Shown: one piece after another, positions 1 to 64,000 of the stretch
Layout: each line of letters begins with the position of its first letter
How positions within the stretch are numbered: position 1 is the first letter of the stretch
Virus record (IMG/VR): IMGVR_UViG_3300043570_001980
Location: 62,001 to 126,000 of that record
Direction: 5' to 3' (one strand)
Length of the DNA stretch: 64,000 nt
Program-made: the position numbers and the translations under genes
Notes under the pieces: model-generated
What the model was told of the DNA's origin: nothing
The model's database searches: none
What the model saw: the letters and a program-made list of their open reading frames with translations, nothing else

Positions 1-1
1 A

Positions 2-391
2 TTTGCTGGCACTGAGTTTGCTATTATTCCTATTGCAGTGGCCAAAGCTCTAGTTGATGCAGGCAAGGTAAAACCCATTGGATTTACAGGCACACGTCGG
101 ATGGCACAATTTCCTGATGTCCCATTGTTAAACACAGTAGCGCCTGGTATCAATGTGTATGCGGCCTGGTCAATACAATTGCCGCCTGGCACAGACAAGG
201 ACATTGTTGCATGGTATCAACAGCAATTCAGCAAGGCTATTCGTTCAGCAGAATACAAAGAGTACACGGATGCCAATGTTATTTTCTATGCTGAAGATGA
301 GTTGACTCCTGTCGGGCTTCGAAAGCAAATGGACGAATTACGTGCGGCATTTATTCCTGTGTTGAGTCGAATTGATTTAAGTAAAGAATGA
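2..391 (+). CDS. Tripartite tricarboxylate transporter substrate-binding protein (Bug/TctC family), C-terminal part; 5' end lies outside the window
   Basis: Frame is open from base 2. GKVKPIGFTGTRRMAQFPDVP and the closing helix match the Bug/TctC C-terminal pattern. Confidence 0.75.
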   Translation, partial: FAGTEFAIIPIAVAKALVDAGKVKPIGFTGTRRMAQFPDVPLLNTVAPGINVYAAWSIQLPPGTDKDIVAWYQQQFSKAIRSAEYKEYTDANVIFYAEDELTPVGLRKQMDELRAAFIPVLSRIDLSKE

Positions 392-1020
392 AATACATAT
401 TCGTAGCCGGTGCTCCAGGCTCAAAATGGAGTAGCGTAGTTAAAAACATCTACTACAGCGCAGACATTGATCGTAGCGACTATAGAGATGAGTGGACTTA
501 TTATCACGACGCTGGCGATACTGGGGTTAAAGAACTAATGCATTTGGGTGCATACTTTGACCCCGGCATGATCTCTCCATTGCCCGAAGATTTAACCGCA
601 TTGAATCGAGAACAACTGGAAAAAATATTTGCAGAACCCTTTCAATTCAAAGAATCCAAAGGTACACGAATTATCAAAAGCCATGTGTTTTCCAATCATA
701 TTGAACATTTGCGAGAATTATTCCCTGAAACGCCTGTTGTAATTGTACATCGTGGCGATGATTCATGTCTGGGCTGGTGGGTCAAGTGTGGGCATTTTGA
801 CATCACTTACCCTGACTATCACGAGTATTTCAAAGACTTAAAACACATGGCTCGGATTATCAAAAGTCAAAATCGAGACATCCTGAAAGCCTGGTGGAAG
901 TACACTGGTAAAATAGTGTCAGACAATGTTCAATTGGCACAAGCACTAAACATTGAACTCCCGCCTGTGGAATATTCTCAAGACTATGCAACATCAGACG
1001 TAAGGGTAAAAGTAATATGA
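388..1020 (+). CDS. Hypothetical protein, P-loop/sulfotransferase-like
   Basis: N-terminal YIFVAGAPGSKWSS loop, later IIKSH and IVHR motifs. ATGA overlap with upstream gene. Confidence 0.45.
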   Translation: MKYIFVAGAPGSKWSSVVKNIYYSADIDRSDYRDEWTYYHDAGDTGVKELMHLGAYFDPGMISPLPEDLTALNREQLEKIFAEPFQFKESKGTRIIKSHVFSNHIEHLRELFPETPVVIVHRGDDSCLGWWVKCGHFDITYPDYHEYFKDLKHMARIIKSQNRDILKAWWKYTGKIVSDNVQLAQALNIELPPVEYSQDYATSDVRVKVI

Positions 1021-1679
1021 TAACAGAAGAATTCAAAAGCAGTTGGGATTACACAAAGAGTTATAGCACATATCATTTTGACAGCGTCAAAATAGATCGA
1101 TTCAAAGATGTAATCACCCATCTAGGACATATCGAACCCACATGGACAGCAGACATAGCAGACATTGTGGCCAACTCTAATCCAGCAACCTGGGAAACTC
1201 GCGGCTACAAAGGTGAAGGTGTTCCTCCTCCGCGTGAAGATTTGTTAGCAGAAGAATACGACATTGAACGTGTGGGTGCAGATCCCAAAATGATCATTAC
1301 TCACATTAACTGGCGTATTCCCGCTTCGTTGCAAGCAATTACCGCGGCATTTGGCCTTGATGATTGCATGGAACGCATACATGTACAACAACCTGGAGAA
1401 GTGTGGAACTTACACATAGACAAACTGCAGAAATGGTGCCCAGAAGATCCGTCAAAGATAGGACGTTATTTTGTACAATTAACAGACTGGCAACCAGGAC
1501 AGTTTTGGGAATATGGGAACTATCACTGGAATCAATGGCAGGCCGGCGATGTATCAACATTCGACTGGGTTAACATACCGCACTCCACAGCCAATGCAGG
1601 TCACCATCCTAGAGTGACATTTCAGTTGACTGGTGTTATCACAGATAAGACTCGCAATTTCTTATCCTCACTACAATGA
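1017..1679 (+). CDS. Cupin / 2OG-Fe(II) oxygenase-like protein
   Basis: HxD (LHID) followed by a distal His (PHSTANAG) in a beta-rich core. Resembles 44694..45233. Confidence 0.55.
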   Translation: MITEEFKSSWDYTKSYSTYHFDSVKIDRFKDVITHLGHIEPTWTADIADIVANSNPATWETRGYKGEGVPPPREDLLAEEYDIERVGADPKMIITHINWRIPASLQAITAAFGLDDCMERIHVQQPGEVWNLHIDKLQKWCPEDPSKIGRYFVQLTDWQPGQFWEYGNYHWNQWQAGDVSTFDWVNIPHSTANAGHHPRVTFQLTGVITDKTRNFLSSLQ

Positions 1680-1885
1680 GCACAGACACATCAACAAGAA
1701 GTTTAGTCAAGACAATTAGTTGGCGTATAACTGGTAGCGGTGCAACTTTTGCAATATCTTATTTGGTGCTAGGTGATTTTTCTGTTGCTGGCACAATTGC
1801 AATAACTCAAGTCACACTGAATACCATATTGTATTACGTACACGAAAGAATTTGGAACAAGATTGCATGGCAAAAACACTTTTAA
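1676..1885 (+). CDS. DUF2061-like small membrane protein
   Basis: RSLVKTISWR...YYVHERIWNKI signature with a hydrophobic middle. Confidence 0.75.
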   Translation: MSTDTSTRSLVKTISWRITGSGATFAISYLVLGDFSVAGTIAITQVTLNTILYYVHERIWNKIAWQKHF

Positions 1886-2496
1886 TATTAACAGGGCCGC
1901 AGGGATCCGGTAATCATTTATGGTCAAAAATCTTTGCACTACATCCCGATGTGTATGCCTGGCATGCCTTGTTACATGAATACTGGATAGGACATGATCA
2001 AGAACCCTTTGCTGAGTACTGGGAAGATCCTGATCGGCTAAAGGAATTCAACTGGGGCAACTGCGAGTACTTTGTGACCAGCGTAAGCACACCATACATG
2101 ATGAACGGTGAGCGCACCGTGCCCAACATTGTGCGTTTTGCTGCCACTGCCATGGGTCTGGGCATTCGTGTAAAGATTGCTATCATTGGTCGTGACCGTA
2201 ACATATTAAACTATCAAGAAACTCGTGTGCGAGGTGAACCCACATATGATATAGCACTAGCAGAATATGAAAAATTAACAACATGGAATCCTGTATTCCT
2301 AAGTTACGAGTTACTTCATCTTTATAGAGAAAATTATTTGCTTCAAATTTCAAAACAATTAGAATTCCCTATAGAGTTTGATCATCCACAATTGAAATAT
2401 GTTCTGCAGGATGATACCAACAGTAAATACTTTCAACCTGTGGAACATCATGCCACAGATGATCTAGCACAACACTCTTCAAGGAAATGGAAATGA
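1867..2496 (+). CDS. P-loop / sulfotransferase-like protein
   Basis: LLILTGPQGSGNHLWSK N-terminal loop. Start moved to ATG 1867. Confidence 0.5.
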   Translation: MAKTLLILTGPQGSGNHLWSKIFALHPDVYAWHALLHEYWIGHDQEPFAEYWEDPDRLKEFNWGNCEYFVTSVSTPYMMNGERTVPNIVRFAATAMGLGIRVKIAIIGRDRNILNYQETRVRGEPTYDIALAEYEKLTTWNPVFLSYELLHLYRENYLLQISKQLEFPIEFDHPQLKYVLQDDTNSKYFQPVEHHATDDLAQHSSRKWK

Positions 2497-2515
2497 ATAT
2501 GCACGGAAAAACTTA

Positions 2516-2845
2516 ATGTTACCATATTTGCGAGAAGACATTGGTAACTTGTACAAAAAAATTATAGTAGTTGGATTATACAATTCTGCATCTTTTTCAA
2601 AAAAAGAAAGAGACTATATTTTTTCTTATGTAAGTAAAAAGAATAATTGCGATCAATGTTATATTGACCATTTACCCTTTGAATTTAACATCAACACATT
2701 TGATAGTAATATAATTAACCTAGTTGATAAATTGATTAGCGATTCGGCATATTATGACAATACCGTAGATCCACAATTGTTACTACAGATAAAATGTATT
2801 ATTGCATTTACTCATTTTGCAAATGCAATGAACAACTTAAGATAA
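2516..2845 (+). CDS. Hypothetical protein with CxxCxxxH (CMD/AhpD-like motif)
   Basis: CDQCYIDH. Very AT-rich ORF. Confidence 0.35.
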   Translation: MLPYLREDIGNLYKKIIVVGLYNSASFSKKERDYIFSYVSKKNNCDQCYIDHLPFEFNINTFDSNIINLVDKLISDSAYYDNTVDPQLLLQIKCIIAFTHFANAMNNLR

Positions 2846-2857
2846 TAGGAAATAAAA

Positions 2858-3652
2858 ATGACACAACGTATTTTAATCATGGGCCTGCCCGGCGCAGGCA
2901 AGACTTATTTGGCTCAACACATTGTTGACCATTTGCAAGCAGATAAAAAACGTGTGGGTTGGTTAAACGCCGACGATGTGCGTAAAAAATACAATGACTG
3001 GGATTTCAGTGATGCTGGACGTATTCGTCAGAGTTTACGTATGCGTGAACTAGCAGATTCTATGACAGATGTAGATTATGTTATCTGTGATTTTGTTGCA
3101 CCATTGGTTGAAATGCGCAACAACTTTAAGGCAGACTGGACAGTTTGGGTTGACACAATCGATAAAGGTCGTTACGAAGATACAAACAAAGCCTTTATTG
3201 CTCCAGAAGTATATGACTTCCGTATTATTGAACAGCATGGCGAGAAATGGGGTGAGTTTGTAGCCGCACACATATTAGATAATAGACGTCGTCCTACATT
3301 TGATTGGCAAAAAGAAACTGTGCAAATGCTAGGCCGTTGGCAACCGTGGCATGCAGGCCATCGTGCGTTGTTCGAACGTGCTATTGCTAAAACTGGGCAA
3401 GTTGTAATTCAGATACGTGATTGTCAAGGTTGGCAAGGATCCAATCCTTTTGCTATAGAACAAGTCAAGTCATTTATTCGACGTGATTTAGATATGTTAT
3501 ATCAGGGTCAATATGAAATACAAATTGTCCCAAACATTGTAAACATTACATATGGTCGCGATGTTGGCTATAAAATTGAACAAGAGTCATTTGATTCATC
3601 AGTAACTGATATCAGCGCAACTAAAATTCGTAAGAGCATGGGACTTGAGTGA
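2858..3652 (+). CDS. Adenylylsulfate-kinase-like domain fused to an HxGH nucleotidyltransferase domain
   Basis: GLPGAGKT P-loop and WLNADDVRK (CysC-like), then C-terminal GRWQPWHAGH. Confidence 0.75.
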   Translation: MTQRILIMGLPGAGKTYLAQHIVDHLQADKKRVGWLNADDVRKKYNDWDFSDAGRIRQSLRMRELADSMTDVDYVICDFVAPLVEMRNNFKADWTVWVDTIDKGRYEDTNKAFIAPEVYDFRIIEQHGEKWGEFVAAHILDNRRRPTFDWQKETVQMLGRWQPWHAGHRALFERAIAKTGQVVIQIRDCQGWQGSNPFAIEQVKSFIRRDLDMLYQGQYEIQIVPNIVNITYGRDVGYKIEQESFDSSVTDISATKIRKSMGLE

Positions 3653-4494
3653 TTCTGCCTGATTTTATTTTACCTAGTAGGATAAATCAACGTTGGGAAT
3701 ACAGCGGCATTGACAGCGTTAACTCTGCGCTAGATAGAGATCATTTTACTAGATACAAATTTACAGTAGATTACAAATACAACAGTCGAGGCTTCAGAGA
3801 TTCTGAATGGCCTGTGGATCTAAAAAAGTCAATTTGGTGTATTGGTGATAGCTTTACTGTGGGCATTGGAAGTCCGTTATCTCACACTTGGCCAAATATA
3901 CTACAGTCACAGTTAAAACAACGAACTATAAATGTAAGCATGGACGGTGGTAGTAATCCATGGATTAAAAGAAAAGCATTAACAGTTATTCAAGAAATTG
4001 TTCCTGAAACGGTAATCATACATTGGAGTTATCTACATCGTAGAGAAAATAGTTATCAAACAGTATTGAATAAAAAGTGGAGAGACTTTTACAACAATGT
4101 TAAAGATTCTTCTTGGCCCGCATGTCCCAACATCAACCACATGGATACCTTACCTAAATTTATATCTGACGAATTAAAAACATGTGATCAATCTTGGACA
4201 AATGTCAGTGATGAGGATCTGAAACTGCATTTTACTAGAAGCACAGATGAGGCAGACATAGCATTGACCATTGATTGTATTAACAAGATTGAAGAAAACA
4301 AAGGCAACTGTAACATAATTCACAGCGTTATTCCTAATTTTTCTGCGCCTGGTTTTAAATCAATGTTTCGCGAGCAATTACCTGATGTACAATTTATTCC
4401 TGAATTTGAAAAATTAGATCTTGCTAGAGACGGCTATCATTATGATATCAAAACTGCCGCTGCCTTTGTGGACAAGATTACAGATTTACTTTAA
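3649..4494 (+). CDS. SGNH/GDSL-like hypothetical protein
   Basis: YKYNSRGFRD, IGDSFTVG, C-terminal DGYHY. Confidence 0.55.
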   Translation: MILPDFILPSRINQRWEYSGIDSVNSALDRDHFTRYKFTVDYKYNSRGFRDSEWPVDLKKSIWCIGDSFTVGIGSPLSHTWPNILQSQLKQRTINVSMDGGSNPWIKRKALTVIQEIVPETVIIHWSYLHRRENSYQTVLNKKWRDFYNNVKDSSWPACPNINHMDTLPKFISDELKTCDQSWTNVSDEDLKLHFTRSTDEADIALTIDCINKIEENKGNCNIIHSVIPNFSAPGFKSMFREQLPDVQFIPEFEKLDLARDGYHYDIKTAAAFVDKITDLL

Positions 4495-5619
4495 CAAAGC
4501 TGTGGCATGCCAGGTTTTGATTTCTTCTTTTATTGTTGATTGAATATCTTCATCAGAGTACTGAATACCCTTGCCTGTGGCTTCTGACCATTTATTGTAA
4601 ACATCAACACACTGAGAAAAATTATTAATTAATAACTTCTTTTCCAGCATTGTCTGCAGTTTTATTGGTACAGGCGTGACCAACACTTTATTTTCTACCA
4701 GTTCGTTGATGGCATTGTGTGCTTTTTGATAACCAGGCCCGTTTTTTATTAAGAAACGTTGATCAATCACGGACAAAGACTTTGGTATCTCTGTTCTTGC
4801 CAGGCTTTGTAGTTGCACATTATCAAAGTTGGATTCTTTTCCGTCATAGGTCAACTGTGGATGGTCAACAGTTGGCAGTTGTGTGCTGATTCCGCTTAGA
4901 TCGCTGATCAAGTAATGACACTTATTCCAGTCAGCAAACTCTAGTTCAAAGATGTCTTTCCAGGACCGTTTATTTGGTTGCTGGCCAAAGATAGACAGCC
5001 CAAGTATGTACTCTTCTAGTCTTGACATATCTTTGTCGTATTTAAAATACGAGTTAACGTCAAAGTGATTGTCTACCCAGGCCAGATACTCAACATACTG
5101 GTCAAGGTATTTTGTTAGTGCCAATGGATCAACGTTGATCTTATTTTTATAAATGTTAGAAAATGCATCAACTTTTTCTTGATGGCTAAACACATTTAAT
5201 TTCTTTGACTCGTTTGATATACACCAGCTCAATCCATGCTCAAACAAATTGTCTCGTTGGGCACTGATGATGTAAAAATTTTGATTTAGATATTCGTAAA
5301 AAGGAACTTGACTAGCAATAGTGTCCTGTCGTTTTTTAATATGATAATGTGCTAGTCTTGTGGTTTTATAATGTTTAACTGAGCCAAGAAGTTCTGTGAT
5401 TTCCCCCAGTGTTTGATAATACCCCCATTTTTGTCGATCTTCAAACTTGCCCAGCACTTCTTGATTAAATGTAGGGCTATAATATTTCATAATGCCGTTG
5501 GTTAATTCATGCAAATTAATCACAGGCTGATCAAATGCGTGTGCATTCATGTAAACTGTGATTAATCTTTGTAGTAGAGTACTGCCAACACGATCGGGCG
5601 TGAGAATCAAAACATTCAT
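4486..5619 (-). CDS. Sulfotransferase-like P-loop protein
   Basis: MNVLILTPDRVGSTLL PSB-loop-like start; start moved to 5619. The only convincing minus-strand gene in the window. Confidence 0.55.
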   Translation of the reverse strand: MNVLILTPDRVGSTLLQRLITVYMNAHAFDQPVINLHELTNGIMKYYSPTFNQEVLGKFEDRQKWGYYQTLGEITELLGSVKHYKTTRLAHYHIKKRQDTIASQVPFYEYLNQNFYIISAQRDNLFEHGLSWCISNESKKLNVFSHQEKVDAFSNIYKNKINVDPLALTKYLDQYVEYLAWVDNHFDVNSYFKYDKDMSRLEEYILGLSIFGQQPNKRSWKDIFELEFADWNKCHYLISDLSGISTQLPTVDHPQLTYDGKESNFDNVQLQSLARTEIPKSLSVIDQRFLIKNGPGYQKAHNAINELVENKVLVTPVPIKLQTMLEKKLLINNFSQCVDVYNKWSEATGKGIQYSDEDIQSTIKEEIKTWHATALLK

Positions 5620-5648
5620 TGTAACATACTTATAAAATTCTGGGATCC

Positions 5649-5655
5649 ATAAATA
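5649..5655 (+). promoter_or_regulatory. T4-like late promoter-like motif ATAAATA
   Basis: Lies 22 nt before the endolysin ATG; the same motif recurs before many late genes. Confidence 0.5.
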
Positions 5656-5676
5656 CTTTTCAAATAGGACAATATT

Positions 5677-6315
5677 ATGAGCTTTGACTTTGAATTTACA
5701 CAGCAACAATTAAATCAAATGGTTCCGGGTAATCCCCATATAGATCACTGGTTCGAAGCAGTGGCAGAAATACTACCCGACTACGACATCAATACTAAAT
5801 CTCGTGTGGCAATGTTTATTGCACAATGCGCACACGAATCAGGCGGGTTTCGAGCCATTAAAGAAAATTTAAATTACAAGGCAGCAAGTTTACGCAAGAT
5901 ATTCCCAAAATATTTTCCCAACGATGAAATAGCCAATCGCTATGCCAGTTTGCCCAACAAGCAAGAAGCCATTGCCAATAGAATATATGCCAGCAGAATG
6001 GGCAATGGCCCAGAAGAATCTGGAGATGGCTATCGCTATTGCGGGCGTGGACTAATTCAGTTGACCGGCAAGTCCAACTATGAAAATTTTGCCATGAGTA
6101 TTGAAACCGCAGTAGAGGATGTTCCTGAATATTTGGCAACCTTTGAAGGTGCAGTACAATCAGCCTGTTGGTTCTGGGAAACCAACAATTTAAATCAGTG
6201 GGCTGACAAAGGTGACGTGCTCACTGCTACCAAACGCATCAACGGTGGAACCATTGGTCTCGACGATCGTATCAAACACTACAATCATGCCCTGCACATA
6301 TTAGGAGAACACTAA
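5677..6315 (+). CDS. Glycoside hydrolase family 19 endolysin
   Basis: FIAQCAHESGGF, YCGRGLIQLTGKSNY and TKRINGGTIGLDDR are GH19 motifs. Confidence 0.92.
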   Translation: MSFDFEFTQQQLNQMVPGNPHIDHWFEAVAEILPDYDINTKSRVAMFIAQCAHESGGFRAIKENLNYKAASLRKIFPKYFPNDEIANRYASLPNKQEAIANRIYASRMGNGPEESGDGYRYCGRGLIQLTGKSNYENFAMSIETAVEDVPEYLATFEGAVQSACWFWETNNLNQWADKGDVLTATKRINGGTIGLDDRIKHYNHALHILGEH

Positions 6316-6316
6316 A

Positions 6317-6796
6317 ATGTGGCAAATTACCTGGATACTTGGATTACTGCCAGAATGGTTTTGGCATGTAATCACTATCGGTGGTGCTGTTGCACTAGTG
6401 GTTGCTATGGCATTGAGTCGTATTCCATTTGTTAGCCAATACAACCTGCTGATTAAACTAGTCGGTATAACAGCTTTGTTACTGGGTGTATGGATGGAAG
6501 GCGGCATTGCCAACGAAGCAAAATGGCAGGCCAAAGTTGCTGACATGGAAGCAAAGTTAGAAGAAGCTAAAAAAGAATCTGTCAAAGTCAACACAGTGGT
6601 AGAAACCAAAGTTGTTACCAAGACTAAAGTTATCAAAGAAAAAGCTGATACTATAATTCAGTATGTTGACAGAGAAAAAGAGATTGTTAAATTTGATACA
6701 ACCTGTCCTATTCCCAAAGAAGCAATTGATGTACACAACGAAGCCGCACGTATGAATCAAGCCATTGAAGAAATGCGTAAAGGAGCCAAGAAATGA
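6317..6796 (+). CDS. Inner-membrane spanin (Rz-like)
   Basis: N-terminal TM helices, then a coiled coil. Directly after the endolysin and overlapping a lipoprotein gene. Confidence 0.65.
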   Translation: MWQITWILGLLPEWFWHVITIGGAVALVVAMALSRIPFVSQYNLLIKLVGITALLLGVWMEGGIANEAKWQAKVADMEAKLEEAKKESVKVNTVVETKVVTKTKVIKEKADTIIQYVDREKEIVKFDTTCPIPKEAIDVHNEAARMNQAIEEMRKGAKK

Positions 6797-7059
6797 AGTA
6801 CACTATTTTAGCATTGATGTTAGCATTAACAGCCTGCTCAACTACTGTACCAGTCAAGCCGGCATTTCCTGTGGCACCACAAATTCTACTAGAGCGTTGC
6901 CCAGACTTGATGCTGATTGATGACGGCAAAAATACCTTGCGTGAAATGTTAAAAGTAGTTATTCAAAACTATGCTACCTATTATCAATGTGCCGAAAAAA
7001 CACACGGATGGCAGGACTGGTACAAGGACCAAAAGAAAATCTACGAGGAAATTAAATGA
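6793..7059 (+). CDS. Outer-membrane lipoprotein spanin (Rz1-like)
   Basis: Lipobox LTAC followed by a Pro-rich segment PVKPAFPVAP...CP. Confidence 0.7.
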   Translation: MKYTILALMLALTACSTTVPVKPAFPVAPQILLERCPDLMLIDDGKNTLREMLKVVIQNYATYYQCAEKTHGWQDWYKDQKKIYEEIK

Positions 7060-7409
7060 AACGCATTTTGCTAGCATTGGCTGTTGTTTCATTAACTGGT
7101 TGTGGTACTATCAAAGAATATTGGCCAAGAGCGCACGATCCTGAAATGTTTGGTGCATTGGTTGACGTAGACATTGCAGTTGAACGTGTTAATTGCAACG
7201 CACCGGACTGGTCCAAAGCCATTGACTTGTCCACTCGGTTGGCACGTTTTAGTGAGTGGCGCGGTGATCCTCAAGCCACAAACCTCAAAGGGCTACAAGC
7301 GCACACAGAGCGCATGAGTCAAGGTGGCAGTCAAGTATTTTGCGATCTTGGCAAGAAAACTGCCGCACAACGTATACAAGCCGCTCGATCGGCCTGGGAA
7401 GGAAGATAA
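7056..7409 (+). CDS. Lipoprotein of unknown function
   Basis: Signal peptide with lipobox LTGC. Confidence 0.6.
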   Translation: MKRILLALAVVSLTGCGTIKEYWPRAHDPEMFGALVDVDIAVERVNCNAPDWSKAIDLSTRLARFSEWRGDPQATNLKGLQAHTERMSQGGSQVFCDLGKKTAAQRIQAARSAWEGR

Positions 7410-7597
7410 TGCATACATTAGAACAAGAAATTCAGGCCATTGTTGAACAATGCCAAATGGGCAACATCTCTGAAGATGAACACAATTATCTTCTTACTGA
7501 GATACGTGACATTCGTGCCGCACAAGAGTGTGCCGGCAACGAAGAATTATTCCGCTATGTTGTTCAAGCCTGCAACATAGCAATGAAATTGATATAA
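7409..7597 (+). CDS. Small hypothetical protein
   Basis: ATG 7409 overlaps the upstream stop; helical and acidic. Confidence 0.5.
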   Translation: MHTLEQEIQAIVEQCQMGNISEDEHNYLLTEIRDIRAAQECAGNEELFRYVVQACNIAMKLI

Positions 7598-7607
7598 AAG
7601 GAAACAA

Positions 7608-8195
7608 ATGAAAAAACTATTAGTTATACTAGCATCACTATTGCTATCAACCCCTGTATTTGCTCAGCCATCCAAAGATGGCATTACAACTTGTACGGGT
7701 GAATACGCACTATGTGCCGCAAGTACTTGCAATCCCACTGGTCGAACAATCACTGGCAACAACGGTGTGGCTTATCCTGAAGTAGAATGCCGGTGTCCCA
7801 TTCTCAACGGCACGTCTATTGCTGATACTTCAGCTGGTAATATGAAGGGTTCATGTGCCGCAACAGATAATAATCATGTTTGGAGTTTGTTTGCACCTAA
7901 AATCTTTTATCCACAAGAGGCTAGTAACTTTAGTCCTCTACCTTGGAAACAAAAAGCTACTATACAAAAATGTGATGCTAGTTTGAATCTTGGCGCACAA
8001 AGTAGCAATTGCTTTAGTTGGAATTGTAAAAAAGGTGCTGATGGTATAGCCGTATGTTCATGTCCTACAGGTCAAGTACCACCAGCAACATCATTCTTAA
8101 CAGAAGCCGGTCAAGGCGACCCGTCAGCTTGTGCTCAGTATCCTGTGAGCTTGCCAATTAAAGCACAAGACCGAGCAGAAGCTAAAGGAAAGTAG
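7608..8195 (+). CDS. Secreted cysteine-rich protein
   Basis: Signal peptide MKKLLVILASLLLSTPVFA, 12 Cys in the mature part, aaggaa SD. Confidence 0.6.
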   Translation: MKKLLVILASLLLSTPVFAQPSKDGITTCTGEYALCAASTCNPTGRTITGNNGVAYPEVECRCPILNGTSIADTSAGNMKGSCAATDNNHVWSLFAPKIFYPQEASNFSPLPWKQKATIQKCDASLNLGAQSSNCFSWNCKKGADGIAVCSCPTGQVPPATSFLTEAGQGDPSACAQYPVSLPIKAQDRAEAKGK

Positions 8196-8205
8196 GAGCT
8201 AGATA

Positions 8206-8778
8206 ATGTCAAAAGAAATCAAAAGCGAAAGCGAAAAGAAAAAAGAAGATTGGATGAATTCCAAATGGCGTCCAATGATGGGTTGGAGTTACATGTTGAC
8301 ATGTATTGCAGATTTTGTCATATTTCCAGTGTTATGGAGTGTATTACAATCTATCAGCAAAGGTCAAGTTAACATTCAGTGGCAACCTATTACCTTGCAA
8401 GGCGCAGGGCTATATCACATTGCCATGGGTGCTGTTCTAGGTATTGCCGCTTATGGTCGTACACAAGAAAAGCTGGGCGGTGCAAACAATGGCGGTATTG
8501 CATTACCACCAAATGTCGGAACAACATATACGCCTCCGCCACCGCCAGGACAGTCCATGCCCGGTGCATTTGGTACACCAACAGCAACAACAGTCACACA
8601 GTCCTGGGGCACGCCCTCCATGAGCGGTGGCTTTGGTACCACAAGTCCTGGGTTTGGAGCAGTACCTCCAATGTCAGGGCCAACCATGGGGTTTGCTGGT
8701 AATTCAGCAACAGGTCAAGTAGTATCAGGGTTTGGCGGCAAAAAAGCACCACCACCACAATTTGACCCAGAAATTTAA
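8206..8778 (+). CDS. Holin-like membrane protein with a Pro/Gly/Thr-rich tail
   Basis: WRPMMGWSY...TM...YHIAMGAVLGIAAYGRTQEK resembles 3TM holin-type proteins. Located in the lysis block. Confidence 0.6.
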   Translation: MSKEIKSESEKKKEDWMNSKWRPMMGWSYMLTCIADFVIFPVLWSVLQSISKGQVNIQWQPITLQGAGLYHIAMGAVLGIAAYGRTQEKLGGANNGGIALPPNVGTTYTPPPPPGQSMPGAFGTPTATTVTQSWGTPSMSGGFGTTSPGFGAVPPMSGPTMGFAGNSATGQVVSGFGGKKAPPPQFDPEI

Positions 8779-8790
8779 AAGGAGTATGTT

Positions 8791-8913
8791 ATGTTAGATA
8801 CATTATTATGGATAGCAGTAGGAGCATTTATTGGATGGAATTTCCCACAGCCGTTTTGGGCAAAGATTATTCAAGAAAAAATTCAAGCTATGTTAGCTAA
8901 GAAAGGAACATAA
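8791..8913 (+). CDS. Small membrane protein (40 aa; not in ORF track)
   Basis: MLDTLLWIAVGAFIGWNFPQPFWAK..., with an aaggag SD upstream. Confidence 0.6.
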   Translation: MLDTLLWIAVGAFIGWNFPQPFWAKIIQEKIQAMLAKKGT

Positions 8914-8915
8914 AA

Positions 8916-9125
8916 ATGAAAAATGTTATATTTGTAGCAGGTCTATGTTTGGTATTATCCGGTCCATCAGTAGCTGGCGGCGAAATTAAAGAAGTTTGTA
9001 CAGACAAAAAAGACAAAGCCGGTAAAGTCATAAATGGCAAGGACGGCAAACCTGTACAAGAATGCAAGAAAATCAAAGTACACAAGAAATTTGAAGGTGA
9101 AAAAGTTCCTGATGGCAAGAAATAA
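8916..9125 (+). CDS. Small secreted basic protein
   Basis: Signal peptide, two Cys, Lys-rich; aaagga SD. Confidence 0.55.
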   Translation: MKNVIFVAGLCLVLSGPSVAGGEIKEVCTDKKDKAGKVINGKDGKPVQECKKIKVHKKFEGEKVPDGKK

Positions 9126-9128
9126 TTA

Positions 9129-9157
9129 TTGACACTCGGTTAACAATCCTGTATAAT
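9129..9157 (+). promoter_or_regulatory. Sigma70 consensus promoter
   Basis: TTGACA(9129)-17 nt-TATAAT(9152), with TG extension. Confidence 0.8.
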
Positions 9158-9176
9158 TAACTGTACAGGATTTTTT

Positions 9177-9968
9177 ATGACAGATCACTATGCCACATTA
9201 GGTGTGCCCAAAACTGCTGCCGCTGATGAAATTAAAAAGGCTTATCGTAAGCTGGCCAGCCAACACCATCCAGACAAAGGTGGCGACACAAAAAAGTTCC
9301 AGGAAGTAGAAGAAGCATACAGAACACTAAGCGATCCAGAAAAGCGAGCACAATACGATACTCCACAGACTAATTTTAATTTTAGATCTGGTGGTCCGGG
9401 CGCCGGCCAGGATCCATTTGATATGGATGCTATTTTTAACATGTTTGGTGCCAGGATGAATGCTCATGCACCAAGACAGTCGTTTCAACGCATGACCTTG
9501 TGGATCAAACTAGATGATGTGGTCACAGGCGGCGCAAGAACTGTGTCAGTAACATCAAATTCAGGTACGTCAACAATTGAAATACACGTACCCGAAGGTA
9601 TTGAGGATGGTGCTAACATACGTTATCCAGGCATAGGACCCGGCAATGCTGATCTTGTTGTGCAGTTCAGAATTCACCCGCATCCAATTTGGTCTAGACA
9701 AGGCAATGATCTTTTTGCCAAGCACGATGCATCTTTTTGGGAATTAATTACAGGAACCGACACAGTGGTACACGACCTAAAAGGCAGAGCAATGACAGTG
9801 ACCATTCCCCCTATGACTAATCCAAATACCACATTGAGATTACGAGGACTGGGTCTGCGCTCAAGCAACAGACCAACTGGGGATATAATGATTAAATTAA
9901 ATGCAGTCATGCCCGACCATATTCCTGATGAAATACTAGATATTCTTAAAAATCAGTCAAATAAATAA
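9177..9968 (+). CDS. dnaJ: DnaJ-class (CbpA-like) co-chaperone lacking the zinc finger
   Basis: J-domain with HPD (HHPDKGG) and a DnaJ C-terminal domain. Confidence 0.9.
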   Translation: MTDHYATLGVPKTAAADEIKKAYRKLASQHHPDKGGDTKKFQEVEEAYRTLSDPEKRAQYDTPQTNFNFRSGGPGAGQDPFDMDAIFNMFGARMNAHAPRQSFQRMTLWIKLDDVVTGGARTVSVTSNSGTSTIEIHVPEGIEDGANIRYPGIGPGNADLVVQFRIHPHPIWSRQGNDLFAKHDASFWELITGTDTVVHDLKGRAMTVTIPPMTNPNTTLRLRGLGLRSSNRPTGDIMIKLNAVMPDHIPDEILDILKNQSNK

Positions 9969-10043
9969 TTTAACCGTACTGCTTGTGTTTTTAACACATT
10001 GAGTTTATAATTAAAAACTATCGAAGTACCCAATAGGAAAACT

Positions 10044-12335
10044 ATGCAAAATAATCCCGAAATTGAACAAATCATTGATGCGGCAGTTAGAATTGCCCGA
10101 GATAAAAAACACGAATATGTGTTAACTGAGCATCTATTGTTGTCGTTACTACAATACAATCCATTCAGAAATGTATTAATTAAGTTTGGTTCTGAAGTAG
10201 ACATGCTGGAAGCAGAATTAACTGCATATTTAGAAAATATGATCAATCTACGCAGTGACAAAGAAGATGTTCAACCTCGAAAAACAAATGCACTAGAACG
10301 TATTTTTAATCGTGCGTTGACACAGGTGTTGTTCACTGGTCGCCGAGTAATCACCACAATTGATCTTTATCTTGCAATCATGAGTGAGAGCAATAGTCAT
10401 GCACACTACTTCTTGCTCAAGTACGGTGTAACAAAAGCAGAGTTTGTGAAATTCTGGGAACAAAATTACAAGCACGGCGATGTTAAAATCACCAATCAAC
10501 AGGCCACAGAAATACTTGAAGAACATTGTACCAACATTACTGACCAGGCCAAAAAAGATCAACTTGAACCAGTGATTGGGCGGGAAAAAGACATTGAAGA
10601 AATGGTCACTGTGTTAGCACGTAGATTTAAAGCCAATGTGCTAATGGTAGGAGATCCCGGAGTGGGCAAAACTGCCATCATTGAAGGATTGGCACAGCGT
10701 ATTGTCAACAACACCGTTCCTAGTTTCCTTAGGGACCATGAAGTGTGGAGTTTGGAAATTGGCAGTTTACTAGCAGGTTCAAAATATCGCGGGGAGTTTG
10801 AAGAAAAACTCAAGCAGGTAATTGATGCTTTAGAAAGCAAAAAGAATTGTGTTTTGTTCATTGATGAAGCTCATACCATGCGTGGTGCAGGCAGTTCAGG
10901 ACAGAGTCAACTGGACTTTGCCAACATGATCAAGCCAGCCATTACCAAAGGTGTACTTAAAGTTGTAGCTAGTACTACCTGGGAAGAGTACTACGAAAGT
11001 TTTGAAAAGGATCGTGCATTAATGCGTAGATTCTATAGACTCAGCATTGACGAGCCAAACAAAGAAACCACAGAAAAAATTCTTATTGGACTGAGTCCGC
11101 GGCTGGAAAAGTTTCACAATGTGATGATTGATACAGATGCTATTATGTCAGCAGTTGAACTAAGTGGTCGTTATATTCATGACAAAAAGAATCCTGACAA
11201 AAGCATTGATTTAATTGATGCTGCCTGTGCCCGTGAAAGAGTCAAAGATGCAGGTACGTTAACAGTTACAAAAGAATTAATTATGCAACAGGTCAGTCGT
11301 GTTGCTGGCGTACCAATGGATCATTTGGCCAATCAACAGAGTACACGTATTATTGATCTTGAAAGTAATATCAAACAACGAGTATATGGTCAAGACCAAG
11401 TAATTGACACAGTACTAGATCGTATCTATGTAAGTTTTGCTGGCATCAATACAACAAGAAAACCCATGTCTAGTTTCTTATTCTTGGGCCCAACTGGCAC
11501 AGGTAAAACTGAATTAGCACGTATGTTAGCCGAATACCTTGATATGAAATTACTCAAGTACGACATGAGTGAGTACCAAGAAAAGCATACTGTATCAAGT
11601 TTGATTGGTGCTCCACCGGGCTATGTTGGGTTCGAAGATGGCAATCTTGGTGGCGGCAAATTAATCAGCGATCTGAGCAAGCACCCATTTTCAATATTAT
11701 TGTTTGACGAAGTAGAAAAAGCACATCCTGATGTAAGCAACATCTTTTTACAATTGCTTGATGAAGGAAAAATTACAGGTAGCAACGGAAAAACAGTTGA
11801 TTGTAAAAATACCATTGTTATCATGACCAGCAATCTTGGCAGCGCCGACAGTGAACGTAATAATATTGGCTTCGGAGACATGGCAAAAACCGGCGAAGAT
11901 GATCGTGCTCTTAAAGAATTTTTTAAACCTGAATTACGCAATCGCTTGGATGCAGTCTGTAAGTTTAGCAAGCTTGATAAGCTAGCAATTAAGAAAATTG
12001 TTATTAAATTCGTTGATGAACTAAAAACCAGTCTAGTTGATAAAAATATTAAACTAAACTTGACAGAGCCAGCAGTTGAACTGTTAGCTGACCGTGGATA
12101 TGATCCGTTGATGGGAGCTCGCCCACTGGGTAGAAAAATTGATGAGCTTATTCGTGTTCCGTTAAGTAGAAAAATTTTATTTGACCGTCTAACTGATTGC
12201 AACATAAATGTTGTTGTAAAGGATGGAGAAATTTACTTTGAAACAGACATAACCGTGCCTGTGCAAGAAACAAATCAACCTACAGTTAACAGTGATGGAT
12301 ACATTGTCCTTGACCAATTCAAACCCAGAATTTGA
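10044..12335 (+). CDS. clpA: ATP-dependent Clp protease ATP-binding subunit ClpA
   Basis: Clp N-domain; two AAA+ modules (GDPGVGKT/FIDEAH and GPTGTGKT/LFDEVEK); GARPL. No ClpB middle domain. Confidence 0.92.
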   Translation: MQNNPEIEQIIDAAVRIARDKKHEYVLTEHLLLSLLQYNPFRNVLIKFGSEVDMLEAELTAYLENMINLRSDKEDVQPRKTNALERIFNRALTQVLFTGRRVITTIDLYLAIMSESNSHAHYFLLKYGVTKAEFVKFWEQNYKHGDVKITNQQATEILEEHCTNITDQAKKDQLEPVIGREKDIEEMVTVLARRFKANVLMVGDPGVGKTAIIEGLAQRIVNNTVPSFLRDHEVWSLEIGSLLAGSKYRGEFEEKLKQVIDALESKKNCVLFIDEAHTMRGAGSSGQSQLDFANMIKPAITKGVLKVVASTTWEEYYESFEKDRALMRRFYRLSIDEPNKETTEKILIGLSPRLEKFHNVMIDTDAIMSAVELSGRYIHDKKNPDKSIDLIDAACARERVKDAGTLTVTKELIMQQVSRVAGVPMDHLANQQSTRIIDLESNIKQRVYGQDQVIDTVLDRIYVSFAGINTTRKPMSSFLFLGPTGTGKTELARMLAEYLDMKLLKYDMSEYQEKHTVSSLIGAPPGYVGFEDGNLGGGKLISDLSKHPFSILLFDEVEKAHPDVSNIFLQLLDEGKITGSNGKTVDCKNTIVIMTSNLGSADSERNNIGFGDMAKTGEDDRALKEFFKPELRNRLDAVCKFSKLDKLAIKKIVIKFVDELKTSLVDKNIKLNLTEPAVELLADRGYDPLMGARPLGRKIDELIRVPLSRKILFDRLTDCNINVVVKDGEIYFETDITVPVQETNQPTVNSDGYIVLDQFKPRI

Positions 12336-13026
12336 AGTAGTTAATTCAAGTCAGCTATACTTTGATCAATTTGAGTATAGGGCTGTGTTTTACCTTCAAG
12401 AGTTGCCTTGTCTACGAAATTTAAAAAATGATCCTGACAAAGATCGTCAGATGATTTCCTGGAATGTGGATCAGCGAAAAAAATTCAAAGATCACCTAAG
12501 ACATGTTAACTGGGGAGGAAGCTGGCACAACCAAAATAGTTCAATACCCATTGGTGATGAAGTAGAACCAAATTTATTGTTGTTTTATGATTTTTATTCT
12601 TCAGAGCCCGACGTTAAAAAACTAGTGATTCAGTCAGGTGGTTACGGGTATCTATACACTAACAATAAAAAATACATACAAGAACTGGCTAGATTACCAT
12701 TTATTAAAAATGTCTACGGGTATCAAATCAATGTAGCGTTTGCAAAAGGAACCATTAGGTTAAAAAATCCAAAGCATTCTTATCGTTTATATTTTAAAGA
12801 TAGAAAAATAACCAAACAACAAAAAAGTTATTTGGTTAATTTCTTAAAGAACCACGAAGGGCAAATAAGACTAGGACCAGCACTTAAACATTGGGTAAAA
12901 AAAGACGAGTACTGTTATTTGTACGGAAACTTTTTTGTAGAATACGATCACCAATCTTTTGTAAGTATGCTTAGTCTTGTGAGTCCAAGCACAGTTAGAA
13001 AGACTGTAACCTTAATAAAAGCATAA
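12295..13026 (+). CDS. Hypothetical protein
   Basis: 243-aa AT-rich ORF filling the gap after clpA. Confidence 0.6.
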   Translation: MDTLSLTNSNPEFEVVNSSQLYFDQFEYRAVFYLQELPCLRNLKNDPDKDRQMISWNVDQRKKFKDHLRHVNWGGSWHNQNSSIPIGDEVEPNLLLFYDFYSSEPDVKKLVIQSGGYGYLYTNNKKYIQELARLPFIKNVYGYQINVAFAKGTIRLKNPKHSYRLYFKDRKITKQQKSYLVNFLKNHEGQIRLGPALKHWVKKDEYCYLYGNFFVEYDHQSFVSMLSLVSPSTVRKTVTLIKA

Positions 13027-13036
13027 ATATATTACC

Positions 13037-13216
13037 ATGGCAAAAATACACGAAGAAATAGTTGTGATCAAACTTTCAAAATTGATCAAAGATGATGCAC
13101 CAAATCAAGGCACAATTGCCACGGTGGAACTGATAGAAAGTTTAGCGGCTGTGGCTGAAGAACTTGGCGGCAACGGTGTTGTTGTAGAAATTGAACAAGT
13201 TGGTCAACAGCAATGA
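13037..13216 (+). CDS. Small hypothetical protein (59 aa; not in ORF track)
   Basis: MAKIHEEIVVIKLSKLIK...; ATAAATA at 13023; stop overlaps the next ATG (ATGA). Confidence 0.6.
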   Translation: MAKIHEEIVVIKLSKLIKDDAPNQGTIATVELIESLAAVAEELGGNGVVVEIEQVGQQQ

Positions 13217-13581
13217 AAACCACAACCCTCCAGCTATTGCCAACTACCTCATATGGCACACCCTCGGGCAACTACGATGGTAGCAGTTTAGACTGGTCTG
13301 GAGAAAAGCAACAAGCGTCTAATTATTATGGTGGCTTTGGTTCCTTGCAAACGTTGGCTTTTTATCTAAATGGGTTTGAGGGTTTAATTAAAATTGAAGC
13401 CACAGTTGACTCAGTACCAGCAACCGACGCTGACTGGTTCAAAGTATACGAATTTGATTCTTTAACTACCACAACCACTAACAATTTTAGTGTCAACGTC
13501 ACTGGAAACTTTACATGGATTAGAGCCAATGTAGAGGGATTTTCCGCTGGAACAATCACCAAGTTGATGTTAAGCTATTAA
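13213..13581 (+). CDS. Hypothetical beta-rich protein, possibly a virion component
   Basis: Thr/Ser/Gly-rich ORF in the late block. Confidence 0.5.
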   Translation: MKTTTLQLLPTTSYGTPSGNYDGSSLDWSGEKQQASNYYGGFGSLQTLAFYLNGFEGLIKIEATVDSVPATDADWFKVYEFDSLTTTTTNNFSVNVTGNFTWIRANVEGFSAGTITKLMLSY

Positions 13582-14009
13582 TGGACAATTCAACATTGAG
13601 CCTGCGAGTTTCTGCTACAGAACCCGAGCTCGACGTGTCAATTCATTTAAATGATGTCAATATTTTTCAAGGAAAACCCAGCGTTGACCCTGTAATTGTT
13701 AATCACAAATTTGTAGACACTGATCAGGCATACACATTGACTATTACAATGTCTGGAAAAACCATTGATCATACCAAGGTAGATGAATTTGGAAATATTA
13801 TAAAAGATGTGCTAGTTACAGTTACTGATTTTAAACTTGAAGACATTGACGTAAGCAAAATAGTATTTCAGCAGGCCACGTATCACCACAACTTTAATGG
13901 GACTCAAGACAACATTGTTGACTCTTTCCATGGTGCAATTGGCTGCAACGGTCAAGTGATTTTTAAATTTCAAGCACCATCGTACCTTTGGCTCTTAGAG
14001 AACATGTAG
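13581..14009 (+). CDS. Hypothetical protein
   Basis: Coupled to the upstream stop codon. Confidence 0.55.
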   Translation: MDNSTLSLRVSATEPELDVSIHLNDVNIFQGKPSVDPVIVNHKFVDTDQAYTLTITMSGKTIDHTKVDEFGNIIKDVLVTVTDFKLEDIDVSKIVFQQATYHHNFNGTQDNIVDSFHGAIGCNGQVIFKFQAPSYLWLLENM

Positions 14010-14023
14010 GCTAAATATAAGGT

Positions 14024-15016
14024 ATGAAAAAACTAGTCATTATGCCCGGTGGTTTCCACCCCTTTCACGCAGGCCATAAAGCTCTGTATGATGCGGCCCA
14101 AGCGGCTTTCCCCAGCGCCGATGTTTACATTGCTGCCACAGCAGACACCTCAACAAGACCTTTTCCTTTTGCAGTCAAGCAAAAGCTGGCAAAATTAGCT
14201 GGCATTCCTGCACACAGATTTATTCAAGTCAAAAATCCTTTCCGTGCCAATGAAATTACACAACATTACGATCCCAGCACTACACAGCTGATTTTTGTAC
14301 GTAGTGAAAAAGATCGTAACGAACAGCCCGTGCCCGGTGGTGTAAAAAAGGATGGTAGTGCTGGCTACTTACAACCATACAAGCGCACAGGCCTACAGCC
14401 AATGACTCAGCATGCTTACATAGCATATTTGCCTGTGGTACAGTTTGGTTCAGGTATGACCAGTGCCACAGAAATTCGTGCCAAATGGCCTGCAATGTCA
14501 CCTGAACAAAAAGCCACATTGGTTAACTCATTATATCCACAGACCCAGGGCAACGAAAAATTAACCAATGTAACAATTAAACTAATTGATGCAGGCATGG
14601 GCAGTGATGTGAAAGAAGCACTACAAGGTCCAGCCTTTGGTGTTGGTGCAGGCGGATTAAATGCAGGAATGCCAATGCCAAATGGTCCAGATAAAGAAGT
14701 TGATGAAGCTACTCTGGTCAATGATCCCGACGAAGGAATTCAAATTCGCCCTACTGGAGGTCTTGGTACCTGGGATGAAGGTAGTCTTAAGCAGAGTTTA
14801 GTACGACAACTGGTTGAGTTAGCAGAAATGCTCAAAGTTGGCAACTATCGCGGAGTGGAACATCTAATGTACAAAGCTGGTGCTATGCAAAGTAAAGTCC
14901 AAGCTCTGGCCCGATTAGAAGATTTTACTGACAAACAAGGAAGACGACCTGTTGCACGTGGGCGAGAAATTGACATTGGCGAAAACAATGACTACGTCAA
15001 TGAAACAAACAAGTAA
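14024..15016 (+). CDS. HxGH cytidylyltransferase-like protein with C-terminal accessory modules
   Basis: IMPGGFHPFHAGH; later DVKE-A and EVDE-A junctions; CTAAATA at 14011. Confidence 0.7.
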   Translation: MKKLVIMPGGFHPFHAGHKALYDAAQAAFPSADVYIAATADTSTRPFPFAVKQKLAKLAGIPAHRFIQVKNPFRANEITQHYDPSTTQLIFVRSEKDRNEQPVPGGVKKDGSAGYLQPYKRTGLQPMTQHAYIAYLPVVQFGSGMTSATEIRAKWPAMSPEQKATLVNSLYPQTQGNEKLTNVTIKLIDAGMGSDVKEALQGPAFGVGAGGLNAGMPMPNGPDKEVDEATLVNDPDEGIQIRPTGGLGTWDEGSLKQSLVRQLVELAEMLKVGNYRGVEHLMYKAGAMQSKVQALARLEDFTDKQGRRPVARGREIDIGENNDYVNETNK

Positions 15017-15217
15017 ACGTCGCGTCTATCCGCCGAAACTACCGGTTAAAGTAGTACAGCACGGATCTCCCAATGTATTAATGACTCCACTAAGAAATTG
15101 CAGTAAGGTAATGCAGTTGGGCATTGGATTAAAAATAGCATCATAAATTTGCCAACAAAAAAATAGCCTGGGTTTTGTACGTAGTTAAATAGAAGTACAT
15201 ATTTTTACGAGGAACAT

Positions 15218-16162
15218 ATGGCTGAACAACAAATCCAAGTCAACGTTGACTACCTGCGCACCACTAGAGTGCATATCTGTATGCCCTGCTACGGTGGCAT
15301 GTTAACTGAAAGCACATTCATGAGTTATATCAAATGGGCCAACACTTGCCGACAACTTGGCATTGAGTGGACCATGGAAACCATGACCAATGAATCATTG
15401 ATCAGCCGTGCTAGAAACACACTGGTTGCTAAATTCCTAAACAATCCAGACTCAACTCACTTGATGTTTATCGACGCTGATATTGGTTGGGAACCTTGGC
15501 ATTTATTAGTACTGCTTAATGCACAAAAAGATGTAGTCGGTGGACTATATCCAATGAAAACTCTACCAATTAAATGGGTAGTTAATGGGTTTGAAAATGC
15601 AGAAGTCAGTGAAGATGGTAATCTTCAAGAAGTTAGCAAAACAGGCACAGGCTTTATGCTAGTAAAGCGTGATGTGTTTGATAAACTCAATGTACATCAA
15701 GCAGTCAAGCCGTTTAAGAACGACATTGGATTGCCTGTAGAATTAGATCCATACATGAAAACATACTACGACACAGCAGTTCGCGAAGGTCGCTACTATT
15801 CAGAAGACTGGACATTCTGTGAAAACTGGCGCGACATTGGTGGTAAAGTCTGGGTCGACAAGCGTGTATTGCTCAAGCATACAGGCACCTATGTGTTTGA
15901 CTTTAACACACAGGACAAATTGTACGAAGACCTAAGTGTTATTGCCAAAGCCAATGCAGACGCTAAAAAACTAGCAGATGCACAGGCAGCTCTGCAACAG
16001 GTGCCTGTAACTCCTCGAGTGATTGCCAGTAATGAATCACCTGTTGCAGAAACAGCCAAACAAGGTAAAGCAGTAGCCAAGCCAGTTAAAGCAGTGGCTA
16101 AACCAGTCAAGGCAATAGAAACGCCTGCTCTAGCTAAAAAGAAAACAAAAGCATCTAAGTAA
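15218..16162 (+). CDS. GT-A-type glycosyltransferase-like protein with a Lys/Ala/Pro-rich tail
   Basis: HICMPCYGG, ESLISRARN, HLMFIDADIGW, GTGFML, SEDWTFC. Confidence 0.75.
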   Translation: MAEQQIQVNVDYLRTTRVHICMPCYGGMLTESTFMSYIKWANTCRQLGIEWTMETMTNESLISRARNTLVAKFLNNPDSTHLMFIDADIGWEPWHLLVLLNAQKDVVGGLYPMKTLPIKWVVNGFENAEVSEDGNLQEVSKTGTGFMLVKRDVFDKLNVHQAVKPFKNDIGLPVELDPYMKTYYDTAVREGRYYSEDWTFCENWRDIGGKVWVDKRVLLKHTGTYVFDFNTQDKLYEDLSVIAKANADAKKLADAQAALQQVPVTPRVIASNESPVAETAKQGKAVAKPVKAVAKPVKAIETPALAKKKTKASK

Positions 16163-16183
16163 TCAAAGCGGTAAATATAGTTT

Positions 16184-18772
16184 ATGAACATTCATGAACT
16201 AGATTCCTATCGTTTAAGCAACGCAATCAAGTTTAACGACAAGTTAAACCCACGCATTTGGGGAGAGGACGAACATCTTCTCCCTGATGTTCGTGACCAC
16301 TTATTGGCAATTGCGGATGACTTTCGCGAATTCCTTGGCCTAACAGACCTTGAACTAAAAGATGTTACAATATCTGGTTCAAACGCCGCCTACACATATA
16401 CACCACACAGCGACATTGATCTACACTTGGTAGTAGATTTACCCAGGGCCGATGCCAGCGACGTTTATCGTGAGCTGTTTGATGCTAAAAAATATCAGTA
16501 CAACGATCAACACAATTTTAAAATTGGCGGTTACGATGTTGAGTTGTATGTACAGAATGCCAATCAACCGCCGGTGAGCCAAGGCGAGTATTCGGTGTTG
16601 AACAATGACTGGCTACAAGTTCCCAAACGTCAACAAGCTGTGGTTGATGACATGAGCACACGTAGCAAGTACGAAGATCTAGGACACAGAATTGAGTCAG
16701 CCATTGCTGATGGTGATAGACAGCGCATGGAGTCGCTGGCTAAAAAGATACGTGAAATGCGCACAACCGGCCTGGCAAAGACTGGAGAATTTGGTCCAGA
16801 AAATCTAGCATTTAAACTGTTGAGAGCCAGTGGCTTGATTGATCGACTGCGTGAAGCCAGACTTGCCGCAAAAGATCATGAACTAAGTTTACAAGAGCGC
16901 AAGAAAAAGAAAGTACGCTACGGATATGGTGGGTACTGGATGCCAGGATTCTCGTTTGGCGACGGCGAGGGCGGCGATGGTGGTGGTGGCGAAAGTGTAC
17001 AAGAAAACACAGAATCCCCAGACATCAATCAAGACATTAGGCAAGTACTACAACCATTCATTGATAGTTGTGTTGAGTATCTTGGAATTGAACAAGCCCC
17101 AAAAATTATATTAAAACGTGACCCAGAATGGACACGTAGAAACGGCACATTTGGTCAATTTGATCCCGAAACACGTTCAGTCACACTGGCAGTGAGTGGC
17201 CGTCATGTGCTAGATATTTTGCGTACTCTAGCACATGAGCTCACACACTCTCGTCAAAACGAACTAGCTGACATGCCCGTGGATGCAGGCGAAACAGGAT
17301 CCCCTTACGAAGACGAAGCCAATGCCAAAGCAGGCCAAATTATGCGACACTGGGTTGATCAGTATCCTGAATTCTTCAAAGATGCGCCACTAGAGGAATC
17401 TTTAAAAGATAAATTGGCTGCCGCTGCCGCTGCCGCTTGCATAGCTGGCACGCCCGGGTGTGCTACCACACAAAGCATGTCCACCGCTGATACATTGAAA
17501 GGTATTCAAACTGTTGGCCGAACTGCACAAACAGTAAAGCAAATGGGTAGCGCAGGCGCAAAAGAAGAATTAATACAACAACTAAAGAATGAACTGCGTA
17601 GACAACGTGGGCAGTTGCCAGAAACAGTCACTGACGAAGATTATGATCCCAACGGAAAACCACCCGGTCCAGAATTCAAACCCACCATGCCAGCAGGCAC
17701 AGTCAAAGTAGATGTCAGCGATGTCTACGATTGGTACAAGCTAGGACAACACATTAGTGATTTAAAAGGGCTGGGTCAGCATGACTTTGGAAGTGGTCCT
17801 CCTAGTACTATTATGGCATTTGGCAGCGAAGAAGAAGAACACAAGTATATCGACGCATTAAAGAAAACAGGATTGACCACAACTGACATTGATCCTGTTG
17901 ACCCCAATCGACCCAAAGGCATGCCTCGCCAGAAGACAGATCCTACATACAATGTCAACGAAGCATTTGATCAACCTTATCCACTACTTCGATGGGAAAA
18001 GGGTGACTTTGGTGATGTAGACGCAATCGCACGATTAGATGACGGAACTTTTCTAAGTATCATGTTCAACAAGGGATTTAGTAAAGATTCAAAAGAGGAA
18101 GCATGGAGTGTTGAGTTTTATAGAAACAACAGCCAAGAAGTCACAGGTGAAGGTGATTCTCAACGAGTATTTGCCACTGTGTTAAGTGCTATACAAACAT
18201 TTATTAAAAAGTACAAGCCTAATAGAATGACCTTTTCGGCCTCAAAAGAAGTTGAACCGGGACAAAACTCACAAAGCAGAGCCAGACTCTACGATAGTTT
18301 GGTTCAGCGTTATGCCAGAGCTTGGGGTTATAGAGCTTTCCGTGCAGATACCGGCAACAAAGTCATCTACGAACTAAGCAGAAGACAACCTGTAGTAGCA
18401 GAAGGTCCATTTGTTCAAAGAATTGTTCATCCTAATAAAATCAACATCTACGTGCGAGCAGGCAAAAAACCCAAACTGGTTGCAACCAATGTGTCTTATA
18501 ATCTATTAGACAAATACATTGACAAAGTGGTAGACAAATATCCACAGTTTAGGCCCACTGATTTTTCTTTTCAATCTGCTGATGAAAAAGTAATAGCAGA
18601 AGCCACCGGATACATTCCTGTCAACGACAAAGAAGCTCGTGATCCACGCTACAGCATGGCCATCACACAAGACATCAAGCCTGGCGAAGTGCAACGTCAA
18701 GCCAAAAAAATGGGCTGGCGCACCACTGCCGCTGGAACACCACCTACATTAAAGACATCAGGAAGAATGTAA
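16184..18772 (+). CDS. Putative head-packaged polyprotein: pol-beta-like nucleotidyltransferase + HEXXH metallopeptidase-like + further modules
   Basis: ISGSNAAY...SDIDLH; TLAHELTH; junctions VQE-N, LEE-S, VNE-A, VAE-G, IAE-A. Confidence 0.7.
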   Translation: MNIHELDSYRLSNAIKFNDKLNPRIWGEDEHLLPDVRDHLLAIADDFREFLGLTDLELKDVTISGSNAAYTYTPHSDIDLHLVVDLPRADASDVYRELFDAKKYQYNDQHNFKIGGYDVELYVQNANQPPVSQGEYSVLNNDWLQVPKRQQAVVDDMSTRSKYEDLGHRIESAIADGDRQRMESLAKKIREMRTTGLAKTGEFGPENLAFKLLRASGLIDRLREARLAAKDHELSLQERKKKKVRYGYGGYWMPGFSFGDGEGGDGGGGESVQENTESPDINQDIRQVLQPFIDSCVEYLGIEQAPKIILKRDPEWTRRNGTFGQFDPETRSVTLAVSGRHVLDILRTLAHELTHSRQNELADMPVDAGETGSPYEDEANAKAGQIMRHWVDQYPEFFKDAPLEESLKDKLAAAAAAACIAGTPGCATTQSMSTADTLKGIQTVGRTAQTVKQMGSAGAKEELIQQLKNELRRQRGQLPETVTDEDYDPNGKPPGPEFKPTMPAGTVKVDVSDVYDWYKLGQHISDLKGLGQHDFGSGPPSTIMAFGSEEEEHKYIDALKKTGLTTTDIDPVDPNRPKGMPRQKTDPTYNVNEAFDQPYPLLRWEKGDFGDVDAIARLDDGTFLSIMFNKGFSKDSKEEAWSVEFYRNNSQEVTGEGDSQRVFATVLSAIQTFIKKYKPNRMTFSASKEVEPGQNSQSRARLYDSLVQRYARAWGYRAFRADTGNKVIYELSRRQPVVAEGPFVQRIVHPNKINIYVRAGKKPKLVATNVSYNLLDKYIDKVVDKYPQFRPTDFSFQSADEKVIAEATGYIPVNDKEARDPRYSMAITQDIKPGEVQRQAKKMGWRTTAAGTPPTLKTSGRM

Positions 18773-20220
18773 TGAGAGCAACAGAGTTTATAGTTGAAAA
18801 CGCAGATCAAGCCGCAGTCAGTGCTTTGCAAAAAAAGCATGGCTGGTCTACGGGCACAACAGTCAATGGAGATCTTTACTTTACTTGGCAAGGGCTTACT
18901 TATGTGTTTTATGGTGAGCGTATGCGTATCAACGTCCCAAACACTGACCGCTCTATATCAGTTGTGTGGGGCAAGAAACCTGATTGGCAAGGCCGAGGCA
19001 ATGATGAAATTAGTTTTGCACAAGCAGTACAACGAAAAATTCTAAAATTTGACTTGTCAATTTGGCAACAATTGGACCGTGGTCAAATCAATGATAATCA
19101 AGCCCTGCAAAAATTCAAGGCCGAAAATGAACGGCAGGCTAGAGAAGCTCTTGCACAGGATACTACGGAAGGTCGAGAAAAGTTTAACCAGGCTGTGATG
19201 AAACCCGGTTTTGAGTTCAGTCAAGAAATCAACGGTGTCACGTATGAAGTAACAAATGATGAGGGCCCGGGTCCTGTGGTCACTGTAACTGACAAGAACA
19301 AAGAAGTAATTGCTCAAGCGGCATTCTGGAAGCACAAAACTCGTCCAGGATTAGAAAGCCTAAACACTTACGTTGAGCCCGAGTGGCAAGGTCAAGGCAT
19401 TGCCGCAAACATGTATGCTGTGATGCGCATGTTGGGTGCTAACATATCACCGTCTACCATTCAAACAGATGACGGCCAGGCCATGTGGGCCAAGTGGAGT
19501 AAACAAGGTGATGCTAAACATCTAAAGAATCTAAATCCCAAAATCAAAGAGCAAACAGTAACAGAAGGCAAGTTGAGTGTGGATGTACCCAACGAAGAAT
19601 GGTTGCAGGACAAGATTGACTATGCCAAGAGCAAAGGGCGTAACAGCTACGGTGTTCCTTACATGGGCAGTACCACTGCTGGGGTTGTTGGAACTCCACC
19701 TAGAGTGCGTGTAATGCGACTAGCTTCGTTGCCTGGTATGCGCAACGAACAAATGAATGTGCGCAAAAATGATCTAAAGTGGTTAATGGATTACATGGAA
19801 CGCACAGGTAAGTTGCCGCCCATGGGCAGTAATCCCAACGAGGAATACCTGCCCTACATCATGGTGGCCTACAATGGTGAAGCCTGGGTCAACGAAGGCA
19901 ATCATCGTATCATGGCTGCCTACAGATTAAACTGGCCCGACATGCCCATTGAAATACGTTACTTTGATGGTGGTGAAAGAATTGAATCAGGGCCAATGGC
20001 TCCGGGAAAGATTGGGCTGGGTACACCAGTGGCAGAATCTCATGAACAATGTCCTGAGTGTGGCGGAGCAATGTTCAGTGAATTAATGATCAACGAAAAA
20101 CAAGATGCCTGTTACTACAAAGTTAAAAGCCGTTACAAAGTATGGCCTAGTGCTTATGCCAGTGGTGCACTGGTGCAATGTCGTAAAAAAGGTGCGGCCA
20201 ATTGGGGGAACAAAAAATGA
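18772..20220 (+). CDS. Putative head-packaged polyprotein: GNAT acetyltransferase + ParB-like domain + Cys module
   Basis: Starts MRATEFIVE; YVEPEWQGQGIA (GNAT motif A); NEGNHRIMAA (ParB-like); junctions VTE-G and VAE-S. Confidence 0.7.
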   Translation: MRATEFIVENADQAAVSALQKKHGWSTGTTVNGDLYFTWQGLTYVFYGERMRINVPNTDRSISVVWGKKPDWQGRGNDEISFAQAVQRKILKFDLSIWQQLDRGQINDNQALQKFKAENERQAREALAQDTTEGREKFNQAVMKPGFEFSQEINGVTYEVTNDEGPGPVVTVTDKNKEVIAQAAFWKHKTRPGLESLNTYVEPEWQGQGIAANMYAVMRMLGANISPSTIQTDDGQAMWAKWSKQGDAKHLKNLNPKIKEQTVTEGKLSVDVPNEEWLQDKIDYAKSKGRNSYGVPYMGSTTAGVVGTPPRVRVMRLASLPGMRNEQMNVRKNDLKWLMDYMERTGKLPPMGSNPNEEYLPYIMVAYNGEAWVNEGNHRIMAAYRLNWPDMPIEIRYFDGGERIESGPMAPGKIGLGTPVAESHEQCPECGGAMFSELMINEKQDACYYKVKSRYKVWPSAYASGALVQCRKKGAANWGNKK

Positions 20221-21731
20221 GATATCGTGAAATATTAGAAGCCTGCTGGAAAGGCTATCACAAAGAAGGCATGAAAACCATGTTTGGCAAACGCTATCCC
20301 AACTGCGTGAAAAATACCAACGAAGAACTAGAAGAAGATCTACGCAAATGGTTCAAAGAGAAGTGGGTGCGTTTTGGTCCAGATGGCAAGATTCGTGGAG
20401 ATTGTGCCAGGGGTGATGATAGTGAAGGCAAGCCAAAATGTTTGCCACAAAGCAAGGCACACGGTCTAGGTAAAAAGGGTCGTGCAAGTGCGGCAAGTCG
20501 TAAGCGCAGACAAGATCCCAATCCAGAGCGTAGTGGTCCAGCAATCAATGTCAACACCAAGAAAAAATCAAACGAAGGTGCAGTTGGAGTTGGTTGGTCT
20601 CACAAGCCCGAAGCAATTGACAAGATTCATTCTTGGCAAAATTCAGAGACAGGTACAGATTCAAGAATGTTTCAGGGTTACAAAATGAAGTTCACTCCCA
20701 ATGGGATGTTTATCTACAAAGGTGGCGATGTGGTACATAAGCAGCCTGGAGATTTTTCAGACCCGACCAATAAAGACATCATGGCGGCTAAGAGAAGAAT
20801 AACAATGTTGATTAATAAAACGCAAGGCGTGGCGGAAGGCTCTGAGCAACAGTACGCCGTTACCATTGACGCAATCAATCACGGTGTGTTGGCACCTGTA
20901 ACAGTTGTTGCCGGCAGTTCAGAAGAAGCAAAACAAAAGGCCATTGCTGGTGTTAAAGCATCAATGATCAAGCGTGGATATGAATTAATGGTGCGTAGTG
21001 TATCAGCCAAGCCCGAACAAGGTGTGGCGGAAAACATGGACCACAGCAAAGATGGTCGCGCTGTGGAAGAACTCAAGGCAGCATTGATAGATCGCAAACA
21101 ACGATTACAGTCTGCCAGTGATGATCAAGTGTACGATAGCATTGACAAGATCATGACACGTATTGCAAAAACTCACAGCATCAGTGGACAGAAACTGCAT
21201 GACCTGTGGGTGGACCGGTACAAACAAGTACCTGATACATGGATCATGAACGAAGATGCCAGTGGTATAGATTTTGACATGCAGTTTGACGATGACACCG
21301 GGTCGTTTGCAACAGTGACCGCTCGAGCACAAGGCCGCACACTAGGTTCGGTCAAGTTCTTTATGGACGGAGATACCTTGGAAGCAGACATGGTAGAAGT
21401 GGATGACCGGTATCGTGGACAAGGCATTGCGGCGGCCATGTATGACTATGCCAAGAGCCAAGGTTATACAATAGAAAAAAGTTCGAATCTAACACCCGAT
21501 GGTGATCACTTCTGGAACAAAAATCGCGGAGAAGAAACTGTTTGGGAACAAGGCATGGCAGAGAACTTTGCCGACGGTAAGAATCCTGGACGCAAAGGCC
21601 TAGCCAAACGTGTGGGTGTGAACTGCAAACAACCTGTTGCCAAACTGCGTAGTATTGCTGCCAATTCATCAGGCGAACGACAACGAATGGCACATTGGTG
21701 TGCCAACATGAAATCAGGAAAGAAAAAATGA
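20217..21731 (+). CDS. Putative head-packaged polyprotein with a GNAT domain and small Cys/basic modules
   Basis: Starts MRYREILE; CWKGY...PNCVK; DLRKWFKEKWV; VEVDDRYRGQGIA; two QGVAE and one QGMAE. Confidence 0.7.
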   Translation: MRYREILEACWKGYHKEGMKTMFGKRYPNCVKNTNEELEEDLRKWFKEKWVRFGPDGKIRGDCARGDDSEGKPKCLPQSKAHGLGKKGRASAASRKRRQDPNPERSGPAINVNTKKKSNEGAVGVGWSHKPEAIDKIHSWQNSETGTDSRMFQGYKMKFTPNGMFIYKGGDVVHKQPGDFSDPTNKDIMAAKRRITMLINKTQGVAEGSEQQYAVTIDAINHGVLAPVTVVAGSSEEAKQKAIAGVKASMIKRGYELMVRSVSAKPEQGVAENMDHSKDGRAVEELKAALIDRKQRLQSASDDQVYDSIDKIMTRIAKTHSISGQKLHDLWVDRYKQVPDTWIMNEDASGIDFDMQFDDDTGSFATVTARAQGRTLGSVKFFMDGDTLEADMVEVDDRYRGQGIAAAMYDYAKSQGYTIEKSSNLTPDGDHFWNKNRGEETVWEQGMAENFADGKNPGRKGLAKRVGVNCKQPVAKLRSIAANSSGERQRMAHWCANMKSGKKK

Positions 21732-22132
21732 GAAATTTTATTAATCTACTGGAAGCTATAGAAAAAGGCTGCCCGCTTGCTACACAAAGCATTGAACTAA
21801 ATTTAAAAAATCGTCAAAAAGCCATAGACGAATACCATTATGGACCTCTCAATCCCAACGAGCCCAACGATGAATATTGGGAAGAATTAGCAGACAAATG
21901 GAACACAAATGACATTAAATCAGTAAAACAAAACCGCTGTGGGAATTGTGCAGCCTTTGACATTTCTGAATCCATGCAAGATTGTATTGCAAAAGGCATT
22001 GGTGAGGAACCAGGGTCAGATCCACACGATACAATAGATGCTGGGCAACTAGGATATTGTAAGTTTTTGAAATTTAAATGTGCCGCCAAACGAACTTGCG
22101 ATGCCTGGGTAGAAGGCGGCCCTGTTACATGA
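21728..22132 (+). CDS. Cys-rich hypothetical protein with an IP-like propeptide
   Basis: MRNFINLLE-A; CGNCAAF, YCKFLKFKC, TCDAW. Confidence 0.6.
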   Translation: MRNFINLLEAIEKGCPLATQSIELNLKNRQKAIDEYHYGPLNPNEPNDEYWEELADKWNTNDIKSVKQNRCGNCAAFDISESMQDCIAKGIGEEPGSDPHDTIDAGQLGYCKFLKFKCAAKRTCDAWVEGGPVT

Positions 22133-22275
22133 AATTTGGTCGTAAAAAATAATGTCAGCATCTTCAAAATCTATTTTATTAGTAGGATGCTTGTTTAGCG
22201 ATTATTGCGGATTTGGAGAGATCATTGGAAATCATAAGTAATCAATAAAGATTGCCTTTGCAAATAGGAAAAAAA

Positions 22276-23769
22276 ATGAGATTTAACGAACTTCAAGAAA
22301 CTACCCTAGGCGGATTTAAAGTAAAACCGTTGCATATTGAGAACACCGGTGTTAGTGAAGAGCTTGAGCATAACTTTGACAAACACATAGTTGCGGTCAC
22401 TGTCAGTGATCCTCACAGTTCAGCTGTGACACAACGTCAAGAACTAAAACAACGCAAGGCCAAGGTACGTGCATTAGATCGTGAATCTGCTGTTAATACT
22501 GCTGTCAATTGGTATCGTAAACAAGGCTACAAAGTACACGATCATCACTACATTGGCACAGATAACGGTATTGCCGAAGGCTCTGTAACTAAAAAGCCGC
22601 AACCCTATAATGACCCCAATTGGTCCAAAAACTTACCTAAAGAAAAATTAGATGCATTGGCTGGACCAAGATATAAAAAAGATAAAAAAGACAAAGGTGT
22701 AGCCGAAGCAATCAAGTTAAATGCGCCACAACGCACAATACCACGTGATGAATTGCAGGGCTATGCTGACCGTATCAAGACTGGCACCAAAACCAAACGT
22801 GACAAGTTTAGCCCTATCATTCACGGCAGCAATATCAAGGCCATTACCAAAGATGATGAGAACACTGAGTGGGACTTGGATGATTTGTCCAAGCAGATTA
22901 CCACACGTCCCCGGGCCATACTTGGCACTAATGCCAAAATGGAAAAGTCTAAAACTGAAGGCGAAATCATTTATGACCTGACATTGCCTGCACTATCAGG
23001 TATTGTTGTGGATGAAGATACTGGCGACTTTGTGGAAATTACCACATGCCCGGGTGCTGGTGCTTGCCAACTATTCTGTTATGCTAGAAAAGGTGGCTAT
23101 GTTATGTTCCCTGCTAGCAGTATGAGTGCGGCGCAGGCACTAAACTTCCTGGTCAATGACCCTGAAGGTTATACTGCCAGAGTCAATCAAGAAATCAAAA
23201 CAATCAAAGCCAAAACAGACAAAGCTGGTGTACAGTTAGTTGTTCGTTGGCACGATGCTGGTGATTTCTTCTCCAAGGAGTATTTGGATCTAGCATATGG
23301 TGTTGCCCAATCCAATCCTGATGTGCAGTTTTATGCCTACACCAAGATGGGCGATGTTGCCACAGGTGCCGCACCTGCTAACTTTACCATGAACTTTTCA
23401 TCAGGCAGCAAGCGTGGTGAAGAAAAGAAAGTGGAATTCTACAAACAACAAAACCCTGGTGCCACAGTCAAGCAAGGTGTTACTGTTCCCAAGGACATGT
23501 TCTTTGATCTAATTGCACGTAAAGGCACTAGCTTGATCAAAGACGCCAAGGGTCGCACACAATTTGCCAGCCCCGAAGCACTTGACACATTTAAGCAACG
23601 TATTGCACAACAGTACAAGGTTGCTCCTGATTCAATTATTACCTACGATCAAATGCTAGCAACTCCAGTGGGCACAGAGCCCAAGTGGAATGTTATTGTA
23701 CAACCGGGTGCTGGTGACCGTGCAGCCAATCGCAAGGATGTAATTGACAGTTACTTGATGTTCCACTGA
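22276..23769 (+). CDS. Putative head-packaged polyprotein with a C-terminal Gp88-like domain
   Basis: MRFNELQE-T; GIAE-G and GVAE-A junctions; TCPGAGAC..FCYA, VRWHDAGDF, FYAYTK. Confidence 0.6.
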   Translation: MRFNELQETTLGGFKVKPLHIENTGVSEELEHNFDKHIVAVTVSDPHSSAVTQRQELKQRKAKVRALDRESAVNTAVNWYRKQGYKVHDHHYIGTDNGIAEGSVTKKPQPYNDPNWSKNLPKEKLDALAGPRYKKDKKDKGVAEAIKLNAPQRTIPRDELQGYADRIKTGTKTKRDKFSPIIHGSNIKAITKDDENTEWDLDDLSKQITTRPRAILGTNAKMEKSKTEGEIIYDLTLPALSGIVVDEDTGDFVEITTCPGAGACQLFCYARKGGYVMFPASSMSAAQALNFLVNDPEGYTARVNQEIKTIKAKTDKAGVQLVVRWHDAGDFFSKEYLDLAYGVAQSNPDVQFYAYTKMGDVATGAAPANFTMNFSSGSKRGEEKKVEFYKQQNPGATVKQGVTVPKDMFFDLIARKGTSLIKDAKGRTQFASPEALDTFKQRIAQQYKVAPDSIITYDQMLATPVGTEPKWNVIVQPGAGDRAANRKDVIDSYLMFH

Positions 23770-23770
23770 T

Positions 23771-23971
23771 ATGCGCTACAACGAAATCAAGCCTGTTAAA
23801 ACCAAGATGAAAACCTATGTTGTAAAGATAAAATTACAGCAAACAGGCTACACCAATATCATCGACACCACAGTGATGGCTCGCACACCAGAAATGGCTC
23901 GTAGACTACTCCGACAACAATACAACAACAAGCATGTGGTTGTTGGACAGCCAAAAGAACTCAAAGTTTAG
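23771..23971 (+). CDS. Small basic hypothetical protein
   Basis: MRYNEI start; coupled to the upstream gene. Confidence 0.55.
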   Translation: MRYNEIKPVKTKMKTYVVKIKLQQTGYTNIIDTTVMARTPEMARRLLRQQYNNKHVVVGQPKELKV

Positions 23972-23998
23972 TTCAGTTAACGCCCAACTAAATACTGG

Positions 23999-24298
23999 GT
24001 GAAAAAACAATTTGTAAAAGCTTTTTTTGATTTACATTGCGACTGGCAAGGATTACCACCTTCCTATCGAATCTACGTCAACGATGAATTATTTGCTGAA
24101 CGTACATTCTATTGGGAAAATGAATACCTAAAAGAAATACTGCAAATAGAAGCACCGGCAGGAATGTACACAGTTAAGTTTGAGCCGCTAAAGCCCAACT
24201 TGGCCACGTTCCAGATGGAAAATTATGGAATTGAACACGGATCGGCTCGCTGGGTTGATCAACAAACCTTGGAGATTATATTCGATGCGACTACGTGA
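23999..24298 (+). CDS. Hypothetical protein
   Basis: GTG start 5 nt after CTAAATA (23988). Confidence 0.5.
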   Translation: MKKQFVKAFFDLHCDWQGLPPSYRIYVNDELFAERTFYWENEYLKEILQIEAPAGMYTVKFEPLKPNLATFQMENYGIEHGSARWVDQQTLEIIFDATT

Positions 24299-24452
24299 AA
24301 TAACTGAAAGTATGGGCGGCACATGCTCAGGCGGTATTGCTACTGTGGCTCAACCAATGGGCGAAGTGATAACTAGGACTAAGAGTACTAAACCGGCTAA
24401 ATATGCTAATAGCGCACAAAAAATGGTGCCTGTAAAACCTAGGAAAAAATAA
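24285..24452 (+). CDS. Small basic protein with an IP-like propeptide
   Basis: MRLREITE-S start at ATG 24285. Confidence 0.55.
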   Translation: MRLREITESMGGTCSGGIATVAQPMGEVITRTKSTKPAKYANSAQKMVPVKPRKK

Positions 24453-24892
24453 TGTTATCGGACGATTTAAAGACCTTGCTGGCCACACAATATGCTTTGA
24501 GTATCAAAGCACAGAATTTTCACTGGAATGTGGAAGGTCCTGACTTTGCTCAATACCACGACTTCTTTGCCAACTTCTATGAAGAGGTTTACAGCGCAGT
24601 TGATCGAATCGCTGAATACATTCGCACCTTGCAAGAATACAGCCCGGGAAGTTTTGAGCGTTTTCAAGAACTGTCTATTATACAAGGACAAACAAAGATC
24701 CCACGTGCTCGATTGATGATTGAAGAATTGCTGTCAGACAACGGCGCCCTAATTGATCTGTTGAATCAGACATTTGTCAGTGCTGAACAAGAAAACAACC
24801 AGGGCATTGCCAACTTCATTGCTGAACGCTTGGACGCACAGGCCAAGCATGGCTGGATGCTGAGAAGTTTCTTAAAAGGCGACCGGGCATGA
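24452..24892 (+). CDS. dps: Dps / DNA-binding ferritin-like protein
   Basis: KAQNFHWNVEGPDF..HDFF...Y...D.IAEYIR, and C-terminal KHGWML. Confidence 0.92.
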   Translation: MLSDDLKTLLATQYALSIKAQNFHWNVEGPDFAQYHDFFANFYEEVYSAVDRIAEYIRTLQEYSPGSFERFQELSIIQGQTKIPRARLMIEELLSDNGALIDLLNQTFVSAEQENNQGIANFIAERLDAQAKHGWMLRSFLKGDRA

Positions 24893-25482
24893 GCGATTTA
24901 AAAGATATTTTAGCAAAGCTAGATAAAATTGCCGAGGGAGACATTACTCCCGTGAATGTTAAATCTGGACTTAATAAACAACAAAGGCGAGTACCTGAAC
25001 TTCCTGCGCTGTTCAAGCCAAGAAGTATCAATGTATTAACCAATAAAACCGATCCTGAGCATCCTACCAAGGGATACTTTGTTGGCTCAGAAAGTGTTGA
25101 ACAAGACGAAGATCAAGAAACCATCGCCGAAGTGGTCACATCCGAAGATGTAGTCAGCACAGTGAAGAAAAAACTAGGCGATTACCTAGCTGACCTTTCA
25201 AAAGAAATCAAGTCAGACTCTGATCTCAAGGACAAGATTCCACAAGAAGTTGATCAAATTGGTTCTTCAGTTAGAACTATTACCACAGACGACGGTCAAG
25301 AAATTAAAATCCACGGCAACGAGGATGATGGTTTCAGAATTACAATTAAAAACAAACCACATAGTGCAAAGTTTGAATCACTCAAACATGCCGAGATGGC
25401 CTGCGAAATGTACTGCTCACGTCGTAGAGCACGTACTATGGAAACTTCACAGGCCACACCTGATTACCTGGATGAAGCATAA
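24889..25482 (+). CDS. Hypothetical acidic protein, putative head-packaged
   Basis: KIAE-G, TIAE-V, ends YLDEA. Confidence 0.55.
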   Translation: MSDLKDILAKLDKIAEGDITPVNVKSGLNKQQRRVPELPALFKPRSINVLTNKTDPEHPTKGYFVGSESVEQDEDQETIAEVVTSEDVVSTVKKKLGDYLADLSKEIKSDSDLKDKIPQEVDQIGSSVRTITTDDGQEIKIHGNEDDGFRITIKNKPHSAKFESLKHAEMACEMYCSRRRARTMETSQATPDYLDEA

Positions 25483-27164
25483 TGAATCTCAATAACTTAT
25501 TCGAAGCTGCCAACCCGGCGCAACAAGCTGCCATTGCTATAGCAAAGAAAAAAGCTGGTGAAAAACCCAAGAACAAAGGCCTGACTGAATTTGCTCCACC
25601 CGGTGGGAACAACGGTGATTCGGGACGCTGGTACACAGATGACGAGCTGGCAGACATCATTGGTGATGATTGGTTTGAAGATTTTGATGTCAGCAACGAT
25701 GGATTTAACATTGATGCATACGGCGAAAAGGCCAAGAAGAATTTAGTGGGCTATGCCAACTCATGGTTTGATGACAAAGGTTACAATGTTAACGTAATGG
25801 GTGTAGAACATAATGATGTTGACCATGATTTAAAATGGTACATTGTTGGTAGTTTCCAGAATGATAATTTTGCAGGTAAAGATGTAGACGAAGGCTTGGG
25901 TTCCAAGTTAGCTGGATTAGGTCTTGCTGGAGCAATGGCTCTTGGCTCAGCAGGCGCCAATGCCAGAGTTACTCCTGATGGCCAAGGCGGTTTCACTGGC
26001 GGGCTAAAGCCAAGTACAACAGTGACAGCACCTGCTGATAATAAACCGGCCGCAGAAGCACCAAAAGGATTTAGCAAAGAATATCTACAAAAGGCAGCAG
26101 ACCCAAATAGATTTGGTAGATACATGATCAGTGTTGAAAAAGCACAAGAATTGCTGAAGAACATGCAAGAAGCTGTAGCGGAAGGTTCACAGCGAGTTGA
26201 TTCACTTGTGACCGACGCACTAAAAATAATGCAGGGTTCAGACGTAAATGATGCTGTACGAGCTCTAAAGACTGTGCTTGGAGATAGAGAATACAACGGC
26301 CGCCGTGGTCATTACAATTTCTATGTTCGACAACTGATGGATATGTATGGCCAGCAAGGTGTAACAGAAGCTGGTTACAGAAACTACGATGACAATCGCA
26401 CAGGTTTTGGTAAGAATTCACAAGCATATCGTGCTGATGGTGGTGCCAACGATGAAGATCACGAAAGCGATCGTCGCCGTGAACAACAAGTGCAGTCCGG
26501 TACATGGTACATTCGTCTCAATGGAAAAATCATCAAAGACAAACAAGGCAATCCTTATTCATTCCGCGGTAAGGCTGCCGCAAACAAAGCCGCACTAACA
26601 ATGCAGGCTAAACTGTTCAATCAGGGCAAAGAGTTTATGTTGACTACCAATCCCAACGATAACCCTCAAGGTGTGGCGGAAGGCTGGAAAGATGTTGTTG
26701 CAGGTAGTGCAATGGCATTAAGTTCACTAGGTGTTGGCGCTCAAACAATGCCAAGCATGAATGGTCAACAAGTAGAATTAGCAAACAAATATTTTCAGGT
26801 CTTAGTGCAACGAGCAAAAGAAGATGGTAGAGAATTAGACACAAGAACATTGAATGTGTTGAAGGCAAAGGCACAAGATGCGGCTGCACAAAAGATGCAA
26901 CAATCTAAGAAATCACAAACTAATTTTCCAAGTCAAGGCAGTGAGCGTAGAGTTTCTAAAGATATAGGTACTTTTGAATCGCAAGGCGTGGCAGAAGGCC
27001 CTGCTGTAGACGCATACATGGCAGGCAAGAGTCCGGCACTGGCTCACTTTGCTGATCAACTAGATAAGAGTACTGAAGTAAATTTTCAGAAAAACAAAGG
27101 TGTAGCGGAAGGTCAACGAAGCGGCTACGGTCGCGGCTACGCTAGTTATAAATCCAGCAAGTAA
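25482..27164 (+). CDS. Putative head-packaged polyprotein with multiple GVAE junctions and internal signal-peptide-like segments
   Basis: MNLNNLFE-A; GLTE-F, VDE-G, AVAE-G, QGVTE-A, two QGVAE-G, KGVAE-G. Confidence 0.7.
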   Translation: MNLNNLFEAANPAQQAAIAIAKKKAGEKPKNKGLTEFAPPGGNNGDSGRWYTDDELADIIGDDWFEDFDVSNDGFNIDAYGEKAKKNLVGYANSWFDDKGYNVNVMGVEHNDVDHDLKWYIVGSFQNDNFAGKDVDEGLGSKLAGLGLAGAMALGSAGANARVTPDGQGGFTGGLKPSTTVTAPADNKPAAEAPKGFSKEYLQKAADPNRFGRYMISVEKAQELLKNMQEAVAEGSQRVDSLVTDALKIMQGSDVNDAVRALKTVLGDREYNGRRGHYNFYVRQLMDMYGQQGVTEAGYRNYDDNRTGFGKNSQAYRADGGANDEDHESDRRREQQVQSGTWYIRLNGKIIKDKQGNPYSFRGKAAANKAALTMQAKLFNQGKEFMLTTNPNDNPQGVAEGWKDVVAGSAMALSSLGVGAQTMPSMNGQQVELANKYFQVLVQRAKEDGRELDTRTLNVLKAKAQDAAAQKMQQSKKSQTNFPSQGSERRVSKDIGTFESQGVAEGPAVDAYMAGKSPALAHFADQLDKSTEVNFQKNKGVAEGQRSGYGRGYASYKSSK

Positions 27165-27168
27165 ATCA

Positions 27169-27249
27169 ATGCAAAACAACGAGTACCCAGTGTATCCTGA
27201 ACAAGAGGGCGAATGGGATCGCCCTCTCAATCCCCACAGCCCAGTATAA
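27169..27249 (+). CDS. Putative 26-aa micropeptide
   Basis: MQNNEYPVYPEQEGEWDRPLNPHSPV, directly after the 25482..27164 stop. Confidence 0.4.
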   Translation: MQNNEYPVYPEQEGEWDRPLNPHSPV

Positions 27250-27274
27250 ATTATCAACTACTTTTTTTAAGAAC

Positions 27275-27360
27275 ACACCTTAGGACCGGTACTTGTTACC
27301 GTGGTGTAGGCGGCTGCTGCCTTGGACGGCCTGATTCGCTACCAGGAATCCAAAAGTGAG
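27275..27360 (+). ncRNA. Candidate structured RNA (multi-hairpin with possible pseudoknot)
   Basis: GC-rich island in an AT-rich intergenic region: ACACC/GGTGT, CGGTA/TACCG, AGGC/GCCT, TGGA/TCCA, CCTG/CAGG. Confidence 0.5.
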
Positions 27361-27372
27361 CATAATTACTAT

Positions 27373-28443
27373 ATGTCAAAATACAAACTAAATTGGATAC
27401 AAAAACCACTAGTACAATTTCCAGCAAAAAATTTTCAAAATCTTGTTTGTCTTAGTCCTTTTGTGGGCATGTGCATTGATACAGATGGTGGAATAACATT
27501 ATGTGGTTGTCAAGATTGGATGCCCTCCAAGGTTGGAAATTTATTAATCAATTCACTAGACGAAATATTGTCCAATGCTGGCAGTACCAATATACGTCAA
27601 AGCATCATCAACGGAACCTACGACTTTTGCAATGAAAACACCTGTGGAGTTTTAAAAAGTGATCTACTTAATGTTAAAGAAAATGTAGGCGATGATATTA
27701 AGCCCTTGCTTCTTGATGCATCTCGTTACATTATGCCCAAAGAGATTTGGGTATCCGGCGATCGCACCTGTAATCTCAGTTGCCCAAGTTGTCGAACGGA
27801 AATTATAAAAAACAATGATGCACAGACCGAACATCTAGAACACCTAGGGCAAACGCTAAAATCAAATCTGTTTTGTACACCCACTGATCGACCAATTGTA
27901 CTACACGTGAGTACCAGTGGGGAACTGTTTGCTAGTCCAATGTTGTTGTCGTTTGTTAACACAATATCAACTGAGGATTTTCCAAACGTACAATTGGCTA
28001 TACAATCAAATGGTTTACTGGTACCAGAACGATGGCATCGACTCGAGAGCATGCAAGAAAAAGTAAAATCAATTACCATTACCACTGATGCCGCAAGGCC
28101 CGCTACATATGAAAAATTGCGTCGTGGTGGACGCTGGGACGACCTACAACATGCATTATTGTGGATCTCTGAAAAGAAAAAACAAAATGGCATGCTGTTT
28201 AAAATTCGAATGATTGTTCAAAAAGATAATTTTGAAGAAATGCTAGAATTTTACAACATGGGACAGGAACTGGGCGTAGATTTAGTCGAATATGGAAGAA
28301 TTGGAAATTGGGGTACATTTTCCAACGATGAATTTAAGTTGATTGATGTATTTAATCCCAAACACAGTCAATATCCACAAGCACAAGAAAACTTAGATCA
28401 AATAAAAAATCTTGACCGAGTAATTTTATTTGGCGGATTATAA
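27373..28443 (+). CDS. Radical SAM protein with an N-terminal SPASM/twitch-like Cys cluster
   Basis: CNLSCPSC (CxxxCxxC) and CLSPF...LCGC. Start moved to ATG 27373. Confidence 0.8.
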   Translation: MSKYKLNWIQKPLVQFPAKNFQNLVCLSPFVGMCIDTDGGITLCGCQDWMPSKVGNLLINSLDEILSNAGSTNIRQSIINGTYDFCNENTCGVLKSDLLNVKENVGDDIKPLLLDASRYIMPKEIWVSGDRTCNLSCPSCRTEIIKNNDAQTEHLEHLGQTLKSNLFCTPTDRPIVLHVSTSGELFASPMLLSFVNTISTEDFPNVQLAIQSNGLLVPERWHRLESMQEKVKSITITTDAARPATYEKLRRGGRWDDLQHALLWISEKKKQNGMLFKIRMIVQKDNFEEMLEFYNMGQELGVDLVEYGRIGNWGTFSNDEFKLIDVFNPKHSQYPQAQENLDQIKNLDRVILFGGL

Positions 28444-28467
28444 TTCTACCAAAACAGCCATATATTG

Positions 28468-28496
28468 TTGACCTAGGCAGGTAAACCTGTTATACT
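28468..28496 (+). promoter_or_regulatory. Sigma70-type promoter
   Basis: TTGACC-17 nt-TATACT upstream of the replication block. Confidence 0.65.
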
Positions 28497-28516
28497 ATGT
28501 TTTTAGGAGAACTCTC

Positions 28517-28777
28517 GTGGACAACAAAACATTTAATGGCGATCAAAAGATTAAACTTATTCAAATTATCAATGAAGGCATGCAAGTCATGCACGAAGTT
28601 GAAACTTTAAATGGCGGCCTAAACGATACCATTAAAGCCATCGCCGAAGAACTTGAAATCAAACCAGCTGTTCTTAAAAAAGCAATCAAGATCGCACACA
28701 AAGCTGAACTAGGAAAAACACGACAGGACCACGAGCTCCTGGAAACTATTCTCGAAACTGCCGGCAAAACTCTTTAA
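28517..28777 (+). CDS. Small DNA-binding protein (T4 DsbA / GapR-like)
   Basis: Helical pattern LNDTIKAIAEELEIKPAVLKKAIKIAHK; aggaga SD. Confidence 0.5.
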   Translation: MDNKTFNGDQKIKLIQIINEGMQVMHEVETLNGGLNDTIKAIAEELEIKPAVLKKAIKIAHKAELGKTRQDHELLETILETAGKTL

Positions 28778-28786
28778 AGGTAAAAT

Positions 28787-29380
28787 ATGGCATTAGTACC
28801 AATGGTGCTGGAACAAACCAGCAAAGGTGAGCGTAGCTATGATATCTATAGCCGCTTGTTACGTGACCGTGTGATTTTACTTGAAGGTGAAGTACATGAT
28901 CAAATGGCAAATCTAATTGTTGCTCAACTACTATTTCTCGAGAGCGAAAACCCAGACAAAGATATCAGTATGTACATCAACAGCCCTGGAGGTAGTGTCA
29001 CTGCTGGTATGGCTATCTATGATACCATGCAGTTTATTAAACCCGATGTTAATACCATTGTAATGGGACAAGCATGTAGCATGGGAAGTTTGTTGGCACA
29101 ATCGGGTGCCAAAGGCAAGCGCATGATCCTGCCTAATGCACGACACATGATACACCAACCTAGTGGTGGCGCTCGTGGCATGCAAAGCGATATCGAAATT
29201 AGCTACAAAGAAATTACCTATTTGAAGAAACGTTTAACTGAAATTTATGTCAAGCACAACTCAACGGGTAAAACTTTTGAACAGCTAACTGAAGATATGG
29301 ATCGTGACAAGTTTATGTCAGCAGAGGAATCAGTTAATTACGGTCTTGCCGACAAAGTGATAACTACACGTGATATTTAA
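28787..29380 (+). CDS. clpP: ATP-dependent Clp protease proteolytic subunit
   Basis: [23 protein letters not shown] (catalytic Ser), MIHQP, DRD. Confidence 0.95.
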
Positions 29381-29396
29381 TGTTAAGTGGAGATAA

Positions 29397-32057
29397 ATGA
29401 GTTACATTGACGCACTATTTGATCGTGAGCACGATCGTATTCACATTGTGGGTCGTAAGAATGGACAAAGGTACTACGAAGAATACCCTGCCAACTACAT
29501 CTTTTATTATGATGACCCTAGAGGCAAGTTTCAAAGCATCTATGGCACATCTGTCAGTAGATTCTCCACACGCAACAACAAAGAGTTTCGTAAGGAACTG
29601 CGAGTACAAAGTCACAAGAACTTGTACGAAGCAGATATCAAACCTGTGTTTAGATGCCTGGAAGAAAACTACAAAGGGCAAGACGGCCCTAAACTTAATG
29701 TAGCGTTCTTTGACATTGAAGTAGACTTTGATCCTGAACGTGGCTTCAGCAGACCCGATGATCCATTCAATCCTATCACTGCTATCAGTGTTTACATGGA
29801 CTGGCTGGACCAGATGGTCACCTTGGTTGTTCCACCTAGGCACATGAGTGCAGAGACTGCAAATGAAATTGCTAGAGAATTCCCTAACTGTTTTGTGTTT
29901 GAAAAAGAAGCAGACTTGTTGGATACCTTTTTAAATCTTATTGAAGACGCAGATGTGCTGAGTGGCTGGAACTCAGAAGGCTACGACATACCATATACAA
30001 TCAACAGAACAACTCGTGTGCTCAGCAAAGATGACACCAGGAGATTCTGCTTGTGGGGGCAACTGCCCAAGAAGCGTATGTTTGAACGTTTTGGCAGTGA
30101 AAATGAGACCTTTGACTTGATTGGCCGTGTGCATCTAGACTACATGCAATTGTATCGCAAATACACATACGAAGAGCGACATTCATACAGTCTAGATGCA
30201 ATTGGTGAGTACGAAGAACTGGGATCAAAGACAGCATTTGAAGGTACCTTGGACCAGTTGTACAATCAAAACTTCAAAACATTCATTGAGTACAACAGAC
30301 AAGATACAAAACTGTTGAGTGACATTGACAAGAAACTGCGTTTCCTAGACCTAGCCAATACCTTGGCACATGAGAATACTGTGTTACTGCCAACCACCAT
30401 GGGTGCTGTGGCAGTGACAGAACAAGCAATTATTAATGAAGCCCACGAACGTGGAATGGTAGTTCCTAACCGTAAAGAAAGACTCACAGATGAAGACACG
30501 CAAGCCGCAGGTGCCTATGTTGCTTATCCCAAAAAAGGAGTCCACGAATACATTGGTAGTATCGACATCAACTCGCTCTACCCGTCAGCAATCCGTGCTC
30601 TTAACATGGGACCCGAAACCATTGTTGGTCAACTCCGACCGATAATGACAGATCATTTGATTCGAGAAAAGACCAGCAAAGGTTCCAGTTTTGCCGGTGC
30701 CTGGGAGGGCTTGTTTGCCACCATGGAATACACAGCAGTGATGGAACAGCAACGTGGCACAGAGATCACCATTGACTGGCAGTCGGGCGAGGAGACTGTG
30801 CATAGTGCCGCCGAAATATGGAAGATGATCTTTGATTCAAATCAACCCTGGATCTTGAGCGCCAATGGCACTATCTTTACCTATGCCACAGAAGGCATCA
30901 TACCAGGCTTGTTAAAACGTTGGTATGCTGAACGTAAAGAAATGCAGGCCAAACTAAAAGAATGCAAAACAAAAGAAGATGAAGAATACTGGGACAAGCG
31001 TCAGTTGGTCAAGAAGATTAACTTGAACAGCTTGTATGGTGCTATTCTTAATCCTGGTTGTAGATTCTTTGACAAACGAATTGGTCAAAGTACCACTTTG
31101 ACTGGGCGTAGCATTGCCCGGCACATGGATGCTCATGTGAACGAGTGCATACATGGCAAGTATGATCACACAGGCGAAAGCATCATTTATGGTGACACAG
31201 ACTCCTGTTACTTTAGTGCATGGAGTGCTGTCAAAGCCGAAGTAGAAGCAGGTCGCATGGAATGGTCAAAAGAAATTGCCATTGCATTGTATGACTCTAT
31301 TGCTGAACAAGTGAATCAAAGTTTCCCAGGATTTATGGAACAGGCATTTCATGTGCCAAGAGAAATGGGATCAATTATCAAGGGCGGTCGAGAAATTGTT
31401 GCCAGCAAAGGATTATTCATTACCAAGAAGCGTTATGCTGTGATGATCATTGACAAGGAAGGCAAGCGACTGGATGTGGCAGGCAAGCCAGGCAAGGTCA
31501 AGGCCATGGGCCTGGATTTGAAGCGCAGTGACACGCCCAAGGTCATTCAAGAATTTCTCAGTGACATTCTTAACGAAGTATTGATAGGTACCAAGCGTGA
31601 GATCATCATTGAAAAAATCCGAGACTTCAAGTACATATTTGCTGATCGTCCAGGTTGGGAAAAAGGTTCGCCCAAGCGTGTGAACAACTTGACCAAGTAT
31701 GCGGCAGAAGAAGCCCGCTTGGGCAAAGCCAACATGCCCGGGCATGTTAGAGCAGCCATCAACTGGAATAACATGCGTAAGATGAACGGGGACAACTATT
31801 CCATGCAAGTGGTTGACGGTATGAAAACCATTGTGTGCAAACTAAAATCAAATCCCCTGGGCTGGACATCAATTGGTTATCCCACAGACGAACTACATTT
31901 GCCACAATGGTTCAAAGACTTGCCGTTCAACGATGGCGAGATGGAGGCCACTGTTGTGGATCAAAAAATTGATAACTTGTTGGGTGTACTAGAATGGGAT
32001 CTTGCTAGTGCAACCAACACAGAAAATACATTTCAAACATTATTTGACTTCTCATGA
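29397..32057 (+). CDS. Family B DNA polymerase (T4 gp43-like)
   Basis: Exonuclease FFDIE and GWNSEGYD; polymerase DINSLYP, KINLNSLYG, YGDTDS, KKRY. Confidence 0.95.
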   Translation: MSYIDALFDREHDRIHIVGRKNGQRYYEEYPANYIFYYDDPRGKFQSIYGTSVSRFSTRNNKEFRKELRVQSHKNLYEADIKPVFRCLEENYKGQDGPKLNVAFFDIEVDFDPERGFSRPDDPFNPITAISVYMDWLDQMVTLVVPPRHMSAETANEIAREFPNCFVFEKEADLLDTFLNLIEDADVLSGWNSEGYDIPYTINRTTRVLSKDDTRRFCLWGQLPKKRMFERFGSENETFDLIGRVHLDYMQLYRKYTYEERHSYSLDAIGEYEELGSKTAFEGTLDQLYNQNFKTFIEYNRQDTKLLSDIDKKLRFLDLANTLAHENTVLLPTTMGAVAVTEQAIINEAHERGMVVPNRKERLTDEDTQAAGAYVAYPKKGVHEYIGSIDINSLYPSAIRALNMGPETIVGQLRPIMTDHLIREKTSKGSSFAGAWEGLFATMEYTAVMEQQRGTEITIDWQSGEETVHSAAEIWKMIFDSNQPWILSANGTIFTYATEGIIPGLLKRWYAERKEMQAKLKECKTKEDEEYWDKRQLVKKINLNSLYGAILNPGCRFFDKRIGQSTTLTGRSIARHMDAHVNECIHGKYDHTGESIIYGDTDSCYFSAWSAVKAEVEAGRMEWSKEIAIALYDSIAEQVNQSFPGFMEQAFHVPREMGSIIKGGREIVASKGLFITKKRYAVMIIDKEGKRLDVAGKPGKVKAMGLDLKRSDTPKVIQEFLSDILNEVLIGTKREIIIEKIRDFKYIFADRPGWEKGSPKRVNNLTKYAAEEARLGKANMPGHVRAAINWNNMRKMNGDNYSMQVVDGMKTIVCKLKSNPLGWTSIGYPTDELHLPQWFKDLPFNDGEMEATVVDQKIDNLLGVLEWDLASATNTENTFQTLFDFS

Positions 32058-32998
32058 AATTAAGTTCTCTTGTGGCATACAAAAATTTGCTAGACGATTT
32101 AACACCAATTGATGTTATTCCGCTCACGCACGAAAAACTTGGACCAGTATTACATACAGTAGCTACCCACGGAATTCAATTTAACGATTTAATTCGAGAA
32201 TTAGAGGACGACTACAAAAATATTAATTCAGCGTTTACTAAATTTGACGACACCATTGAGAAAGTCAAAGAAGAACTTGCATCAATAATTTCCAATCAGG
32301 AATCGGCGTATTTTCAAGAAAGTTATAGACTATATGATCAAGAAATGGTGCATGACTCAGCTGAATACATTTTAGATCGACGGCCTACTCTGGAACACTC
32401 AGCATTTGATTTTATCAAAGGAAGAATTGGGCTGTATGGTGACTGGCATCATGCAGGTATGATTATTCGTCCGGGTCGAGAAGATTGGATACGGCAATTG
32501 GTTGGTTGCGATCCGTTGTATCTTGTTGATGTTACCAATGAGTTGTTAGATCCTGCTGTATTAAAATTTAGTAGACAATATCAACGTCGACTACGATCGT
32601 ATGTGATCCAAGAATCATGTGAACACACTATGCTGGATAACATCCCTGACAATCAATTTGGGTTTTGTCTTGCTTATAACTTTTTTAATTTTAAACCATT
32701 TGAAGTAATCAAATGTTACCTTATTGAAATATACAAAAAACTCAAAAATGGTGGAACATTTGCTATAACATTTAACGATTGCGACCGTGCCGCAGGAGTT
32801 GAATTGACCGAGCGTAGCTTTATGTGCTACACACCCGGCGCAATGGTATTAAATCTTGCACGTTCAATAGGGTATGAAGTGAGACAAACATTTCATGTAG
32901 ATGCGGCCAGCTGTTGGGTAGAATTGCGTAAGCCGGGTACATTGTCCAGTATTAGAGGTGGACAAAGTTTGGCCGAAATCGTTGCAAAATCTAAATAA
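32054..32998 (+). CDS. Class I SAM-dependent methyltransferase-like protein
   Basis: C-terminal LAYNFF...IYKKLKNGGTFAITF Rossmann-MTase pattern. Confidence 0.5.
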   Translation: MKLSSLVAYKNLLDDLTPIDVIPLTHEKLGPVLHTVATHGIQFNDLIRELEDDYKNINSAFTKFDDTIEKVKEELASIISNQESAYFQESYRLYDQEMVHDSAEYILDRRPTLEHSAFDFIKGRIGLYGDWHHAGMIIRPGREDWIRQLVGCDPLYLVDVTNELLDPAVLKFSRQYQRRLRSYVIQESCEHTMLDNIPDNQFGFCLAYNFFNFKPFEVIKCYLIEIYKKLKNGGTFAITFNDCDRAAGVELTERSFMCYTPGAMVLNLARSIGYEVRQTFHVDAASCWVELRKPGTLSSIRGGQSLAEIVAKSK

Positions 32999-33033
32999 CC
33001 CTTGTATAATACTTTTAACACTTTGGAGAAAAT

Positions 33034-33765
33034 ATGAAAGACCACTTACTAGACTTAGTACAACACACATTCGATCTTGGCTGTATCGACCTAATTAAGA
33101 TTACAGGAACAGAAACCGAAACTGTCATCGACGGCATGGCCGAAGATCGTTCAGTTGTAGTCCAGGCTAAATTTTTAAATCCAGTTCCTGACTTTATTGG
33201 CACATTTGGCATGCCTAATCTAAGCAAACTTAAAATTCTATTAAACTTGCAAGAGTATAAAGAAAATGCTGAGATCACTGTCAAGCGACAAGACCGCAAT
33301 GGTGAATCTGTGCCGGTGGGCTTACACTTTAAAAACAAAGTAGGCGACTTTAAAAACGACTATCGTTTTATGACCAGTGAGATAATTGCCGAAAAACTTA
33401 AAACAGTCAAGTTCAAGGGTGTGAACTGGCACATTGAATTCGAACCAACCAATGCAGGAATTCAACGTCTTAAGATGCAAAGTCAGGCCAATGCAGAAGA
33501 GCCATCGTTTCAAGCACGTACCGAAGGTACAGATCTAAAATTATATTTTGGTGATCACTCAACACATGCTGGTGAATTTGTGTTCCACTCAGGTATCAGT
33601 GGACAATTGAAACGTGCATGGTCTTGGCCCAAGTCACAGGTAATCAGTATTCTAGATCTAACTGGTGATAAAACATTTAAAATCAGCGATGACGGTGCCG
33701 CACAGATTACTGTAAACAGTGGCATTGCAGAATACAATTATATTCTTCCAGCACATAGCAAATAA
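33034..33765 (+). CDS. Sliding clamp (gp45-like)
   Basis: 243 aa with repeated beta-alpha pattern, FGMPNLSKL and C-terminal YNYILPA; near the polymerase. Confidence 0.7.
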   Translation: MKDHLLDLVQHTFDLGCIDLIKITGTETETVIDGMAEDRSVVVQAKFLNPVPDFIGTFGMPNLSKLKILLNLQEYKENAEITVKRQDRNGESVPVGLHFKNKVGDFKNDYRFMTSEIIAEKLKTVKFKGVNWHIEFEPTNAGIQRLKMQSQANAEEPSFQARTEGTDLKLYFGDHSTHAGEFVFHSGISGQLKRAWSWPKSQVISILDLTGDKTFKISDDGAAQITVNSGIAEYNYILPAHSK

Positions 33766-33780
33766 AAGATTGTTATTCTG

Positions 33781-35346
33781 ATGGATCTTAAAGAAAATAA
33801 TAGCTCAGTCACGCAGGACAATTTAACAGCACAGCAAAGTGACTATGCTGTGTTTTTGCCTGCTATTAGTAGTTTCTATGCTTCGTATGTGGGCAGGCAA
33901 CGTACTGAACAATATATTGAACCAGCACGTATGCCCACAGCAATCCCTGACATGGAAATGCTTAATTGGCTCAGTCCACAAAAAGGGTTATTTCCATACA
34001 AGTACAGTCTTTACTCAGCGGGTCATGCCAACCTAGATCTGGCCAAGGTAGATCCAAAAGAAGACATGGTTCGAAACAGGGATCCAAACAGTCTCATGAT
34101 TTTGGACTCCGGCGGATTCCAGATAGCCAAGGGTGTATGGCCCGGTCGCTGGGCTGATCCCACAGACAAAGCCGCAGAGAAAAAACGCAGAGCAGTATTA
34201 GAATGGCAATGCGGTCTGGGCACATACGGAATGACCATGGATATTCCAACTTGGACATTCCGTGATCCAAAGGCCGCTGCCGCATGTGGTATTTTTAGCT
34301 ACGACGATGCAGTGAGTGCCACAAAGTACAACAACGAATATTGGATTAAAAATAGACACGGCAATGTCAAGATTCTAAATGTACTGCAAGGTGGTAATCA
34401 TGGAGAGGCCGACCACTGGTACAGTTTGATGAAGGATTACTGCGACCCTTCCAAATACGAACGACCATTTAACGGCTGGGGCATGGGTGGTCAGAACATG
34501 TGTGATGTTCACTTGGTTCTAAAAAGATTAATTACACTAATTCACGATGGTCTATTAGAAGAAGGCCTACATGATTGGATGCACTTTTTAGGTACAAGCA
34601 AACTTGAGTGGGCGTGTTTGCTTACTGATGTTCAACGTGCAGTTAGACGTTATCACAATCCCAAGTTCACCATCAGCTTTGACTGTGCCAGCCCTTTCCT
34701 TGCCACAGCCAATGGACAAATCTACACCAATCTACGTGTGGAAGATAGAGGCAAGTGGTCTTATCAAATGGAACCAACTGCAGATGATAAAAAATATTCT
34801 ATCGACACAAGAAGTTTTAGAGATGCAGTAATACAAGACAAAGTACACAGCTTGTTTGAAGACAGTCCAATTAGTTCAAGAATGGGCATTAAGGATGTTT
34901 GCATTTATAAACCTGGTGATCTTAATAAGATTGGCAAAGAAGGTCGCACATCATGGGATAGTTTTAGCTATGCTTTGATGATGGGGCACAATGTTTGGCA
35001 TCACATTCGAGCAGTACAGGAAGCAAATAGGCAATATGATGCAGGCTTGTTGCCCGGAATGCTTGTCCGAGAAACCTTTGATCGTGTAAAATTTAGGGAC
35101 TTAATAGATAAAATCTTTAGCCTTAAAGACAGACAAAAGAGTCTTGACTTGATTAACCAACATTCGAAGTTTTGGGATCAGATCATAGGCACTAGAGGTT
35201 TTACTGGTAAGAAAACAACCAACGCACATACACAATTTAATAACTTGTTTGAAGTTGAAAGCACCCGGTCATCAGATGAGTTTGATGAATCACTTTTAGA
35301 TCAATTGGAGAATTTAAATGCACAAGGGAAAAATTCGCATGCTTGA
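33781..35346 (+). CDS. dpdA: DNA 7-deazaguanine transglycosylase (TGT-fold, DpdA/DpdA2-like)
   Basis: ILDSGGFQ, MTMD, LNVLQGG, MHFLG, ISFDCASP; folE, queD and queE nearby. Confidence 0.8.
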   Translation: MDLKENNSSVTQDNLTAQQSDYAVFLPAISSFYASYVGRQRTEQYIEPARMPTAIPDMEMLNWLSPQKGLFPYKYSLYSAGHANLDLAKVDPKEDMVRNRDPNSLMILDSGGFQIAKGVWPGRWADPTDKAAEKKRRAVLEWQCGLGTYGMTMDIPTWTFRDPKAAAACGIFSYDDAVSATKYNNEYWIKNRHGNVKILNVLQGGNHGEADHWYSLMKDYCDPSKYERPFNGWGMGGQNMCDVHLVLKRLITLIHDGLLEEGLHDWMHFLGTSKLEWACLLTDVQRAVRRYHNPKFTISFDCASPFLATANGQIYTNLRVEDRGKWSYQMEPTADDKKYSIDTRSFRDAVIQDKVHSLFEDSPISSRMGIKDVCIYKPGDLNKIGKEGRTSWDSFSYALMMGHNVWHHIRAVQEANRQYDAGLLPGMLVRETFDRVKFRDLIDKIFSLKDRQKSLDLINQHSKFWDQIIGTRGFTGKKTTNAHTQFNNLFEVESTRSSDEFDESLLDQLENLNAQGKNSHA

Positions 35347-35524
35347 GGAGTCACACCGTGTGCTCCATGACAAGATTGACACATTAGAAAAGTCGGGTGT
35401 GTACACCGACGAGTTAATGCAAAATCTTAAAAAACAAAAACTAACAGTTTTAGATCAACTGTCAGCACTACGCAAACAACAATACGAATACGAACAAGAG
35501 ATTCCCTGGGATGATGAACGATGA
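35318..35524 (+). CDS. DUF465/YdcH-like coiled-coil protein
   Basis: LEESHRVLHDKI...LKKQKLTVLDQL pattern. Confidence 0.6.
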   Translation: MHKGKIRMLEESHRVLHDKIDTLEKSGVYTDELMQNLKKQKLTVLDQLSALRKQQYEYEQEIPWDDER

Positions 35525-36063
35525 ATCGCGAAGGTCACAATAATATCAAGTTCTTCTTTGGCAAAGAAGTTGAACACACTCCTGCTTATGGAATGAATAC
35601 TCTTTTTGTAGTTGGATTACAATCGCCCAATGACATTAAAGAAATATTAGATGAGCAAAATAGTCACTCAGATTCTACCCAGCGTATAAAACACATTTAC
35701 TTTGGCGCAAATATGAGTTTTCCAATTCATATTGAAACCAATGATGCTGTTTTTTGGAATCCTTGGGAAAAATTAATTCAATACTTTTTAGACCTAGGTT
35801 ATTGGTGTACTCTTGACATTGACCAAAAAAATGTCGAAGGACTGTTGGAAAGCGGATTAGTTGAACATCACTTGTTCATTCCAATGATCAGTGTTAAACT
35901 ACCTTACATCCAACAACTAGGATACAATGCCACAATTAAACTAGATGATAAAGACTTTGCCGCTACCAATCCTGGCGTCTGGTGTCATAGTCTGCATGAG
36001 TTAACAAGGCGCGAAACATTCACTGACTGGACTCAGTATAAAAATGATTCAACGTTTAAATAA
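35521..36063 (+). CDS. Hypothetical protein next to dpdA
   Basis: GKEVEHTPAYG, HIYFGAN, GVWCH; coupled by ATGA. Confidence 0.6.
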   Translation: MNREGHNNIKFFFGKEVEHTPAYGMNTLFVVGLQSPNDIKEILDEQNSHSDSTQRIKHIYFGANMSFPIHIETNDAVFWNPWEKLIQYFLDLGYWCTLDIDQKNVEGLLESGLVEHHLFIPMISVKLPYIQQLGYNATIKLDDKDFAATNPGVWCHSLHELTRRETFTDWTQYKNDSTFK

Positions 36064-36073
36064 GGAAATAAAA

Positions 36074-36265
36074 ATGGCAAAACTAACTAAACTTGCAAAA
36101 GTAAATGAAAACATCAGTCTTAATCGTTATGACAACGGCTTCATGGTAGAAGTTGGTGGTCGCGATAAGAAAGAAGAATGGAAGACCGCCAAGGTTATGT
36201 GCAATACAGAAGAAGAACTTATTGCAGTGGTCAAAGAGTGGATTTCAATGGACTTAGATAATTAA
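36074..36265 (+). CDS. Small hypothetical protein
   Basis: taagga SD and ATG 36074. Confidence 0.6.
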   Translation: MAKLTKLAKVNENISLNRYDNGFMVEVGGRDKKEEWKTAKVMCNTEEELIAVVKEWISMDLDN

Positions 36266-36275
36266 GGAGAAAAAT

Positions 36276-36971
36276 ATGTTTGGTGCAAATTATACTGATA
36301 ATGGTATTGTAAATTACCGCTCAGCAGAAGAAATCAATTCAGCAATGGGTCGTGTGTATGGACACATGAGTCTTGCTGTAATAGTATCAATGTTTGTGAG
36401 TTACTTTGTAGGATCTAGTCCAGAGTTGCTGGCATTCTTTTTTACAGGTTGGTTGAAATGGATTGTGATCTTTTCACCACTTGCGGCAATCTTTGGTGTT
36501 GCTATGGTACTAGGTAACAATCCTACTAAGAGTGTGGCACAGTTATGCTTGCATGGCTTTGCGGCCCTGATGGGCCTGAGTTTTGCAATGATCTTTGCTG
36601 TGTTCACTATGGGATCAATTGTGTCAGCATTTATGGGTGCTGCCATTCTGTTTGGGGTGATGAGTGGCTATGGCTACTTCACCAAACAAAGTCTAGATAG
36701 CATGGGCAAGTTTATGTTTGTTGGACTGATTGCTATTGTTATTGCCAGTATTGTGAATATCTTTATTGGATCAACTGTGATGCAGATGGTGATCTCCGCA
36801 CTAGCAATTATTATCTTCCTTGGATTGACTGCCTATGACACGCAAAAGATTCGTGAAGAACTCAGTACCGAAACCAGCGACGTGGCCGAAGTTCGTGGTG
36901 CGCTGACCTTGTACATGGACTTTATCAACTTGTTCTTGAACCTGTTGCAGTTGTTTGGTGATAGGAAATAA
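36276..36971 (+). CDS. Bax inhibitor-1 / YccA family membrane protein
   Basis: About 7 TM helices; AYDTQKI and ALTLYMDFINLFL. Confidence 0.9.
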   Translation: MFGANYTDNGIVNYRSAEEINSAMGRVYGHMSLAVIVSMFVSYFVGSSPELLAFFFTGWLKWIVIFSPLAAIFGVAMVLGNNPTKSVAQLCLHGFAALMGLSFAMIFAVFTMGSIVSAFMGAAILFGVMSGYGYFTKQSLDSMGKFMFVGLIAIVIASIVNIFIGSTVMQMVISALAIIIFLGLTAYDTQKIREELSTETSDVAEVRGALTLYMDFINLFLNLLQLFGDRK

Positions 36972-36973
36972 TT

Positions 36974-37165
36974 GTGACTGACCTAGCAACGGCGTTAGAG
37001 TCGCATGACTGGAGTTTAGATGGTTATGCAACAAGACCGCAACTGGATCAGTTGATGAAGTCTCATGCTGATGTTGCAGAAGCAAACACACTATGGGAAC
37101 AACATTGTCCCTGGAGCAAAACCAATGGTGGCTACATTGTCTGGGCCGCTTGCATTACTAAGTAA
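36974..37165 (+). CDS. Small hypothetical protein
   Basis: Fills the gap; GTG start. Confidence 0.4.
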   Translation: MTDLATALESHDWSLDGYATRPQLDQLMKSHADVAEANTLWEQHCPWSKTNGGYIVWAACITK

Positions 37166-37177
37166 AGGAGCCAAATC

Positions 37178-37588
37178 ATGGCAACATGGACGCTAAAAAC
37201 GCTACACAAAAAGTCTGCTGTTGAACGACAGTTCTGGTACAAAGACGGCAAAGTAATCATTCGTGAAGAAGGTTATCGTTGGGGCGAGTTCTATTGCGAA
37301 AGCGATGAACAACCTGTTATTGAGCCTGAAGATGGAGAATACAATCTAAGCGAAAGTGATTATGATTGGGAACTGTCAAGTCTTGACGATGGATGTTGGG
37401 CTGATTGGACTTTTCCTGAGGACATGACGGAAGAAGAACAAGCAGAGATTGAAACAGCATGGGATGAAGATTACTTTGATGGCATGGAAGAACTAGGTTG
37501 GTCAAACAATGACACAGATTACATCTTACAAGGACCGCTAGAGTTGACTGATGAAGAAGGCAATGTTGTATATTCAGGAGAAGAATGA
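37178..37588 (+). CDS. Acidic hypothetical protein (paralog of 37764..38243)
   Basis: KTLHKKSAV...EGYRWG...WDEDYFDG...GW. Confidence 0.6.
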   Translation: MATWTLKTLHKKSAVERQFWYKDGKVIIREEGYRWGEFYCESDEQPVIEPEDGEYNLSESDYDWELSSLDDGCWADWTFPEDMTEEEQAEIETAWDEDYFDGMEELGWSNNDTDYILQGPLELTDEEGNVVYSGEE

Positions 37589-37767
37589 TGATGGGTAAAT
37601 TTTTAGAATGGTGTAATCGCAACAGTAAATCAATTAGCCTTACAATTGGCGGGTTGAATCTACTGTCTGGGCTAAGTGCATTGGTCACAGGTAACTATGC
37701 ACTTGCCATAGTGGGATTTACAATTGGTGGCGCTCTTATGTTTGACGCTTATCGGGGATTCAAATGA
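37585..37767 (+). CDS. Small membrane protein
   Basis: Two hydrophobic segments; overlapping start and stop with neighbours. Confidence 0.55.
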   Translation: MMMGKFLEWCNRNSKSISLTIGGLNLLSGLSALVTGNYALAIVGFTIGGALMFDAYRGFK

Positions 37768-38243
37768 GTGTATATCTTATCAAACCCTTGGAAAAGAAAA
37801 GTGTTCAGTGGGTGGTAGAAATGTTTCGCCAAAACGACAATGATACTGTCAGTTGGTTTACCATGCGTGAAACATATCGATGGGGACAAGGATTTATTGA
37901 AGAGGATCTAGATTGCAATCTTCCCTGGAAAGAAGACGACATTGCTTATGCTCGAACCGATTGTGGTTGGGGCTGTGAGTTTGACGACAGTATAGGAATC
38001 GAATGGGAATTTAGTGATGATATCACTGAAACAGAGCAACAAGAAATCAAAGAATCCTACTACGAAGGTGGCGCCGCCTGGTTATTTGATGGCGAACACG
38101 AATGGGGTGTCGAGGATGATCAGGTTGTGATATATGCACCTTTTGAGATTAGTCTGTGTGAAGATGATGGTACAGTGATTGAAGAAAATATTAAATTAAA
38201 ACCTCGCCCCGCTGCCAGCAATAACTGGCCATTTCCAAACTAA
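37764..38243 (+). CDS. Acidic hypothetical protein (paralog of 37178..37588)
   Basis: KPLEKKSV...ETYRWG...YYEGG...EW. Confidence 0.6.
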   Translation: MSVYLIKPLEKKSVQWVVEMFRQNDNDTVSWFTMRETYRWGQGFIEEDLDCNLPWKEDDIAYARTDCGWGCEFDDSIGIEWEFSDDITETEQQEIKESYYEGGAAWLFDGEHEWGVEDDQVVIYAPFEISLCEDDGTVIEENIKLKPRPAASNNWPFPN

Positions 38244-38245
38244 AA

Positions 38246-38425
38246 ATGAATCAGATATATCATATCCAATCTCTCAACGGAGATTTAATTGAGTATTTTT
38301 TTGATCCTGATTTGGTAGATAGTTGGTTCCCAGAGAATCTTGATAAAATTAATAATTTAGGCCCAGTTCTAGTTGACATTGTTGATAAAAAGCAATATAA
38401 TAGCATGAACAAGGACAATACATGA
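38246..38425 (+). CDS. Small hypothetical protein (59 aa; not in ORF track)
   Basis: MNQIYHIQSLNG...; stop overlaps the ATG at 38422. Confidence 0.4.
   Translation: MNQIYHIQSLNGDLIEYFFDPDLVDSWFPENLDKINNLGPVLVDIVDKKQYNSMNKDNT
38373..38401 (+). promoter_or_regulatory. Sigma70 consensus promoter
   Basis: TTGACA-17 nt-TATAAT. Confidence 0.8.
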
Positions 38426-38718
38426 AATGGTTTTGGAGATATCTTTTTAACAAAATAGATAGAGTTGGCTCTGATTGCGAGGCTGTGCCTGCTCGTAATA
38501 TTAGCAAACACAGTCGACTAATGAATAGTACTGATGATTACCCAGACGGCGGCCTAAATATACAAGTTAAATCTGCTATTGGCGGTAAAATTGTAATCTT
38601 TAGGAACTACGATCAAAGAACAGATAGAACAAACCACACAACTTATATTATCAACAGCGATGAGAATTTTTCTGAATCACTAGGTAAAATTATAACTACT
38701 GAAAGTCTTAAATTATGA
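38422..38718 (+). CDS. Hypothetical protein
   Basis: aagga SD; coupled to the next gene. Confidence 0.6.
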   Translation: MKWFWRYLFNKIDRVGSDCEAVPARNISKHSRLMNSTDDYPDGGLNIQVKSAIGGKIVIFRNYDQRTDRTNHTTYIINSDENFSESLGKIITTESLKL

Positions 38719-39164
38719 ATCAAGAGCAACGAGAAAAAATTGATAGAATTAAACAATATGCAGAACGAAAAATCTGGGTCACGTTCCGCAAAGAAGGCAT
38801 CCACAAGTATCCGGCAGCCTTGGAAGACCCGCAACTAGCAACAGGAGATGAATATGATGTTTCGTTTTTGGGCTATCCTCATCGTCATATTTTTCATTTC
38901 AGGGTTTGGATTGACGTATTCCACAATGACCGAGATGTGGAGTTTATACAATTCAAGCGTTGGCTCGAAAAATTGTATTCTAGCAACCAAGGTGTACTGT
39001 CGTTAGACTACAAGAGTTGCGAAATGATCTCAGACGATCTGTACTTGCAGATTGCCGAAAGGTATCCTGACCGTGCGGTCTGGATTGAAGTGGCCGAAGA
39101 TGGTGAGAACGGCGCTTTGATCAAGTATGAAATTTCTCGCTCAAGTTTGTCAATCAAAATTTAA
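38715..39164 (+). CDS. QueD-paralog T-fold protein (DpdL-like, putative CDG decarboxylase)
   Basis: LGYPHRHIF matches LxxxHRHxF; also SCEMI and EVAEDGENGA, QueD-like C-terminus. Confidence 0.65.
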   Translation: MNQEQREKIDRIKQYAERKIWVTFRKEGIHKYPAALEDPQLATGDEYDVSFLGYPHRHIFHFRVWIDVFHNDRDVEFIQFKRWLEKLYSSNQGVLSLDYKSCEMISDDLYLQIAERYPDRAVWIEVAEDGENGALIKYEISRSSLSIKI

Positions 39165-39175
39165 TAGGAAATAGT

Positions 39176-39382
39176 ATGGCCAAGCCTACATTTAAAACCA
39201 ACCCTCGTCTTAATCAAATTTTTGAAGAGCTAGAAAAATTTCTAGATTTTTGTATTAGATTTGGCTATCGTTACAACGAAACCGATTTGTATAACTGGAA
39301 GAGTTATGCATGGCAACAATACAGCAAACATGCCCAAGGCAAAAACGCCAAGGACATGTGGACTGCTGACACAAGACCTTAA
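39176..39382 (+). CDS. Small hypothetical protein
   Basis: agga SD; 68 aa. Confidence 0.55.
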   Translation: MAKPTFKTNPRLNQIFEELEKFLDFCIRFGYRYNETDLYNWKSYAWQQYSKHAQGKNAKDMWTADTRP

Positions 39383-39390
39383 GGGTTAAT

Positions 39391-40587
39391 ATGAGAAAAC
39401 TATTCTACATGGGCTTGGAAAGTTACGAAGCCCGTTACACACTACAACTCACTGAATGGAATCGACGTGTATTTGAACGTCGAGGCATTGATGTAGTGTA
39501 TGTTCCTGGATCCACTATAGACAATACTAAAAGTATTAGTGTAGGACAGGTTTTAGACGCACACGGGCGCAGTTACTTTGGCATGAGTCAGATGATGAAT
39601 CTTGTACAGCTGATGCGTAATGGTGAATGCTCAGGAAAAGATGTTGTGTACTTTGAAGACATGTTCCAGCCAGGCATTGAAAGCTTGCCTTATATCATGA
39701 ATCAGATTCCAACAGAACAAAGACCTCGTGTGTATGTTCGTTGTCTGGCACAGGCTATTGATCCCGACGACTTTGTACATGTATGGGGCATGAGCAAGTG
39801 GATGAGTTTGTATGAACAAATGGTCAATGAATTTGTTACAGGTGTACTGGCTACCAACGAAGAAATGGTAGCCCACATGCGTATTGCCAATTGGACTGCA
39901 CCTATCTACAATATTAGCGGTTTAGCATTTGGCAAAGAAGAAGTGTTAGAACGCATAGGTGGCACAGCAAATATCAAACCATTTGCCGATCGTAAAATGC
40001 GGGTAGGGTTTGCCGCAAGATTTGACCAAGAAAAGCAACCAGGTTTCTTTATGGACCTGGCTGAACGTGTTCAAGAAGAACAGCCTCAGATTAGCTTTGC
40101 TATCTTCTCTGGAGGTCCGTTGCGGTCAAACAATAATAATTATGTAAAACGTGCTCGCAAATTACAAGCTAGTGGATTACTTGAGATTCATGAAAACTTA
40201 ACTAAAAATGAGTATTACTCTCTTCTTAATGACACTCGTGTTCTTTTCAATTGTGCTCTTCAAGACTGGGTGTCAAACACAGTTTCAGAAGCTGACACAC
40301 TTGGCGCTAATGTGCTTTACCCTGCTTATCGTAGTTTTCCAGAAACATTTGCTAACGACCTAGACCGTCTGTACATTCCCTGGAGTGAGGATGATGTAGT
40401 TAGAAAACTTAATAATCTATTAGAAAAATCTCATCATAACATTGGTCTCATCAGTGACTGGAACAACGGAACTATTGATAGAATCTGCGATATCATGCAA
40501 GGCAAAGGAGAGCAATGGAATCGTGCAGGCAATCGATATCGAGACCATGTGGCTGGCGCAAAATATAAAGTTAGGAAAGTTGAATGA
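39391..40587 (+). CDS. GT-B glycosyltransferase
   Basis: GFAARFDQEKQP and EADTLGANVLYP, the C-terminal GT-B nucleotide-sugar motif. Confidence 0.75.
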   Translation: MRKLFYMGLESYEARYTLQLTEWNRRVFERRGIDVVYVPGSTIDNTKSISVGQVLDAHGRSYFGMSQMMNLVQLMRNGECSGKDVVYFEDMFQPGIESLPYIMNQIPTEQRPRVYVRCLAQAIDPDDFVHVWGMSKWMSLYEQMVNEFVTGVLATNEEMVAHMRIANWTAPIYNISGLAFGKEEVLERIGGTANIKPFADRKMRVGFAARFDQEKQPGFFMDLAERVQEEQPQISFAIFSGGPLRSNNNNYVKRARKLQASGLLEIHENLTKNEYYSLLNDTRVLFNCALQDWVSNTVSEADTLGANVLYPAYRSFPETFANDLDRLYIPWSEDDVVRKLNNLLEKSHHNIGLISDWNNGTIDRICDIMQGKGEQWNRAGNRYRDHVAGAKYKVRKVE

Positions 40588-41561
40588 ATGTTGACTCTTA
40601 TAAATTAGTAGTAGTTACTGGTGCTGCCGGGTATATCGGTGGACAAACAATGATTTCGTTAAAGCGGTTAGGGTACATAGTTCTTGGAGTTGATCAGAAT
40701 ACGTTGCCCAAACATTTAATGTTGGTACCAAATCAATTCCATCGAGGGGATTTTGCATCTGAGGAAATCATCAATGTCATCGAGGCCGCCAGGCCAGCCG
40801 CGGTCATTCATTGTGCAGGAACTAGTCTAGTTGGACCCAGTGTTAAGAATCCAAAAGAATACTGGAATAATAACATTGCAAAGAACATACAATTTCTGGA
40901 TAGAATTTGTAGTATTCCAGCAGAATATCGTCCCAAAATTATCTTTAGTAGTAGTGCTAGTGTTTATGGTAATCCAATTATGACTCCTTGTCACGAAGTT
41001 GATCCTTGCGAACCAATTAGTCCATATGGAGAAACAAAACGGGCTATGGAATGGATTTTAGAAGGATATAAAGTAGCTTATGGATTAGAATATGTTGCAT
41101 TCCGATATTTCAATGCCTGCGGTGCAGATAGTAAAATACAGCACGGGCAAGCACCCAATGCAACACACATTATTGCTCGTGTGTTAGAGAGTTTACGGGA
41201 TGGTCAAGAATTCACTCTCAATGGTAACAATTATCCCACTGCTGACAAAACCTGCATTAGAGATTACATTCATGTTGAGGACATTGCACATGCACACATA
41301 TTGGCAATTGATGCAGAACTTCCTAGTGGGACTTATAATCTTGGAACCAGTACAGGATCAAGTAATCAGGACATTATCAATTCAGCAGAAAAAATTACAG
41401 GATTAAAACTACAGGTAAAAATAGGTCCACAAAGAGATGGTGATCCGGAGATCCTGACTGCCAGCGCAGATAAATTTAGTTCTTTAACCAATTGGAAACA
41501 GCAGTTTTCACTAGATGATATAATTAAACATGCCTGGCTTTGGTATAATAGAAAACAGTAA
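40584..41561 (+). CDS. galE: UDP-glucose 4-epimerase-like NAD-dependent epimerase
   Basis: TGAAGYIGG, FSSSASVYG, YGETK, FRYFNACGA, IRDYIHV. Confidence 0.9.
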   Translation: MNVDSYKLVVVTGAAGYIGGQTMISLKRLGYIVLGVDQNTLPKHLMLVPNQFHRGDFASEEIINVIEAARPAAVIHCAGTSLVGPSVKNPKEYWNNNIAKNIQFLDRICSIPAEYRPKIIFSSSASVYGNPIMTPCHEVDPCEPISPYGETKRAMEWILEGYKVAYGLEYVAFRYFNACGADSKIQHGQAPNATHIIARVLESLRDGQEFTLNGNNYPTADKTCIRDYIHVEDIAHAHILAIDAELPSGTYNLGTSTGSSNQDIINSAEKITGLKLQVKIGPQRDGDPEILTASADKFSSLTNWKQQFSLDDIIKHAWLWYNRKQ

Positions 41562-42228
41562 ACTTTGGGTATTTGGACAAAGTATGTCCTTGCCTTACAA
41601 TATTGGGTCACCCGAACATGGATGGCCCAATCTTCTTAGTAAAAAGCTAAATATAGAGTACGAAAATTATGCTCAAGCAGGAGCAGATAATTTTTTCATT
41701 TATCATACGTTTTTAGAAAATCTTAACAGAATTACAGACAACGATTTGGTAATAATTGGATGGAGTCACCCATCACGAAAATCCTTTATCATTGACAATG
41801 ATAACCCAGTACACACAGAAGCTATTAAAAAAAGTTTAGTGTATACCACCAAAACAAAACAGTTATTTCGCAGTAATAACAATTTTCTTAACACACAAAA
41901 AAAGTGGTCAACATTGACTCCTACGTCAACTGGGATCAATTTTTATGATAATTGGTTTGACAATTATTATTCGTTATACGAACAAACCTGCAATTTTCTA
42001 AGTTACACCGATAGTGTAAAATTGCGGTGTCCTGGGACTTATGTTCCGTTTTATTTTAGCAAAGAAAGCACACAAGATTTAAAACTTGTTGGTGCTGGAT
42101 ATATGTTGGATTTCATTGTTGACAACAATGTTGCGATAAGTAAAAATGATTGTCACCTTAATGATTATGGTCACCAAATGTGGTCAGAGCATATTTACAA
42201 TTATATAAAAAAATCAAAAAATGCATAA
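41530..42228 (+). CDS. SGNH-like hypothetical protein
   Basis: VFGQS, GWSHPSR, DCHLNDYGH. Start uncertain. Confidence 0.5.
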   Translation: MPGFGIIENSKLWVFGQSMSLPYNIGSPEHGWPNLLSKKLNIEYENYAQAGADNFFIYHTFLENLNRITDNDLVIIGWSHPSRKSFIIDNDNPVHTEAIKKSLVYTTKTKQLFRSNNNFLNTQKKWSTLTPTSTGINFYDNWFDNYYSLYEQTCNFLSYTDSVKLRCPGTYVPFYFSKESTQDLKLVGAGYMLDFIVDNNVAISKNDCHLNDYGHQMWSEHIYNYIKKSKNA

Positions 42229-44101
42229 TGTTTACTTACTACAGCCCGCACATGGAAATGTGTTTGGCGGAACCGAAGGGTATTGGTTGCCGTATTCTGT
42301 AGGATGCCTTTGGAGTTTTGCTGTACAAAACCCGGTGATTAAAGATAACTTTGCACTTAAAGAGTTGGTCTTTAAAAGAATGTCAATTGACGAAACAATT
42401 AAAAACTTTGATAATCCATCCGTGGCAGCATTTAGTTGTTATGTCTGGAATTACGAATATTGTAAAAAACTAGCCGAGGCTATTAAAGAAAAATGGCCCA
42501 AGTGTCTTATTGTATTTGGTGGACCACAAGTTACTAAATTACCCTATGAAAAATCTTTCTTTAAGAAACATCCATATGTTGATACAATTGTCAATGGTGA
42601 AGGTGAGCCGGCATTTTTAGATATACTATTATCATTATATCATAATAAACCAATTAAAAAAGTTAGTACGTTTGCTAGAATGGCCAACTTAGAGTACCCA
42701 AGCCCATACACATCGGGTGTGTTTGATAAAATAGTCAAGGATAATCCTGAGTATTACTGGCAAGGAGTATTAGAAACCAACCGTGGATGCCCGTATTCAT
42801 GTACTTTTTGTGATTGGGGTAGCTTAACATACAGCAAGGTTCTTAAATTTGCAGAAGATCGGGTACTAGACGAGCTTACTTGGATGGCTAACAATCGTGT
42901 TGCATATTTGTTTATTGCTGATGCAAATTTTGGCATGCTCTATGAAAGAGATAAAAAGTTTGCACAACACATCCATCAATTACAAAACACAAAGGGATTT
43001 CCGCATGTTGTTATTGCCCAATGGGCTAAAAATGCAAAACAAAAAATTATAGAAATTGCAAAAATATTTTTTAGTAATGATAAAAATAGAGGATTTACTG
43101 TCAGTGTGCAAAGCATGAACGACCAAGTTCTCGATGCTATCAAAAGAAAGAATATGGAAATCAGCGATCTTAAAGAAATGCTAGAAGAATGTTTTAAAAA
43201 TGGTATTCCAGCATACACTGAAATGATCCTCGGACTACCCTATGAGACCTATGAAACTTGGAAACAAAATCATGGGCTGATACTCGAGGCCGGGCAACAC
43301 AACAGCCTGGATGTTTGGCTTGCACAATTATTAGAAAACTCAGAACTCAACAGCTATGAGCAACGGACTCTGCACCAGATTGAAAGTATTGCTGTTCCAA
43401 AGTTTGTAACTGGTGCATTAGTTAATGAGGGTGATGATATTATGGAAAAAGAAGTAGTAGTCAAAGCCACAAAGTACATGCCCCTTGAGGATTTTGTTAA
43501 GAGTTATTTGTTTAGTTATATTATAATGACTTATCACTATAGTGGCATCACGCATATTCTAAGTAGGTTCCTAAGAAAACATAAAAATATCAGTTACTAC
43601 GATTTCTATTCTCAAATTGAAAATAAAATTGTTAACGGTCCTAGTACTAGTTTACTGACTCAAGAATACTATAGAATGAAGAATTTTATTGTTTCTTTTT
43701 TAGAAAGTGGCGAAAGTATTATTCCAAACAGGGATGGGCATAGTGCGCTTTGGACCAGTATCCACATATTGTTTGATAATGTTGATTTGACGCTTGAAGA
43801 AATTTATCAAATTATTAACAACGAATTTTGCGAGTTGGATCCTGAAATTTATAAAGAAGTAATGTTGTTGCAATCTGATTATCTACATCATTATGAAGGT
43901 AGTTACCCGTATACTGTTGACTATCAATACAACATTTACGATTATGTGTTCAACAACTCTGACGAATTAAACGTTCCAAACACACTTGAAATTTCGTATC
44001 CATTTAAGCATAAAAACAAACAGGACTTCTTTGAACAATTATATTTTGGTCGACGAGCATCAGTATCAAAAAACAGAATTAACAAAATTGACAATGTTTG
44101 A
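42221..44101 (+). CDS. Cobalamin-binding radical SAM protein
   Basis: B12 domain (FSCYVWN, VFGGP, GEGE) plus RGCPYSCTFC. Confidence 0.88.
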   Translation: MHNVYLLQPAHGNVFGGTEGYWLPYSVGCLWSFAVQNPVIKDNFALKELVFKRMSIDETIKNFDNPSVAAFSCYVWNYEYCKKLAEAIKEKWPKCLIVFGGPQVTKLPYEKSFFKKHPYVDTIVNGEGEPAFLDILLSLYHNKPIKKVSTFARMANLEYPSPYTSGVFDKIVKDNPEYYWQGVLETNRGCPYSCTFCDWGSLTYSKVLKFAEDRVLDELTWMANNRVAYLFIADANFGMLYERDKKFAQHIHQLQNTKGFPHVVIAQWAKNAKQKIIEIAKIFFSNDKNRGFTVSVQSMNDQVLDAIKRKNMEISDLKEMLEECFKNGIPAYTEMILGLPYETYETWKQNHGLILEAGQHNSLDVWLAQLLENSELNSYEQRTLHQIESIAVPKFVTGALVNEGDDIMEKEVVVKATKYMPLEDFVKSYLFSYIIMTYHYSGITHILSRFLRKHKNISYYDFYSQIENKIVNGPSTSLLTQEYYRMKNFIVSFLESGESIIPNRDGHSALWTSIHILFDNVDLTLEEIYQIINNEFCELDPEIYKEVMLLQSDYLHHYEGSYPYTVDYQYNIYDYVFNNSDELNVPNTLEISYPFKHKNKQDFFEQLYFGRRASVSKNRINKIDNV

Positions 44102-44690
44102 CAAAATATTAAAATTTGAACAAGCTCTAGCAGAGTTTACCGGTGCGCCATATGCAATCATGACTGATTGTTGTACGCATGCTATTGAACTGTGTTTGCG
44201 ATACGATCAAGTCAAGGAGTGCAAGTTTACTCCTTATACCTATTTGAGTATTCCAATGACCATGCACAAGTTAGGTATCAAATACGAGTACCTTGATCAT
44301 GCCTGGCAACGCTGGGTCGGCGAATACCCTTTTGTAGGCACACGCATTTGGGATTCAGCACGTAGACTCGAACAAGATATGTATCGTCCGGACACATTGA
44401 CCTGCCTGAGCTTTGGGCATGGCAAACCACTTCACATTGGTCGTGGTGGTGCTATCTTGCTGGATGATGTCGAAGCCTACAATATCATGCTGGCTCAACG
44501 CTACGACGGCAGAGACTTAGCTATCAAGCCATGGGAATCACAGCAGGTGTTCAAGGTGGGTTATCATTACAAGCCCACCATAGAAGAAGCAGAAATTGGT
44601 TTGGACCTGCTCAACGTAATCAAGGTTAATAGGCCGCAACCCGTGTATGTTGATTATCCAGACTGTAGACAAATAACCATTGAGGATTAA
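44094..44690 (+). CDS. Short DegT/DnrJ-like PLP-dependent protein
   Basis: DCCTHAIELCL, WDSA, LSFGHGKPL..GRGG. Start moved to ATG 44094; only 198 aa. Confidence 0.7.
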   Translation: MFDKILKFEQALAEFTGAPYAIMTDCCTHAIELCLRYDQVKECKFTPYTYLSIPMTMHKLGIKYEYLDHAWQRWVGEYPFVGTRIWDSARRLEQDMYRPDTLTCLSFGHGKPLHIGRGGAILLDDVEAYNIMLAQRYDGRDLAIKPWESQQVFKVGYHYKPTIEEAEIGLDLLNVIKVNRPQPVYVDYPDCRQITIED

Positions 44691-44693
44691 AAA

Positions 44694-45233
44694 ATGTTTG
44701 TACAAAAAATTAAACTAGACTATAATTTTGGTATTTTTCTAAATGCCGACTATACCACACACGAAGATACCTGTATCAAACATCAGGTGACCGAAATGGC
44801 TGACATCTATGCATCCTATGGTGGATTGCCAAAAAGTTACTGTTATGAAAATACTAAAATTAATCAACTTTGGTGGACTCCGGATCAGATAGACTTTATA
44901 GAAATTGGTCAACAGTTAGGTATGGAAATTGTCACTATGTCAAGTATTAGACAACAACCTGGCTGTATAACCACCTTGCACAAAGATACATTCTACCAAA
45001 TTAAAAAACGATTTCCTGAACGTACTGAACTAAAAGTCAGAGCCAATGTCTATTTGGAAGATTACAAATTTGGGCAAATGATTCAATACATTTCCCCGGA
45101 CAATACTTTTGAAACCAGTGTTGGTTGGAAACAGGGCGAGGGCTGGATGTGGGATAGTGATATCCAACATCTAAGCTGTAATGCAGGCATGGAAGACAAA
45201 TATACTCTCCAAATTTCAGGCTTTAGGATTTGA
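44694..45233 (+). CDS. Cupin / 2OG-Fe(II) oxygenase-like protein
   Basis: LHKD (HxD) and a distal HLSCNAG. Confidence 0.55.
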   Translation: MFVQKIKLDYNFGIFLNADYTTHEDTCIKHQVTEMADIYASYGGLPKSYCYENTKINQLWWTPDQIDFIEIGQQLGMEIVTMSSIRQQPGCITTLHKDTFYQIKKRFPERTELKVRANVYLEDYKFGQMIQYISPDNTFETSVGWKQGEGWMWDSDIQHLSCNAGMEDKYTLQISGFRI

Positions 45234-45267
45234 CTTTTTTAAATAAATCTGTTAAACTTAATAAATA
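45230..45267 (+). promoter_or_regulatory. Tandem sigma70-type and late-type promoters for folE
   Basis: TTGACT-17 nt-TAAACT, then ATAAATA at 45261. Confidence 0.55.
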
Positions 45268-45329
45268 TTCTTGCTACACAAAGGTAGCAAATATCAAAAT
45301 TTAAAATCCGCGTAAGGAAGGATATCAAT

Positions 45330-46013
45330 ATGTCATACAACAAAACAAAATGCGACCCTGAATTGGGTCTACTAGTACACAAACACTTGGTCAAGTGTGG
45401 TGTAGAAACTCCTACATTTCAACATGCAGTTGATCGTAAAGATAAAATTGAGTTAATCGAAAAAGACTTTAAACATATCATGGAAGTGTTGGGTTTAGAC
45501 CTTAGTGATGATAGTCTAATGGATACACCAAAGCGTGTGGCCAAGATGTATGTTAATGAAATCTTCTGGGGTCTTGACTATGAAGCGTTTCCAAAATGTA
45601 CTACAGTTGACAACAAGATGAAATACGATGAAATGGTTATTGAACGTAATGTCAACGTACAAAGCAATTGCGAACATCACTTTGTTGTGATTGATGGTGT
45701 AGCAACTGTGGGTTACATTCCCAAACAAAAAGTCTTGGGCTTATCTAAGATCAATCGTGTTGTTGAATACTTTAGCAAACGTCCACAAATTCAAGAGCGT
45801 CTGACAGAACAGGTATATCATGCTCTACAATACATTCTTGACACTGATGATATTGCGGTGGTAGTCGATGCTCAACACTATTGTGTAAAGAGTCGCGGCG
45901 TAGAGGACACAGGATCGTCAACAGTTACTAGCAAACTTGGCGGAGTATTCAAGAGTGATCCATCAGTTCGTAACGAGTTTATGAATATTGTTAATGCGTG
46001 TAAAAGAAATTAA
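45330..46013 (+). CDS. folE: GTP cyclohydrolase I
   Basis: DTPKRVAKMY, SNCEHH, GLSK, RPQIQERLT, HYCVKSRG. Confidence 0.95.
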   Translation: MSYNKTKCDPELGLLVHKHLVKCGVETPTFQHAVDRKDKIELIEKDFKHIMEVLGLDLSDDSLMDTPKRVAKMYVNEIFWGLDYEAFPKCTTVDNKMKYDEMVIERNVNVQSNCEHHFVVIDGVATVGYIPKQKVLGLSKINRVVEYFSKRPQIQERLTEQVYHALQYILDTDDIAVVVDAQHYCVKSRGVEDTGSSTVTSKLGGVFKSDPSVRNEFMNIVNACKRN

Positions 46014-46016
46014 TAT

Positions 46017-46709
46017 ATGAATAACGTAAACGAATACAATGTATCCAAATTTAAAGAAGAGTTTCTGAATACAGATTTATACCGGACTCTCGAAAAAGAC
46101 TTTGACCATTTAGTCTGGACCAAACACTGGCCGTATCAAAAACATGCAAGTACTCCTAGACAAATGTGGGGAGATCGGCTACGAGAGACTTATTTTTCTC
46201 TAACACCTTTTTATTATCTAAAACCATTGTTGGAAAAATCTCCGGACACAATATATGATATAGGATGTGGCTGGAATATTTTTAAAAAATATATACCTAA
46301 TATTGTTGGTGTAGATTTCAATGATGACTATCGAGACATTGATGATCAATTTGATGATGAATATGTTAAAAATCATCAACAATATTTTGAATCAGTATTT
46401 TCAATTTGTGCCTTGCATTTTTGTTCATTAACTAAATTTGAGAATCAAATACAACAATTTGTTTCAATGATCAAACCTGGCGGGCGAGGATATCTGGCAT
46501 TAAATTTTCAAAGATTCACTGACTTTACAAGTGAAACTGATTTAATTAAACTTTTTAACACAGCAAAGCCCAACGGTGCAATGTACAATCAGTTTATCCG
46601 TGATGCGTTATCAAATATAGATTGTAATTATTTGATTGTGGACGTTGACATTAGCACTCACAATGAACAAATGGACGGAAATATTCGTATTGTGGTAGAA
46701 GCCAAGTAG
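46017..46709 (+). CDS. Class I SAM-dependent methyltransferase-like protein
   Basis: IYDIGCG motif I; KPGGRGYL. Confidence 0.7.
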   Translation: MNNVNEYNVSKFKEEFLNTDLYRTLEKDFDHLVWTKHWPYQKHASTPRQMWGDRLRETYFSLTPFYYLKPLLEKSPDTIYDIGCGWNIFKKYIPNIVGVDFNDDYRDIDDQFDDEYVKNHQQYFESVFSICALHFCSLTKFENQIQQFVSMIKPGGRGYLALNFQRFTDFTSETDLIKLFNTAKPNGAMYNQFIRDALSNIDCNYLIVDVDISTHNEQMDGNIRIVVEAK

Positions 46710-46718
46710 TCAAGCTTC

Positions 46719-46756
46719 AGCGGTCTTTAGAGCATCATCCCGCTATACAAATTCTG
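46719..46756 (+). ncRNA. Candidate preQ1-I-like H-type pseudoknot aptamer upstream of queD
   Basis: P1 AGCGG/CCGCT; C immediately before the P1 3' strand; A-rich tail ATACAAA; P2 TAGAG/TTCTG. Confidence 0.4.
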
Positions 46757-46790
46757 CTGTCTATGCTATAATTTAACATAGGAGAAAAGC

Positions 46791-47324
46791 ATGTCAGACA
46801 ATTTTAACGCAGTAGTCGAGCAAAAGTATCGTCCGGTGACCTACAAGTTTACCAGTACCAAAGAGTACATTGATGCATTTCCGTGTGCCTACCGACAGTG
46901 GAGAGCCGACAGTCATTGTAACTTGAATCATGGTTACTCGTTTAGTATGAAGTTTTACTTTGGTACCAACCACCTTGACGTCCGCAACTGGGCCGCTGAC
47001 TATGGTGGTCTCAAAGAACTTAAAAAGATTTTAGAAGATCAATTTGATCACACAACCTTGGTCAGTGCCGATGATCCGGAACTAGAATTCTACAAAGAAA
47101 TGGAACGTCGTAAACTGGCCAAGCTCACAATCTTGCCCCGAGTTGGATGTGAATCACTTGCAGACATGCTGTACAAGTATGTGAACGGTGTTTACATTCC
47201 TGACTTTTGGGGAGAGTACGAAGCAAGTCGTTTATGGTGCTACCGAGTGGAAGTGCGTGAAACACAAGCAAACATGGCTTTTAGAGAAGGCCATAGAGAA
47301 TGGAACGAGGATTTATTTGAATGA
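46791..47324 (+). CDS. queD: 6-carboxytetrahydropterin synthase-like (QueD) protein
   Basis: HCNLNHGY (CxxxHG), DYGGLKELK, FDHTTL, EVRET; strong aggaga SD. Confidence 0.8.
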   Translation: MSDNFNAVVEQKYRPVTYKFTSTKEYIDAFPCAYRQWRADSHCNLNHGYSFSMKFYFGTNHLDVRNWAADYGGLKELKKILEDQFDHTTLVSADDPELEFYKEMERRKLAKLTILPRVGCESLADMLYKYVNGVYIPDFWGEYEASRLWCYRVEVRETQANMAFREGHREWNEDLFE

Positions 47325-48163
47325 AATTAATTGAAATACCAGCTTTAATTTTAGAGCCAAAATATGATGTGGCTGTATTATTACCCACACGAGGACGCAC
47401 AACTGCATTGCTCGATAGTCTAAACAGCCTGATTGACCACGCCGATGATGTAAAATCAATACAAATTTTACTGGGCATGGATGATGATGACACAGAGTCT
47501 ATTGAGTGGGCGGCAAAAAATATTTTTAAAGATTTTGACAGTCGAGGTATTTCAACGTCAATATTGGAATTTAAACCGGTTGGCTACACTCGCTTGAATG
47601 AATATGTAACAGCACTGGCTAAAAAAAGCAATGCACGTTGGTTAATGTTCTGGAACGACGATGCACTCATGCAAACACAGGGCTGGGACAGTCGAATAAA
47701 AGAGCACACCGGTAAGTTTCGTGTGTTGAGAATGCCCACACACAATGAACACCCTTATGCTGTATTTCCAATTGTGCCAAGAGATTGGTTAATGTTATTT
47801 GATTATCTAAGCGCACATCAACTTTCCGACGCATGGATTAGTCAGATTGCCTATATATTGAATATCATGGAAACTATTTCCGTTGATGTACTACACGATC
47901 GACACGACCTAACCGGTAATAATAACGACGAAACTTTTCAGAATAGAATTATGTACGAGGGTCGGCCTGAAGATCCTAGAGACTTTAATCACTTTGACCA
48001 TCGACGTCAACGCTTTTTAGATGCTAGTCGAATTGCTTGGTTTATGCATGCTCGAGGTGAAGATGTTAGTTGGTTTATGAATGTACTGGCAAACAAACAA
48101 GACCCGTGGGTTAGAATGCTTGATGAGTTTGACCCAAATAAACAAATGGCAAAATTTAATTAA
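47321..48163 (+). CDS. GT2-family glycosyltransferase
   Basis: VLLPTRGR, LGMDDDD, FWNDD. Confidence 0.75.
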   Translation: MKLIEIPALILEPKYDVAVLLPTRGRTTALLDSLNSLIDHADDVKSIQILLGMDDDDTESIEWAAKNIFKDFDSRGISTSILEFKPVGYTRLNEYVTALAKKSNARWLMFWNDDALMQTQGWDSRIKEHTGKFRVLRMPTHNEHPYAVFPIVPRDWLMLFDYLSAHQLSDAWISQIAYILNIMETISVDVLHDRHDLTGNNNDETFQNRIMYEGRPEDPRDFNHFDHRRQRFLDASRIAWFMHARGEDVSWFMNVLANKQDPWVRMLDEFDPNKQMAKFN

Positions 48164-48165
48164 TT

Positions 48166-48936
48166 ATGGACTTACAAAAAAGAATTCTTGACTACTGGAA
48201 CACACAACCATGTAATGTTGGGCACAGTAGTGCTACCATTGGCTCTGAACAGTACTTTGACGAAGTAACAAGCAAACGATATCGTGCTGAACCACACATC
48301 CTTGATTTTGCTGGATTTCACAGTTGGCGAGGTAAACGTGTATTAGAAATTGGATGTGGTATTGGCACGGATGCTGAACAGTTTGCTCGTCACGGTGCCG
48401 AATACGTGGGCATTGATTTGTCAGATGCCAGTTTAGATTTGTGCAAGCAAAGATTCAATGTCTATGACCTCGAAGGTGAGTTTTACAATATTGACATCAC
48501 TGACCGCAAAGTGTTAGACTTAGGACAATTTGATTTGGTCTACAGCTACGGAGTCCTGCATCATTACCCAGGCATGCAAGATCATATTAAAACTGTTGCC
48601 AGTTTGTTAACACCCGACGGCGAGTTTAGATTTATGGTCTATGCCAAAAACTCCTGGAAGTATGCTATGATTCGAAAAGGTCTAGATCAATTTGAAGCTC
48701 AGGCAAATTGTCCTTATGCAGAAGCATATACTTCAGAAGAAATACACGAGTTGCTAAAAGAAGATTTCGATGTGTTACGCTTACGACAAAGTCATTGCTT
48801 TATGTATAATGTAGAAAAATACAAGCAGGGTATTTTTGAACTTGAGCCGTGGTTTGAAGCAATGCCCGAATTAATGAGAGAAGCAGTTAAAGAATATTTA
48901 GGCTGGCATCTTTTGGTAAAAGCAAAGAAGTTATGA
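48166..48936 (+). CDS. Class I SAM-dependent methyltransferase
   Basis: VLEIGCGIG, GIDLS, FDLVYSYGVLHH, LTPDG. Confidence 0.88.
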   Translation: MDLQKRILDYWNTQPCNVGHSSATIGSEQYFDEVTSKRYRAEPHILDFAGFHSWRGKRVLEIGCGIGTDAEQFARHGAEYVGIDLSDASLDLCKQRFNVYDLEGEFYNIDITDRKVLDLGQFDLVYSYGVLHHYPGMQDHIKTVASLLTPDGEFRFMVYAKNSWKYAMIRKGLDQFEAQANCPYAEAYTSEEIHELLKEDFDVLRLRQSHCFMYNVEKYKQGIFELEPWFEAMPELMREAVKEYLGWHLLVKAKKL

Positions 48937-49211
48937 ACTCAAAAATAAACGAAGTGATGGATATCCTCCAGGAAGAGTGTGCTGAGGTTATACAAATTGT
49001 AAGCAAGATACGTAGATTTGGCATAGATGAAATTCATCTGAAACGTGGAATGTCCAATAGAGAAATGTTGTGCGAAGAAGTAGGCGATGTACTGTGCATG
49101 GTTGAATTGCTTAGAGAACTTAAAATTATTGATGATGCTAGTATACAAGCCGCTGTTCAAAATAAAAGAAAAAAGTTACAGCAGTGGTCAACCATATATG
49201 AAAGCCAGTGA
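48933..49211 (+). CDS. MazG-like nucleotide pyrophosphohydrolase
   Basis: EECAE...EEVGDV. Confidence 0.75.
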   Translation: MNSKINEVMDILQEECAEVIQIVSKIRRFGIDEIHLKRGMSNREMLCEEVGDVLCMVELLRELKIIDDASIQAAVQNKRKKLQQWSTIYESQ

Positions 49212-50046
49212 CATCAAATGGCTTCATGTTGAAGCTAGTTCAAAATGCAATGCTTGGTGTCCGGCTTGTCCCAGAAACAACAATGGATATGGATTGAAGC
49301 CAGGACTGGTTGAACAAGATCTTGAAACTGATCGGTTAGCTGATATTCTAAATCAACTGCCAATGTTGGACGGCATACAATTTTGCGGAAACTACGGTGA
49401 TCCAGTGATAGCTCACAATTTTATTGAATTGATTAAACTTGCTAAACGTCACACTCAAAAAATACAAATACATACCAACGGTAGCTTAAGAACTACTGCA
49501 TGGTGGAAAGATTTAGCAAATTTATTAACTGACATCAATCATGACGTTTGGTTTGGTATAGATGGGCTAAAAGGTGTACACGAAATATATCGGCAAGGCA
49601 CAGACTATAACAAAGTAATTGAAAATGCCAAGGCATTTATATCAGCTGGTGGAACAGCAACATGGCAATTTATACCATATGCACACAACGAACATCAGGT
49701 TAAAGATTGTATACGCACTAGCCAAAAACTAGGATTTAAACATTTTAAATTGGTTAAATTATATCGCAATCGTCAATTGGCCAAAAATTATAGAACTGGA
49801 GAGGAATTTGATCTTTTACCACCGGTGGAATTTCAACATCTGATACGTATGCCAAAAATATCAACTGTGGTTGATCCAAAAAATTGTATACATTTATTGC
49901 CGCCTTCGATGTATCTAGCCGCATCAGGAAAACTGAGTACATGTTGTTTTTTTGCTCCAGTAGAAAAATTTGACAGCATTGACGAATTACTGTATAATAA
50001 ACTAGATCTAACACACAATCAGTGTTTGATATCATGTGGAACATAA
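49198..50046 (+). CDS. Radical SAM protein
   Basis: KCNAWCPAC, GNYGDP, HTNG. Start moved to ATG 49198. Confidence 0.8.
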   Translation: MKASDIKWLHVEASSKCNAWCPACPRNNNGYGLKPGLVEQDLETDRLADILNQLPMLDGIQFCGNYGDPVIAHNFIELIKLAKRHTQKIQIHTNGSLRTTAWWKDLANLLTDINHDVWFGIDGLKGVHEIYRQGTDYNKVIENAKAFISAGGTATWQFIPYAHNEHQVKDCIRTSQKLGFKHFKLVKLYRNRQLAKNYRTGEEFDLLPPVEFQHLIRMPKISTVVDPKNCIHLLPPSMYLAASGKLSTCCFFAPVEKFDSIDELLYNKLDLTHNQCLISCGT

Positions 50047-50047
50047 T

Positions 50048-50929
50048 ATGAAAATAAAAGTAAGCGAACTGTTTTACTCCGCACAAGGTGAAGGACGCTT
50101 TGTTGGTGTACCCAGTGTTTTTTTACGCACATTTGGCTGTAACTTTAAATGTGCAGGATTTGGTATGCCCCCAGGGGAAGTGAGTCATGAAGCCACTGAC
50201 ATTGCGGCAACTCACAAATTGATCCAGCCTTTTAAAAAGTTTGAAGACTTGCCATTGGTCAATACCGGCTGTGACAGTTATGCCAGCTGGCATCCGGACT
50301 TTAAAGACCTAAGTCCAACTATTGATAACAATAAGCTGGTAGATCAAATGTTGGCATTGACACCCAATCACAAATGGGTACAAGACAATGGTAATGATGT
50401 ACATTTGGTTATCACAGGTGGTGAGCCGTTGTTGGGATGGCAACGTGCATATGAAGAATTAATTAGTAACCCAAACATGGGAGATTTGCGTAACATTACA
50501 TTTGAAACCAATGGTACTCAAAAATTGCAACCCAGTTTTAAAGATTTCATGCACGAATGGCAACGAGCTCCATTGGGCGGCAAGAAAGATCGCGAAATTA
50601 CATTTTCAGTCAGTGCCAAGCTCAGTGCCAGCGGTGAGAGTTGGGAGGAAGCAATCTGTCCTGACATTGTTGCCAGCTATCAAGCACTAGGCACAGTATA
50701 TCTCAAATTTGTTGTTGAAACCAACGAACATTTTGCAGAAGTAGAACGTGCAGTTAAAGAATTTAGAGCAGGTGGATTTACCGGTGTTGTTTACGTTATG
50801 CCACAGGGTGGTGTGGTTACTCCTTATGCGCAGAATCGTGTTCGTGTGGCAGACTGGGCATGCAGTCGTGGTTATTACTACAGTCCAAGACTACACGTTG
50901 ACCTATGGGGCAACGGATGGGGGAAATAA
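50048..50929 (+). CDS. queE: 7-carboxy-7-deazaguanine synthase
   Basis: SELFYSAQGEG...FLRTFGCNFKC...CDS, ITGGEP, FETNG, SPRLHVDLWG. Confidence 0.92.
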   Translation: MKIKVSELFYSAQGEGRFVGVPSVFLRTFGCNFKCAGFGMPPGEVSHEATDIAATHKLIQPFKKFEDLPLVNTGCDSYASWHPDFKDLSPTIDNNKLVDQMLALTPNHKWVQDNGNDVHLVITGGEPLLGWQRAYEELISNPNMGDLRNITFETNGTQKLQPSFKDFMHEWQRAPLGGKKDREITFSVSAKLSASGESWEEAICPDIVASYQALGTVYLKFVVETNEHFAEVERAVKEFRAGGFTGVVYVMPQGGVVTPYAQNRVRVADWACSRGYYYSPRLHVDLWGNGWGK

Positions 50930-50930
50930 A

Positions 50931-51194
50931 ATGAATTTTGTTTTAAATTACATTAAGTCTCATGTGCCACAAATGGAAATGATTGGGGTTATCATGCGTA
51001 TCATTAGTTTTAGTTTGGTGTCATGGTTAGGCCCGGCTAGTCCGTTTATGTTTGTATGGGTATTCAATACTTTAGATGCTATTCTATTAACATATTGTGC
51101 TAGACTAAAGAGAGATCCAGCATACACGCTGTTAAATGCTTTCTGGATCCTAGTTGGGATCATTGGGATTGCTAGAGCAGGAGGGTGGGCATAA
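50931..51194 (+). CDS. Small membrane protein
   Basis: Three hydrophobic segments; ATG 50931. Confidence 0.55.
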   Translation: MNFVLNYIKSHVPQMEMIGVIMRIISFSLVSWLGPASPFMFVWVFNTLDAILLTYCARLKRDPAYTLLNAFWILVGIIGIARAGGWA

Positions 51195-51569
51195 ATGAAA
51201 CTGTTTGACAAGTTCTTTAAGAAAAAAACAAAACAACCCGAGCAACCAAAAGAAGCAAAGGCTCCTAAGAAAACAGAAAAAGAGTTAGCTACTGAACGTG
51301 GAGAGCCTTATGTGGCAATACTAGGTTTAGAAATTGATGCCAATAATATGCATCAAGGTGCATTTGACCTTGACTGGAATGAAAAATTTGTAGCCAATCT
51401 GCTACGTGCAGGATATGCGGGAAAAACAGATGCTGACATAGTCGACCAATGGTTCCAAAATGTCTGCAGACATGTGGTGATGGAAACATGGGAACAAGAG
51501 CAGGCAATGAATCCCAATACATACACCAGAGAACGAGACCTAGGCGGCGGAAGAAAAGAAATTTCATGA
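51195..51569 (+). CDS. Hypothetical protein
   Basis: Coupled ORF of 124 aa. Confidence 0.6.
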   Translation: MKLFDKFFKKKTKQPEQPKEAKAPKKTEKELATERGEPYVAILGLEIDANNMHQGAFDLDWNEKFVANLLRAGYAGKTDADIVDQWFQNVCRHVVMETWEQEQAMNPNTYTRERDLGGGRKEIS

Positions 51570-52051
51570 TTTTCAATCACATTAAACAACTCAAAGCAGA
51601 CGGTAAAAAAATTGGCATCACGTTCTCGACCTTTGACATGCTACACGCAGGGCATATTGCCATGCTCAGTGAAGCAAAGAATCACTGCGATTACTTGATA
51701 TGCGGACTACAAACAGACCCTACCATTGATCGTCCTGATACTAAAAATCATCCTGTGCAAAGTATTGTTGAGAGACAAATACAGTTGGCAGCCTGCCGCT
51801 ATGTAGACGAAGTTGTGGTGTACCAAACCGAGCAAGATCTAATTGACCTGTTGTTGATCCTGCCACTGGATGTGCGTATCTTGGGTGTAGAATATGCTGA
51901 GAAAGAGTTCTCAGGACAAGGCGAATGCTATGACAGAGGCATTGAAATTGTGTTTAACAAACGTGATCATAGTTTCAGTAGTTCGAGTTTAAGGAAGCGG
52001 GTAGTTCACGCAGAAACATTTAAGGTATTAAAAGATGGAAATCCAACCTAA
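51566..52051 (+). CDS. Cytidylyltransferase (TagD/RfaE-like)
   Basis: TFSTFDMLHAGH, GLQTDP, YVDEV; ATG 51566. Confidence 0.88.
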   Translation: MIFNHIKQLKADGKKIGITFSTFDMLHAGHIAMLSEAKNHCDYLICGLQTDPTIDRPDTKNHPVQSIVERQIQLAACRYVDEVVVYQTEQDLIDLLLILPLDVRILGVEYAEKEFSGQGECYDRGIEIVFNKRDHSFSSSSLRKRVVHAETFKVLKDGNPT

Positions 52052-52202
52052 AGACACAAGCAAGGGACATTTTTATGTTAGCCTTGTCAAAAGTGTGTTA
52101 CGCATTACAGCAGGTGGTGCGTTAATTTCCGGCTTTATAGTACATGCTGGTGTATTGTTAATTGTAGCCGAAGTGCTTGGCATTGTTGAGGAACTGGTGT
52201 GA
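52035..52202 (+). CDS. Small membrane protein (55 aa; not in ORF track)
   Basis: MEIQPKDTSKGHFYVSLVKS...GIVEELV; overlaps both neighbours. Confidence 0.55.
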   Translation: MEIQPKDTSKGHFYVSLVKSVLRITAGGALISGFIVHAGVLLIVAEVLGIVEELV

Positions 52203-52903
52203 TTTTATATGTAAACGGCGATAGTCACACAGCTGGTGCAGAAATTGTCACACCATATGCATTTGCAGAGGATGACCAACGCTATGTCTACATGGGTCGT
52301 AGACCACATCCTGAAAATATTATTGCCACGTGGGGCAAAACATTAGCTGATGCAATCAAAGCGGGTTTTTGGTACGATGCTGAGTCTGCTAGTTCAAATG
52401 CACGTATTATTAGAACCACAGAAAAATACCTAACAGAGCATGCCAGTAATCTGTACGAAACATTGATGATTATTCAATGGAGTACCTGGGAACGAGAAGA
52501 ATGGTTACACAACGGTGTTTATTATCAAGTGAACGCCAGTGGAATTGACGACGTTCCACAAGAGCTACAAGAAAAATACAGAAATTATATTATTGGAATC
52601 GATTGGCAATTAAAAACCGAACAAGCACACAACGATATATGGCAACTGCATTGCCGACTCAATGATCTAAATGTCAAGCATGTGTTTTTTAATGGTAACT
52701 CAGATTTTTCTAAAATTACTGATCAACGCAGTTGGGGAGTAAGTTACATGGATCCTTACAAACCAAAATCTACATTTTCGGATACACTTACACAACGTGG
52801 GTTTGATACAGTAGCACCCAGTTCTTATCATTTTGGTAAACCTGCCCATAGCTTTTGGAGCAATCATATGCTACAATATGTTATCAGTAACCATTTGATT
52901 TGA
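52199..52903 (+). CDS. SGNH-like hypothetical protein
   Basis: YVNGDSHTAG, SSNARI, IIQWSTWER, HF...AH. Confidence 0.55.
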   Translation: MILYVNGDSHTAGAEIVTPYAFAEDDQRYVYMGRRPHPENIIATWGKTLADAIKAGFWYDAESASSNARIIRTTEKYLTEHASNLYETLMIIQWSTWEREEWLHNGVYYQVNASGIDDVPQELQEKYRNYIIGIDWQLKTEQAHNDIWQLHCRLNDLNVKHVFFNGNSDFSKITDQRSWGVSYMDPYKPKSTFSDTLTQRGFDTVAPSSYHFGKPAHSFWSNHMLQYVISNHLI

Positions 52904-52909
52904 GGCAAA

Positions 52910-53917
52910 ATGCAATATCTTTTAATCGATACTTCTAACATGTTTTTTCGTGCTAGACATGTGGCCTACAGGGCAGAAGATGCTTGGGAAAAAATTGGAT
53001 ACGCATTACACATTACACTGGCTTCAATTAACAAAGTAGCACGACAATTTAATGCAGACCATGTGGTATTTGCACTCGAAGGTCGTAGCTGGCGTAAGGA
53101 TTTTTACAAGCCCTACAAAGCAAACCGTGCAGAATCACGTGCGGCCATGTCAGAAAAAGAGCAAGAAGAAGACAAATTGTTCTGGGAAACTTATGATAAT
53201 CTGACTAAATATTTGCTAGAGCAAACAAACTGTTCAGTAATCCGACACCCTAATGCAGAAGCAGATGATGTAATTGCACGTTGGACTGCTCTGCACCCAC
53301 AAGACAATCATATTATCATTTCAAGCGACACAGATTTTGTGCAGTTACTGGCGGACAATGTGCAACAGTACAATGGCATAACTGATGAACTTCTTACAAT
53401 TAATGGTATCTTTGATGCCAAGGGTAAACCTGTAATTGATAAGAAAACAAAAGAACCTAAAACTATTCCAAATCCAAAGTGGCTTCTATTTGAAAAATGC
53501 ATGCGTGGTGACACATCCGATAATGTTTTTAGTGCCTTCCCGGGTGTACGCCTTAAAGGAACTAAAAACAAAATTGGCTTGCAAGAAGCATTTGACGACA
53601 TGAATAAAAAAGGATATGCTTGGAACAATCTCATGCTTCAGCGTTGGACCGACCACAACGGTCTAGAACATCGTGTGTTAGATGACTACGAACGCAATCG
53701 ACATTTAATTGATCTTGGTGAACAACCAGAAGAAATTAAACAACAAGTCGATCAAGCAATATGTGAACAGATTAGTCATCGAGACATTGGACAAGTTGGT
53801 GTCAGATTTATGAAGTTTTGTGGCAAGTACGAGCTTAGTCGTATCAGCGAAAATCCCGAACAGTTTGCTCGCTGGCTAAACGCAACATATCAAGGAGTAT
53901 TAAATGATCATAGCTAA
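52910..53917 (+). CDS. rnh: 5'-3' exonuclease / T4 RNase H-like
   Basis: LLIDTSN, SWRK, EADD, SSDTD, GDTSDN. Confidence 0.88.
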   Translation: MQYLLIDTSNMFFRARHVAYRAEDAWEKIGYALHITLASINKVARQFNADHVVFALEGRSWRKDFYKPYKANRAESRAAMSEKEQEEDKLFWETYDNLTKYLLEQTNCSVIRHPNAEADDVIARWTALHPQDNHIIISSDTDFVQLLADNVQQYNGITDELLTINGIFDAKGKPVIDKKTKEPKTIPNPKWLLFEKCMRGDTSDNVFSAFPGVRLKGTKNKIGLQEAFDDMNKKGYAWNNLMLQRWTDHNGLEHRVLDDYERNRHLIDLGEQPEEIKQQVDQAICEQISHRDIGQVGVRFMKFCGKYELSRISENPEQFARWLNATYQGVLNDHS

Positions 53918-54353
53918 AGCAGTTATTCCAAATCAATATTGGATCTTGAAAGAAAACGATCGTAAGATTGGTAACATTGAATCTGGACCTGACGGATTTT
54001 CTGTTAAAATAAAAGATCTAACCACGTGTTTTAAAACACTGAGTATGGTGCAACAACGTATTGGCATTGACTTTGAACCTATTAAACAAAGATCTGTACC
54101 TGAACCTAACCAAGTACACGGATATCCAACCACAGACCATCCATATAATCCAATTTTTGATGTTAAACGTCAACTGCCTATTTGGACGCAGGAAGAAAAA
54201 TCCAAGTCGTGGTTTGCCGCAGGATGGTATCGATTAAAGACCGGACGAGTCTGGAATGTTGTACAATGTCCAAAACTTATTACACTTCAGCGTTATCCAT
54301 ACACTGGACCATTTTATACCGAGGAAGAAGCCTGTGACAAATCCGTTTCGTGA
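53904..54353 (+). CDS. Hypothetical protein
   Basis: Coupled ORF. Confidence 0.6.
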   Translation: MIIAKAVIPNQYWILKENDRKIGNIESGPDGFSVKIKDLTTCFKTLSMVQQRIGIDFEPIKQRSVPEPNQVHGYPTTDHPYNPIFDVKRQLPIWTQEEKSKSWFAAGWYRLKTGRVWNVVQCPKLITLQRYPYTGPFYTEEEACDKSVS

Positions 54354-54705
54354 TCAAGAAAAATTTATGAGAGCCTGCGACCAAACAGTGGGTGAATTCA
54401 ATGGTACACAATATGATATGTATTGTGCGTTAATCGAAGAAGAGTTTAAAGAACTTCAACAAGCATTAGCCGATAACAATGATGTGGAGTGCTTGGATGC
54501 ACTGATCGACATCTTGGTTGTGACTATCGGTGCCATACAGTCAGCTGGGTTTGACGGTGAAGGTGCGTGGAAAGAAGTCATGAGTACAAACTTTGCCAAA
54601 ATCGACAAGTTAACTGGCAAGGTGCGTAAACGTGAAGATGGTAAGGTATTAAAGCCAGTGGGGTGGACCCCTCCTAATCTAGCACCTTATCTAAAAAGAA
54701 CATAA
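54334..54705 (+). CDS. MazG/HisE-like all-alpha NTP pyrophosphohydrolase
   Basis: EEEFKE, DALIDI, TNFAK, REDGKVLKP; GTG 54334. Confidence 0.8.
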   Translation: MTNPFRDQEKFMRACDQTVGEFNGTQYDMYCALIEEEFKELQQALADNNDVECLDALIDILVVTIGAIQSAGFDGEGAWKEVMSTNFAKIDKLTGKVRKREDGKVLKPVGWTPPNLAPYLKRT

Positions 54706-54911
54706 TGTTACACATTAACAAATTCATCGATCGAGTCAAAGCGGCAGAAAGCAGAAGTCAACGTGACTTGATCATGACCATCAACGAAGCCAGGGACTTG
54801 CACGGGGATATTACAAAATTACTTTTAAGTCTTCAAGTACTACGTGAACAGTCTACTGCAACCCCTGTGGAACCCGTAACCAGCATTGAGGTTGTCGGCG
54901 GCTCATTCTAA
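54705..54911 (+). CDS. Small hypothetical protein
   Basis: Coupled ORF. Confidence 0.55.
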   Translation: MLHINKFIDRVKAAESRSQRDLIMTINEARDLHGDITKLLLSLQVLREQSTATPVEPVTSIEVVGGSF

Positions 54912-54963
54912 AACTACCTAAAACTACCTACATAACGGGATAAATAAAAGTAGGAGTTTAACA

Positions 54964-55266
54964 ATGAGCAGACCAAAACCTAAAGTTCTAGTAGAACTAA
55001 CCAACAAAGTCAATTACAAGACCGAACAGGTACTTGCGGCTGAAGGGATATGGGCTGTGTTTTTTGACGGGCTACCTATCAACCTCAAAACATCAAATAT
55101 GCTAATTCAATATCCTGGCCCCAAGTACAAGAAGGTTAGTTTTTCCAACAGCGGCCATGCAATTAATCTAGCAAAAAAACTTAACACACAATTCAAGACT
55201 GACAAATTCTCAGTGGTGTTATTAAAGCAAGGTCCCCAGATTTTTCCAGATGGTAAACAAAAATGA
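54964..55266 (+). CDS. Hypothetical protein
   Basis: ATAAATA at 54940 and aggag SD. Confidence 0.6.
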   Translation: MSRPKPKVLVELTNKVNYKTEQVLAAEGIWAVFFDGLPINLKTSNMLIQYPGPKYKKVSFSNSGHAINLAKKLNTQFKTDKFSVVLLKQGPQIFPDGKQK

Positions 55267-55606
55267 ACTAACACAAACGTTAGTTGAATTATTACCCAAT
55301 TCATTATCTGTAACCACAGAAAAAGCACTCAAGACTTGGTACTGTAATATTCGATCCAATGGTGGGTTACGACTTACTGATTACGGCTACAAAGCTTTTC
55401 AATTCTTAGAGATTGAAAGTTGGAATGTGCCGATTGAGTTTAAAAATCTCAATAAGAAAGGTCTATTGGCACTAGACCGTAAACTGACCTTTCCTTATTA
55501 TATTGATTCAAAAAATAAACAGCTAGTTATGTTTTCTAGTAAGGAAGCAATGTTGGCAACTTTATACGGGGATTTACAAAAGTTTCTCGACAGTTATTCC
55601 GGGTAA
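55250..55606 (+). CDS. Hypothetical protein
   Basis: Coupled ORF. Confidence 0.55.
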   Translation: MVNKNELTQTLVELLPNSLSVTTEKALKTWYCNIRSNGGLRLTDYGYKAFQFLEIESWNVPIEFKNLNKKGLLALDRKLTFPYYIDSKNKQLVMFSSKEAMLATLYGDLQKFLDSYSG

Positions 55607-55687
55607 CTATAATCCACTATAATATTATCAGATATTATTGATAATATTATCGGATTATCAAGGTAATACTTGAGTATTATCTTATTT

Positions 55688-55727
55688 TGTTGTTTTTTTA
55701 CCACAATTTTGTGGCTTTTTTACCACA
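55688..55727. promoter_or_regulatory. Tandem palindromic operator-like sites TGT(T/G)G-N8-CCACA
   Basis: Two copies, at 55688-55705 and 55710-55727, 22 bp apart and just upstream of a -35 box. Confidence 0.55.
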
Positions 55728-55738
55728 GTTGTGTTTGG

Positions 55739-55767
55739 TTGACTGGAAATGCCCATTTTGCTATAAT
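55739..55767 (+). promoter_or_regulatory. Sigma70-type promoter, probably giving a leaderless mRNA
   Basis: TTGACT-17 nt-TATAAT, with ATG 7 nt after the -10 box. Confidence 0.75.
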
Positions 55768-55773
55768 ATATAC

Positions 55774-56115
55774 ATGAACACAAAAACAGTAACCCGTAAA
55801 AAGCGTACAGACCGCACTCACATCATTTATATGATCGAAAGCGGTACAGACTTCTACATTGGTGTCACAGCCAAGACCATGAGCACCGTTAAAAAGAGTG
55901 TGTTGGTTCGTTGCAACAAACACATTTATCGTATGCGTTCTGAAGACAAGTCATGGATGCTGTACGAGACCATGCGTGAGCGTGGTACTGACTCATTCAC
56001 TGTTCGTGTGATGGCTGTGGTGCGTGGCAAAACAGAAGCTCACAATTTTGAGCGTGACATGATCCGTAGCATGAAGCCCAACTTAAATACTGATGTTCGT
56101 GGAGTTAACTTTTAA
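55774..56115 (+). CDS. GIY-YIG-like endonuclease
   Basis: HIIY...FYIG...R...H...E. Start moved to ATG 55774. Confidence 0.65.
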   Translation: MNTKTVTRKKRTDRTHIIYMIESGTDFYIGVTAKTMSTVKKSVLVRCNKHIYRMRSEDKSWMLYETMRERGTDSFTVRVMAVVRGKTEAHNFERDMIRSMKPNLNTDVRGVNF

Positions 56116-56124
56116 TGGTGCAGT

Positions 56125-56277
56125 ATGAAAATCAAACAATCCAAACCTAGAAACTTTGTTGCCAAAGATTTGCGCACACCAAAATATCGCATGCGCAAAG
56201 AAGAATTAAAAACGGCATACCAACGACATGAAAAACATCAAACACGTTGTTGTCTTGTTGACTTTAAAATTGCATAA
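56125..56277 (+). CDS. ArfA-like alternative ribosome-rescue factor (50 aa; not in ORF track)
   Basis: NFVAKDLRTPKYRMRKEELKTAYQRHEKH aligns by eye with E. coli ArfA [32 protein letters not shown]. Confidence 0.55.
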   Translation: MKIKQSKPRNFVAKDLRTPKYRMRKEELKTAYQRHEKHQTRCCLVDFKIA

Positions 56278-56286
56278 GTGTATAAT
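56258..56286 (+). promoter_or_regulatory. Sigma70-type promoter
   Basis: TTGACT-17 nt-TATAAT, with TG extension. Confidence 0.75.
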
Positions 56287-56311
56287 CAGTATCTAACCAG
56301 GAGTATATCAT

Positions 56312-56857
56312 ATGATCACAATGAAAGAATGGATGGAACTAGTTGACTATAAAATCACCGAAGGTGGTGATTTTGGCTGGGACTGTTACGGATCAAATAG
56401 TTACCAGCTAAGTAGCTGGAACGGTGTTCACGACCAGGGTGGGTGGAGTTTCAATATTGTATTCAGTACCAAGAGTCAAAAGGTCTACGAAGTAGCAGTC
56501 TGCGACTACACCAACAATCGTGCATATCGCATGATCAATCCCGACTATGTTAAAAAGTACAACAAAGAAGCCAAGACTCGCGGCGAAATGCTGAACCAAG
56601 CCTGGGACGATGTTGACTATGTGGATCTAGAAGTGGACGACGACTTTATCCAAAAATGTCTTGCTATCAAAGCCGGAGAAGTGTATGATACCCGTGTGAG
56701 TGTGCCTATTGATCTGTCAGATGATGGCATGTTTACACTGATGAAAATGGCACACGAACGCGACATTACATTTAATCAAATGGTCGAACAAGTCCTACGA
56801 GAACAATTGGGTCTGCTGGGTATGGATTCAGTTGTTGACAACAAAAACAAATTCTAA
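56312..56857 (+). CDS. Hypothetical protein with a C-terminal ribbon-helix-helix-like segment
   Basis: aggag SD; C-terminal LMKMAHERDITFNQMVEQVL. Confidence 0.6.
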   Translation: MITMKEWMELVDYKITEGGDFGWDCYGSNSYQLSSWNGVHDQGGWSFNIVFSTKSQKVYEVAVCDYTNNRAYRMINPDYVKKYNKEAKTRGEMLNQAWDDVDYVDLEVDDDFIQKCLAIKAGEVYDTRVSVPIDLSDDGMFTLMKMAHERDITFNQMVEQVLREQLGLLGMDSVVDNKNKF

Positions 56858-56863
56858 TATAAT
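56835..56863 (+). promoter_or_regulatory. Sigma70 consensus promoter for the tRNA cluster
   Basis: TTGACA-17 nt-TATAAT, 11 nt before the first tRNA. Confidence 0.85.
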
Positions 56864-56873
56864 TACGTTTATA

Positions 56874-56951
56874 GGGCCGTTAGCTCATGTTGGTTAGAGC
56901 AGTGGACTCATAATCCATTGGTGCTGTGTTCGACTCACAGACGGCCCACCA
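56874..56951 (+). tRNA. tRNA with CAT anticodon, most like tRNA-Ile2 (lysidine)
   Basis: Cloverleaf GGGCCGT/ACGGCCC, loop CTCATAA, TTCGA, encoded CCA. Resembles ileX rather than Met tRNAs. Confidence 0.85.
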
Positions 56952-56958
56952 GACAATT

Positions 56959-57045
56959 GCGACTGTGGTGAAATAGGTAGACACAAGAGACTTAAAATCT
57001 CTCGCTCGCAAGGGCATGCCGGTTCGATTCCGGCCAGTCGCACCA
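56959..57045 (+). tRNA. tRNA-Leu(TAA)
   Basis: GCGACTG/CAGTCGC acceptor, AGAGA-CTTAAAA-TCTCT, long variable arm, CCA. Confidence 0.93.
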
Positions 57046-57050
57046 ACAAC

Positions 57051-57125
57051 CTGGCCTTAGTTCAATGGACAGAACAGTAGCCTTCTAAGCTATCAATACA
57101 GGTTCGATTCCTGTAGGCCGGACCA
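57051..57125 (+). tRNA. tRNA-Arg(TCT)
   Basis: CTGGCCT/AGGCCGG, GTAGC-CTTCTAA-GCTAT, TTCGA, CCA. Confidence 0.92.
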
Positions 57126-57140
57126 TAACAAGGATTTACA

Positions 57141-57386
57141 ATGACTAATTCGCAGAAATCAAAAGTAGAGTTTGCACCTGGTGCATTTGATGATTTTGAT
57201 GGAACACAAGAAGAACTTGATGCTTTGCAGAAAGAGCTTGTTGAAATGTTTTCTAATCTAACACCAGAAGAATTAGCAGAACAAAGTCGAGCTGTGGACT
57301 TTGAAGAACTCATGGAAGAAGATCCTGCGCTGGCAGAAAAACTGTTTAACAGTTTTAACGACGAGCCCACAAGAAAACTGCAATGA
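57141..57386 (+). CDS. Acidic hypothetical protein
   Basis: aagga SD. Confidence 0.6.
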   Translation: MTNSQKSKVEFAPGAFDDFDGTQEELDALQKELVEMFSNLTPEELAEQSRAVDFEELMEEDPALAEKLFNSFNDEPTRKLQ

Positions 57387-57934
57387 CCAAGATAAACAGC
57401 AGTCCTGAGCGTAATACCTTCCAAGTAGAAGGTGCTATCAAGCGGGCAGAAGAAGCAGGCCAAGAGCCTGACCAAGACTATATTGACATGTGGGAACAGA
57501 TCAAGATTGACGATGCTAACAAGATCCACGATCCTGAGTGGCAAAAAGACAATATGGAGTACGATCTACGCAGTACTTTATGGATCTGTGACAAAGTAAA
57601 AGCCAGCGACAATTATGCACAGAACTTGTATGCGGCCATGTGTAACATGCAGTTTCAAAAATTAGAAACTTGGCCTATCTTAAAGAATCAGCGGTGGAGT
57701 TGTAGTTGGCGTCATAGTGGTGGTATCATTGCAGACATGCAAGAAAAAGGCGACTACATTGATTGGTACTGTAGCGGCATTGGTAACAAAGAAAACGGTT
57801 TTGGATTAGATGGGTACGAACCCACATTGGATTCTGATGGCAGAGACTACGTTGCCGAAGGTGTAGTCACAGAAGAGATCCGAGAAGATCTACGTAAACT
57901 TGGATGGACGCCAATTGAATGGGAAGATGATTAA
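57383..57934 (+). CDS. Hypothetical protein
   Basis: NMEYDL, YAQNLYAAMCN, WSCSWR, YIDWYCSG. Confidence 0.65.
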   Translation: MTKINSSPERNTFQVEGAIKRAEEAGQEPDQDYIDMWEQIKIDDANKIHDPEWQKDNMEYDLRSTLWICDKVKASDNYAQNLYAAMCNMQFQKLETWPILKNQRWSCSWRHSGGIIADMQEKGDYIDWYCSGIGNKENGFGLDGYEPTLDSDGRDYVAEGVVTEEIREDLRKLGWTPIEWEDD

Positions 57935-58145
57935 CAGTTTATCAGGGTGGTATGTGGCCAGTATTACGCCTCCTGTAAACGGTCGCGTTTCTAAACATGT
58001 ATATGTGGGGTGGACACCTTGCATAGATTGGTGCAAAGAGCAATTTGGAAATAATGCAATAGATGGTTGGAGATTCATCGGAGAAGGTGTATTTGAATTT
58101 AGAGATGAAAAAATGTTAACATTGTTCTTACTGAGGTGGGCATGA
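57927..58145 (+). CDS. Small hypothetical protein
   Basis: ATG 57927; ends FEFRDEKMLTLFLLRWA. Confidence 0.5.
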   Translation: MINSLSGWYVASITPPVNGRVSKHVYVGWTPCIDWCKEQFGNNAIDGWRFIGEGVFEFRDEKMLTLFLLRWA

Positions 58146-58360
58146 TCGAAGTAACTCTCGAAGGACACAACCCAACTCGTGTTATGGAAATAGTACAAGA
58201 GTTGAGAGACAGCGGTCTTCAACAAGGCTCCGACTTTGACTTTCAATATCATCCTCCCAAGTTTGATGCAATAAATGGTCACGAAATGAAACCTAAATAT
58301 ACAATTTTTTTCTTTTACAACAATGCAACTGCCAGTTGGTTTGCATTAAAACACAAGTGA
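58142..58360 (+). CDS. Small hypothetical protein
   Basis: ATGA overlap; gagg SD. Confidence 0.55.
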   Translation: MIEVTLEGHNPTRVMEIVQELRDSGLQQGSDFDFQYHPPKFDAINGHEMKPKYTIFFFYNNATASWFALKHK

Positions 58361-58367
58361 GGTAATT

Positions 58368-58724
58368 ATGGATTGGTCTAAACAAGAAATGGTACGACTG
58401 CTTAAAAGTGCTCCTGGCACACAGTACCAAGAAGCAGATGACACGCAGAAAATGGTCATTAGAGATTGGGTGCGTAGTTTGCTACAAGCAGGTTCTGTCA
58501 GCCTTGAGTTTGTCAAGGCTGATGGTACAATTCGACAAATGAAATGTACTCTTAATCACGACTTGATCAAATGGGAAACTGTTACAGAATCGGCACTCCC
58601 CAAGAAAGAACGCAAAGAACCCACAGAGGATGTTGTGCGGGTGTATGACTTGGAAAAACAAGAATGGCGTAGTTTTAGATTTGACCGACTGCATAAAATT
58701 ACAACCGAGTTATCTTTTACCTAA
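58368..58724 (+). CDS. DUF2693/WYL_2-like SH3-fold protein
   Basis: FVKADGTIRQMKCTL and VYDLEKQEWRSFRFD. Confidence 0.7.
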   Translation: MDWSKQEMVRLLKSAPGTQYQEADDTQKMVIRDWVRSLLQAGSVSLEFVKADGTIRQMKCTLNHDLIKWETVTESALPKKERKEPTEDVVRVYDLEKQEWRSFRFDRLHKITTELSFT

Positions 58725-58728
58725 TTGG

Positions 58729-58772
58729 TTGCAAATATTTTTTGTATAGTATAAAATAACGAATTATAAATA
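58729..58772 (+). promoter_or_regulatory. Sigma70-type plus perfect T4 late-type promoter for groES
   Basis: TTGCAA-17 nt-TAAAAT, and TATAAATA at 58765. Confidence 0.65.
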
Positions 58773-58776
58773 TTGA

Positions 58777-58834
58777 TTCGTGATGCCATTCATGGGTCAT
58801 GAATAAAATCTTGCTTAATTTAAAGGAGAAAAAT

Positions 58835-58837
<3 letters not shown>
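58777..58837 (+). promoter_or_regulatory. ROSE-like RNA thermometer in the groES 5' UTR
   Basis: Two hairpins; TCTTGCTT pairs with AAAGGAGA (SD) with a bulged G, the ROSE U(U/C)GCU signature. Confidence 0.65.
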
Positions 58838-60753
<1,916 letters not shown>

Positions 60754-60756
60754 TCT

Positions 60757-60784
60757 AAAAGCCCGGACATTGTCCGGGCTTTTT
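60757..60784. terminator. Rho-independent (bidirectional) terminator after groEL
   Basis: AAAAGCCCGGAC-ATT-GTCCGGGCTTTT. Confidence 0.88.
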
Positions 60785-60794
60785 AACAAGAGTT

Positions 60795-60880
60795 ATTGAT
60801 TTTTTCTATTGTCGTTATTAAAACAATTTCAAGAAAAATCCATAAATCTGCTTGATTATATAGATATATAATATTATAAT
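60795..60880 (+). promoter_or_regulatory. OxyR-like site plus sigma70 promoter of ahpC
   Basis: ATTG-N7-CTAT-N7-ATTA at 60795; TTGATT-17 nt-TATAAT at 60852-60880. Confidence 0.5.
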
Positions 60881-60928
60881 AAACACTCAGTACAAACACT
60901 GAGTAACATTTTAACAAAGGAAAATAAC

Positions 60929-61489
60929 ATGAAAACAGTTGGCGATAAATTAACCCCATTTGCAGTAACAGGTGTCAAGCCAGGACAACCAGAAGATGCC
61001 TTCTATACAATTACAGAAAAATCATTTGAAGGCAAGTGGAAAGTAATTGTTTACTATCCAAAGGACTTTACATTTGTATGCCCTACAGAAATTGTAGCAT
61101 ATGACAAATTAGCAGGTGACTTTGCCGAGCGTGATGCAGTTTTACTCACAGGCTCGACAGACAACGAGTTCTGTAAGGTAGCATGGCAAAAGTCACACGA
61201 TGACTTGCGCAAGATTATACATCACCAGTTTGCTGATACTGCTCGTCACCAACCTGGCGAAGAACGTGGCGGTGTAAGTCTTATTGAGCAGTTGGGCGTG
61301 TTCTATGCTCCAGCAGGTGCCGCACTTCGTGCCACATTCATCGTTGACCCAGACAACGTTATCCAGCACGTTACTGTGAACAACTTGAATGTTGGTCGTA
61401 GCCCAGAAGAAACTCTGCGTGTGTTGGATGCGTTACAGACTGGCGAACTATGTGCCTGTAACCGTACCGTTGGCGGCGAGACACTATAA
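60929..61489 (+). CDS. ahpC: Peroxiredoxin AhpC
   Basis: YYPKDFTFVCPTE, GELCACN. Confidence 0.95.
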   Translation: MKTVGDKLTPFAVTGVKPGQPEDAFYTITEKSFEGKWKVIVYYPKDFTFVCPTEIVAYDKLAGDFAERDAVLLTGSTDNEFCKVAWQKSHDDLRKIIHHQFADTARHQPGEERGGVSLIEQLGVFYAPAGAALRATFIVDPDNVIQHVTVNNLNVGRSPEETLRVLDALQTGELCACNRTVGGETL

Positions 61490-61995
61490 TGGCATTTATT
61501 GACGCAATTAAAACTGCGTTGCCAGACTACGCCAAGGACACCAAGTTAAACCTTGATGCTGTTCTTGTGCGTAGCACATTGGATGCTGATGTGGCCATGG
61601 GTTGTGCTGTGGCCGCACTCGCCGCAACTGGTAACGGAAAGGTATTAGCTGTTATGTTAGCGGATCAACCAGTACATGCTGAATCAGCAATGACCGCCGC
61701 TTCAATTATGGCACAGAACAATGTATGGTATCCCTACGTTGAGATGGCTGACGATCCTGCTCTTAAAGGATTGCCAGCACAGTTACGCATGAATGCCATT
61801 GCCAGTCACGGTGGAACTACCAAGTCAAACTTTGAGGCATTTAGTTTAGCCGCAAGTATTGTGGGCAAGTGCCACTTCTGTGTGAAAGCGCACTACGAAA
61901 CACTCAAGCAAGAAGGATACACAGTAGAGCAATTACGTGATATTGGCCGTATTGCCAGTGTTATGAATTCGGTGGCCAAAGTTCTGAACAGCTAA
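61489..61995 (+). CDS. ahpD: Alkyl hydroperoxide reductase AhpD
   Basis: LPDYAKDTKLNL, MAQNNVWY, SIVGKCHFCVKAH. Confidence 0.93.
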   Translation: MAFIDAIKTALPDYAKDTKLNLDAVLVRSTLDADVAMGCAVAALAATGNGKVLAVMLADQPVHAESAMTAASIMAQNNVWYPYVEMADDPALKGLPAQLRMNAIASHGGTTKSNFEAFSLAASIVGKCHFCVKAHYETLKQEGYTVEQLRDIGRIASVMNSVAKVLNS

Positions 61996-63083
61996 TGCAC
62001 AAAAAACATCAAGTCATCAGATGTGAAGCATATATCTTTCAAGGAGATACTTTTTCCGTTGAACAGGCTGAAAATTTTCTTAAAGAGTACGACACAGACT
62101 GTGATACTATTTTAGCTAGTGTGTGGGAAGTACCTTATTATAAAATGTCTACTAACTGGAGACAAGGGTATAAAAACCTAGTACAAACAGCAAAAAGAAA
62201 ATTAAAAGGAAGAATTTTTGTTATACTTGATTCCTGGTATCAACCATATTACCAAGACTTGTTAGATCCAGCTGTTGATGATGTTTTGTTAATTGATTAT
62301 TTCTTGGTTAGAATCTATAACGAAGTTGTAGTTAAAAAACTATGCGATTTTAAAAAAATACCCGATGTAAAAAATCCATTTTTATTCTTAACTGGCAAAC
62401 CATCTAAACTCAACAGAACTCGATTGTTATATAAGTTACAACAGAAGAATTTGTTAGAAAACAGCATATGGTCGTTTTATCCAATTAAAGATAAAATTAA
62501 TCAAGAACATTCAACTGTGCCTGAAATAACAGTTGACGAATACATTGATTTTACAAACAAATATCAACGTCAACCAGATAGTGTTAAATTTAAACCGTCT
62601 GGCCACTCTTATTTTTTTCTTCCGGTACCTTACGACGTTAAACTTTATGATAGTACAGGTTTTTCAATTGTACCCGAAACTATATTTAATAATACAAATT
62701 CGTTTGATACTGTTTTTTTCACAGAAAAAACCTGGATTCCAATATTAAATAATCATGCTTTTATAATTGCTGGAATTCCTGGTGTACTCAAACAACTATC
62801 AACTATGGGGTTCAAAACCTTTGAAGAATATTTGCCAGTTAAATATGACAACATACTTAACCACGAACAACGATTAAATGCAATTGTTGAAAACGTGGAA
62901 TTTTTAGTTAATAACATCGATGCCCTAGAGAATGATTTAATTAACGATATCAAACACAATCATCAAAATTTAATAAAATTAGCTTGCAATAATGTTGATA
63001 ATATTCTCAATCTTGCCAAACAGCATCAATGGCAAATTAAACAGTTTGACGACCTAGTTAACACCGCTGATAAAATTCTATAA
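61995..63083 (+). CDS. Hypothetical protein, glycosyltransferase-like
   Basis: FLFLTGK...R, IVPET, FTEKTW, LSTMGFKTF pattern; AT-rich. Confidence 0.55.
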   Translation: MHKKHQVIRCEAYIFQGDTFSVEQAENFLKEYDTDCDTILASVWEVPYYKMSTNWRQGYKNLVQTAKRKLKGRIFVILDSWYQPYYQDLLDPAVDDVLLIDYFLVRIYNEVVVKKLCDFKKIPDVKNPFLFLTGKPSKLNRTRLLYKLQQKNLLENSIWSFYPIKDKINQEHSTVPEITVDEYIDFTNKYQRQPDSVKFKPSGHSYFFLPVPYDVKLYDSTGFSIVPETIFNNTNSFDTVFFTEKTWIPILNNHAFIIAGIPGVLKQLSTMGFKTFEEYLPVKYDNILNHEQRLNAIVENVEFLVNNIDALENDLINDIKHNHQNLIKLACNNVDNILNLAKQHQWQIKQFDDLVNTADKIL

Positions 63084-63114
63084 CAATTACAGATTATGGA
63101 TATATAATAGTACT

Positions 63115-63219
63115 ATGAACTATCAATCATTGTCCATGTACACCAAGTGTGACGCACGAGATTTCGTGAGTTACAACTATGAGCACATGTGCAATGCGGG
63201 TCTTGGGAAATCTAGATAA
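63115..63219 (+). CDS. Putative leader peptide (34 aa; not in ORF track)
   Basis: MNYQSLSMYTKCDARDFVSYNYEHMCNAGLGKSR; ATG 7 nt after TATAAT (63103). Confidence 0.45.
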   Translation: MNYQSLSMYTKCDARDFVSYNYEHMCNAGLGKSR

Positions 63220-63238
63220 CTAGAAAGTACTGCTAATA

Positions 63239-63269
63239 AAGACCCGCCAACTAGGCGGGTTTTCTTTTT
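63239..63269 (+). terminator. Rho-independent terminator with an overlapping antiterminator option
   Basis: AAGACCCGCC-AACTA-GGCGGGTTTT-CTTTTT; the 5' arm also pairs with GCGGGTCTT at 63196. Confidence 0.8.
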
Positions 63270-63367
63270 GTAGGTAGACCAGAATTGACAGATCTAGTAC
63301 AATAGAAACATGAAGGAAGCAATTCCGGGCAACAACAGAGTGTTGTAAAAATACAACAAACAAGTAG

Positions 63368-63434
63368 TTGACAAAAATTGCAAAGTATCATATAATTGAT
63401 GCATACGTTGAGAAATCAACAATGTTCTTTAACA
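63368..63434 (+). promoter_or_regulatory. Sigma70 consensus promoter followed by a boxB-like hairpin and rrn-type boxA
   Basis: TTGACA-17 nt-TATAAT; GTTGA-GAAA-TCAAC; TGTTCTTTAACA at 63423. Confidence 0.75.
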
Positions 63435-63487
63435 ATGTTAGAGTTTTTGTATAGTAGCCCGCAAGGGTTGCTATATTAAAATGTATT

Positions 63488-63668
63488 AAAGGTTACCTAC
63501 ACCGTTAGGGATCTACAGCGAGGACAGTGGGGCCGCCCACGCTCAAACTAGGTCTATGAAACCGGGCAGAAATGTCCAGAAAAGCGGCGGAGCATGTAGG
63601 CAGTAATGACCGTGCAGGCCTATACAAGACGGTTGTATAGGTAGACATAGATGCACAATGGTTCCTTT
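63488..63668 (+). ncRNA. Candidate multi-helix structured RNA upstream of tRNAs
   Basis: CCTACA/TGTAGG, GTGGG/CCCAC, GGGCA-GAAA-TGTCC, GTGCA/TGCAC, CCTATACAA/TTGTATAGG, AAAGG/CCTTT. Confidence 0.55.
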
Positions 63669-63693
63669 AGTATTTTTTAATATAGTAAATTTT

Positions 63694-63783
63694 GGAGCGG
63701 TGGCCGAACGGTAAGGCAGCGGATTGCTAATCCGTACAACGTGTTAAAGCGTTGACTGGGTTCGACTCCCAGTCGCTCCGCCA
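63694..63783 (+). tRNA. tRNA-Ser(GCT)
   Basis: GGAGCGG/TCGCTCC, loop TTGCTAA, long variable arm, GCCA end. Confidence 0.93.
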
Positions 63784-63789
63784 AGTTTT

Positions 63790-63854
63790 GAGAGTCACAT
63801 CGCCTGGATACTTCCTTTGGTAACAAAGCACTAGGTCCTGCAACCGTGGCTCTC
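63790..63854 (+). ncRNA. Candidate small structured RNA between tRNA genes
   Basis: GAGAGTCAC/GTGGCTCTC, CCTGG/CTAGG, CTTTG-GTAA-CAAAG. Confidence 0.45.
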
Positions 63855-63862
63855 CCTTATTT

Positions 63863-63937
63863 GCTCGATTCGTCTATCGGTTAGGACATGCGGTTTTCAT
63901 CCGCATAAGAGCGGTTCGACTCCGCTATCGAGTACCA
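63863..63937 (+). tRNA. tRNA-Glu(TTC)
   Basis: GCTCGAT/ATCGAGT, TGCGG-TTTTCAT-CCGCA, TTCGA, CCA. Confidence 0.93.
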
Positions 63938-63942
63938 GACAT

Positions 63943-64000
63943 GGAGATGTGGCCGAGTGGCTGAAGGCGGCAGACTGTAAATCTGTTCTGTAAAAAGCGC
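63943..64000 (+). tRNA. tRNA-Tyr(GTA), truncated by the window end
   Basis: GGAGATGTGGCCGAGTGG D-arm; GCAGA-CTGTAAA-TCTGT. Confidence 0.85.

Follow-up and report, generated by a model that had tools for sequence, protein, structure and literature searches.

The locus lies in a 64,000-nt window (the whole stretch of DNA that was analysed, positions 62,001 to 126,000 of IMG/VR record IMGVR_UViG_3300043570_001980) of a T4-superfamily jumbo phage from lake water. It contains three + strand polyprotein genes in which small modules are separated by [Q/K]-G-V-A-E/G joints (the slash marks the predicted protease cut), and two upstream genes with looser joints. The genes were delimited by ORF analysis and translation, and domains were sought with Pfam and PHROGs. 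The features are as follows.

16184..18772 (+), polyprotein gene A (862 aa): large module A1, with weak nucleotidyltransferase and DUF6934 matches, followed by small modules A2 and A3, which are found separately in 7 and 31 other loci
18389..18406 (+), loose joint PVVAE/G between A1 and A2
18587..18604 (+), loose joint KVIAE/A between A2 and A3
18772..20220 (+), polyprotein gene B (482 aa) with modules B1, B2 and B3; it starts with the CTS-like leader MRATEFIVE/N (18772-18798) and its stop overlaps the ATG of gene C; B3 is found in 98 other loci and in a cyanophage virion protein
19552..19569 (+), loose joint QTVTE/G between B1 and B2
20023..20040 (+), loose joint TPVAE/S between B2 and B3; many homology blocks end at 20018 and restart at 20025-20050
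20217..21731 (+), polyprotein gene C (504 aa from the ATG at 20217) with modules C1-C4; leader MRYREILE/A (20217-20240); C3 carries a GNAT acetyltransferase domain
20823..20840 (+), joint between C1 and C2, CAAGGCGTGGCGGAAGGC (QGVAE/G), 1 mismatch to the consensus
21018..21035 (+), joint between C2 and C3, CAAGGTGTGGCGGAAAAC (QGVAE/N), exact 15-mer
21549..21566 (+), decayed joint between C3 and C4, CAAGGCATGGCAGAGAAC (QGMAE/N)
22276..23769 (+), polyprotein gene D (497 aa from the ATG at 22276) with modules D1-D3; leader MRFNELQE/T (22276-22299); D3 carries a GP88 domain (PF17338)
22564..22581 (+), decayed joint between D1 and D2, AACGGTATTGCCGAAGGC (NGIAE/G), left repeat of the D2 indel
22693..22710 (+), decayed joint between D2 and D3, AAAGGTGTAGCCGAAGCA (KGVAE/A), right repeat of the D2 indel
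25482..27164 (+), polyprotein gene E (560 aa) with modules E1-E7; leader MNLNNLFE/A (25482-25505); no family or fold match for the cargo
25575..25592 (+), loose joint KGLTE/F between E1 and E2
26169..26186 (+), decayed joint between E2 and E3, GAAGCTGTAGCGGAAGGT (EAVAE/G)
26355..26372 (+), decayed joint between E3 and E4, CAAGGTGTAACAGAAGCT (QGVTE/A)
26667..26684 (+), joint between E4 and E5, CAAGGTGTGGCGGAAGGC (QGVAE/G), the exact 18-nt consensus
26982..26999 (+), joint between E5 and E6, CAAGGCGTGGCAGAAGGC (QGVAE/G), 2 mismatches
27096..27113 (+), joint between E6 and E7, AAAGGTGTAGCGGAAGGT (KGVAE/G)

It was noticed in the sequence-only reading that the GVAE junctions are conserved at the DNA level and that five copies use GCG, apparently an uncommon codon, for Ala; this observation was confirmed. 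The 15-mer CAAGGTGTGGCGGAA is exact at 21018 and 26667, whereas the copy at 20823 differs by 1 nt, and by 1 of 18 when the next Gly codon is included. The copies at 26982 and 27096 have 2 mismatches, and those at 22693, 26169 (placed one codon earlier, at 26166, in the sequence-only reading) and 26355 have 3. The window holds 10 matches at up to 3 mismatches against 1.48 expected, and 0 of 100 shuffles reached 10. The copy at 21549 (CAAGGCATGGCAGAG, QGMAE) has 4 mismatches, and one more is found at 22564 (NGIAE). All are in frame on the + strand in ORFs 20202-21731, 22252-23769 and 25482-27164. GCG accounts for 176 of 2714 Ala codons (6.5%) in the 128.8-kb contig, but for 5 of the 9 joint Ala codons, corresponding to a binomial P of about 1e-4. 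Within the window alone the evidence is modest: given the peptide and the codon usage, the exact 15-mer pair is only mildly surprising, about 1% per pair. The decisive support comes from relatives.

To test whether codon choice in the joints matches the background, 97 distinct [QKE]GVAE joints were collected from loci fetched by protein homology, not by the motif. In these joints Ala is GCG 81 times (8.1 expected), Val is GTG 79 times (23.4 expected), the first Gly is GGT 95 times, Glu is GAA 87 times, and Gln is CAA 64 of 64 times. After collapsing to 52 joints with no flank homology, the counts for GCG, GTG and GGT are still 41, 38 and 51 of 52. Elsewhere, Ala before Glu is GCG in 5.1% of cases. 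Codon identity in the joint is about 0.8-0.9 whatever the synonymous divergence of the adjoining module (0.2-0.87), against 0.40 expected from codon usage. These results effectively refute the possibility that the codon pattern is chance, given a conserved peptide.

The exact 18-mer CAAGGTGTGGCGGAAGGC occurs in more than 120 IMG/VR stretches, in loci of 34-52% GC, and 152 of 153 copies are in frame. In 596 Gb of prokaryote genomes it is rare and unrelated. In-frame near-matches at 0-5 mismatches number 31, 25, 44, 40, 43 and 82, against 0, 0, 0, 0.5, 3.5 and 13 out of frame, and variant codons are mostly single transitions from the consensus (GTA, GCA, GAG). Only about 12% of the recognisable joints are perfect, so any selection on the DNA itself is weak, and the mismatch spectrum fits copying followed by decay better than strong selection on every base.

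These data also bear on the possibility that the nucleotide conservation serves an RNA- or DNA-level function unrelated to recombination, such as ribosome pausing at module boundaries (rare codons or a Shine-Dalgarno-like stretch), a two-layer G-quadruplex (GG-TGT-GG-C-GG-AA-GG) or a binding site for a regulator. The two rarest codons, GTG and GCG, are exactly those that create the GG runs across codon borders, and the motif binds the anti-SD tail better than 96% of genomic 18-mers. However, 69.5% of the synonymous recodings of QGVAEG bind the anti-SD tail as well or better, so the codons are not tuned for that. The predicted G-quadruplex is marginal at -1.4 kcal/mol, and no common local fold exists among the window copies. 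Neither idea explains the near-fixed T of GGT, the C of the second Gly codon, or CAA. The flanks carry no conserved sequence, and the broad decay spectrum argues against strong selection on each base. A function of this type appears unlikely.

It was proposed in the sequence-only reading that the repeat doubles as an in-frame recombination point, letting cargo cassettes be inserted, deleted or swapped while keeping frame and cleavage site. This interpretation is supported. Modules occur in other orders and combinations in relatives (E4-E6-E3, E4-E3, D1-D3, tandem E3-E3 and others). There are 208 module families in 123 proteins; one family has 23 different right and 10 different left neighbours, and 236 of 285 neighbour pairs are distinct. 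In addition, 1072 database proteins share single modules with gene E. The ends of blastn blocks pile up within 6 nt of joints, 28 against 5 expected. The 129-nt module D2 is present here and absent in a relative that is about 91% identical in DNA, and it is flanked by two joint copies, with the crossover inside GGT...GAA, although the relative's single joint (GTG GCG) is not a simple chimera of this phage's two decayed joints. Contigs from three lake runs show an E4-joint-E4 tandem. The joint between C1 and C2 holds, at a synonymous site, the only SNP (20828 C/T) that separates a near-identical strain over 17.5 kb. On the other hand, no recombination event was seen directly in the assembled contigs to which the comparison was confined, and seven near-identical contigs show no rearrangement, so events are rare on the observed time scale. 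Two module boundaries compared with a close relative coincide with cleavage-like sites that share little DNA, so selection for intact cleavable units can set boundaries without the repeat. Taking these points into account, microhomology is the likely mechanism rather than a demonstrated one.

That the module mosaics are assembly chimeras formed at the repeat is very improbable. The 18-nt repeat is probably shorter than the k-mers commonly used by assemblers, and the same arrangements recur in independent samples: that of this phage in seven contigs, the arrangement of L028, L029 and L183 in two samples, and joints in three runs.

A dedicated sequence-specific enzyme, either a site-specific recombinase (integron- or shufflon-like) or a homing nuclease, could in principle recognise the 18-mer and move the modules. 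The core is fixed, fairly long and direction-specific, and it bounds mobile cassettes, which is the anatomy of attC or sfx-type sites; the tandem duplications and reorderings would also fit. However, the 95%-complete 342-kb genome of the same phage has no Pfam match to tyrosine integrases, serine resolvases, HNH or GIY-YIG nucleases, and none was found among the neighbouring ORFs. The joints have no dyad symmetry or extended flanks, near-identical strains sampled repeatedly show no rearrangement, and many joints are heavily decayed yet still bound modules. This explanation is unlikely. In contrast, a RecA/UvsX gene is present, although 18 bp is short for RecA-type exchange.

Several lines of evidence suggest that the joint is a protease site. 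The 342-kb genome encodes a Peptidase_S77 protein that matches T4 gp21 structure 5JBL with the His and Ser motifs kept, and alignment of the major capsid protein to mature T4 gp23 places a V-I-L-E/N site next to the T4 maturation site. The leaders MRATEFIVE, MRYREILE, MRFNELQE and MNLNNLFE compare with T4 MKTYQEFIAE, and such leaders are enriched in array ORFs, 37 of 85 against 193 of 1176 (P = 2e-8). The same module follows a leader in one phage and an internal joint in another, beginning at the same residue after Glu. Decayed joints keep Glu at P1 and V/M/I at P3 while other positions drift. Five of six joints of gene E lie in linkers with pLDDT below 50 between confident domains. Homologous small modules sit in an annotated virion protein of cyanophage S-SCSM1, separated by GVSE/G and QVSE/G.

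It is nevertheless possible, though unlikely, that the joint is only a flexible linker or a site for some other protease, and that the proteins are ordinary multidomain cytoplasmic proteins not loaded into capsids; the DNA conservation would still be copied by descent, but would have nothing to do with a cleavage site. In the absence of proteomics for this phage, cleavage at QGVAE/G and capsid location have no direct support, and a co-fold of the protease with the peptide gave no answer. One joint (AVAE, residue 231-234 of gene E) is predicted inside a helix. The genes lie among replication and chaperone genes, not in the head module, but T4's own internal-protein genes also lie outside the head gene cluster.

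The arrangement can be compared with several known systems. The T4 internal proteins (IPI, IPII, IPIII, Alt), processed by prohead protease gp21, also carry a short N-terminal leader, the capsid targeting sequence, ending in hydrophobic-x-Glu (MKTYQEFIAE/A), and the cargo is likewise small and highly variable (PMC3012670, PMC9026906). In T4 the leader DNA is also identical between different cargo genes: ipII and ipIII share 47 identical nt across the ribosome-binding site and leader, then diverge right after the cleavage codon. In T4, however, each cargo is a separate gene with one leader, whereas here up to 8 cargo modules are fused in one reading frame and separated by an internal joint that has its own fixed 18-nt spelling. 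The leaders in this phage group are not conserved as one DNA sequence, and the cargo has no detectable homology to the T4 IPs.

The PeSL mobile regulatory cassettes of T4-type phages (Arbiol et al. 2010, PMC2839356; Comeau et al. 2014, PMC4122927) are short conserved DNA elements flanking variable cargo in hyperplastic regions; recombination between copies deletes or inserts the cargo, and mini-circles were shown for them. PeSLs are intergenic promoter-plus-terminator units that move whole genes, whereas the joint described here is 18 nt of coding sequence inside a reading frame, moves protein domains, and has no promoter or stem-loop. In-frame conserved motifs serving as recombination points are known, for example the T-even tail-fibre adhesin motifs (Tetart, Desplats and Krisch 1998, cited in PMC2839356), where a conserved peptide motif, with its conserved DNA, marks the border of exchangeable protein segments so that swaps stay in frame. 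Those systems swap one terminal or hypervariable segment; here the motif is iterated to give multi-cassette arrays, also appears to be a protease site that separates the products, and its synonymous-site bias is quantified across hundreds of copies.

In the polyvalent proteins of phages and conjugative elements (Iyer et al. 2017, PMC5512222) several unrelated effector-type domains, including GNATs, sit in one polypeptide that is thought to be packaged in the capsid and delivered with the DNA, in some cases with proteolytic release. The modules here are much smaller, there is no in-built peptidase domain, and release is predicted to depend on the prohead protease at a repeated fixed joint; the DNA-level conservation of the joints was not part of that description. 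Integron gene cassettes (attC) and shufflons are also arrays of exchangeable cassettes bounded by a repeated site, but here no integrase or Rci-type recombinase was detected, the site is in-frame coding sequence without imperfect inverted repeats, and the cassettes are protein domains, not genes.

The reading that we favour, with a probability of roughly 0.6, is that the repeats are the coding joints of polyprotein arrays. Each array gene begins with a roughly 9-residue leader resembling the T4 capsid targeting sequence and strings together small, independently folding cargo modules (median 91 aa), separated by a peptide with Glu at P1 and a hydrophobic residue at P3, which fits the specificity of the gp21-type prohead protease this phage encodes. 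It is inferred that the leader loads the precursor into the prohead, the protease cuts it into separate internal proteins, and these are ejected with the DNA. At the DNA level the joint is one sequence, read as CAA, GGT, GTG, GCG, GAA and GGC, shared by hundreds of boundaries between unrelated modules in many related phages; it uses codons that are rare in these genomes and differ between the two Gly positions. Protein-level selection cannot produce this pattern, so in this reading the joint DNA must be copied from boundary to boundary. The simplest agent, itself inferred, is recombination or template switching between joint copies, within a genome or between co-infecting relatives, using the phage's own RecA/UvsX-type machinery. 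After each event the joint decays, mainly by transitions at synonymous sites and later by amino-acid changes that keep V/M/I at P3 and E at P1. Such recombination events would insert, delete, duplicate or reorder modules and automatically keep the reading frame and the cut site.

The 128.8-kb IMG/VR viral record to which the window belongs represents about 35% of a genome. A 342-kb record, which is 95% complete, was 100% identical over 17.5 kb of the region compared and supplied the rest of the genome. The family-B DNA polymerase is closest to those of jumbo phages such as Sinorhizobium phage Phosso, Agrobacterium phage Atu_ph07 and the Rak2-like group, and the phage occurs in at least 24 lake-water metagenome runs. 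The complete record has a T4-type head module with a gp23-family capsid protein, portal and scaffold proteins and a gp21-family prohead protease. In the following, a slash within a peptide marks the predicted cut, or the module boundary, after the preceding residue.

The sequence-only reading had named copies of a GVAE-encoding repeat; all of these exist and are in frame on the + strand in three ORFs. The window holds ten matches to the 15-mer at up to 3 mismatches, against 1.5 expected. GCG makes up 6.5% of Ala codons in the contig but 5 of the 9 joint Ala codons (P about 1e-4). Further features of the region are as follows.

16184-18772 and 18772-20220, two upstream ORFs carrying looser versions of the joint: VVAE/G, VIAE/A, TVTE/G and PVAE/S
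20038-20217, module B3; 20241-20580, start of module C1; 21564-21728, module C4: small basic Cys-containing modules
20217-20220, stop of polyprotein gene B and start of gene C, overlapping as ATGA
21549 and 22564, two further decayed copies of the joint, + strand
24452-24892 and 27322-28443, a ferritin/Dps-like gene between arrays D and E, and a radical SAM protein with a SPASM domain directly downstream of array E
9177-9968, 10044-12335 and 28787-29380, a DnaJ (J domain plus C-terminal domain), a two-ring Clp/Hsp100-type AAA+ ATPase (Clp_N, AAA, AAA_2, ClpB_D2-small) and a ClpP protease, a chaperone and protease set that is unusual cargo for a phage

To test whether the codon choice in the joints departs from background, 113 loci were fetched by homology to two of the polyproteins, using peptide words that do not include the motif. 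These loci hold 97 distinct [QKE]GVAE sites, whose codons were compared with the codon usage of the fetched loci.

Table. Codons at [QKE]GVAE joints in the fetched loci.
Position; codon; observed; background or expected
First Gly; GGT; 95 of 97; background 0.42
Val; GTG; 79 of 97; 23.4 expected
Ala; GCG; 81 of 97; 8.1 expected
Glu; GAA; 87 of 97; background 0.81
Following Gly; GGC; 45 of 57; background 0.30
Preceding Gln; CAA; 64 of 64; background 0.73

When sites with a homologous upstream or downstream flank were collapsed, 52 independent contexts remained with the same bias (GCG 41, GGT 51, GTG 38), whereas Ala followed by Glu elsewhere in the same loci is GCG in 5.1% of cases. Of 153 copies of the 18-mer, 152 are in frame in long open frames, in loci whose GC content ranges from 34 to 52%. 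In 596 Gb of prokaryote genomes it occurs 56 times, mostly in GC-rich actinobacteria where these codons are ordinary; the remaining hits include a few short, probably mis-binned MAG contigs, and these matches are not informative about the host. Because only 3 pairs of joints orthologous on both sides were found, too few for a dS-type test, one-sided flank homology was used instead: codon identity between joints is about 0.8-0.9 whether the adjoining module is nearly identical or synonymously saturated, whereas codon usage alone predicts 0.40. Moreover, the two Gly codons of the motif prefer different codons. Taken together, these observations rule out protein-level or tRNA-level selection as the cause, and imply that the joint DNA is shared by copying.

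Other functions at the RNA or DNA level were also considered. Ribosome pausing through a Shine-Dalgarno-like stretch is not supported, since 69.5% of synonymous recodings would bind the anti-SD tail as well or better. A two-layer G-quadruplex is marginal, and there is no shared local fold. A search for an antisense copy or guide RNA gave no reverse-strand match to the motif in the 342-kb genome.

To see how the modules are arranged in other phages, the five proteins were cut at the joints, which gives 20 segments, and these were mapped on all loci. They occur in other orders and combinations: E4-E6-E3 and E4-E3, against E3-E4-E5-E6 here; D1-D3 without D2; C1...A3...C2...D3 in a single locus (L040), with other sequence between the modules; and tandem E3-E3. 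In the IMG/VR loci L010 and L218, tandem pairs of diverged E3-like 62-aa modules are separated by ...YGKPE/GSK rather than by the standard joint, which is an alternative or heavily decayed junction. Contigs from three lake-water runs (X21, X22 and X23) show an E4-joint-E4 tandem and other joint-to-joint arrangements; in the tandem, position 26684 (the end of the joint between E4 and E5) is joined through GGT to 26379 (the start of E4), meaning that a tandem pair of E4-like modules exists in co-occurring relatives. Across the loci there are 85 complete array ORFs with 2-8 joints each, and the median module size is 91 aa (interquartile range 64-141). A database search with gene E found 1072 proteins that typically share only one module (14-30% coverage at 60-90% identity), and in 120 of them GVAE occurs 220 times against 2.4 expected. 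Clustered at 80% reciprocal coverage, the modules fall into 208 families, one of which has 23 different right and 10 different left neighbors. In contrast, a tblastn search of 50,697 cultured phage records gave no match for gene E, and gene C matched only through its N-terminal small modules, in cyanophages.

The ends of blastn homology blocks coincide with joints, for example 20822-21033, 26170-26370 and 26667-26997; twenty-eight ends fall within 6 nt of a joint, against 5 expected. When the window was compared with L028, a relative that is about 91% identical in flanking genes, the 129-nt module D2 was found to be present here and absent there. D2 is flanked by two joint copies, and the switch of homology lies inside GGT...GAA. 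The same comparison, however, also shows boundaries without a DNA repeat: the GNAT module is inserted between ...WIMNE/ and ...QGMAE/, and in the relative module C3a follows an N-terminal leader, MRAQEFIVSE/N, rather than an internal joint, starting at the same residue. L028 has the same ATGA overlap as genes B and C, but at a different module boundary, which suggests translational coupling of successive arrays. Many blocks also end at 25862, inside module E2 (...GSFQ/NDN) and not at a recognizable joint. E2 is therefore probably two modules, with a boundary of another kind or a joint decayed beyond recognition; the AlphaFold model likewise shows a confident domain at 37-133 followed by about 60 disordered residues. 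It is unlikely that the mosaics are assembly chimeras, because the repeat is probably shorter than the k-mers used by assemblers and the arrangements recur in independent samples.

Several properties suggest that the joint is a protease site and that the proteins are capsid cargo, although none of them is direct evidence of cleavage. T4-type capsid-targeted internal proteins carry an N-terminal leader of about 10 residues ending in hydrophobic-x-Glu, with the gp21 processing determinants at leader residues 8 and 10 (PMC9026906). The leaders found here, MRATEFIVE/N, MRYREILE/A, MRFNELQE/T and MNLNNLFE/A, compare with T4 MKTYQEFIAE/A, and the pattern is enriched in array ORFs (37 of 85 against 193 of 1176), although DNA-level conservation of the leaders as one sequence was not seen in this phage group. 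The gene for a gp21-family (Peptidase S77) prohead protease is absent from the 128.8-kb fragment but present in the 342-kb record of the same phage (PF03420, E = 6e-25), and its product matches the T4 gp21 structure 5JBL at E = 1.8e-12 with the His (GEVDHP) and Ser (GVSSRG) motifs kept. Glu at P1 and Val, Met or Ile at P3 are the positions that survive when joints decay, and T4-type and giant-phage prohead proteases cut after Glu in such motifs (PMC5694885, PMC9026906). The capsid protein of this phage, aligned to mature T4 gp23, has V-I-L-E/N next to the T4 maturation point. In the AlphaFold model of gene E, five of six joints lie in low-confidence linkers between confident domains, whereas a co-fold of the protease with a 27-residue joint peptide gave no answer and counts neither for nor against. 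The 342-kb record also encodes, directly after the large terminase and before a gp32-like gene, an 820-aa protein (G001:C1:270618-273080; 2619-5081 in locus L116) with another perfect GGTGTGGCGGAAGG joint (QGVAEG), an RDIAE/G site and a long Gly/Ala-rich C-terminal part, which is probably another processed head protein.

As for the cargo itself, Pfam and PHROGs scans revealed no homology to T4 IPI, IPII, IPIII or Alt, but only GNAT, GP88, DUF6934 and families of unknown function, and a Foldseek search of the gene E model against the PDB gave nothing at E <= 0.001. The small basic Cys-containing modules are far more widespread than the rest (B3 in 98 fetched loci, C4 in 53) and reach marine cyanomyoviruses. 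There, modules homologous to B3, C1 and C4 are concatenated in an annotated virion protein of cyanophage S-SCSM1 (gene 29), with GVSE/G and QVSE/G between them; they may be DNA-associated internal proteins. Polyvalent proteins combine two to fifteen unrelated domains in one polypeptide of a phage or conjugative element (Iyer et al. 2017). The genes studied here resemble them in having three to seven modules each, with separate confident domains in the model and modules that recur independently elsewhere, but of their characteristic domain repertoire, which often includes an own peptidase (MPTase, ArdC-N, DarA and others), only a GNAT is shared, and no peptidase, ArdC or DarA domain was found.

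In-frame near-matches to the 18-mer form a broad spectrum: counts at 0 to 5 mismatches are 31, 25, 44, 40, 43 and 82, against 0, 0, 0, 0.5, 3.5 and 13 out of frame. The variants are mostly single transitions from the consensus. This looks like repeated birth of consensus copies followed by decay, not like strong purifying selection on each base. Unrelated modules cannot share a joint by descent unless the joint is copied when arrays are rearranged, and recombination or template switching between joint copies does exactly this while preserving both frame and cut site. One detail fits occasional conversion between copies. Over 17.5 kb the only difference between the window and a contig from another sample (IMGVR_UViG_3300042446_001084) is C/T at 20828, the synonymous third base of the Gly codon in the joint between C1 and C2, where the T allele restores the perfect 18-nt consensus. 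The chance that a single SNP falls in any of the ten 18-mers is about 1%, but this is a post hoc argument from a single event. Seven near-identical contigs show no rearrangement, so events are rare on the observed time scale; in the assembled contigs of the lake-water runs, rare within-population chimeras could not be looked for, and the joints detected there come from relatives in the same lakes.

The phage encodes a RecA/UvsX-type recombinase. A dedicated tyrosine or serine recombinase, as in integron or shufflon site-specific cassette systems, was not recognizable (no PF00589 or PF00239 match in the 95%-complete genome), although a divergent enzyme cannot be excluded. Similarly, no HNH or GIY-YIG nuclease of the kind driving homing gene conversion was found (no PF01844 or PF01541 match at E <= 0.01, other nuclease families not being included in the search). 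T4 itself offers a DNA-level precedent: ipII and ipIII (NC_000866, 5660-5739 and 6357-6436, minus strand) share an identical 47-nt stretch covering the ribosome-binding site and the ten leader codons, and diverge immediately after the cleavage codon. PeSL elements mediate comparable gene-level shuffling with circular intermediates (PMC2839356). As with PeSL-type cassettes, copies of the joint coincide with insertion, deletion and replacement boundaries between related phages. However, a PeSL is an intergenic unit made of an early promoter plus a stem-loop terminator, whereas the repeat described here is in frame within ORFs and has neither conserved flanks nor a shared fold.

Thus, the proposal of the sequence-only reading that the repeat doubles as an in-frame recombination point, at which cargo cassettes can be inserted, deleted or swapped while frame and cleavage site are kept, is supported by comparative evidence, whereas the cleavage and the recombination mechanism remain inferred. 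No mention of the motif in a phage context was found in the searchable literature, and the system is best described as a new variation on themes already known, namely T4 capsid-targeted internal proteins, motif-mediated modular shuffling and polyvalent proteins. It is conceivable, although unlikely, that the 18-nt joint is the attachment site of a protein-domain cassette system that works without an integrase. In that case modules flanked by good joint copies would behave as semi-selfish elements, which would excise, duplicate and invade the arrays of co-infecting jumbo phages through the phages' own recombination machinery; the joint spelling would then be kept by this drive rather than by any benefit to one phage, and the result would be a community-wide, combinatorial pool of capsid-delivered effectors in lake phages.

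If the interpretation is correct, the joint offers a clean natural case of synonymous-site conservation caused by recombination history rather than by translation. The 18-mer gives a sequence tag for finding capsid cargo genes in metagenomes, most of which have unknown function and are plausible anti-defence candidates, and it also suggests a design rule for loading several foreign proteins into T4-type capsids from one gene. More than 200 module families and more than 1000 different polyproteins already share the system. It would be a simple and general way for large phages to evolve their injected protein arsenal, in which one short sequence guarantees both a correct cut by the maturation protease and an in-frame crossover point, so that any module can be combined with any other.

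What the first reader, a model, noticed from the sequence alone, without database searches (positions are those of the whole stretch)
33781..50929. 7-deazaguanine DNA modification pathway with a DpdL-type branch and no queC in the window
Seen: dpdA-like TGT, folE, queD-like, queE, and a second QueD paralog with LGYPHRHIF; no queC or queF in these 64 kb. Known: FolE-QueD-QueE give CDG and DpdA inserts deazaguanines into DNA. As I recall (Cui et al. 2023; needs verifying), LxxxHRHxF marks DpdL, which decarboxylates CDG to 7-deazaguanine. Inference: the genome likely carries dDG or a derivative for restriction evasion.
Basis: partly seen in the sequence, partly recalled or inferred. Interest (0 to 1): 0.6.

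Follow-up and report, generated by a model that had tools for sequence, protein, structure and literature searches.

The report
Deazaguanine DNA-modification cluster with conserved glycosyltransferase
A giant lake-water phage carries a gene set for swapping the guanine in its DNA for a 7-deazaguanine made without QueC, and that set always includes a sugar-transferring enzyme which the published pathway does not explain, so the final base may be more than plain 7-deazaguanine.

Summary
Window 33781-50929 encodes a TGT-fold DpdA, FolE, a QueD-like enzyme, QueE and a DpdL paralog carrying LGYPHRHIF. No queC or queF occurs in the window, or in 95-99 % complete genomes of the same and a sister phage (about 342-345 kb, lake water).

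But DpdL's decarboxylase activity has never been shown.

DpdL clusters come in two architectures:
- **Type I (phiST-like):** small DpdA3 and no glycosyltransferase. dDG has been measured in this type.
- **Type II (this phage, PA5oct, ACP17, Phosso, BUCT-ZZ01, X1, BCSR5):** a large DSGG[FL]Q DpdA plus a virus-specific GT4 glycosyltransferase, often with a 180-aa unknown protein and a phosphoribosyltransferase.

In 80 independent viral contigs picked only by the GT4, 77 carry DpdL and 71 carry DpdA next to it. The misses are contig ends.

In this clade the GT4 is followed by a GalE-type UDP-hexose epimerase, a mini DegT-like protein, a second glycosyltransferase-like protein and methyltransferases.

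The product of type II clusters is unknown. PA5oct has a modified G, and ACP17 DpdA+DpdL gave no dDG in E. coli. I rate this a new variant of a known kind, with a testable lead: a sugar-decorated 7-deazaguanine.

The parts
29397..32057 (+). Family B DNA polymerase. This is context: the cluster sits in the replication module.
   Evidence: PF00136 at 5.6e-38 and PF03104 at 1.3e-19. 71-97 % identical and syntenic in 80 related viral loci.
33034..33765 (+). Sliding-clamp-like protein (context).
   Evidence: The family HMM hits the Phosso protein annotated 'DNA polymerase III sliding clamp beta' at 2.5e-50 and PA5oct EST35_0314 at 1.8e-50. No Pfam match.
33781..35346 (+). DpdA-like guanine transglycosylase: TGT fold, large DSGGFQ type.
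   Evidence: Invariant D109/S110/G112, D154 and D301. AF2 pLDDT 89.1. Foldseek top hits are all TGT at E 4e-7. VIA Z 18.3 over 306 aa against 2ash. hhalign against E. coli Tgt gives 90.6 % and aligns DSGGFQ, MDIP/FDEC and FDCA/FDCV. 939 representative clusters in metagenomes.
35521..36063 (+). 180-aa protein of unknown function ('f180'), a conserved companion of DpdA.
   Evidence: No family or atlas hit. The family HMM hits ACP17 ASD50402, next to that phage's DpdA, at 5e-21. Present in all related loci that reach it and in 56 of 80 loci picked by GT4 alone.
38715..39164 (+). DpdL: QueD paralog and predicted CDG decarboxylase.
   Evidence: LGYPHRHIF at 38868. phrog_17812 at 1e-35. tblastn: Phosso 70 %, PA5oct 56 %, ACP17 53 % (6e-40), phiST 35 % (9e-10). 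Invariant H30, H56, H58, H70, E76, E103 and E128 in 14 sequences. hhalign against the phage QueD family gives 91.9 %.
39391..40587 (+). GT4-type (GT-B fold) glycosyltransferase, a signature component of type II clusters.
   Evidence: PF00534 22.6 bits, below cut-off. AF2 pLDDT 70. Foldseek top hits are HepE, BshA, PimA and MshA at E 1e-9. The atlas places it in virus-only GT4 / 'GT4-conflict' clusters. Homologs lie beside DpdL/DpdA in BUCT-ZZ01 (68 %), ACP17, PA5oct, Phosso, X1 and BCSR5. 77 of 80 GT4-selected loci carry DpdL.
40584..41561 (+). GalE-type UDP-hexose 4-epimerase.
   Evidence: TIGR01179 GalE 279.7 bits against a cut-off of 262.3. PF01370 at 8e-48. phrog_540 nucleotide-sugar epimerase at 1e-58. 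It follows the GT4 in most related loci.
41530..42228 (+). 232-aa unknown protein; accessory.
   Evidence: Only a weak DUF6071 echo. Found in few relatives.
42221..44101 (+). B12-binding radical SAM enzyme resembling KedN5-type C-methyltransferases; accessory to this sub-clade.
   Evidence: PF04055 at 2e-12 and PF02310 at 7.5e-10. NF033712 at 6e-67 but far below its cut-off. Present only in the nearest relatives and in L033/L036.
44094..44690 (+). Short (198 aa) DegT/DnrJ/EryC1-like protein that keeps the SFGHGKP lysine motif.
   Evidence: PF01041 at 5e-14. PseC and PRK11706 echoes. Conserved at this length over the clade at 50-69 % identity. Recurs together with the 179-aa ORF in 3 of the 4 unrelated type II loci that carry it.
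44694..45233 (+). 179-aa unknown protein, partner of the DegT-like gene. An HxD...H pattern is visible by eye.
   Evidence: No family hit. Lies close to the DegT-like ORF in L120, L161 and L181.
45330..46013 (+). GTP cyclohydrolase I FolE.
   Evidence: NF006824 326 bits against a cut-off of 202; PF01227 at 8e-63.
46017..46709 (+). 230-aa protein with a weak class I methyltransferase signature; accessory.
   Evidence: PF13489 at 0.009; phrog_4752 at 6e-4.
46791..47324 (+). QueD-like CPH4 synthase, HCxxxHGY variant.
   Evidence: PF01242 53.7 bits. phrog_2389 at 1e-34. 49 % identical to ACP17 QueD and 33 % to phiST QueD. The motif aligns to CxxxHGH of 2oba.
47321..48163 (+). 280-aa glycosyltransferase-like protein. 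DDD-type motifs are visible by eye.
   Evidence: phrog_14945 'glycosyltransferase' at 7e-8. Conserved after QueD over the clade at 39-59 % identity.
48166..48936 (+). SAM-dependent methyltransferase.
   Evidence: PF08242 at 8e-19 and others. phrog_22502 at 3e-62. Conserved in many relatives.
48933..49211 (+). Small MazG-like NTP pyrophosphohydrolase.
   Evidence: PF03819 26.2 bits against a cut-off of 22. phrog_4856 at 1e-21.
49198..50046 (+). Second radical SAM enzyme (CNAWCPAC), function unknown; accessory.
   Evidence: PF04055 at 1e-6. phrog_21308 at 1e-28. NCBIfam shows only sub-threshold maturase/twitch echoes.
50036..50929 (+). QueE (CDG synthase) with unusual cysteine spacing.
   Evidence: phrog_2076 at 3e-49, full length. 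47 % identical to BUCT-ZZ01 QueE and 29 % to PA5oct QueE. Its N-terminus matches the QueE TIGRFAMs. Cysteine spacing from the alignment.

Best explanation
This is a QueC-independent ('DpdL-branch') 7-deazaguanine DNA-modification module of a roughly 342-kb lake-water jumbo phage. It sits directly downstream of the phage DNA polymerase and clamp.

**Inferred from established family functions:**
- FolE converts GTP to H2NTP.
- The QueD-like enzyme makes CPH4.
- QueE makes 7-carboxy-7-deazaguanine (CDG).

**Predicted, never shown biochemically:** DpdL removes or alters the carboxyl group to give 7-deazaguanine (DG) or a near relative.

**Inferred from the fold and three conserved catalytic Asp:** the large TGT-fold DpdA exchanges guanine in phage DNA for this base after replication.

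**New here:** this module belongs to a second architecture of DpdL clusters. In it the large DpdA and DpdL are invariably accompanied by a virus-specific GT4 glycosyltransferase, usually by a 180-aa unknown protein, and often by a phosphoribosyltransferase. In this clade a GalE UDP-hexose epimerase directly follows the GT4. It comes with a mini DegT-like protein, a second glycosyltransferase-like protein, methyltransferases and, in this phage, a B12 radical SAM enzyme.

I therefore take the GT4 to be an integral step of the pathway. The end product is more likely a further decorated, probably sugar-bearing, 7-deazaguanine than plain dDG. Its purpose would be to evade restriction.

**My estimates:**
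- A 7-deazaguanine replaces G in the DNA: about 0.85.
- The GT4 works in this pathway: about 0.7.
- The final base carries a sugar: about 0.35-0.4.
For: - **Gene identities:**
- **No QueC, QueF or ThyA-like hydroxymethylase in near-complete genomes of the same clade:**
- **Conserved order in 80 related loci and three long genomes:** polB, clamp, DpdA, f180, DpdL, GT4, GalE, DegT-like, FolE, QueD, 280-aa protein, methyltransferase, QueE.
- **GT4 beside DpdA and/or DpdL in seven divergent cultured lineages:**
- **Independent sample picked only by a 37-44 % identical GT4:** DpdL in 77 of 80 loci, DpdA in 71, FolE in 66, QueE in 55, f180 in 56 and a PRTase in 49. The misses lie at contig ends.
- **The GT4 family is virus-specific.** Among 185,579 species genomes only 9 MAG contigs match, and 7 of them have DpdL adjacent.
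- **The GT4 is absent where the combination is absent.** It is missing from DpdL+DpdA3 phages (phiST, D479, Ahp1, RHph_I1_18, Bakedbeans). It is also missing from VH7D (DpdA2+QueC+QueF), 9g and CP220, with ACP17 as the positive control.
- **GalE scores above its equivalog cut-off**.
- **The GT4 has a GT-B/GT4 fold** and is the best-conserved protein of the cluster, at 69-99 % identity.
- **Literature:**
  - PA5oct DNA resists G-containing restriction sites and is hit by nucleases that sense hypermodified DNA (PMC12191111).
  - ACP17 DpdA+DpdL alone gave no dDG (PMC10516641).
Against: - There are no chemical data for this phage or for any type II phage.
- DG has no hydroxyl or amine at C7 that could accept a sugar in an ordinary way, so the acceptor is unknown.
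- The GT4 proteins are acidic (pI 5.4-6.2) and show no obvious DNA-binding character.
- The GT4 scores below Pfam's cut-off and its model is only moderate (pLDDT 70).
- Phage glycosyltransferases and GalE often serve virion or host-surface glycans.
- The sugar-tailoring genes other than the GT4 are clade-specific accessories.
- The DpdA family lacks the structural Zn site of bacterial DpdA and TGT.
- The QueD variant has HGY in place of HGH.
Confidence: 0.6

Rival explanations
1. The end product is plain dDG, as in phiST. The GT4, GalE and the other sugar genes do not touch the base. Either they serve another target (virion proteins or a host envelope glycan), or the GT4 and f180 are non-glycosylating helpers that the large DpdA needs, as bacterial DpdA needs DpdB.
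For: - dDG is the only product ever measured for a DpdL-bearing phage. Examples are phiST, phi19:2 and phi13:1 (PMC10516641), and vibriophage VP1 is reported fully substituted with 7-deazaguanine (10.1101/2025.10.29.685425).
- DG offers no ordinary acceptor group for a sugar.
- There is a precedent for an obligatory partner that is not physically bound: DpdB (PMC10164549).
- The GT4 proteins are acidic.
Against: - The GT4 tracks the DpdL + large DpdA combination almost perfectly across unrelated phages, and is absent from other phages. That is hard to explain if its target lies outside the pathway.
- A GalE directly follows the GT4, which argues for real sugar transfer.
- VH7D's large DpdA2 works in E. 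coli without any such helper (PMC10516641).
- ACP17 DpdA+DpdL gave no dDG.
Confidence: 0.3
2. The modified base enters DNA at the nucleotide level. A deazaguanine base is turned into a nucleotide (by a PRTase where one is present), processed to the dNTP and incorporated by the phage polymerase, while MazG clears competing nucleotides. The TGT-like protein has a secondary or proofreading role.
For: - A phosphoribosyltransferase sits in 49 of 80 type II loci, and next to QueE in PA5oct, BUCT-ZZ01 and relative G003.
- A MazG-like gene is present here and in phiST.
- The cluster abuts the DNA polymerase.
Against: - This phage and its 99 % complete sister have no PRTase.
- DpdA is universally retained with intact catalytic Asp.
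- The PRTase could simply recycle the guanine released by base exchange.
- All tested deazaguanine DNA systems act after replication (PMC10516641).
Confidence: 0.1
3. The pathway makes a soluble glycosylated pterin or deazapurine metabolite, or modifies tRNA rather than DNA. The combination FolE + PTPS-family enzyme + SDR + GT4 resembles cyanobacterial tetrahydrobiopterin-glucoside synthesis, and TGT enzymes classically act on tRNA.
For: - From my own knowledge of BH4-glucoside synthesis: it uses FolE, a PTPS-family enzyme, an SDR and a group-1 glycosyltransferase.
- The GT4 is 68 % identical to that of a Synechococcus elongatus phage.
- The phage encodes tRNAs.
Against: - QueE and a TGT-fold enzyme are constant members of the cluster, and neither has a role in pterin glycoside synthesis.
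- The SDR is a GalE equivalog, not a sepiapterin reductase.
- The GT4 motif scan matched no genome of a cultured bacterium.
- None of the five tRNAs in the window has a GUN anticodon.
- In PA5oct it is the DNA that is modified at G.
Confidence: 0.05

Closest known systems
Cellulophaga phage phiST dDG system (DpdA3, DpdL, FolE, QueD, QueE, MazG; Cui et al. 2023, PMC10516641)
   Same: - FolE, an HGY-type QueD, QueE, DpdL with LxxxHRHxF and a MazG-like gene.
- No QueC.
- Located next to the replication genes.
   Different: - phiST uses the small (259 aa) DpdA3, which has no detectable similarity to the 521-aa protein here.
- phiST has no GT4, f180, GalE or other sugar genes.
- dDG has been measured only in this type.
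ACP17, PA5oct, Phosso, BUCT-ZZ01, X1 and BCSR5 clusters (type II; ACP17 is named as a DpdL carrier in Cui et al. 2023, the others were identified here)
   Same: - The same core: a large DSGG[FL]Q DpdA, a GT4 and DpdL, plus FolE and QueE (QueD only where it lies in the locus).
- The 180-aa protein is shared with ACP17.
- The DpdA is 34 % identical to PA5oct EST35_0316.
   Different: - This clade adds GalE, a mini DegT-like protein, a 280-aa GT-like protein and methyltransferases. This phage also adds a B12 radical SAM enzyme, a second radical SAM enzyme and a Bax1-I protein.
- It lacks the PRTase found in PA5oct and BUCT-ZZ01.
- None of these clusters has a chemically identified product.
Vibrio phage VH7D DpdA2 system (dPreQ1 / mdPreQ1)
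   Same: VH7D gp012 (458 aa, DSGGLQ) is 35 % identical to the ACP17-type DpdA. It is weakly hit by this family's profile at 2.9e-4.
   Different: VH7D has QueC, QueF and DpdM, and has neither DpdL nor the GT4. The family here is a more distant sister of DpdA2.
Bacterial Dpd system (DpdA/DpdB/DpdC; PMC10164549)
   Same: A TGT-fold DNA transglycosylase with three invariant Asp that needs or keeps a partner protein.
   Different: - The bacterial system inserts preQ0 made through QueC.
- Its partner is a ParB-like ATPase.
- Its DpdA has a CXCX2CX22H zinc site, which is not conserved here.
Glucosyl-hydroxymethylcytosine of T-even phages, and mannosyl/galactosyl-queuosine of eukaryotic tRNA (the latter from my own knowledge)
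   Same: A nucleic-acid base is first replaced or modified and then glycosylated from a nucleotide sugar. From memory, the enzyme that makes mannosyl-queuosine is also a GT4-family enzyme acting on a 7-deazaguanine.
   Different: Those acceptors have a hydroxyl group. No hydroxymethylase exists here. No glycosylated purine is known in DNA. This resemblance is a lead, not a tested relation.

Membership tests
DpdA / TGT superfamily DNA-guanine transglycosylase | (beta/alpha)8 TGT fold | tested here: met
   AF2 pLDDT 89.1. Foldseek top >=50 hits are all TGT at E 4e-7. VIA Z 18.3 over 306 residues.
DpdA / TGT superfamily DNA-guanine transglycosylase | Three invariant active-site aspartates: general acid/base, base-binding and nucleophile (PMC10164549) | tested here: met
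   D109, D154 and D301 are invariant or >=90 % conserved in 53 sequences. They align to the DSGGFQ, FDEC and FDCV motifs of E. coli Tgt (hhalign 90.6 %).
DpdA / TGT superfamily DNA-guanine transglycosylase | Structural zinc site CXCX2CX22H, conserved in bacterial DpdA and TGTs | tested here: not met
   No cysteine column is invariant or nearly invariant in alignment A1. The family is therefore a distinct branch, not a bacterial-type DpdA.
DpdA / TGT superfamily DNA-guanine transglycosylase | Exchanges guanine in DNA (not tRNA) for a 7-deazaguanine | not testable with these tools
   Context only: it lies beside polB and the clamp, it co-occurs with FolE and QueE, and PA5oct DNA is modified at G.
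DpdA3 subfamily (phiST gp042) | Sequence relationship to phiST / CP220 DpdA3 | tested here: not met
   BLASTP of phiST gp042 against all ORFs of the record gives a best E of 0.55. The A1 profile finds nothing in phiST or CP220. DpdA3 homologs are found instead in the GT4-less DpdL phages.
DpdA2 subfamily (VH7D gp012) | Sequence relationship to the validated VH7D enzyme | tested here: inconclusive
   The profile hit covers only the catalytic core, at E 2.9e-4, and BLASTP is not significant at 0.36. ACP17, BUCT-ZZ01 and X1 DpdA are clear DpdA2 relatives at 3e-42 to 3e-50.
DpdL (Cui et al. 2023) | Signature LxxxHRHxF replacing QueD's CxxxHGH | tested here: met
   LGYPHRHIF. L52, H56, H58 and F60 are invariant in 14 DpdL sequences. 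The definition was checked in PMC10516641.
DpdL (Cui et al. 2023) | QueD / T-fold paralogy and homology to phiST CGPG_00067 and the ACP17 protein | tested here: met
   tblastn: ACP17 6e-40, phiST 9e-10. hhalign of the DpdL family against the phage QueD family gives 91.9 % at E 7e-7 over the C-terminal half. Pfam PTPS itself gives no hit.
DpdL (Cui et al. 2023) | [quoted passage not shown] | tested here: met
   (95-99 % complete genomes).
DpdL (Cui et al. 2023) | CDG decarboxylase activity | not testable with these tools
   This is also unproven in the literature: heterologous expression gave no dDG.
QueD (CPH4 synthase) | PTPS fold family above cut-off, and the CxxxHGH motif | tested here: inconclusive
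   PF01242 scores 53.7 against 22.4, but TIGR03367 is below its cut-off. The motif reads HCNLNHGY, as it does in phiST, ACP17 and BUCT-ZZ01.
QueE (CDG synthase) | QueE-type radical SAM enzyme with a three-cysteine cluster motif | tested here: inconclusive
   phrog_2076 at 3e-49 over the full length. All QueE TIGRFAMs are below cut-off. The cysteines are spaced CX3C...39 aa...C, as in BUCT-ZZ01 and PA5oct.
FolE (GTP cyclohydrolase I) | Equivalog model above cut-off | tested here: met
   NF006824 326.2 against 202; TIGR00063 247.7 against 181.6.
GT4 retaining glycosyltransferases (GT-B) | GT-B fold with a C-terminal nucleotide-sugar-binding domain | tested here: met
   Foldseek hits HepE, BshA, PimA and MshA at E 1e-9 and TM 0.5-0.67, on a model of pLDDT 70. 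R210/E214/K215 and E300 are invariant across five lineages. Pfam PF00534 scores 22.6 bits, below its 26.4 cut-off.
GT4 retaining glycosyltransferases (GT-B) | Sugar transfer to a defined acceptor | not testable with these tools
   Donor and acceptor are unknown. The adjacent GalE suggests a UDP-hexose donor.
GalE (UDP-glucose 4-epimerase) | Equivalog model above cut-off | tested here: met
   TIGR01179 279.7 against 262.3.

The most novel reading that the evidence does not exclude
Type II DpdL clusters make a glycosylated 7-deazaguanine in DNA, which would be the first sugar-bearing purine in a genome. DpdL (perhaps with the 180-aa protein) creates the handle, the large DpdA installs the base, and the virus-specific GT4 adds a hexose from a UDP sugar supplied by GalE. 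Clade-specific enzymes (mini-DegT, B12 radical SAM, methyltransferases, a second glycosyltransferase) would then diversify the sugar. This would explain two published results: ACP17 DpdA+DpdL gave no dDG in E. coli, and PA5oct behaves as hypermodified.
Probability: 0.3. Interest if true: 0.85.

Novelty: new variant of a known kind. Interest (0 to 1): 0.62.

Why it matters
Phage 7-deazaguanines are a major route of escape from restriction and CRISPR. They are also targets of newly found defences, namely END nucleases and Dag glycosylases.

The published scheme for the QueC-independent branch (CDG to DG by DpdL, then DpdA) could not be reconstituted. This analysis offers a concrete reason and a test. 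In one large, environmentally abundant architecture, a dedicated glycosyltransferase and a 180-aa protein are obligatory neighbours of DpdA and DpdL. That architecture covers thousands of metagenomic homologs, lake jumbo phages, the therapeutic candidate PA5oct, and rhizobial, Xanthomonas, Burkholderia and cyanobacterial phages.

Several of these phages are in culture, so a single LC-MS experiment plus a GT4 knockout could settle the question. The outcome would be either a new DNA base or a new accessory requirement for DNA transglycosylation.

Tried and rejected
- **Pfam TGT (PF01702).** It finds nothing in this record, Phosso, phiST or ACP17. The model is too insensitive for phage DpdA, so this is not evidence of absence.
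- **Megablast of the 17-kb span against GenBank phages.** No match.
- **QueC candidates.** The 277-aa PP-loop ORF is NadE (PF02540 at 5e-50). The 343-aa PP-loop ORF has only sub-threshold PP-loop echoes. Neither is accepted as QueC.
- **QueF echo in G001 and G002.** This is FolE itself, through T-fold homology.
- **A hydroxymethyl-pyrimidine acceptor for the GT4.** No ThyA-family gene is present in three near-complete genomes.
- **Complex prediction of DpdA (residues 10-470) with the GT4.** Score 0.00, so no verdict. It counts neither for nor against binding.
- **Atlas search for the 180-aa protein.** No usable hit.
- **Profile of the DpdA family against PDB sequences.** Only non-significant TGT rows at E about 3. 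The fold search and hhalign superseded it.
- **Isoelectric points as a hint of DNA binding.** Uninformative, because DpdA is itself acidic.
- **Supplementary tables of Cui et al.** They are not held, so the DpdA subfamily the authors assigned to ACP17 could not be read.
- **Tools and codes not used.** Read laying was not used. No other genetic code was used.

Full report
**Setting.** The window is bases 62692-126691 of a 128,804-bp IMG/VR virus record that CheckV rates 35 % complete. A 341,990-bp record (G001, 95 % complete) carries an identical DpdA and identical neighbours. A 345,154-bp record (G002, 99 % complete) is 96 % identical in DpdA. The phage is therefore a jumbo phage of about 342-345 kb. 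Its DNA is found in lake-water metagenomes from many studies. Nearly all genes in the window are on the + strand.

**Checking the observation: FolE, QueD, QueE and DpdL.**
- FolE (45330-46013) scores far above NCBI's equivalog cut-off.
- The QueD-like protein (46791-47324) passes Pfam PTPS and matches the phage QueD PHROG at 1e-34.
- QueE (50036-50929) is weak against bacterial TIGRFAMs but matches the phage QueE PHROG over its full length at 3e-49. It is 47 % identical to the annotated QueE of cyanophage BUCT-ZZ01.
- The second QueD paralog (38715-39164) carries LGYPHRHIF.
- Cui et al. 2023 define DpdL by exactly this change, from QueD's CxxxHGH to LxxxHRHxF (PMC10516641).
- The protein is 53 % identical to ACP17 DpdL and 35 % to phiST DpdL.
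- The histidines and glutamates are invariant in 14 DpdL sequences.
- Profile-profile comparison relates the DpdL family to the phage QueD family at 91.9 % probability.

**Checking the observation: DpdA.** The 521-aa ORF at 33781-35346 has no hit in Pfam, PHROGs or NCBIfam. Because the word search and family scans left it open, I used the exhaustive representative search, which found 939 clusters.
- The family alignment shows an invariant DSGG.Q motif and two further conserved aspartates.
- The AlphaFold model is confident (pLDDT 89).
- Every top PDB match is a tRNA-guanine transglycosylase.
- hhalign against E. coli Tgt aligns the motifs in order: DSGGFQ, MDIP/FDEC, QGG, GWGMGG/GYAVGG, FLG/LMG and FDCA/FDCV.
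- The zinc-site cysteines that define bacterial DpdA and TGT (PMC10164549) are not conserved.

**Absence of queC and queF.** In the window there is none. In the whole record and in G001 and G002 the only QueC-like echoes are a NadE and an unassigned PP-loop protein, both below cut-off. The only QueF echo is FolE.

**What else is in the span.** Between and around the five named genes lie:
- a 180-aa unknown protein (35521-36063);
- a Bax1-I membrane protein and two acidic paralogs;
- a GT4-type glycosyltransferase (39391-40587), with a GT-B fold and best matches HepE, BshA, PimA and MshA;
- a GalE UDP-hexose 4-epimerase above its equivalog cut-off (40584-41561);
- a 232-aa unknown protein;
- a B12-binding radical SAM enzyme;
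- a 198-aa DegT-like protein;
- a 179-aa unknown protein;
- a weak methyltransferase-like protein;
- a 280-aa glycosyltransferase-like protein;
- a SAM methyltransferase;
- a 92-aa MazG;
- a second radical SAM enzyme.

Upstream are a family B DNA polymerase and a clamp-like protein. Downstream are a sugar-phosphate nucleotidyltransferase-like protein and a FEN/RNase H.

**Conservation within the clade.** In 80 IMG/VR loci found through DpdA (67-100 % identity) and in three long genomes, the order is conserved: polB, 314-aa protein, clamp, DpdA, f180, DpdL, GT4, GalE, DegT-like, FolE, QueD, 280-aa protein, (methyltransferase), QueE. The B12 radical SAM enzyme, the 232-, 179- and 230-aa proteins, MazG, the second radical SAM enzyme and Bax1-I are accessories. 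The GT4 is the best-conserved protein of the cluster, at 69-99 % identity, with thousands of metagenomic homologs above 80 %.

**Two architectures of DpdL clusters.** tblastn with DpdL finds 28 GenBank phages. I inspected the neighbourhoods of eleven of them and searched with family profiles.
- **Type I:** phiST, D479, Ahp1, RHph_I1_18 and Bakedbeans have DpdL with a DpdA3 homolog nearby. They have no member of the large-DpdA or GT4 families anywhere in the genome.
- **Type II:** this clade, PA5oct, Phosso, ACP17, BUCT-ZZ01, X1 and BCSR5 have DpdL, a 416-547-aa DpdA with DSGG[FL]Q, and the GT4. The three are adjacent, except in Phosso, where DpdA lies elsewhere.
- The ACP17, BUCT-ZZ01 and X1 DpdAs are 33-35 % identical to VH7D gp012. 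I take gp012 to be the experimentally validated DpdA2 of Cui et al., because it is the only TGT-like ORF the profile finds in VH7D and it lies beside FolE, QueF and QueC.
- The family of this phage, PA5oct and Phosso is a more distant sister of DpdA2.
- The GT4 family is absent from VH7D (DpdA2 with QueC and QueF), 9g (DpdA1) and CP220 (DpdA3), with ACP17 as the positive control.

**An independent test of the association.** I scanned IMG/VR with an alignment of the ACP17-, PA5oct-, Phosso-, X1- and BCSR5-type GT4s. I kept the 80 best loci, which are 37-44 % identical to ACP17's GT4 (apart from ACP17's own IMG/VR record, L113) and so lie outside this phage's clade.
- Within 8 kb of the GT4, DpdL is present in 77 loci, a DpdA in 71, FolE in 66, QueE in 55, f180 in 56 and a phosphoribosyltransferase in 49.
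- The three loci without DpdL have the GT4 within 1.4 kb of a contig end.
- Among one genome for each of 185,579 prokaryote species, only nine contigs match. All are from MAGs, and seven have DpdL next to the GT4.
- The GT4 is therefore a virus-specific, cluster-specific gene and not a wandering surface-glycan enzyme.

**Interpretation.** What follows from established family functions is the production of CDG from GTP and base exchange in nucleic acid by a TGT-fold enzyme. The target is inferred to be DNA, from three things: the position in the replication module, the behaviour of all tested phage systems (PMC10516641), and PA5oct's resistance to enzymes with G in their sites together with its sensitivity to nucleases that sense modified G (PMC12191111).

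DpdL as a decarboxylase is the literature's prediction, not a demonstrated fact. The authors could not obtain dDG from ACP17 or phiST DpdL+DpdA in E. coli and suggested that other enzymes may be needed. The GT4 and f180 are the obvious candidates for those enzymes in type II clusters.

Three points argue that the GT4 really transfers a sugar within this pathway:
- a GalE directly follows it in this clade;
- no hydroxymethyl-pyrimidine pathway exists to provide another DNA acceptor;
- further sugar- or amine-tailoring genes come and go in type II clusters of different clades.

The chemical acceptor is unknown, and DG has no ordinary acceptor group. This is the main weakness of the idea. The alternatives are plain dDG with the GT4 acting as a helper or acting elsewhere, a nucleotide-level route using the PRTase, a pterin glycoside, or a tRNA target. 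They are listed with their evidence under the rival explanations. A structure-based test of DpdA-GT4 binding gave no verdict.

**Novelty.** In the searchable literature I could not find the split into two architectures, or the obligatory GT4/f180 companions of the large DpdA. The library lacks many subscription papers, and the supplementary tables of Cui et al. are not held, so prior mention cannot be excluded. I rate it a new variant of a known kind, with a moderately probable and readily testable route to a new DNA base.

Noticed in passing
window 50036-50929; L007 4233-5093; L006 13707-14579: QueE here and in BUCT-ZZ01 and PA5oct has its radical-SAM cysteines spaced CX3C, then about 39 residues, then C (GCNFKC ... 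TGCDS). ACP17 and Phosso QueE keep the canonical CX3CX2C.
   Followed up: partly
window 46791-47324 (motif about 46914-46940): The QueD-like proteins of this phage, ACP17, phiST, BUCT-ZZ01 and RHph_I1_18 all read HCxxxHGY instead of QueD's CxxxHGH, so one presumed zinc-ligand histidine is replaced by tyrosine.
   Followed up: partly
window 44094-44690 and 44694-45233: The DegT/EryC1-like protein is only 198 aa, about half the normal length, yet keeps the SFGHGKP lysine motif and is conserved at this size. In three of the four unrelated type II loci that carry it, it travels with the 179-aa ORF, which shows an HxD...H pattern by eye.
   Followed up: partly
window 39391-40587 vs L007 10001-11167: The GT4 is 68 % identical to that of the T4-like cyanophage BUCT-ZZ01. 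By contrast DpdL is 36 % identical, QueE is 47 %, and the two DpdAs are not BLAST-detectable relatives. This suggests gene exchange or extreme constraint on the GT4.
   Followed up: partly
L102 8649-9077 (G003:197649-198077); L006 13202-13636; L007 5093-5554: A phosphoribosyltransferase sits next to QueE in relative G003, PA5oct and BUCT-ZZ01, and in 49 of 80 GT4-selected loci. It is absent from this phage and its closest sister. It could recycle released guanine or make a deazaguanine nucleotide.
   Followed up: partly
L111 6338-6871; L112 6158-6805: Xanthomonas phage X1 and Burkholderia phage BCSR5 carry a PAPS-reductase-family PP-loop protein inside their type II clusters. The two proteins are 42 % identical to each other.
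   Followed up: no
L096 9212-10363: In Vibrio phage Bakedbeans the DpdL domain is the C-terminal part of a 383-aa annotated protein, so it looks like a fusion with an unknown N-terminal domain.
   Followed up: no
window 36276-36971, 37178-37588, 37764-38243: A Bax1-I family membrane protein (PF01027 at 6e-54) and two acidic paralogous ORFs (E 2e-9 to each other) lie between DpdA and DpdL, but only in the nearest relatives.
   Followed up: no
G000:C1 38388-39221 and 28923-29954 (upstream of the window): The record encodes a NadE NAD synthase and a 343-aa PP-loop (SGGLDSS) protein of unassigned family.
   Followed up: partly
window 28787-29380; 51449-52051; 52199-52903; 52910-53917: A ClpP protease lies upstream of polB. 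Downstream of QueE lie a RfaE-domain-II-like sugar-phosphate nucleotidyltransferase, a DUF6071 protein and a 5'-3' exonuclease.
   Followed up: no
window 56874-57125 and 63694-63937: Five tRNA genes are present: Met-CAT, Leu-TAA, Arg-TCT, Ser-GCT and Glu-TTC. None has a GUN anticodon.
   Followed up: no
L193, L195 (Haliscomenobacter MAG), L194 (Chitinophagales MAG): Contigs of this phage clade are binned into Bacteroidota MAGs (Haliscomenobacter, Chitinophagales) and others. This is probably mis-binning, but it could be a weak hint at the host.
   Followed up: no

Follow-up and report, generated by a model that had tools for sequence, protein, structure and literature searches.

A glycosyltransferase linked to DpdL within a 7-deazaguanine DNA-modification gene cluster of a giant phage: a predicted sugar-carrying deazaguanine

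Organization of the gene cluster

The sequence analysed is a stretch of 64,000 nucleotides (positions 62,001 to 126,000 of the IMG/VR virus record IMGVR_UViG_3300043570_001980), hereafter called the window. Positions 38715 to 52051 of the window are occupied by a row of about 20 tightly packed ORFs, all on the + strand. The junctions range from a 32-nt overlap to a 96-nt gap, except for 265 nt before the ORF at 51195; two larger apparent overlaps disappear when later start codons are considered. The features of the cluster, together with those found upstream, are collected in Table 1.

Table 1. Features of the deazaguanine cluster and of its upstream region (positions in the window). Fractions refer to the related viral loci examined; for the variable and core genes, to the 46 loci with room.
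Position	Strand	Predicted product	Observations
33781..35346	+	DpdA-like transglycosylase (TGT fold), 521 aa	AF2 model: pLDDT 83, pTM 0.83; all top 50 Foldseek PDB matches are tRNA-guanine transglycosylase (E about 1e-6); D109-S-G-G-F-Q114 invariant; hhalign against ACP17 gp123 / X1 "queuine tRNA-ribosyltransferase" E 6e-4; 34% identical to PA5oct gp168; 61 of 61 loci with enough upstream sequence; missed by PF01702, phrog_20335 and phrog_10773
35521..36063	+	Conserved protein of unknown function, 180 aa	74 of 80 loci; homologs include ACP17 gp122 and ORFs beside the GT and DpdL in loci L091 and L096; no family or PDB match
38373..38401	+	Sigma-70-type promoter consensus (perfect)	TTGACA-N17-TATAAT, just upstream of the 38422/DpdL/GT block; consensus match only
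38715..39164	+	DpdL (QueD-like T-fold paralog, proposed CDG decarboxylase)	LxxxHRHxF motif present as LGYPHRHIF; phrog_17812 E 1e-35; 36% identical to phiST CGPG_00067, which is DpdL (PMC10516641)
39176..39382	+	Small basic ORF, 68 aa, pI 9.1	Conserved between DpdL and the GT in 77 of 80 loci; no family match
39391..40587	+	GT4-type GT-B glycosyltransferase (GT) of a DpdL-linked subfamily	Pfam Glycos_transf_1 below cut-off; AF2 model pLDDT 94.5; PDB top matches MshA, BshA, PimA, glycogen synthase and SenB; pI 6.1
40584..41561	+	UDP-glucose 4-epimerase (GalE)	TIGR01179 279.7 bits (cut-off 262.3); 46 of 46 loci
41530..42228	+	Unknown function, 232 aa, variable	No family match; 3 of 46 loci
42221..44101	+	B12-binding radical SAM enzyme, KedN5-like C-methyltransferase type, variable	PF02310 plus PF04055; NF033712 E 6e-67 but below cut-off; CPYSCTFC motif; 17 of 46 loci
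44094..44690	+	Miniaturised DegT-like PLP protein, 198 aa, clade-core	Starts at the ATG at 44094; two segments align to sugar aminotransferases, with about 65 aa missing between them and no C-terminal domain; PLP lysine K111 invariant; 44 of 46 loci
44694..45233	+	2OG/Fe(II) hydroxylase-like protein (Asp/Arg-hydroxylase type), variable	Atlas neighbours include clusters named Asp/Asn/Pro hydroxylase, one carrying PF05118; H-x-D...H triad, H95, D97 and H158 invariant; lead-level evidence only; 6 of 46 loci
45330..46013	+	GTP cyclohydrolase I (FolE)	PF01227 E 8e-63; NF006824 above cut-off
46017..46709	+	Putative SAM methyltransferase (weak), variable	Methyltransf_23 E 0.009; phrog_4752 E 6e-4; 5 of 46 loci
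46791..47324	+	QueD (6-carboxytetrahydropterin synthase type)	PF01242 E 2.5e-14; 49% identical to ACP17 QueD
47321..48163	+	GT2-type (GT-A) glycosyltransferase, near-core	phrog_14945 E 7e-8; nearest Atlas cluster is GT2, with PF00535 in 62% of members; D113 and D114 invariant; 40 of 46 loci
48166..48936	+	Class I SAM methyltransferase, variable	Methyltransf_12/25/11 E 1e-16 to 1e-19; phrog_22502; 12 of 46 loci
48933..49211	+	MazG-like NTP pyrophosphohydrolase, variable	PF03819 26.2 bits (cut-off 22); 2 of 46 loci; phiST also has a MazG beside DpdL
49087..50046	+	Radical SAM enzyme (twitch/SPASM-like), variable	Probable start near 49198; CNAWCPAC motif; PF04055 29.0 bits (cut-off 29.5); phrog_21308 E 3e-29; 5 of 46 loci
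49970..49998	+	Sigma-70-type promoter consensus (perfect)	Just upstream of QueE; consensus match only
50036..50929	+	QueE (7-carboxy-7-deazaguanine synthase type)	phrog_2076 E 3e-49; 47% identical to BUCT-ZZ01 QueE; NCBIfam QueE models match only in parts
51195..51569	+	Unknown function, 124 aa	Partial match to phrog_13349; also present in locus L040
51566..52051	+	Sugar-1-phosphate nucleotidyltransferase (RfaE domain II / TagD-like)	TIGR02199 E 7e-23; phrog_7878 E 6e-31; PF01467; ORF called from 51449, start inferred from the ATGA overlap

An earlier note, made from the sequence alone, had described this row as possible tailoring enzymes interleaved with deazaguanine genes, co-directional and largely coupled. 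This observation is confirmed, and most of the labels that were proposed hold: the dpdL-like gene, the GT-B, GalE, the B12 radical SAM, FolE, QueD, the GT2, the methyltransferase at 48166, MazG, the second radical SAM and QueE. The short DegT is real but truncated, the «cupin» is rather a 2OG oxygenase-like protein, the methyltransferase at 46017 is only weakly supported, and the «cytidylyltransferase» is a sugar-1-phosphate nucleotidyltransferase. The ORFs at 39176, 41530 and 51195 had not been listed, nor had the TGT-like gene, which lies upstream of the range considered in the note.

The window contains five perfect sigma-70-type consensus sites, all on the + strand, against 0 expected in shuffled sequences. 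The position of the first one listed in Table 1 suggests that DpdL, the GT and GalE are read together, though it must be noticed that these sites are consensus matches only.

Distribution of the glycosyltransferase

The GT belongs to a small and distinct family, i.e., only 791 representatives at E<=1e-3. When its model was compared to the viral structures of BFVD, the top two matches were a 370-aa protein and ACP17 gp124, followed by a sharp drop, thus the GT is set apart from other viral GTs. Residues R210, K215, D292 and E300 are invariant or nearly so, i.e., the donor-binding and catalytic residues of an active transferase are kept.

The note had named as a test whether the GT is distributed independently of dpdA; the result is in favour of an association. 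The GT family is essentially confined to deazaguanine clusters, next to DpdL, and next to a TGT-like gene wherever the sequence reaches far enough. DpdL accompanies the GT in 78 of 80 related IMG/VR loci (median gap 287 nt), and both exceptions lack upstream sequence. In 18 phage records, belonging to seven cultured-phage lineages (PA5oct, ACP17, Phosso, X1/BUDD, BCSR5, BUCT-ZZ01), the GT lies within 3 kb of DpdL, usually between or beside the DpdA-type gene and DpdL. Among distant metagenomic relatives, 8 of 8 GT representatives sampled at 29-46% identity have DpdL within 1.7 kb, usually with FolE, QueD and QueE. On the contrary, ten DpdL-positive phage records lack this GT, and phiST makes dDG with DpdL and no GT; the GT is therefore an add-on and not a requirement of the pathway. 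A TGT-fold gene was found also in ACP17, X1, BCSR5, BUCT-ZZ01, PA5oct and the loci L091, L095 and L096.

A hypervariable island

In related phages the space among the deazaguanine genes is a hypervariable island dominated by nucleotide-sugar enzymes. GalE, the short DegT and the GT2 are clade-core inside the cluster, interleaved with FolE and QueD. Relatives carry other NDP-sugar cassettes in the same slots: 4,6-dehydratases, a full DegT, TylC3-like C-methyltransferases, RmlD-like reductases, UDP-glucose dehydrogenases and an acyltransferase. These variable cassettes insert directly next to the DpdL-linked GT. BCSR5 has a weak PIG-L-type deacetylase match in its deazaguanine cluster. The methyltransferases, both extra radical SAM enzymes, MazG and the hydroxylase are variable passengers (2-17 of 46 loci), and the same region takes up clearly unrelated genes, i.e., Bax inhibitor, an MFS transporter (in one relative), an AMP-binding enzyme, FG-GAP proteins, a subtilase and TctC. 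No flippase, polymerase or lipid-carrier transferase appeared among the 25 commonest families of the island census. The cluster is embedded among replication genes: clamp, flap endonuclease and, in relatives, DNA polymerase.

No QueC above cut-off was found in two complete relatives with terminal repeats, and no ThyA-family gene (the dCMP/dUMP hydroxymethylase family) was found in the contig or in complete relatives.

A deazaguanine pathway with a putative glycosylation branch

The comparison of these results leads to the reading that the locus is a 7-deazaguanine DNA-modification cluster carrying its own glycosylation branch; the probability of this reading is estimated at about 0.55. What rests on homology or fold is the following: FolE, QueD and QueE make 7-carboxy-7-deazaguanine (CDG); in the absence of a detected QueC, preQ0 would not be made; DpdL is the proposed CDG decarboxylase, with a homolog in phiST, whose DNA holds 2'-deoxy-7-deazaguanine; the divergent TGT-fold protein is the candidate DNA guanine transglycosylase, though it could in principle act on tRNA; and a GT4-type glycosyltransferase that looks catalytically intact is genetically locked to DpdL across very distant phages.

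The chemistry, the acceptor atom and the order of steps are, on the contrary, inferred. In this view CDG or 7-deazaguanine is made, glycosylated and inserted into DNA: the GT would put a sugar on the deazaguanine, either on the free base before a roomy DpdA-like enzyme inserts it, or on the base once it is in DNA. GalE, the RfaE-II-like nucleotidyltransferase and the short DegT-like protein would supply or alter the NDP-sugar, and the GT2 would add a second sugar, whereas the strain-variable B12 radical SAM, methyltransferases and 2OG hydroxylase would tailor the sugar or the base. The evidence for the variable methyltransferases and radical SAM enzymes remains circumstantial. Neither 7-deazaguanine nor CDG offers an ordinary hydroxyl acceptor; one chemically plausible acceptor is the electron-rich C7 that decarboxylation unmasks (C-glycosylation), but this is speculation. 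It must be noticed also that the solved structures closest to the GT act on small molecules, lipids or glycans and not on DNA, that the GT is acidic, and that the short DegT lacks parts of the canonical aminotransferase.

Published data bring outside support. PA5oct, which has the same module, resists restriction enzymes in a pattern pointing to a modified G (PMC12191111). Cui et al. could not obtain dDG from ACP17 DpdL plus DpdA alone in E. coli and suggested that other enzymes may be needed (PMC10516641); the GT lies between those two genes. A GT acting on a 7-deazapurine base has a precedent in HuiG of huimycin (bioRxiv 10.64898/2026.04.15.718813).

Other readings were considered. It is possible, though less likely, that only the GT-B belongs to the deazaguanine pathway, and that GalE, the short DegT, the GT2, the nucleotidyltransferase, the B12 radical SAM and the methyltransferases build a glycan for virion proteins or the host cell surface, being located here because the region is a hot spot for accessory genes. 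The unrelated cargo, the variability of most tailoring genes and the deoxy- and amino-sugar cassettes, which are typical of surface-glycan loci, agree with this view. However, the conservation of GalE, the short DegT and the GT2 in 40-46 of 46 relatives, the cassettes inserted next to the GT, the lack of flippase, polymerase or lipid-carrier transferase among the commonest families and the promoter-like site argue against it; it is not excluded for the peripheral genes. It is unlikely that the GT glycosylates a free deazapurine base or nucleoside never put into DNA, i.e., a huimycin- or dapiramicin-like small molecule made during infection, for example to poison competitors or host functions. 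The gene set does resemble the huimycin and dapiramicin clusters (FolE/QueD/QueE core, a GT, methyltransferases, and RmlB/RmlD-like genes in relatives; bioRxiv 10.64898/2026.04.15.718813), the best structural matches of the GT are small-molecule GT4 enzymes, and one island holds the MFS transporter. Nevertheless, the TGT-fold gene accompanies the module, the same preprint uses the presence of dpdA as the mark of nucleic-acid pathways, the cluster lies among replication genes and PA5oct DNA behaves as G-modified.

It is likewise doubtful that the GT is only an auxiliary factor for making or inserting plain 7-deazaguanine, for example through a transient glycosyl intermediate or as a partner of DpdL or DpdA, the final base being the already known dDG or dCDG. 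The failure of ACP17 DpdL plus DpdA and the strict GT-DpdL linkage would fit, but phiST-type phages make dDG without this GT (PMC10516641), the GT keeps the residues of an active transferase, and a clade-core GalE with variable NDP-sugar cassettes makes little sense for a transient or non-catalytic role. Finally, GT-B enzymes glucosylate 5-hydroxymethylcytosine in T-even phages, and entries named DNA alpha-glucosyltransferase appear far down the viral fold list; a T4-style glycosylation of a hydroxymethylated pyrimidine, unrelated to the deazaguanine genes, is however very unlikely since no ThyA-like gene was found, the distribution of the GT follows DpdL and the T4 enzymes are not among the listed PDB matches.

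The note had proposed that some of these enzymes may glycosylate or methylate a 7-deazaguanine, giving an undescribed base, with virion or host-surface glycan synthesis as the alternative. This interpretation is supported in part, i.e., for the association of the GT and of the core sugar genes with the deazaguanine pathway, and not for an action of the methyltransferases, the radical SAM enzymes or MazG on the base. No description of such a module was found in the papers searched. If the main reading is right, the outcome would be a sugar-bearing 7-deazaguanine in virion DNA, i.e., a modified guanine not yet reported in DNA, with a sugar that differs between closely related phages.

Location and layout of the region

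The window corresponds to bases 62692-126691 of a 128,804-bp IMG/VR viral contig rated 35% complete by CheckV. Close relatives include genomes of 346,856 and 352,754 bp with terminal repeats, thus this is a jumbo phage of about 350 kb. A nucleotide search of the region against 50,697 phage records found nothing. From 38715 to 52051 every ORF is on the + strand. Junctions range from a 32-nt overlap to a 96-nt gap, many of them being 4-nt overlaps of the ATGA type, with one 265-nt gap before 51195. No convincing + strand terminator splits the row.

Five perfect TTGACA-N17-TATAAT sites were found in the window, all on the + strand, against none in 100 shuffles. Two of them lie just before the block formed by 38422 and DpdL and just before QueE, respectively. 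Although these are consensus matches only, they suggest that the phage uses host sigma-70-type promoters for this long co-directional block.

Coordinates of the features of the window and of other loci (single numbers designate ORFs by their first position; counts out of 46 refer to relatives with enough downstream sequence, counts out of 80 to related IMG/VR loci, the count out of 61 to relatives with enough upstream sequence)
Sequence	Feature	Coordinates	Strand	Occurrence
Window	Sigma-70-type consensus	9129-9157	+	
Window	314-aa protein, faint methyltransferase match	32054-32998	+	64 of 80
Window	521-aa TGT-fold, DpdA-like protein (predicted)	33781-35346		61 of 61
Window	Unexplained protein	35521		
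Window	Bax inhibitor-1 family membrane protein	36276-36971	+	5 of 80
Window	Sigma-70-type consensus	38373-38401	+	
Window	ORF of the DpdL block	38422		
Window	DpdL	38715	+	
Window	Unexplained ORF	39176	+	
Window	GT4-type GT-B glycosyltransferase (predicted)	39391-40587	+	
Window	GalE	40584-41561	+	46 of 46
Window	Unexplained ORF	41530	+	3 of 46
Window	B12-binding radical SAM enzyme	42221-44101	+	17 of 46
Window	Short DegT-like protein	44094-44690	+	44 of 46
Window	2OG/Fe hydroxylase-like protein	44694	+	6 of 46
Window	FolE	45330-46013	+	
Window	Methyltransferase (weak)	46017	+	5 of 46
Window	GT2	47321	+	40 of 46
Window	Class I methyltransferase	48166	+	12 of 46
Window	MazG	48933	+	2 of 46
Window	Radical SAM enzyme	49087	+	5 of 46
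Window	Sigma-70-type consensus	49970-49998	+	
Window	Unexplained ORF	51195	+	
Window	RfaE-domain-II-like sugar-1-phosphate nucleotidyltransferase	51566-52051	+	
Window	Sigma-70-type consensus	56835-56863	+	
Window	Sigma-70-type consensus	63368-63396	+	
G000:C1 (outside the window)	277-aa PP-loop ATPase-like ORF	38388-39221		
L101 (Vibrio phage Bakedbeans gp176)	383-aa protein ending in DpdL	5212-6363		
L087 (Rhizobium phage RHph_I1_18)	Macro-domain protein	7408-8232		
L089 (Xanthomonas phage PhiXhv-15)	Distant GT, GlmS and deacetylase	6747-9981		
L090 (Burkholderia phage BCSR5)	Weak PIG-L deacetylase match	6824-7531		
L086 (PA5oct gp163)	Small phosphoribosyltransferase	8202-8636		
L005 (BUCT-ZZ01)	Small phosphoribosyltransferase	10093-10554		

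Identity of the genes

DpdL has no Pfam hit but matches phrog_17812 (E 1e-35). It carries LGYPHRHIF at residues 52-60, i.e., the published signature LxxxHRHxF that replaces the CxxxHGH of QueD (PMC10516641), and the same motif is present in the homologs of phiST, ACP17, Phosso, X1, RHph_I1_18 and BUCT-ZZ01. It is homologous to phiST CGPG_00067, the protein named DpdL (tblastn E 9e-10, the hit lying exactly on CGPG_00067; blastp E 3e-17, 36% identity). As expected for DpdL, it occurs with FolE, QueD, QueE and a TGT-like gene and without a recognized QueC: only sub-threshold PP-loop matches to QueC were obtained in the contig, and no match above cut-off in the complete relatives G001 and G002. 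A PP-loop ATPase-like ORF gives such a sub-threshold match (E 5e-4), and similar ORFs occur in relatives; it is probably not QueC. The encoded pathway thus ends at CDG or, through the proposed and so far undemonstrated decarboxylase activity of DpdL (PMC10516641), at 7-deazaguanine.

FolE, QueD and QueE are clear. It must be noticed that the FolE slot holds two very different alleles in this clade: the type of the window is 93% identical in the related locus L017, while most relatives (L013, L045, L064 and others) carry a type only 32-39% identical, so a core pathway gene has been swapped. GalE passes the equivalog cut-off of TIGR01179 (279.7 against 262.3 bits). The protein at 42221 has both the B12-binding domain (PF02310, 39.1 bits) and the radical SAM domain (PF04055, 48 bits) above cut-off, with CPYSCTFC at residue 190 as the CxxxCxxC motif; it is closest to KedN5-type C-methyltransferases, although the cut-off of the KedN5 subfamily is not reached (226 against 700).

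The DegT-like protein does not have the full fold-type-I architecture of about 360-390 aa of the DegT/DnrJ/EryC1 sugar aminotransferases. It is a 198-aa miniature aligning to chain residues about 38-108 and 174-256, i.e., about 65 residues are missing between the two segments and the C-terminal domain is absent, while the PLP lysine (K111) is invariant. It is conserved in relatives, so it is not a recent pseudogene. The in-frame stop between this gene and 44694 was considered as a possible read-through, or as the trace of a broken full-length DegT. This was rejected because the downstream ORF is an unrelated hydroxylase-like protein and the two genes are separate in relatives; no alternative genetic code was used. 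The protein at 44694 looks like a 2OG/Fe hydroxylase. The radical SAM enzyme at 49087 carries CxxxCxxC, and the protein at 46017 is only weakly a methyltransferase.

Searches of PDB sequences gave nothing for the TGT-like protein, the GT, GT2 and the proteins at 44694 and 35521. The 35521 family could not be extended beyond ACP17 and the loci L091 and L096, and no explanation was obtained for 35521, 39176, 41530 and 51195. The 314-aa protein with a faint methyltransferase match lies just before the sliding clamp, and in related loci it is conserved at the head of the same block.

A predicted transglycosylase upstream

PF01702 found no transglycosylase in the contig or in 5 relatives, and phrog_20335 (phiST DpdA3) and phrog_10773, the PHROG families of two phage DpdA types, found none in the contig or its relatives, including complete ones. 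However, PF01702 also misses the accepted DpdA3 of phiST, thus its silence was uninformative. The gene was found instead by motif, hhalign and fold. The motifs D109-S-G-G-F-Q114, L202-Q-G204 and H268-F-L-G271 are invariant across 39 sequences and align to the corresponding stretches of ACP17 gp123; they resemble the DSGGFQ, QGG and (L/M)G-x-G-type motifs of TGTs, this equivalence being inferred from general features of TGT motifs. The protein aligns weakly to the ACP17, X1 and BUCT-ZZ01 proteins, one of which is annotated as queuine tRNA-ribosyltransferase (hhalign to phrog_10773 members: E 6e-4, at only 28% probability). Its model (pLDDT 83) has the TIM-barrel fold of TGTs: the 50 best Foldseek matches in the PDB are all bacterial or archaeal tRNA-guanine transglycosylases (probability 1.00, TM by target about 0.5). 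It is 34% identical to PA5oct gp168, and its family in the ESM Atlas is unnamed and viral. It should therefore be filed as TGT-fold and DpdA-like, and not as a member of a named DpdA subfamily; exchange of guanine in DNA for a 7-deazaguanine is an inferred activity.

The glycosyltransferase is tied to DpdL

The model of the GT (pLDDT 94.5) has the two-Rossmann-domain GT-B fold closest to retaining GT4 enzymes. The top PDB matches are glycogen synthase, MshA, BshA, PimA, sucrose-phosphate synthase, GlgM and SenB (E 5e-12 to 1e-10). The Pfam Glycos_transf_1 gathering cut-off is not reached (22.6 against 26.4 bits) while some relatives do pass it in precomputed hits; this is a divergent subfamily. 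R210 is invariant, and K215, D292 and E300 (D-x7-E) are at least 90% conserved across 49 sequences at 28-83% identity, their assignment to donor-binding basic residues and to an E-x7-E-like motif being by position only and not by superposition. Among viral models only two proteins match it closely, i.e., a 370-aa protein and ACP17 gp124, with a sharp drop after them. An exhaustive search finds only 791 representative clusters at E<=1e-3, so the family is small and distinct.

The distribution of the GT follows that of DpdL: (i) in 80 related IMG/VR loci DpdL lies a median 287 nt upstream of the GT, the only two exceptions being loci cut off upstream; (ii) in the phage collection the GT of the window and that of ACP17 together recover 23 records, and in 18 of them, spanning seven lineages, DpdL lies within 3 kb, usually with the TGT-type gene alongside; (iii) eight representatives taken across 29-46% identity all have DpdL within 1.7 kb, mostly together with FolE, QueD and QueE. 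The five other records, from Xanthomonas/Erwinia phages, carry a more distant GT without DpdL, set among GlmS and a deacetylase, and were treated as a neighbouring GT group. In Xanthomonas phage PhiXhv-15 a distant relative of the GT sits with GlmS and a deacetylase of LmbE/BshB type, and no DpdL was found by the DpdL search; together with the weak PIG-L deacetylase match inside the deazaguanine cluster of BCSR5, this hints at GlcNAc transfer followed by deacetylation.

The converse does not hold, since phiST-like phages and a few others have DpdL without this GT. The GT is therefore an addition to a DpdL pathway. Other possible partners of DpdL were observed. In Vibrio phage Bakedbeans DpdL is the C-terminal third of gp176, whose N-terminal part of about 256 aa matched none of the reference proteins compared (BLAST only), i.e., a natural fusion partner. 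In Rhizobium phage RHph_I1_18 a macro-domain ("Appr-1-p processing") protein lies directly after a GT-less DpdL, and a nearby 422-aa "DUF3310" protein is 41% identical to the ORF beside DpdL in Aeromonas phage Ahp1, which may be another partner set. In the Logan contig L095 (7866 bp) the row GT-DpdL-QueE, with a TGT-like gene on the opposite strand, sits next to resolvase, RES-domain and Rep-like genes; the module may also travel on non-phage mobile elements.

The sugar island

Relatives fill the same slots of the island with other cassettes, e.g., a 4,6-dehydratase with a full DegT, a split transketolase, an FkbM methyltransferase and two reductases in one case, and a dehydratase, a TylC3-like C-methyltransferase, a 2OG oxygenase and an acyltransferase in another relative. 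In a census of 104 protein clusters from 53 loci, NDP-sugar epimerases, dehydratases and reductases come first, but unrelated cargo is also present. In the window itself, the Bax inhibitor-1 gene (PF01027, E 6e-54) is inserted between the TGT-like gene and DpdL; in the related locus L050 it sits elsewhere in the island. The region is therefore both sugar-rich and generally plastic.

Comparison with known systems

The 7-deazaguanine (dDG) system of Cellulophaga phage phiST (DpdA3, DpdL, FolE, QueD, QueE and MazG; PMC10516641) shares with the window FolE, QueD, QueE, a DpdL with the LxxxHRHxF motif, a divergent transglycosylase and a MazG in the cluster, and no QueC was recognized in either. However, phiST has no GT and no sugar genes, and its transglycosylase is a 259-aa DpdA3, a type not detected here, where the candidate is the 521-aa TGT-fold protein of another family.

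The cultured phages ACP17, PA5oct-like Wroclawvirus, Phosso, X1/BUDD, BCSR5 and BUCT-ZZ01 have the same three-part module, annotated mostly as hypothetical proteins, with homologous GTs (21-68% identity), DpdL (36-70% identity) and a TGT-type gene next to them. The GT is gp167 in PA5oct and gp124 in ACP17. PA5oct gp168 is a homolog of the TGT-like protein described here, while ACP17, X1, BCSR5 and BUCT-ZZ01 use a phrog_10773-type transglycosylase instead. These phages mostly lack the large sugar-tailoring cassette, apart from an epimerase fragment in PA5oct and the deacetylase match of BCSR5. Small phosphoribosyltransferases lie inside the deazaguanine clusters of PA5oct and BUCT-ZZ01; they might salvage released guanine or make a deazapurine nucleotide.

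The alpha- and beta-glucosyltransferases of T4, acting on 5-hydroxymethylcytosine in DNA, are likewise phage GT-B enzymes using an NDP-sugar, and both here and there decoration of a non-canonical DNA base is proposed as an anti-restriction measure. The GT family is nevertheless different (GT4-like here, the T4 enzymes not being among the listed PDB matches) and the target would be a purine analogue. The huimycin and dapiramicin clusters combine a FolE/QueD/QueE core with a glycosyltransferase, methyltransferases and deoxy-sugar enzymes, HuiC (methyltransferase) and HuiG (glycosyltransferase) acting on a free 7-deazapurine base, and thus give a precedent for a GT that takes a 7-deazaguanine-type base as acceptor (bioRxiv 10.64898/2026.04.15.718813). 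These actinomycete secondary-metabolite clusters have QueC (a preQ0 core) and no DpdA or TGT gene. By this rule, as stated in the same preprint, the present cluster is not of their type, since no QueC was found above cut-off and a TGT-fold gene is present. Sugars are also placed on modified bases in the galactosyl- and mannosyl-queuosine of eukaryotic tRNA, where the base is a 7-deazaguanine derivative, and in base J (glucosyl-hydroxymethyluracil). Those sugars go onto hydroxyl groups, i.e., the cyclopentenediol of queuosine and the hydroxymethyl of hmU, which the pathway encoded here does not provide.

Interpretation

What the analysis itself establishes, by homology, predicted fold and gene neighbourhood, is the tie between the GT and the deazaguanine system, which is well supported. 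That DpdL decarboxylates CDG, that the TGT-like protein acts on DNA, and that a sugar is carried by a deazaguanine in DNA are inferences. A sugar-bearing deazaguanine in DNA is the most economical reading and fits two published observations: PA5oct DNA behaves as G-modified (PMC12191111), and ACP17 DpdL plus DpdA could not be reconstituted without further enzymes (PMC10516641). Glycosylation of a hydroxymethyl-pyrimidine in the manner of T4 was rejected because no ThyA-like gene (PF00303) was found in the contig or in complete relatives. In the literature searched, no paper was found that describes a glycosylated deazaguanine in DNA or this GT as part of the system.

A bolder view, possible but somewhat less likely than not, is that these phages, and cultured ones such as PA5oct and ACP17, would replace guanine in their DNA with a sugar-bearing 7-deazaguanine, possibly C-glycosylated at C7 after DpdL unmasks that carbon. 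The sugar would be swapped and re-tailored between close relatives through a hypervariable NDP-sugar island, as a DNA counterpart of O-antigen variation driven by modification-dependent host defences.

The module is not a rarity. At least about 8000 close relatives of the GT were returned from metagenomes by a word search, and the module is carried by complete or near-complete jumbo phages of 343-353 kb and by several cultured phages of Pseudomonas, Acidovorax, Xanthomonas, Burkholderia, Sinorhizobium and Synechococcus. It may explain why the ACP17 DpdL/DpdA pair could not be reconstituted and why PA5oct behaves as hypermodified and is sensed by END nucleases. Moreover, as the 521-aa TGT-fold family escapes the Pfam TGT model and both PHROG DpdA-type models tried, surveys that use model hits to DpdA as the marker of deazaguanine DNA may miss this group. 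DNA glycosylations are not known to occur elsewhere than on hydroxymethyl-pyrimidines, and no glycosylated purine is known to have been described in DNA. A sugar on a 7-deazaguanine would thus be a new chemical class of DNA base, and would add a further step beyond the eight deazaguanine derivatives catalogued in 2023.
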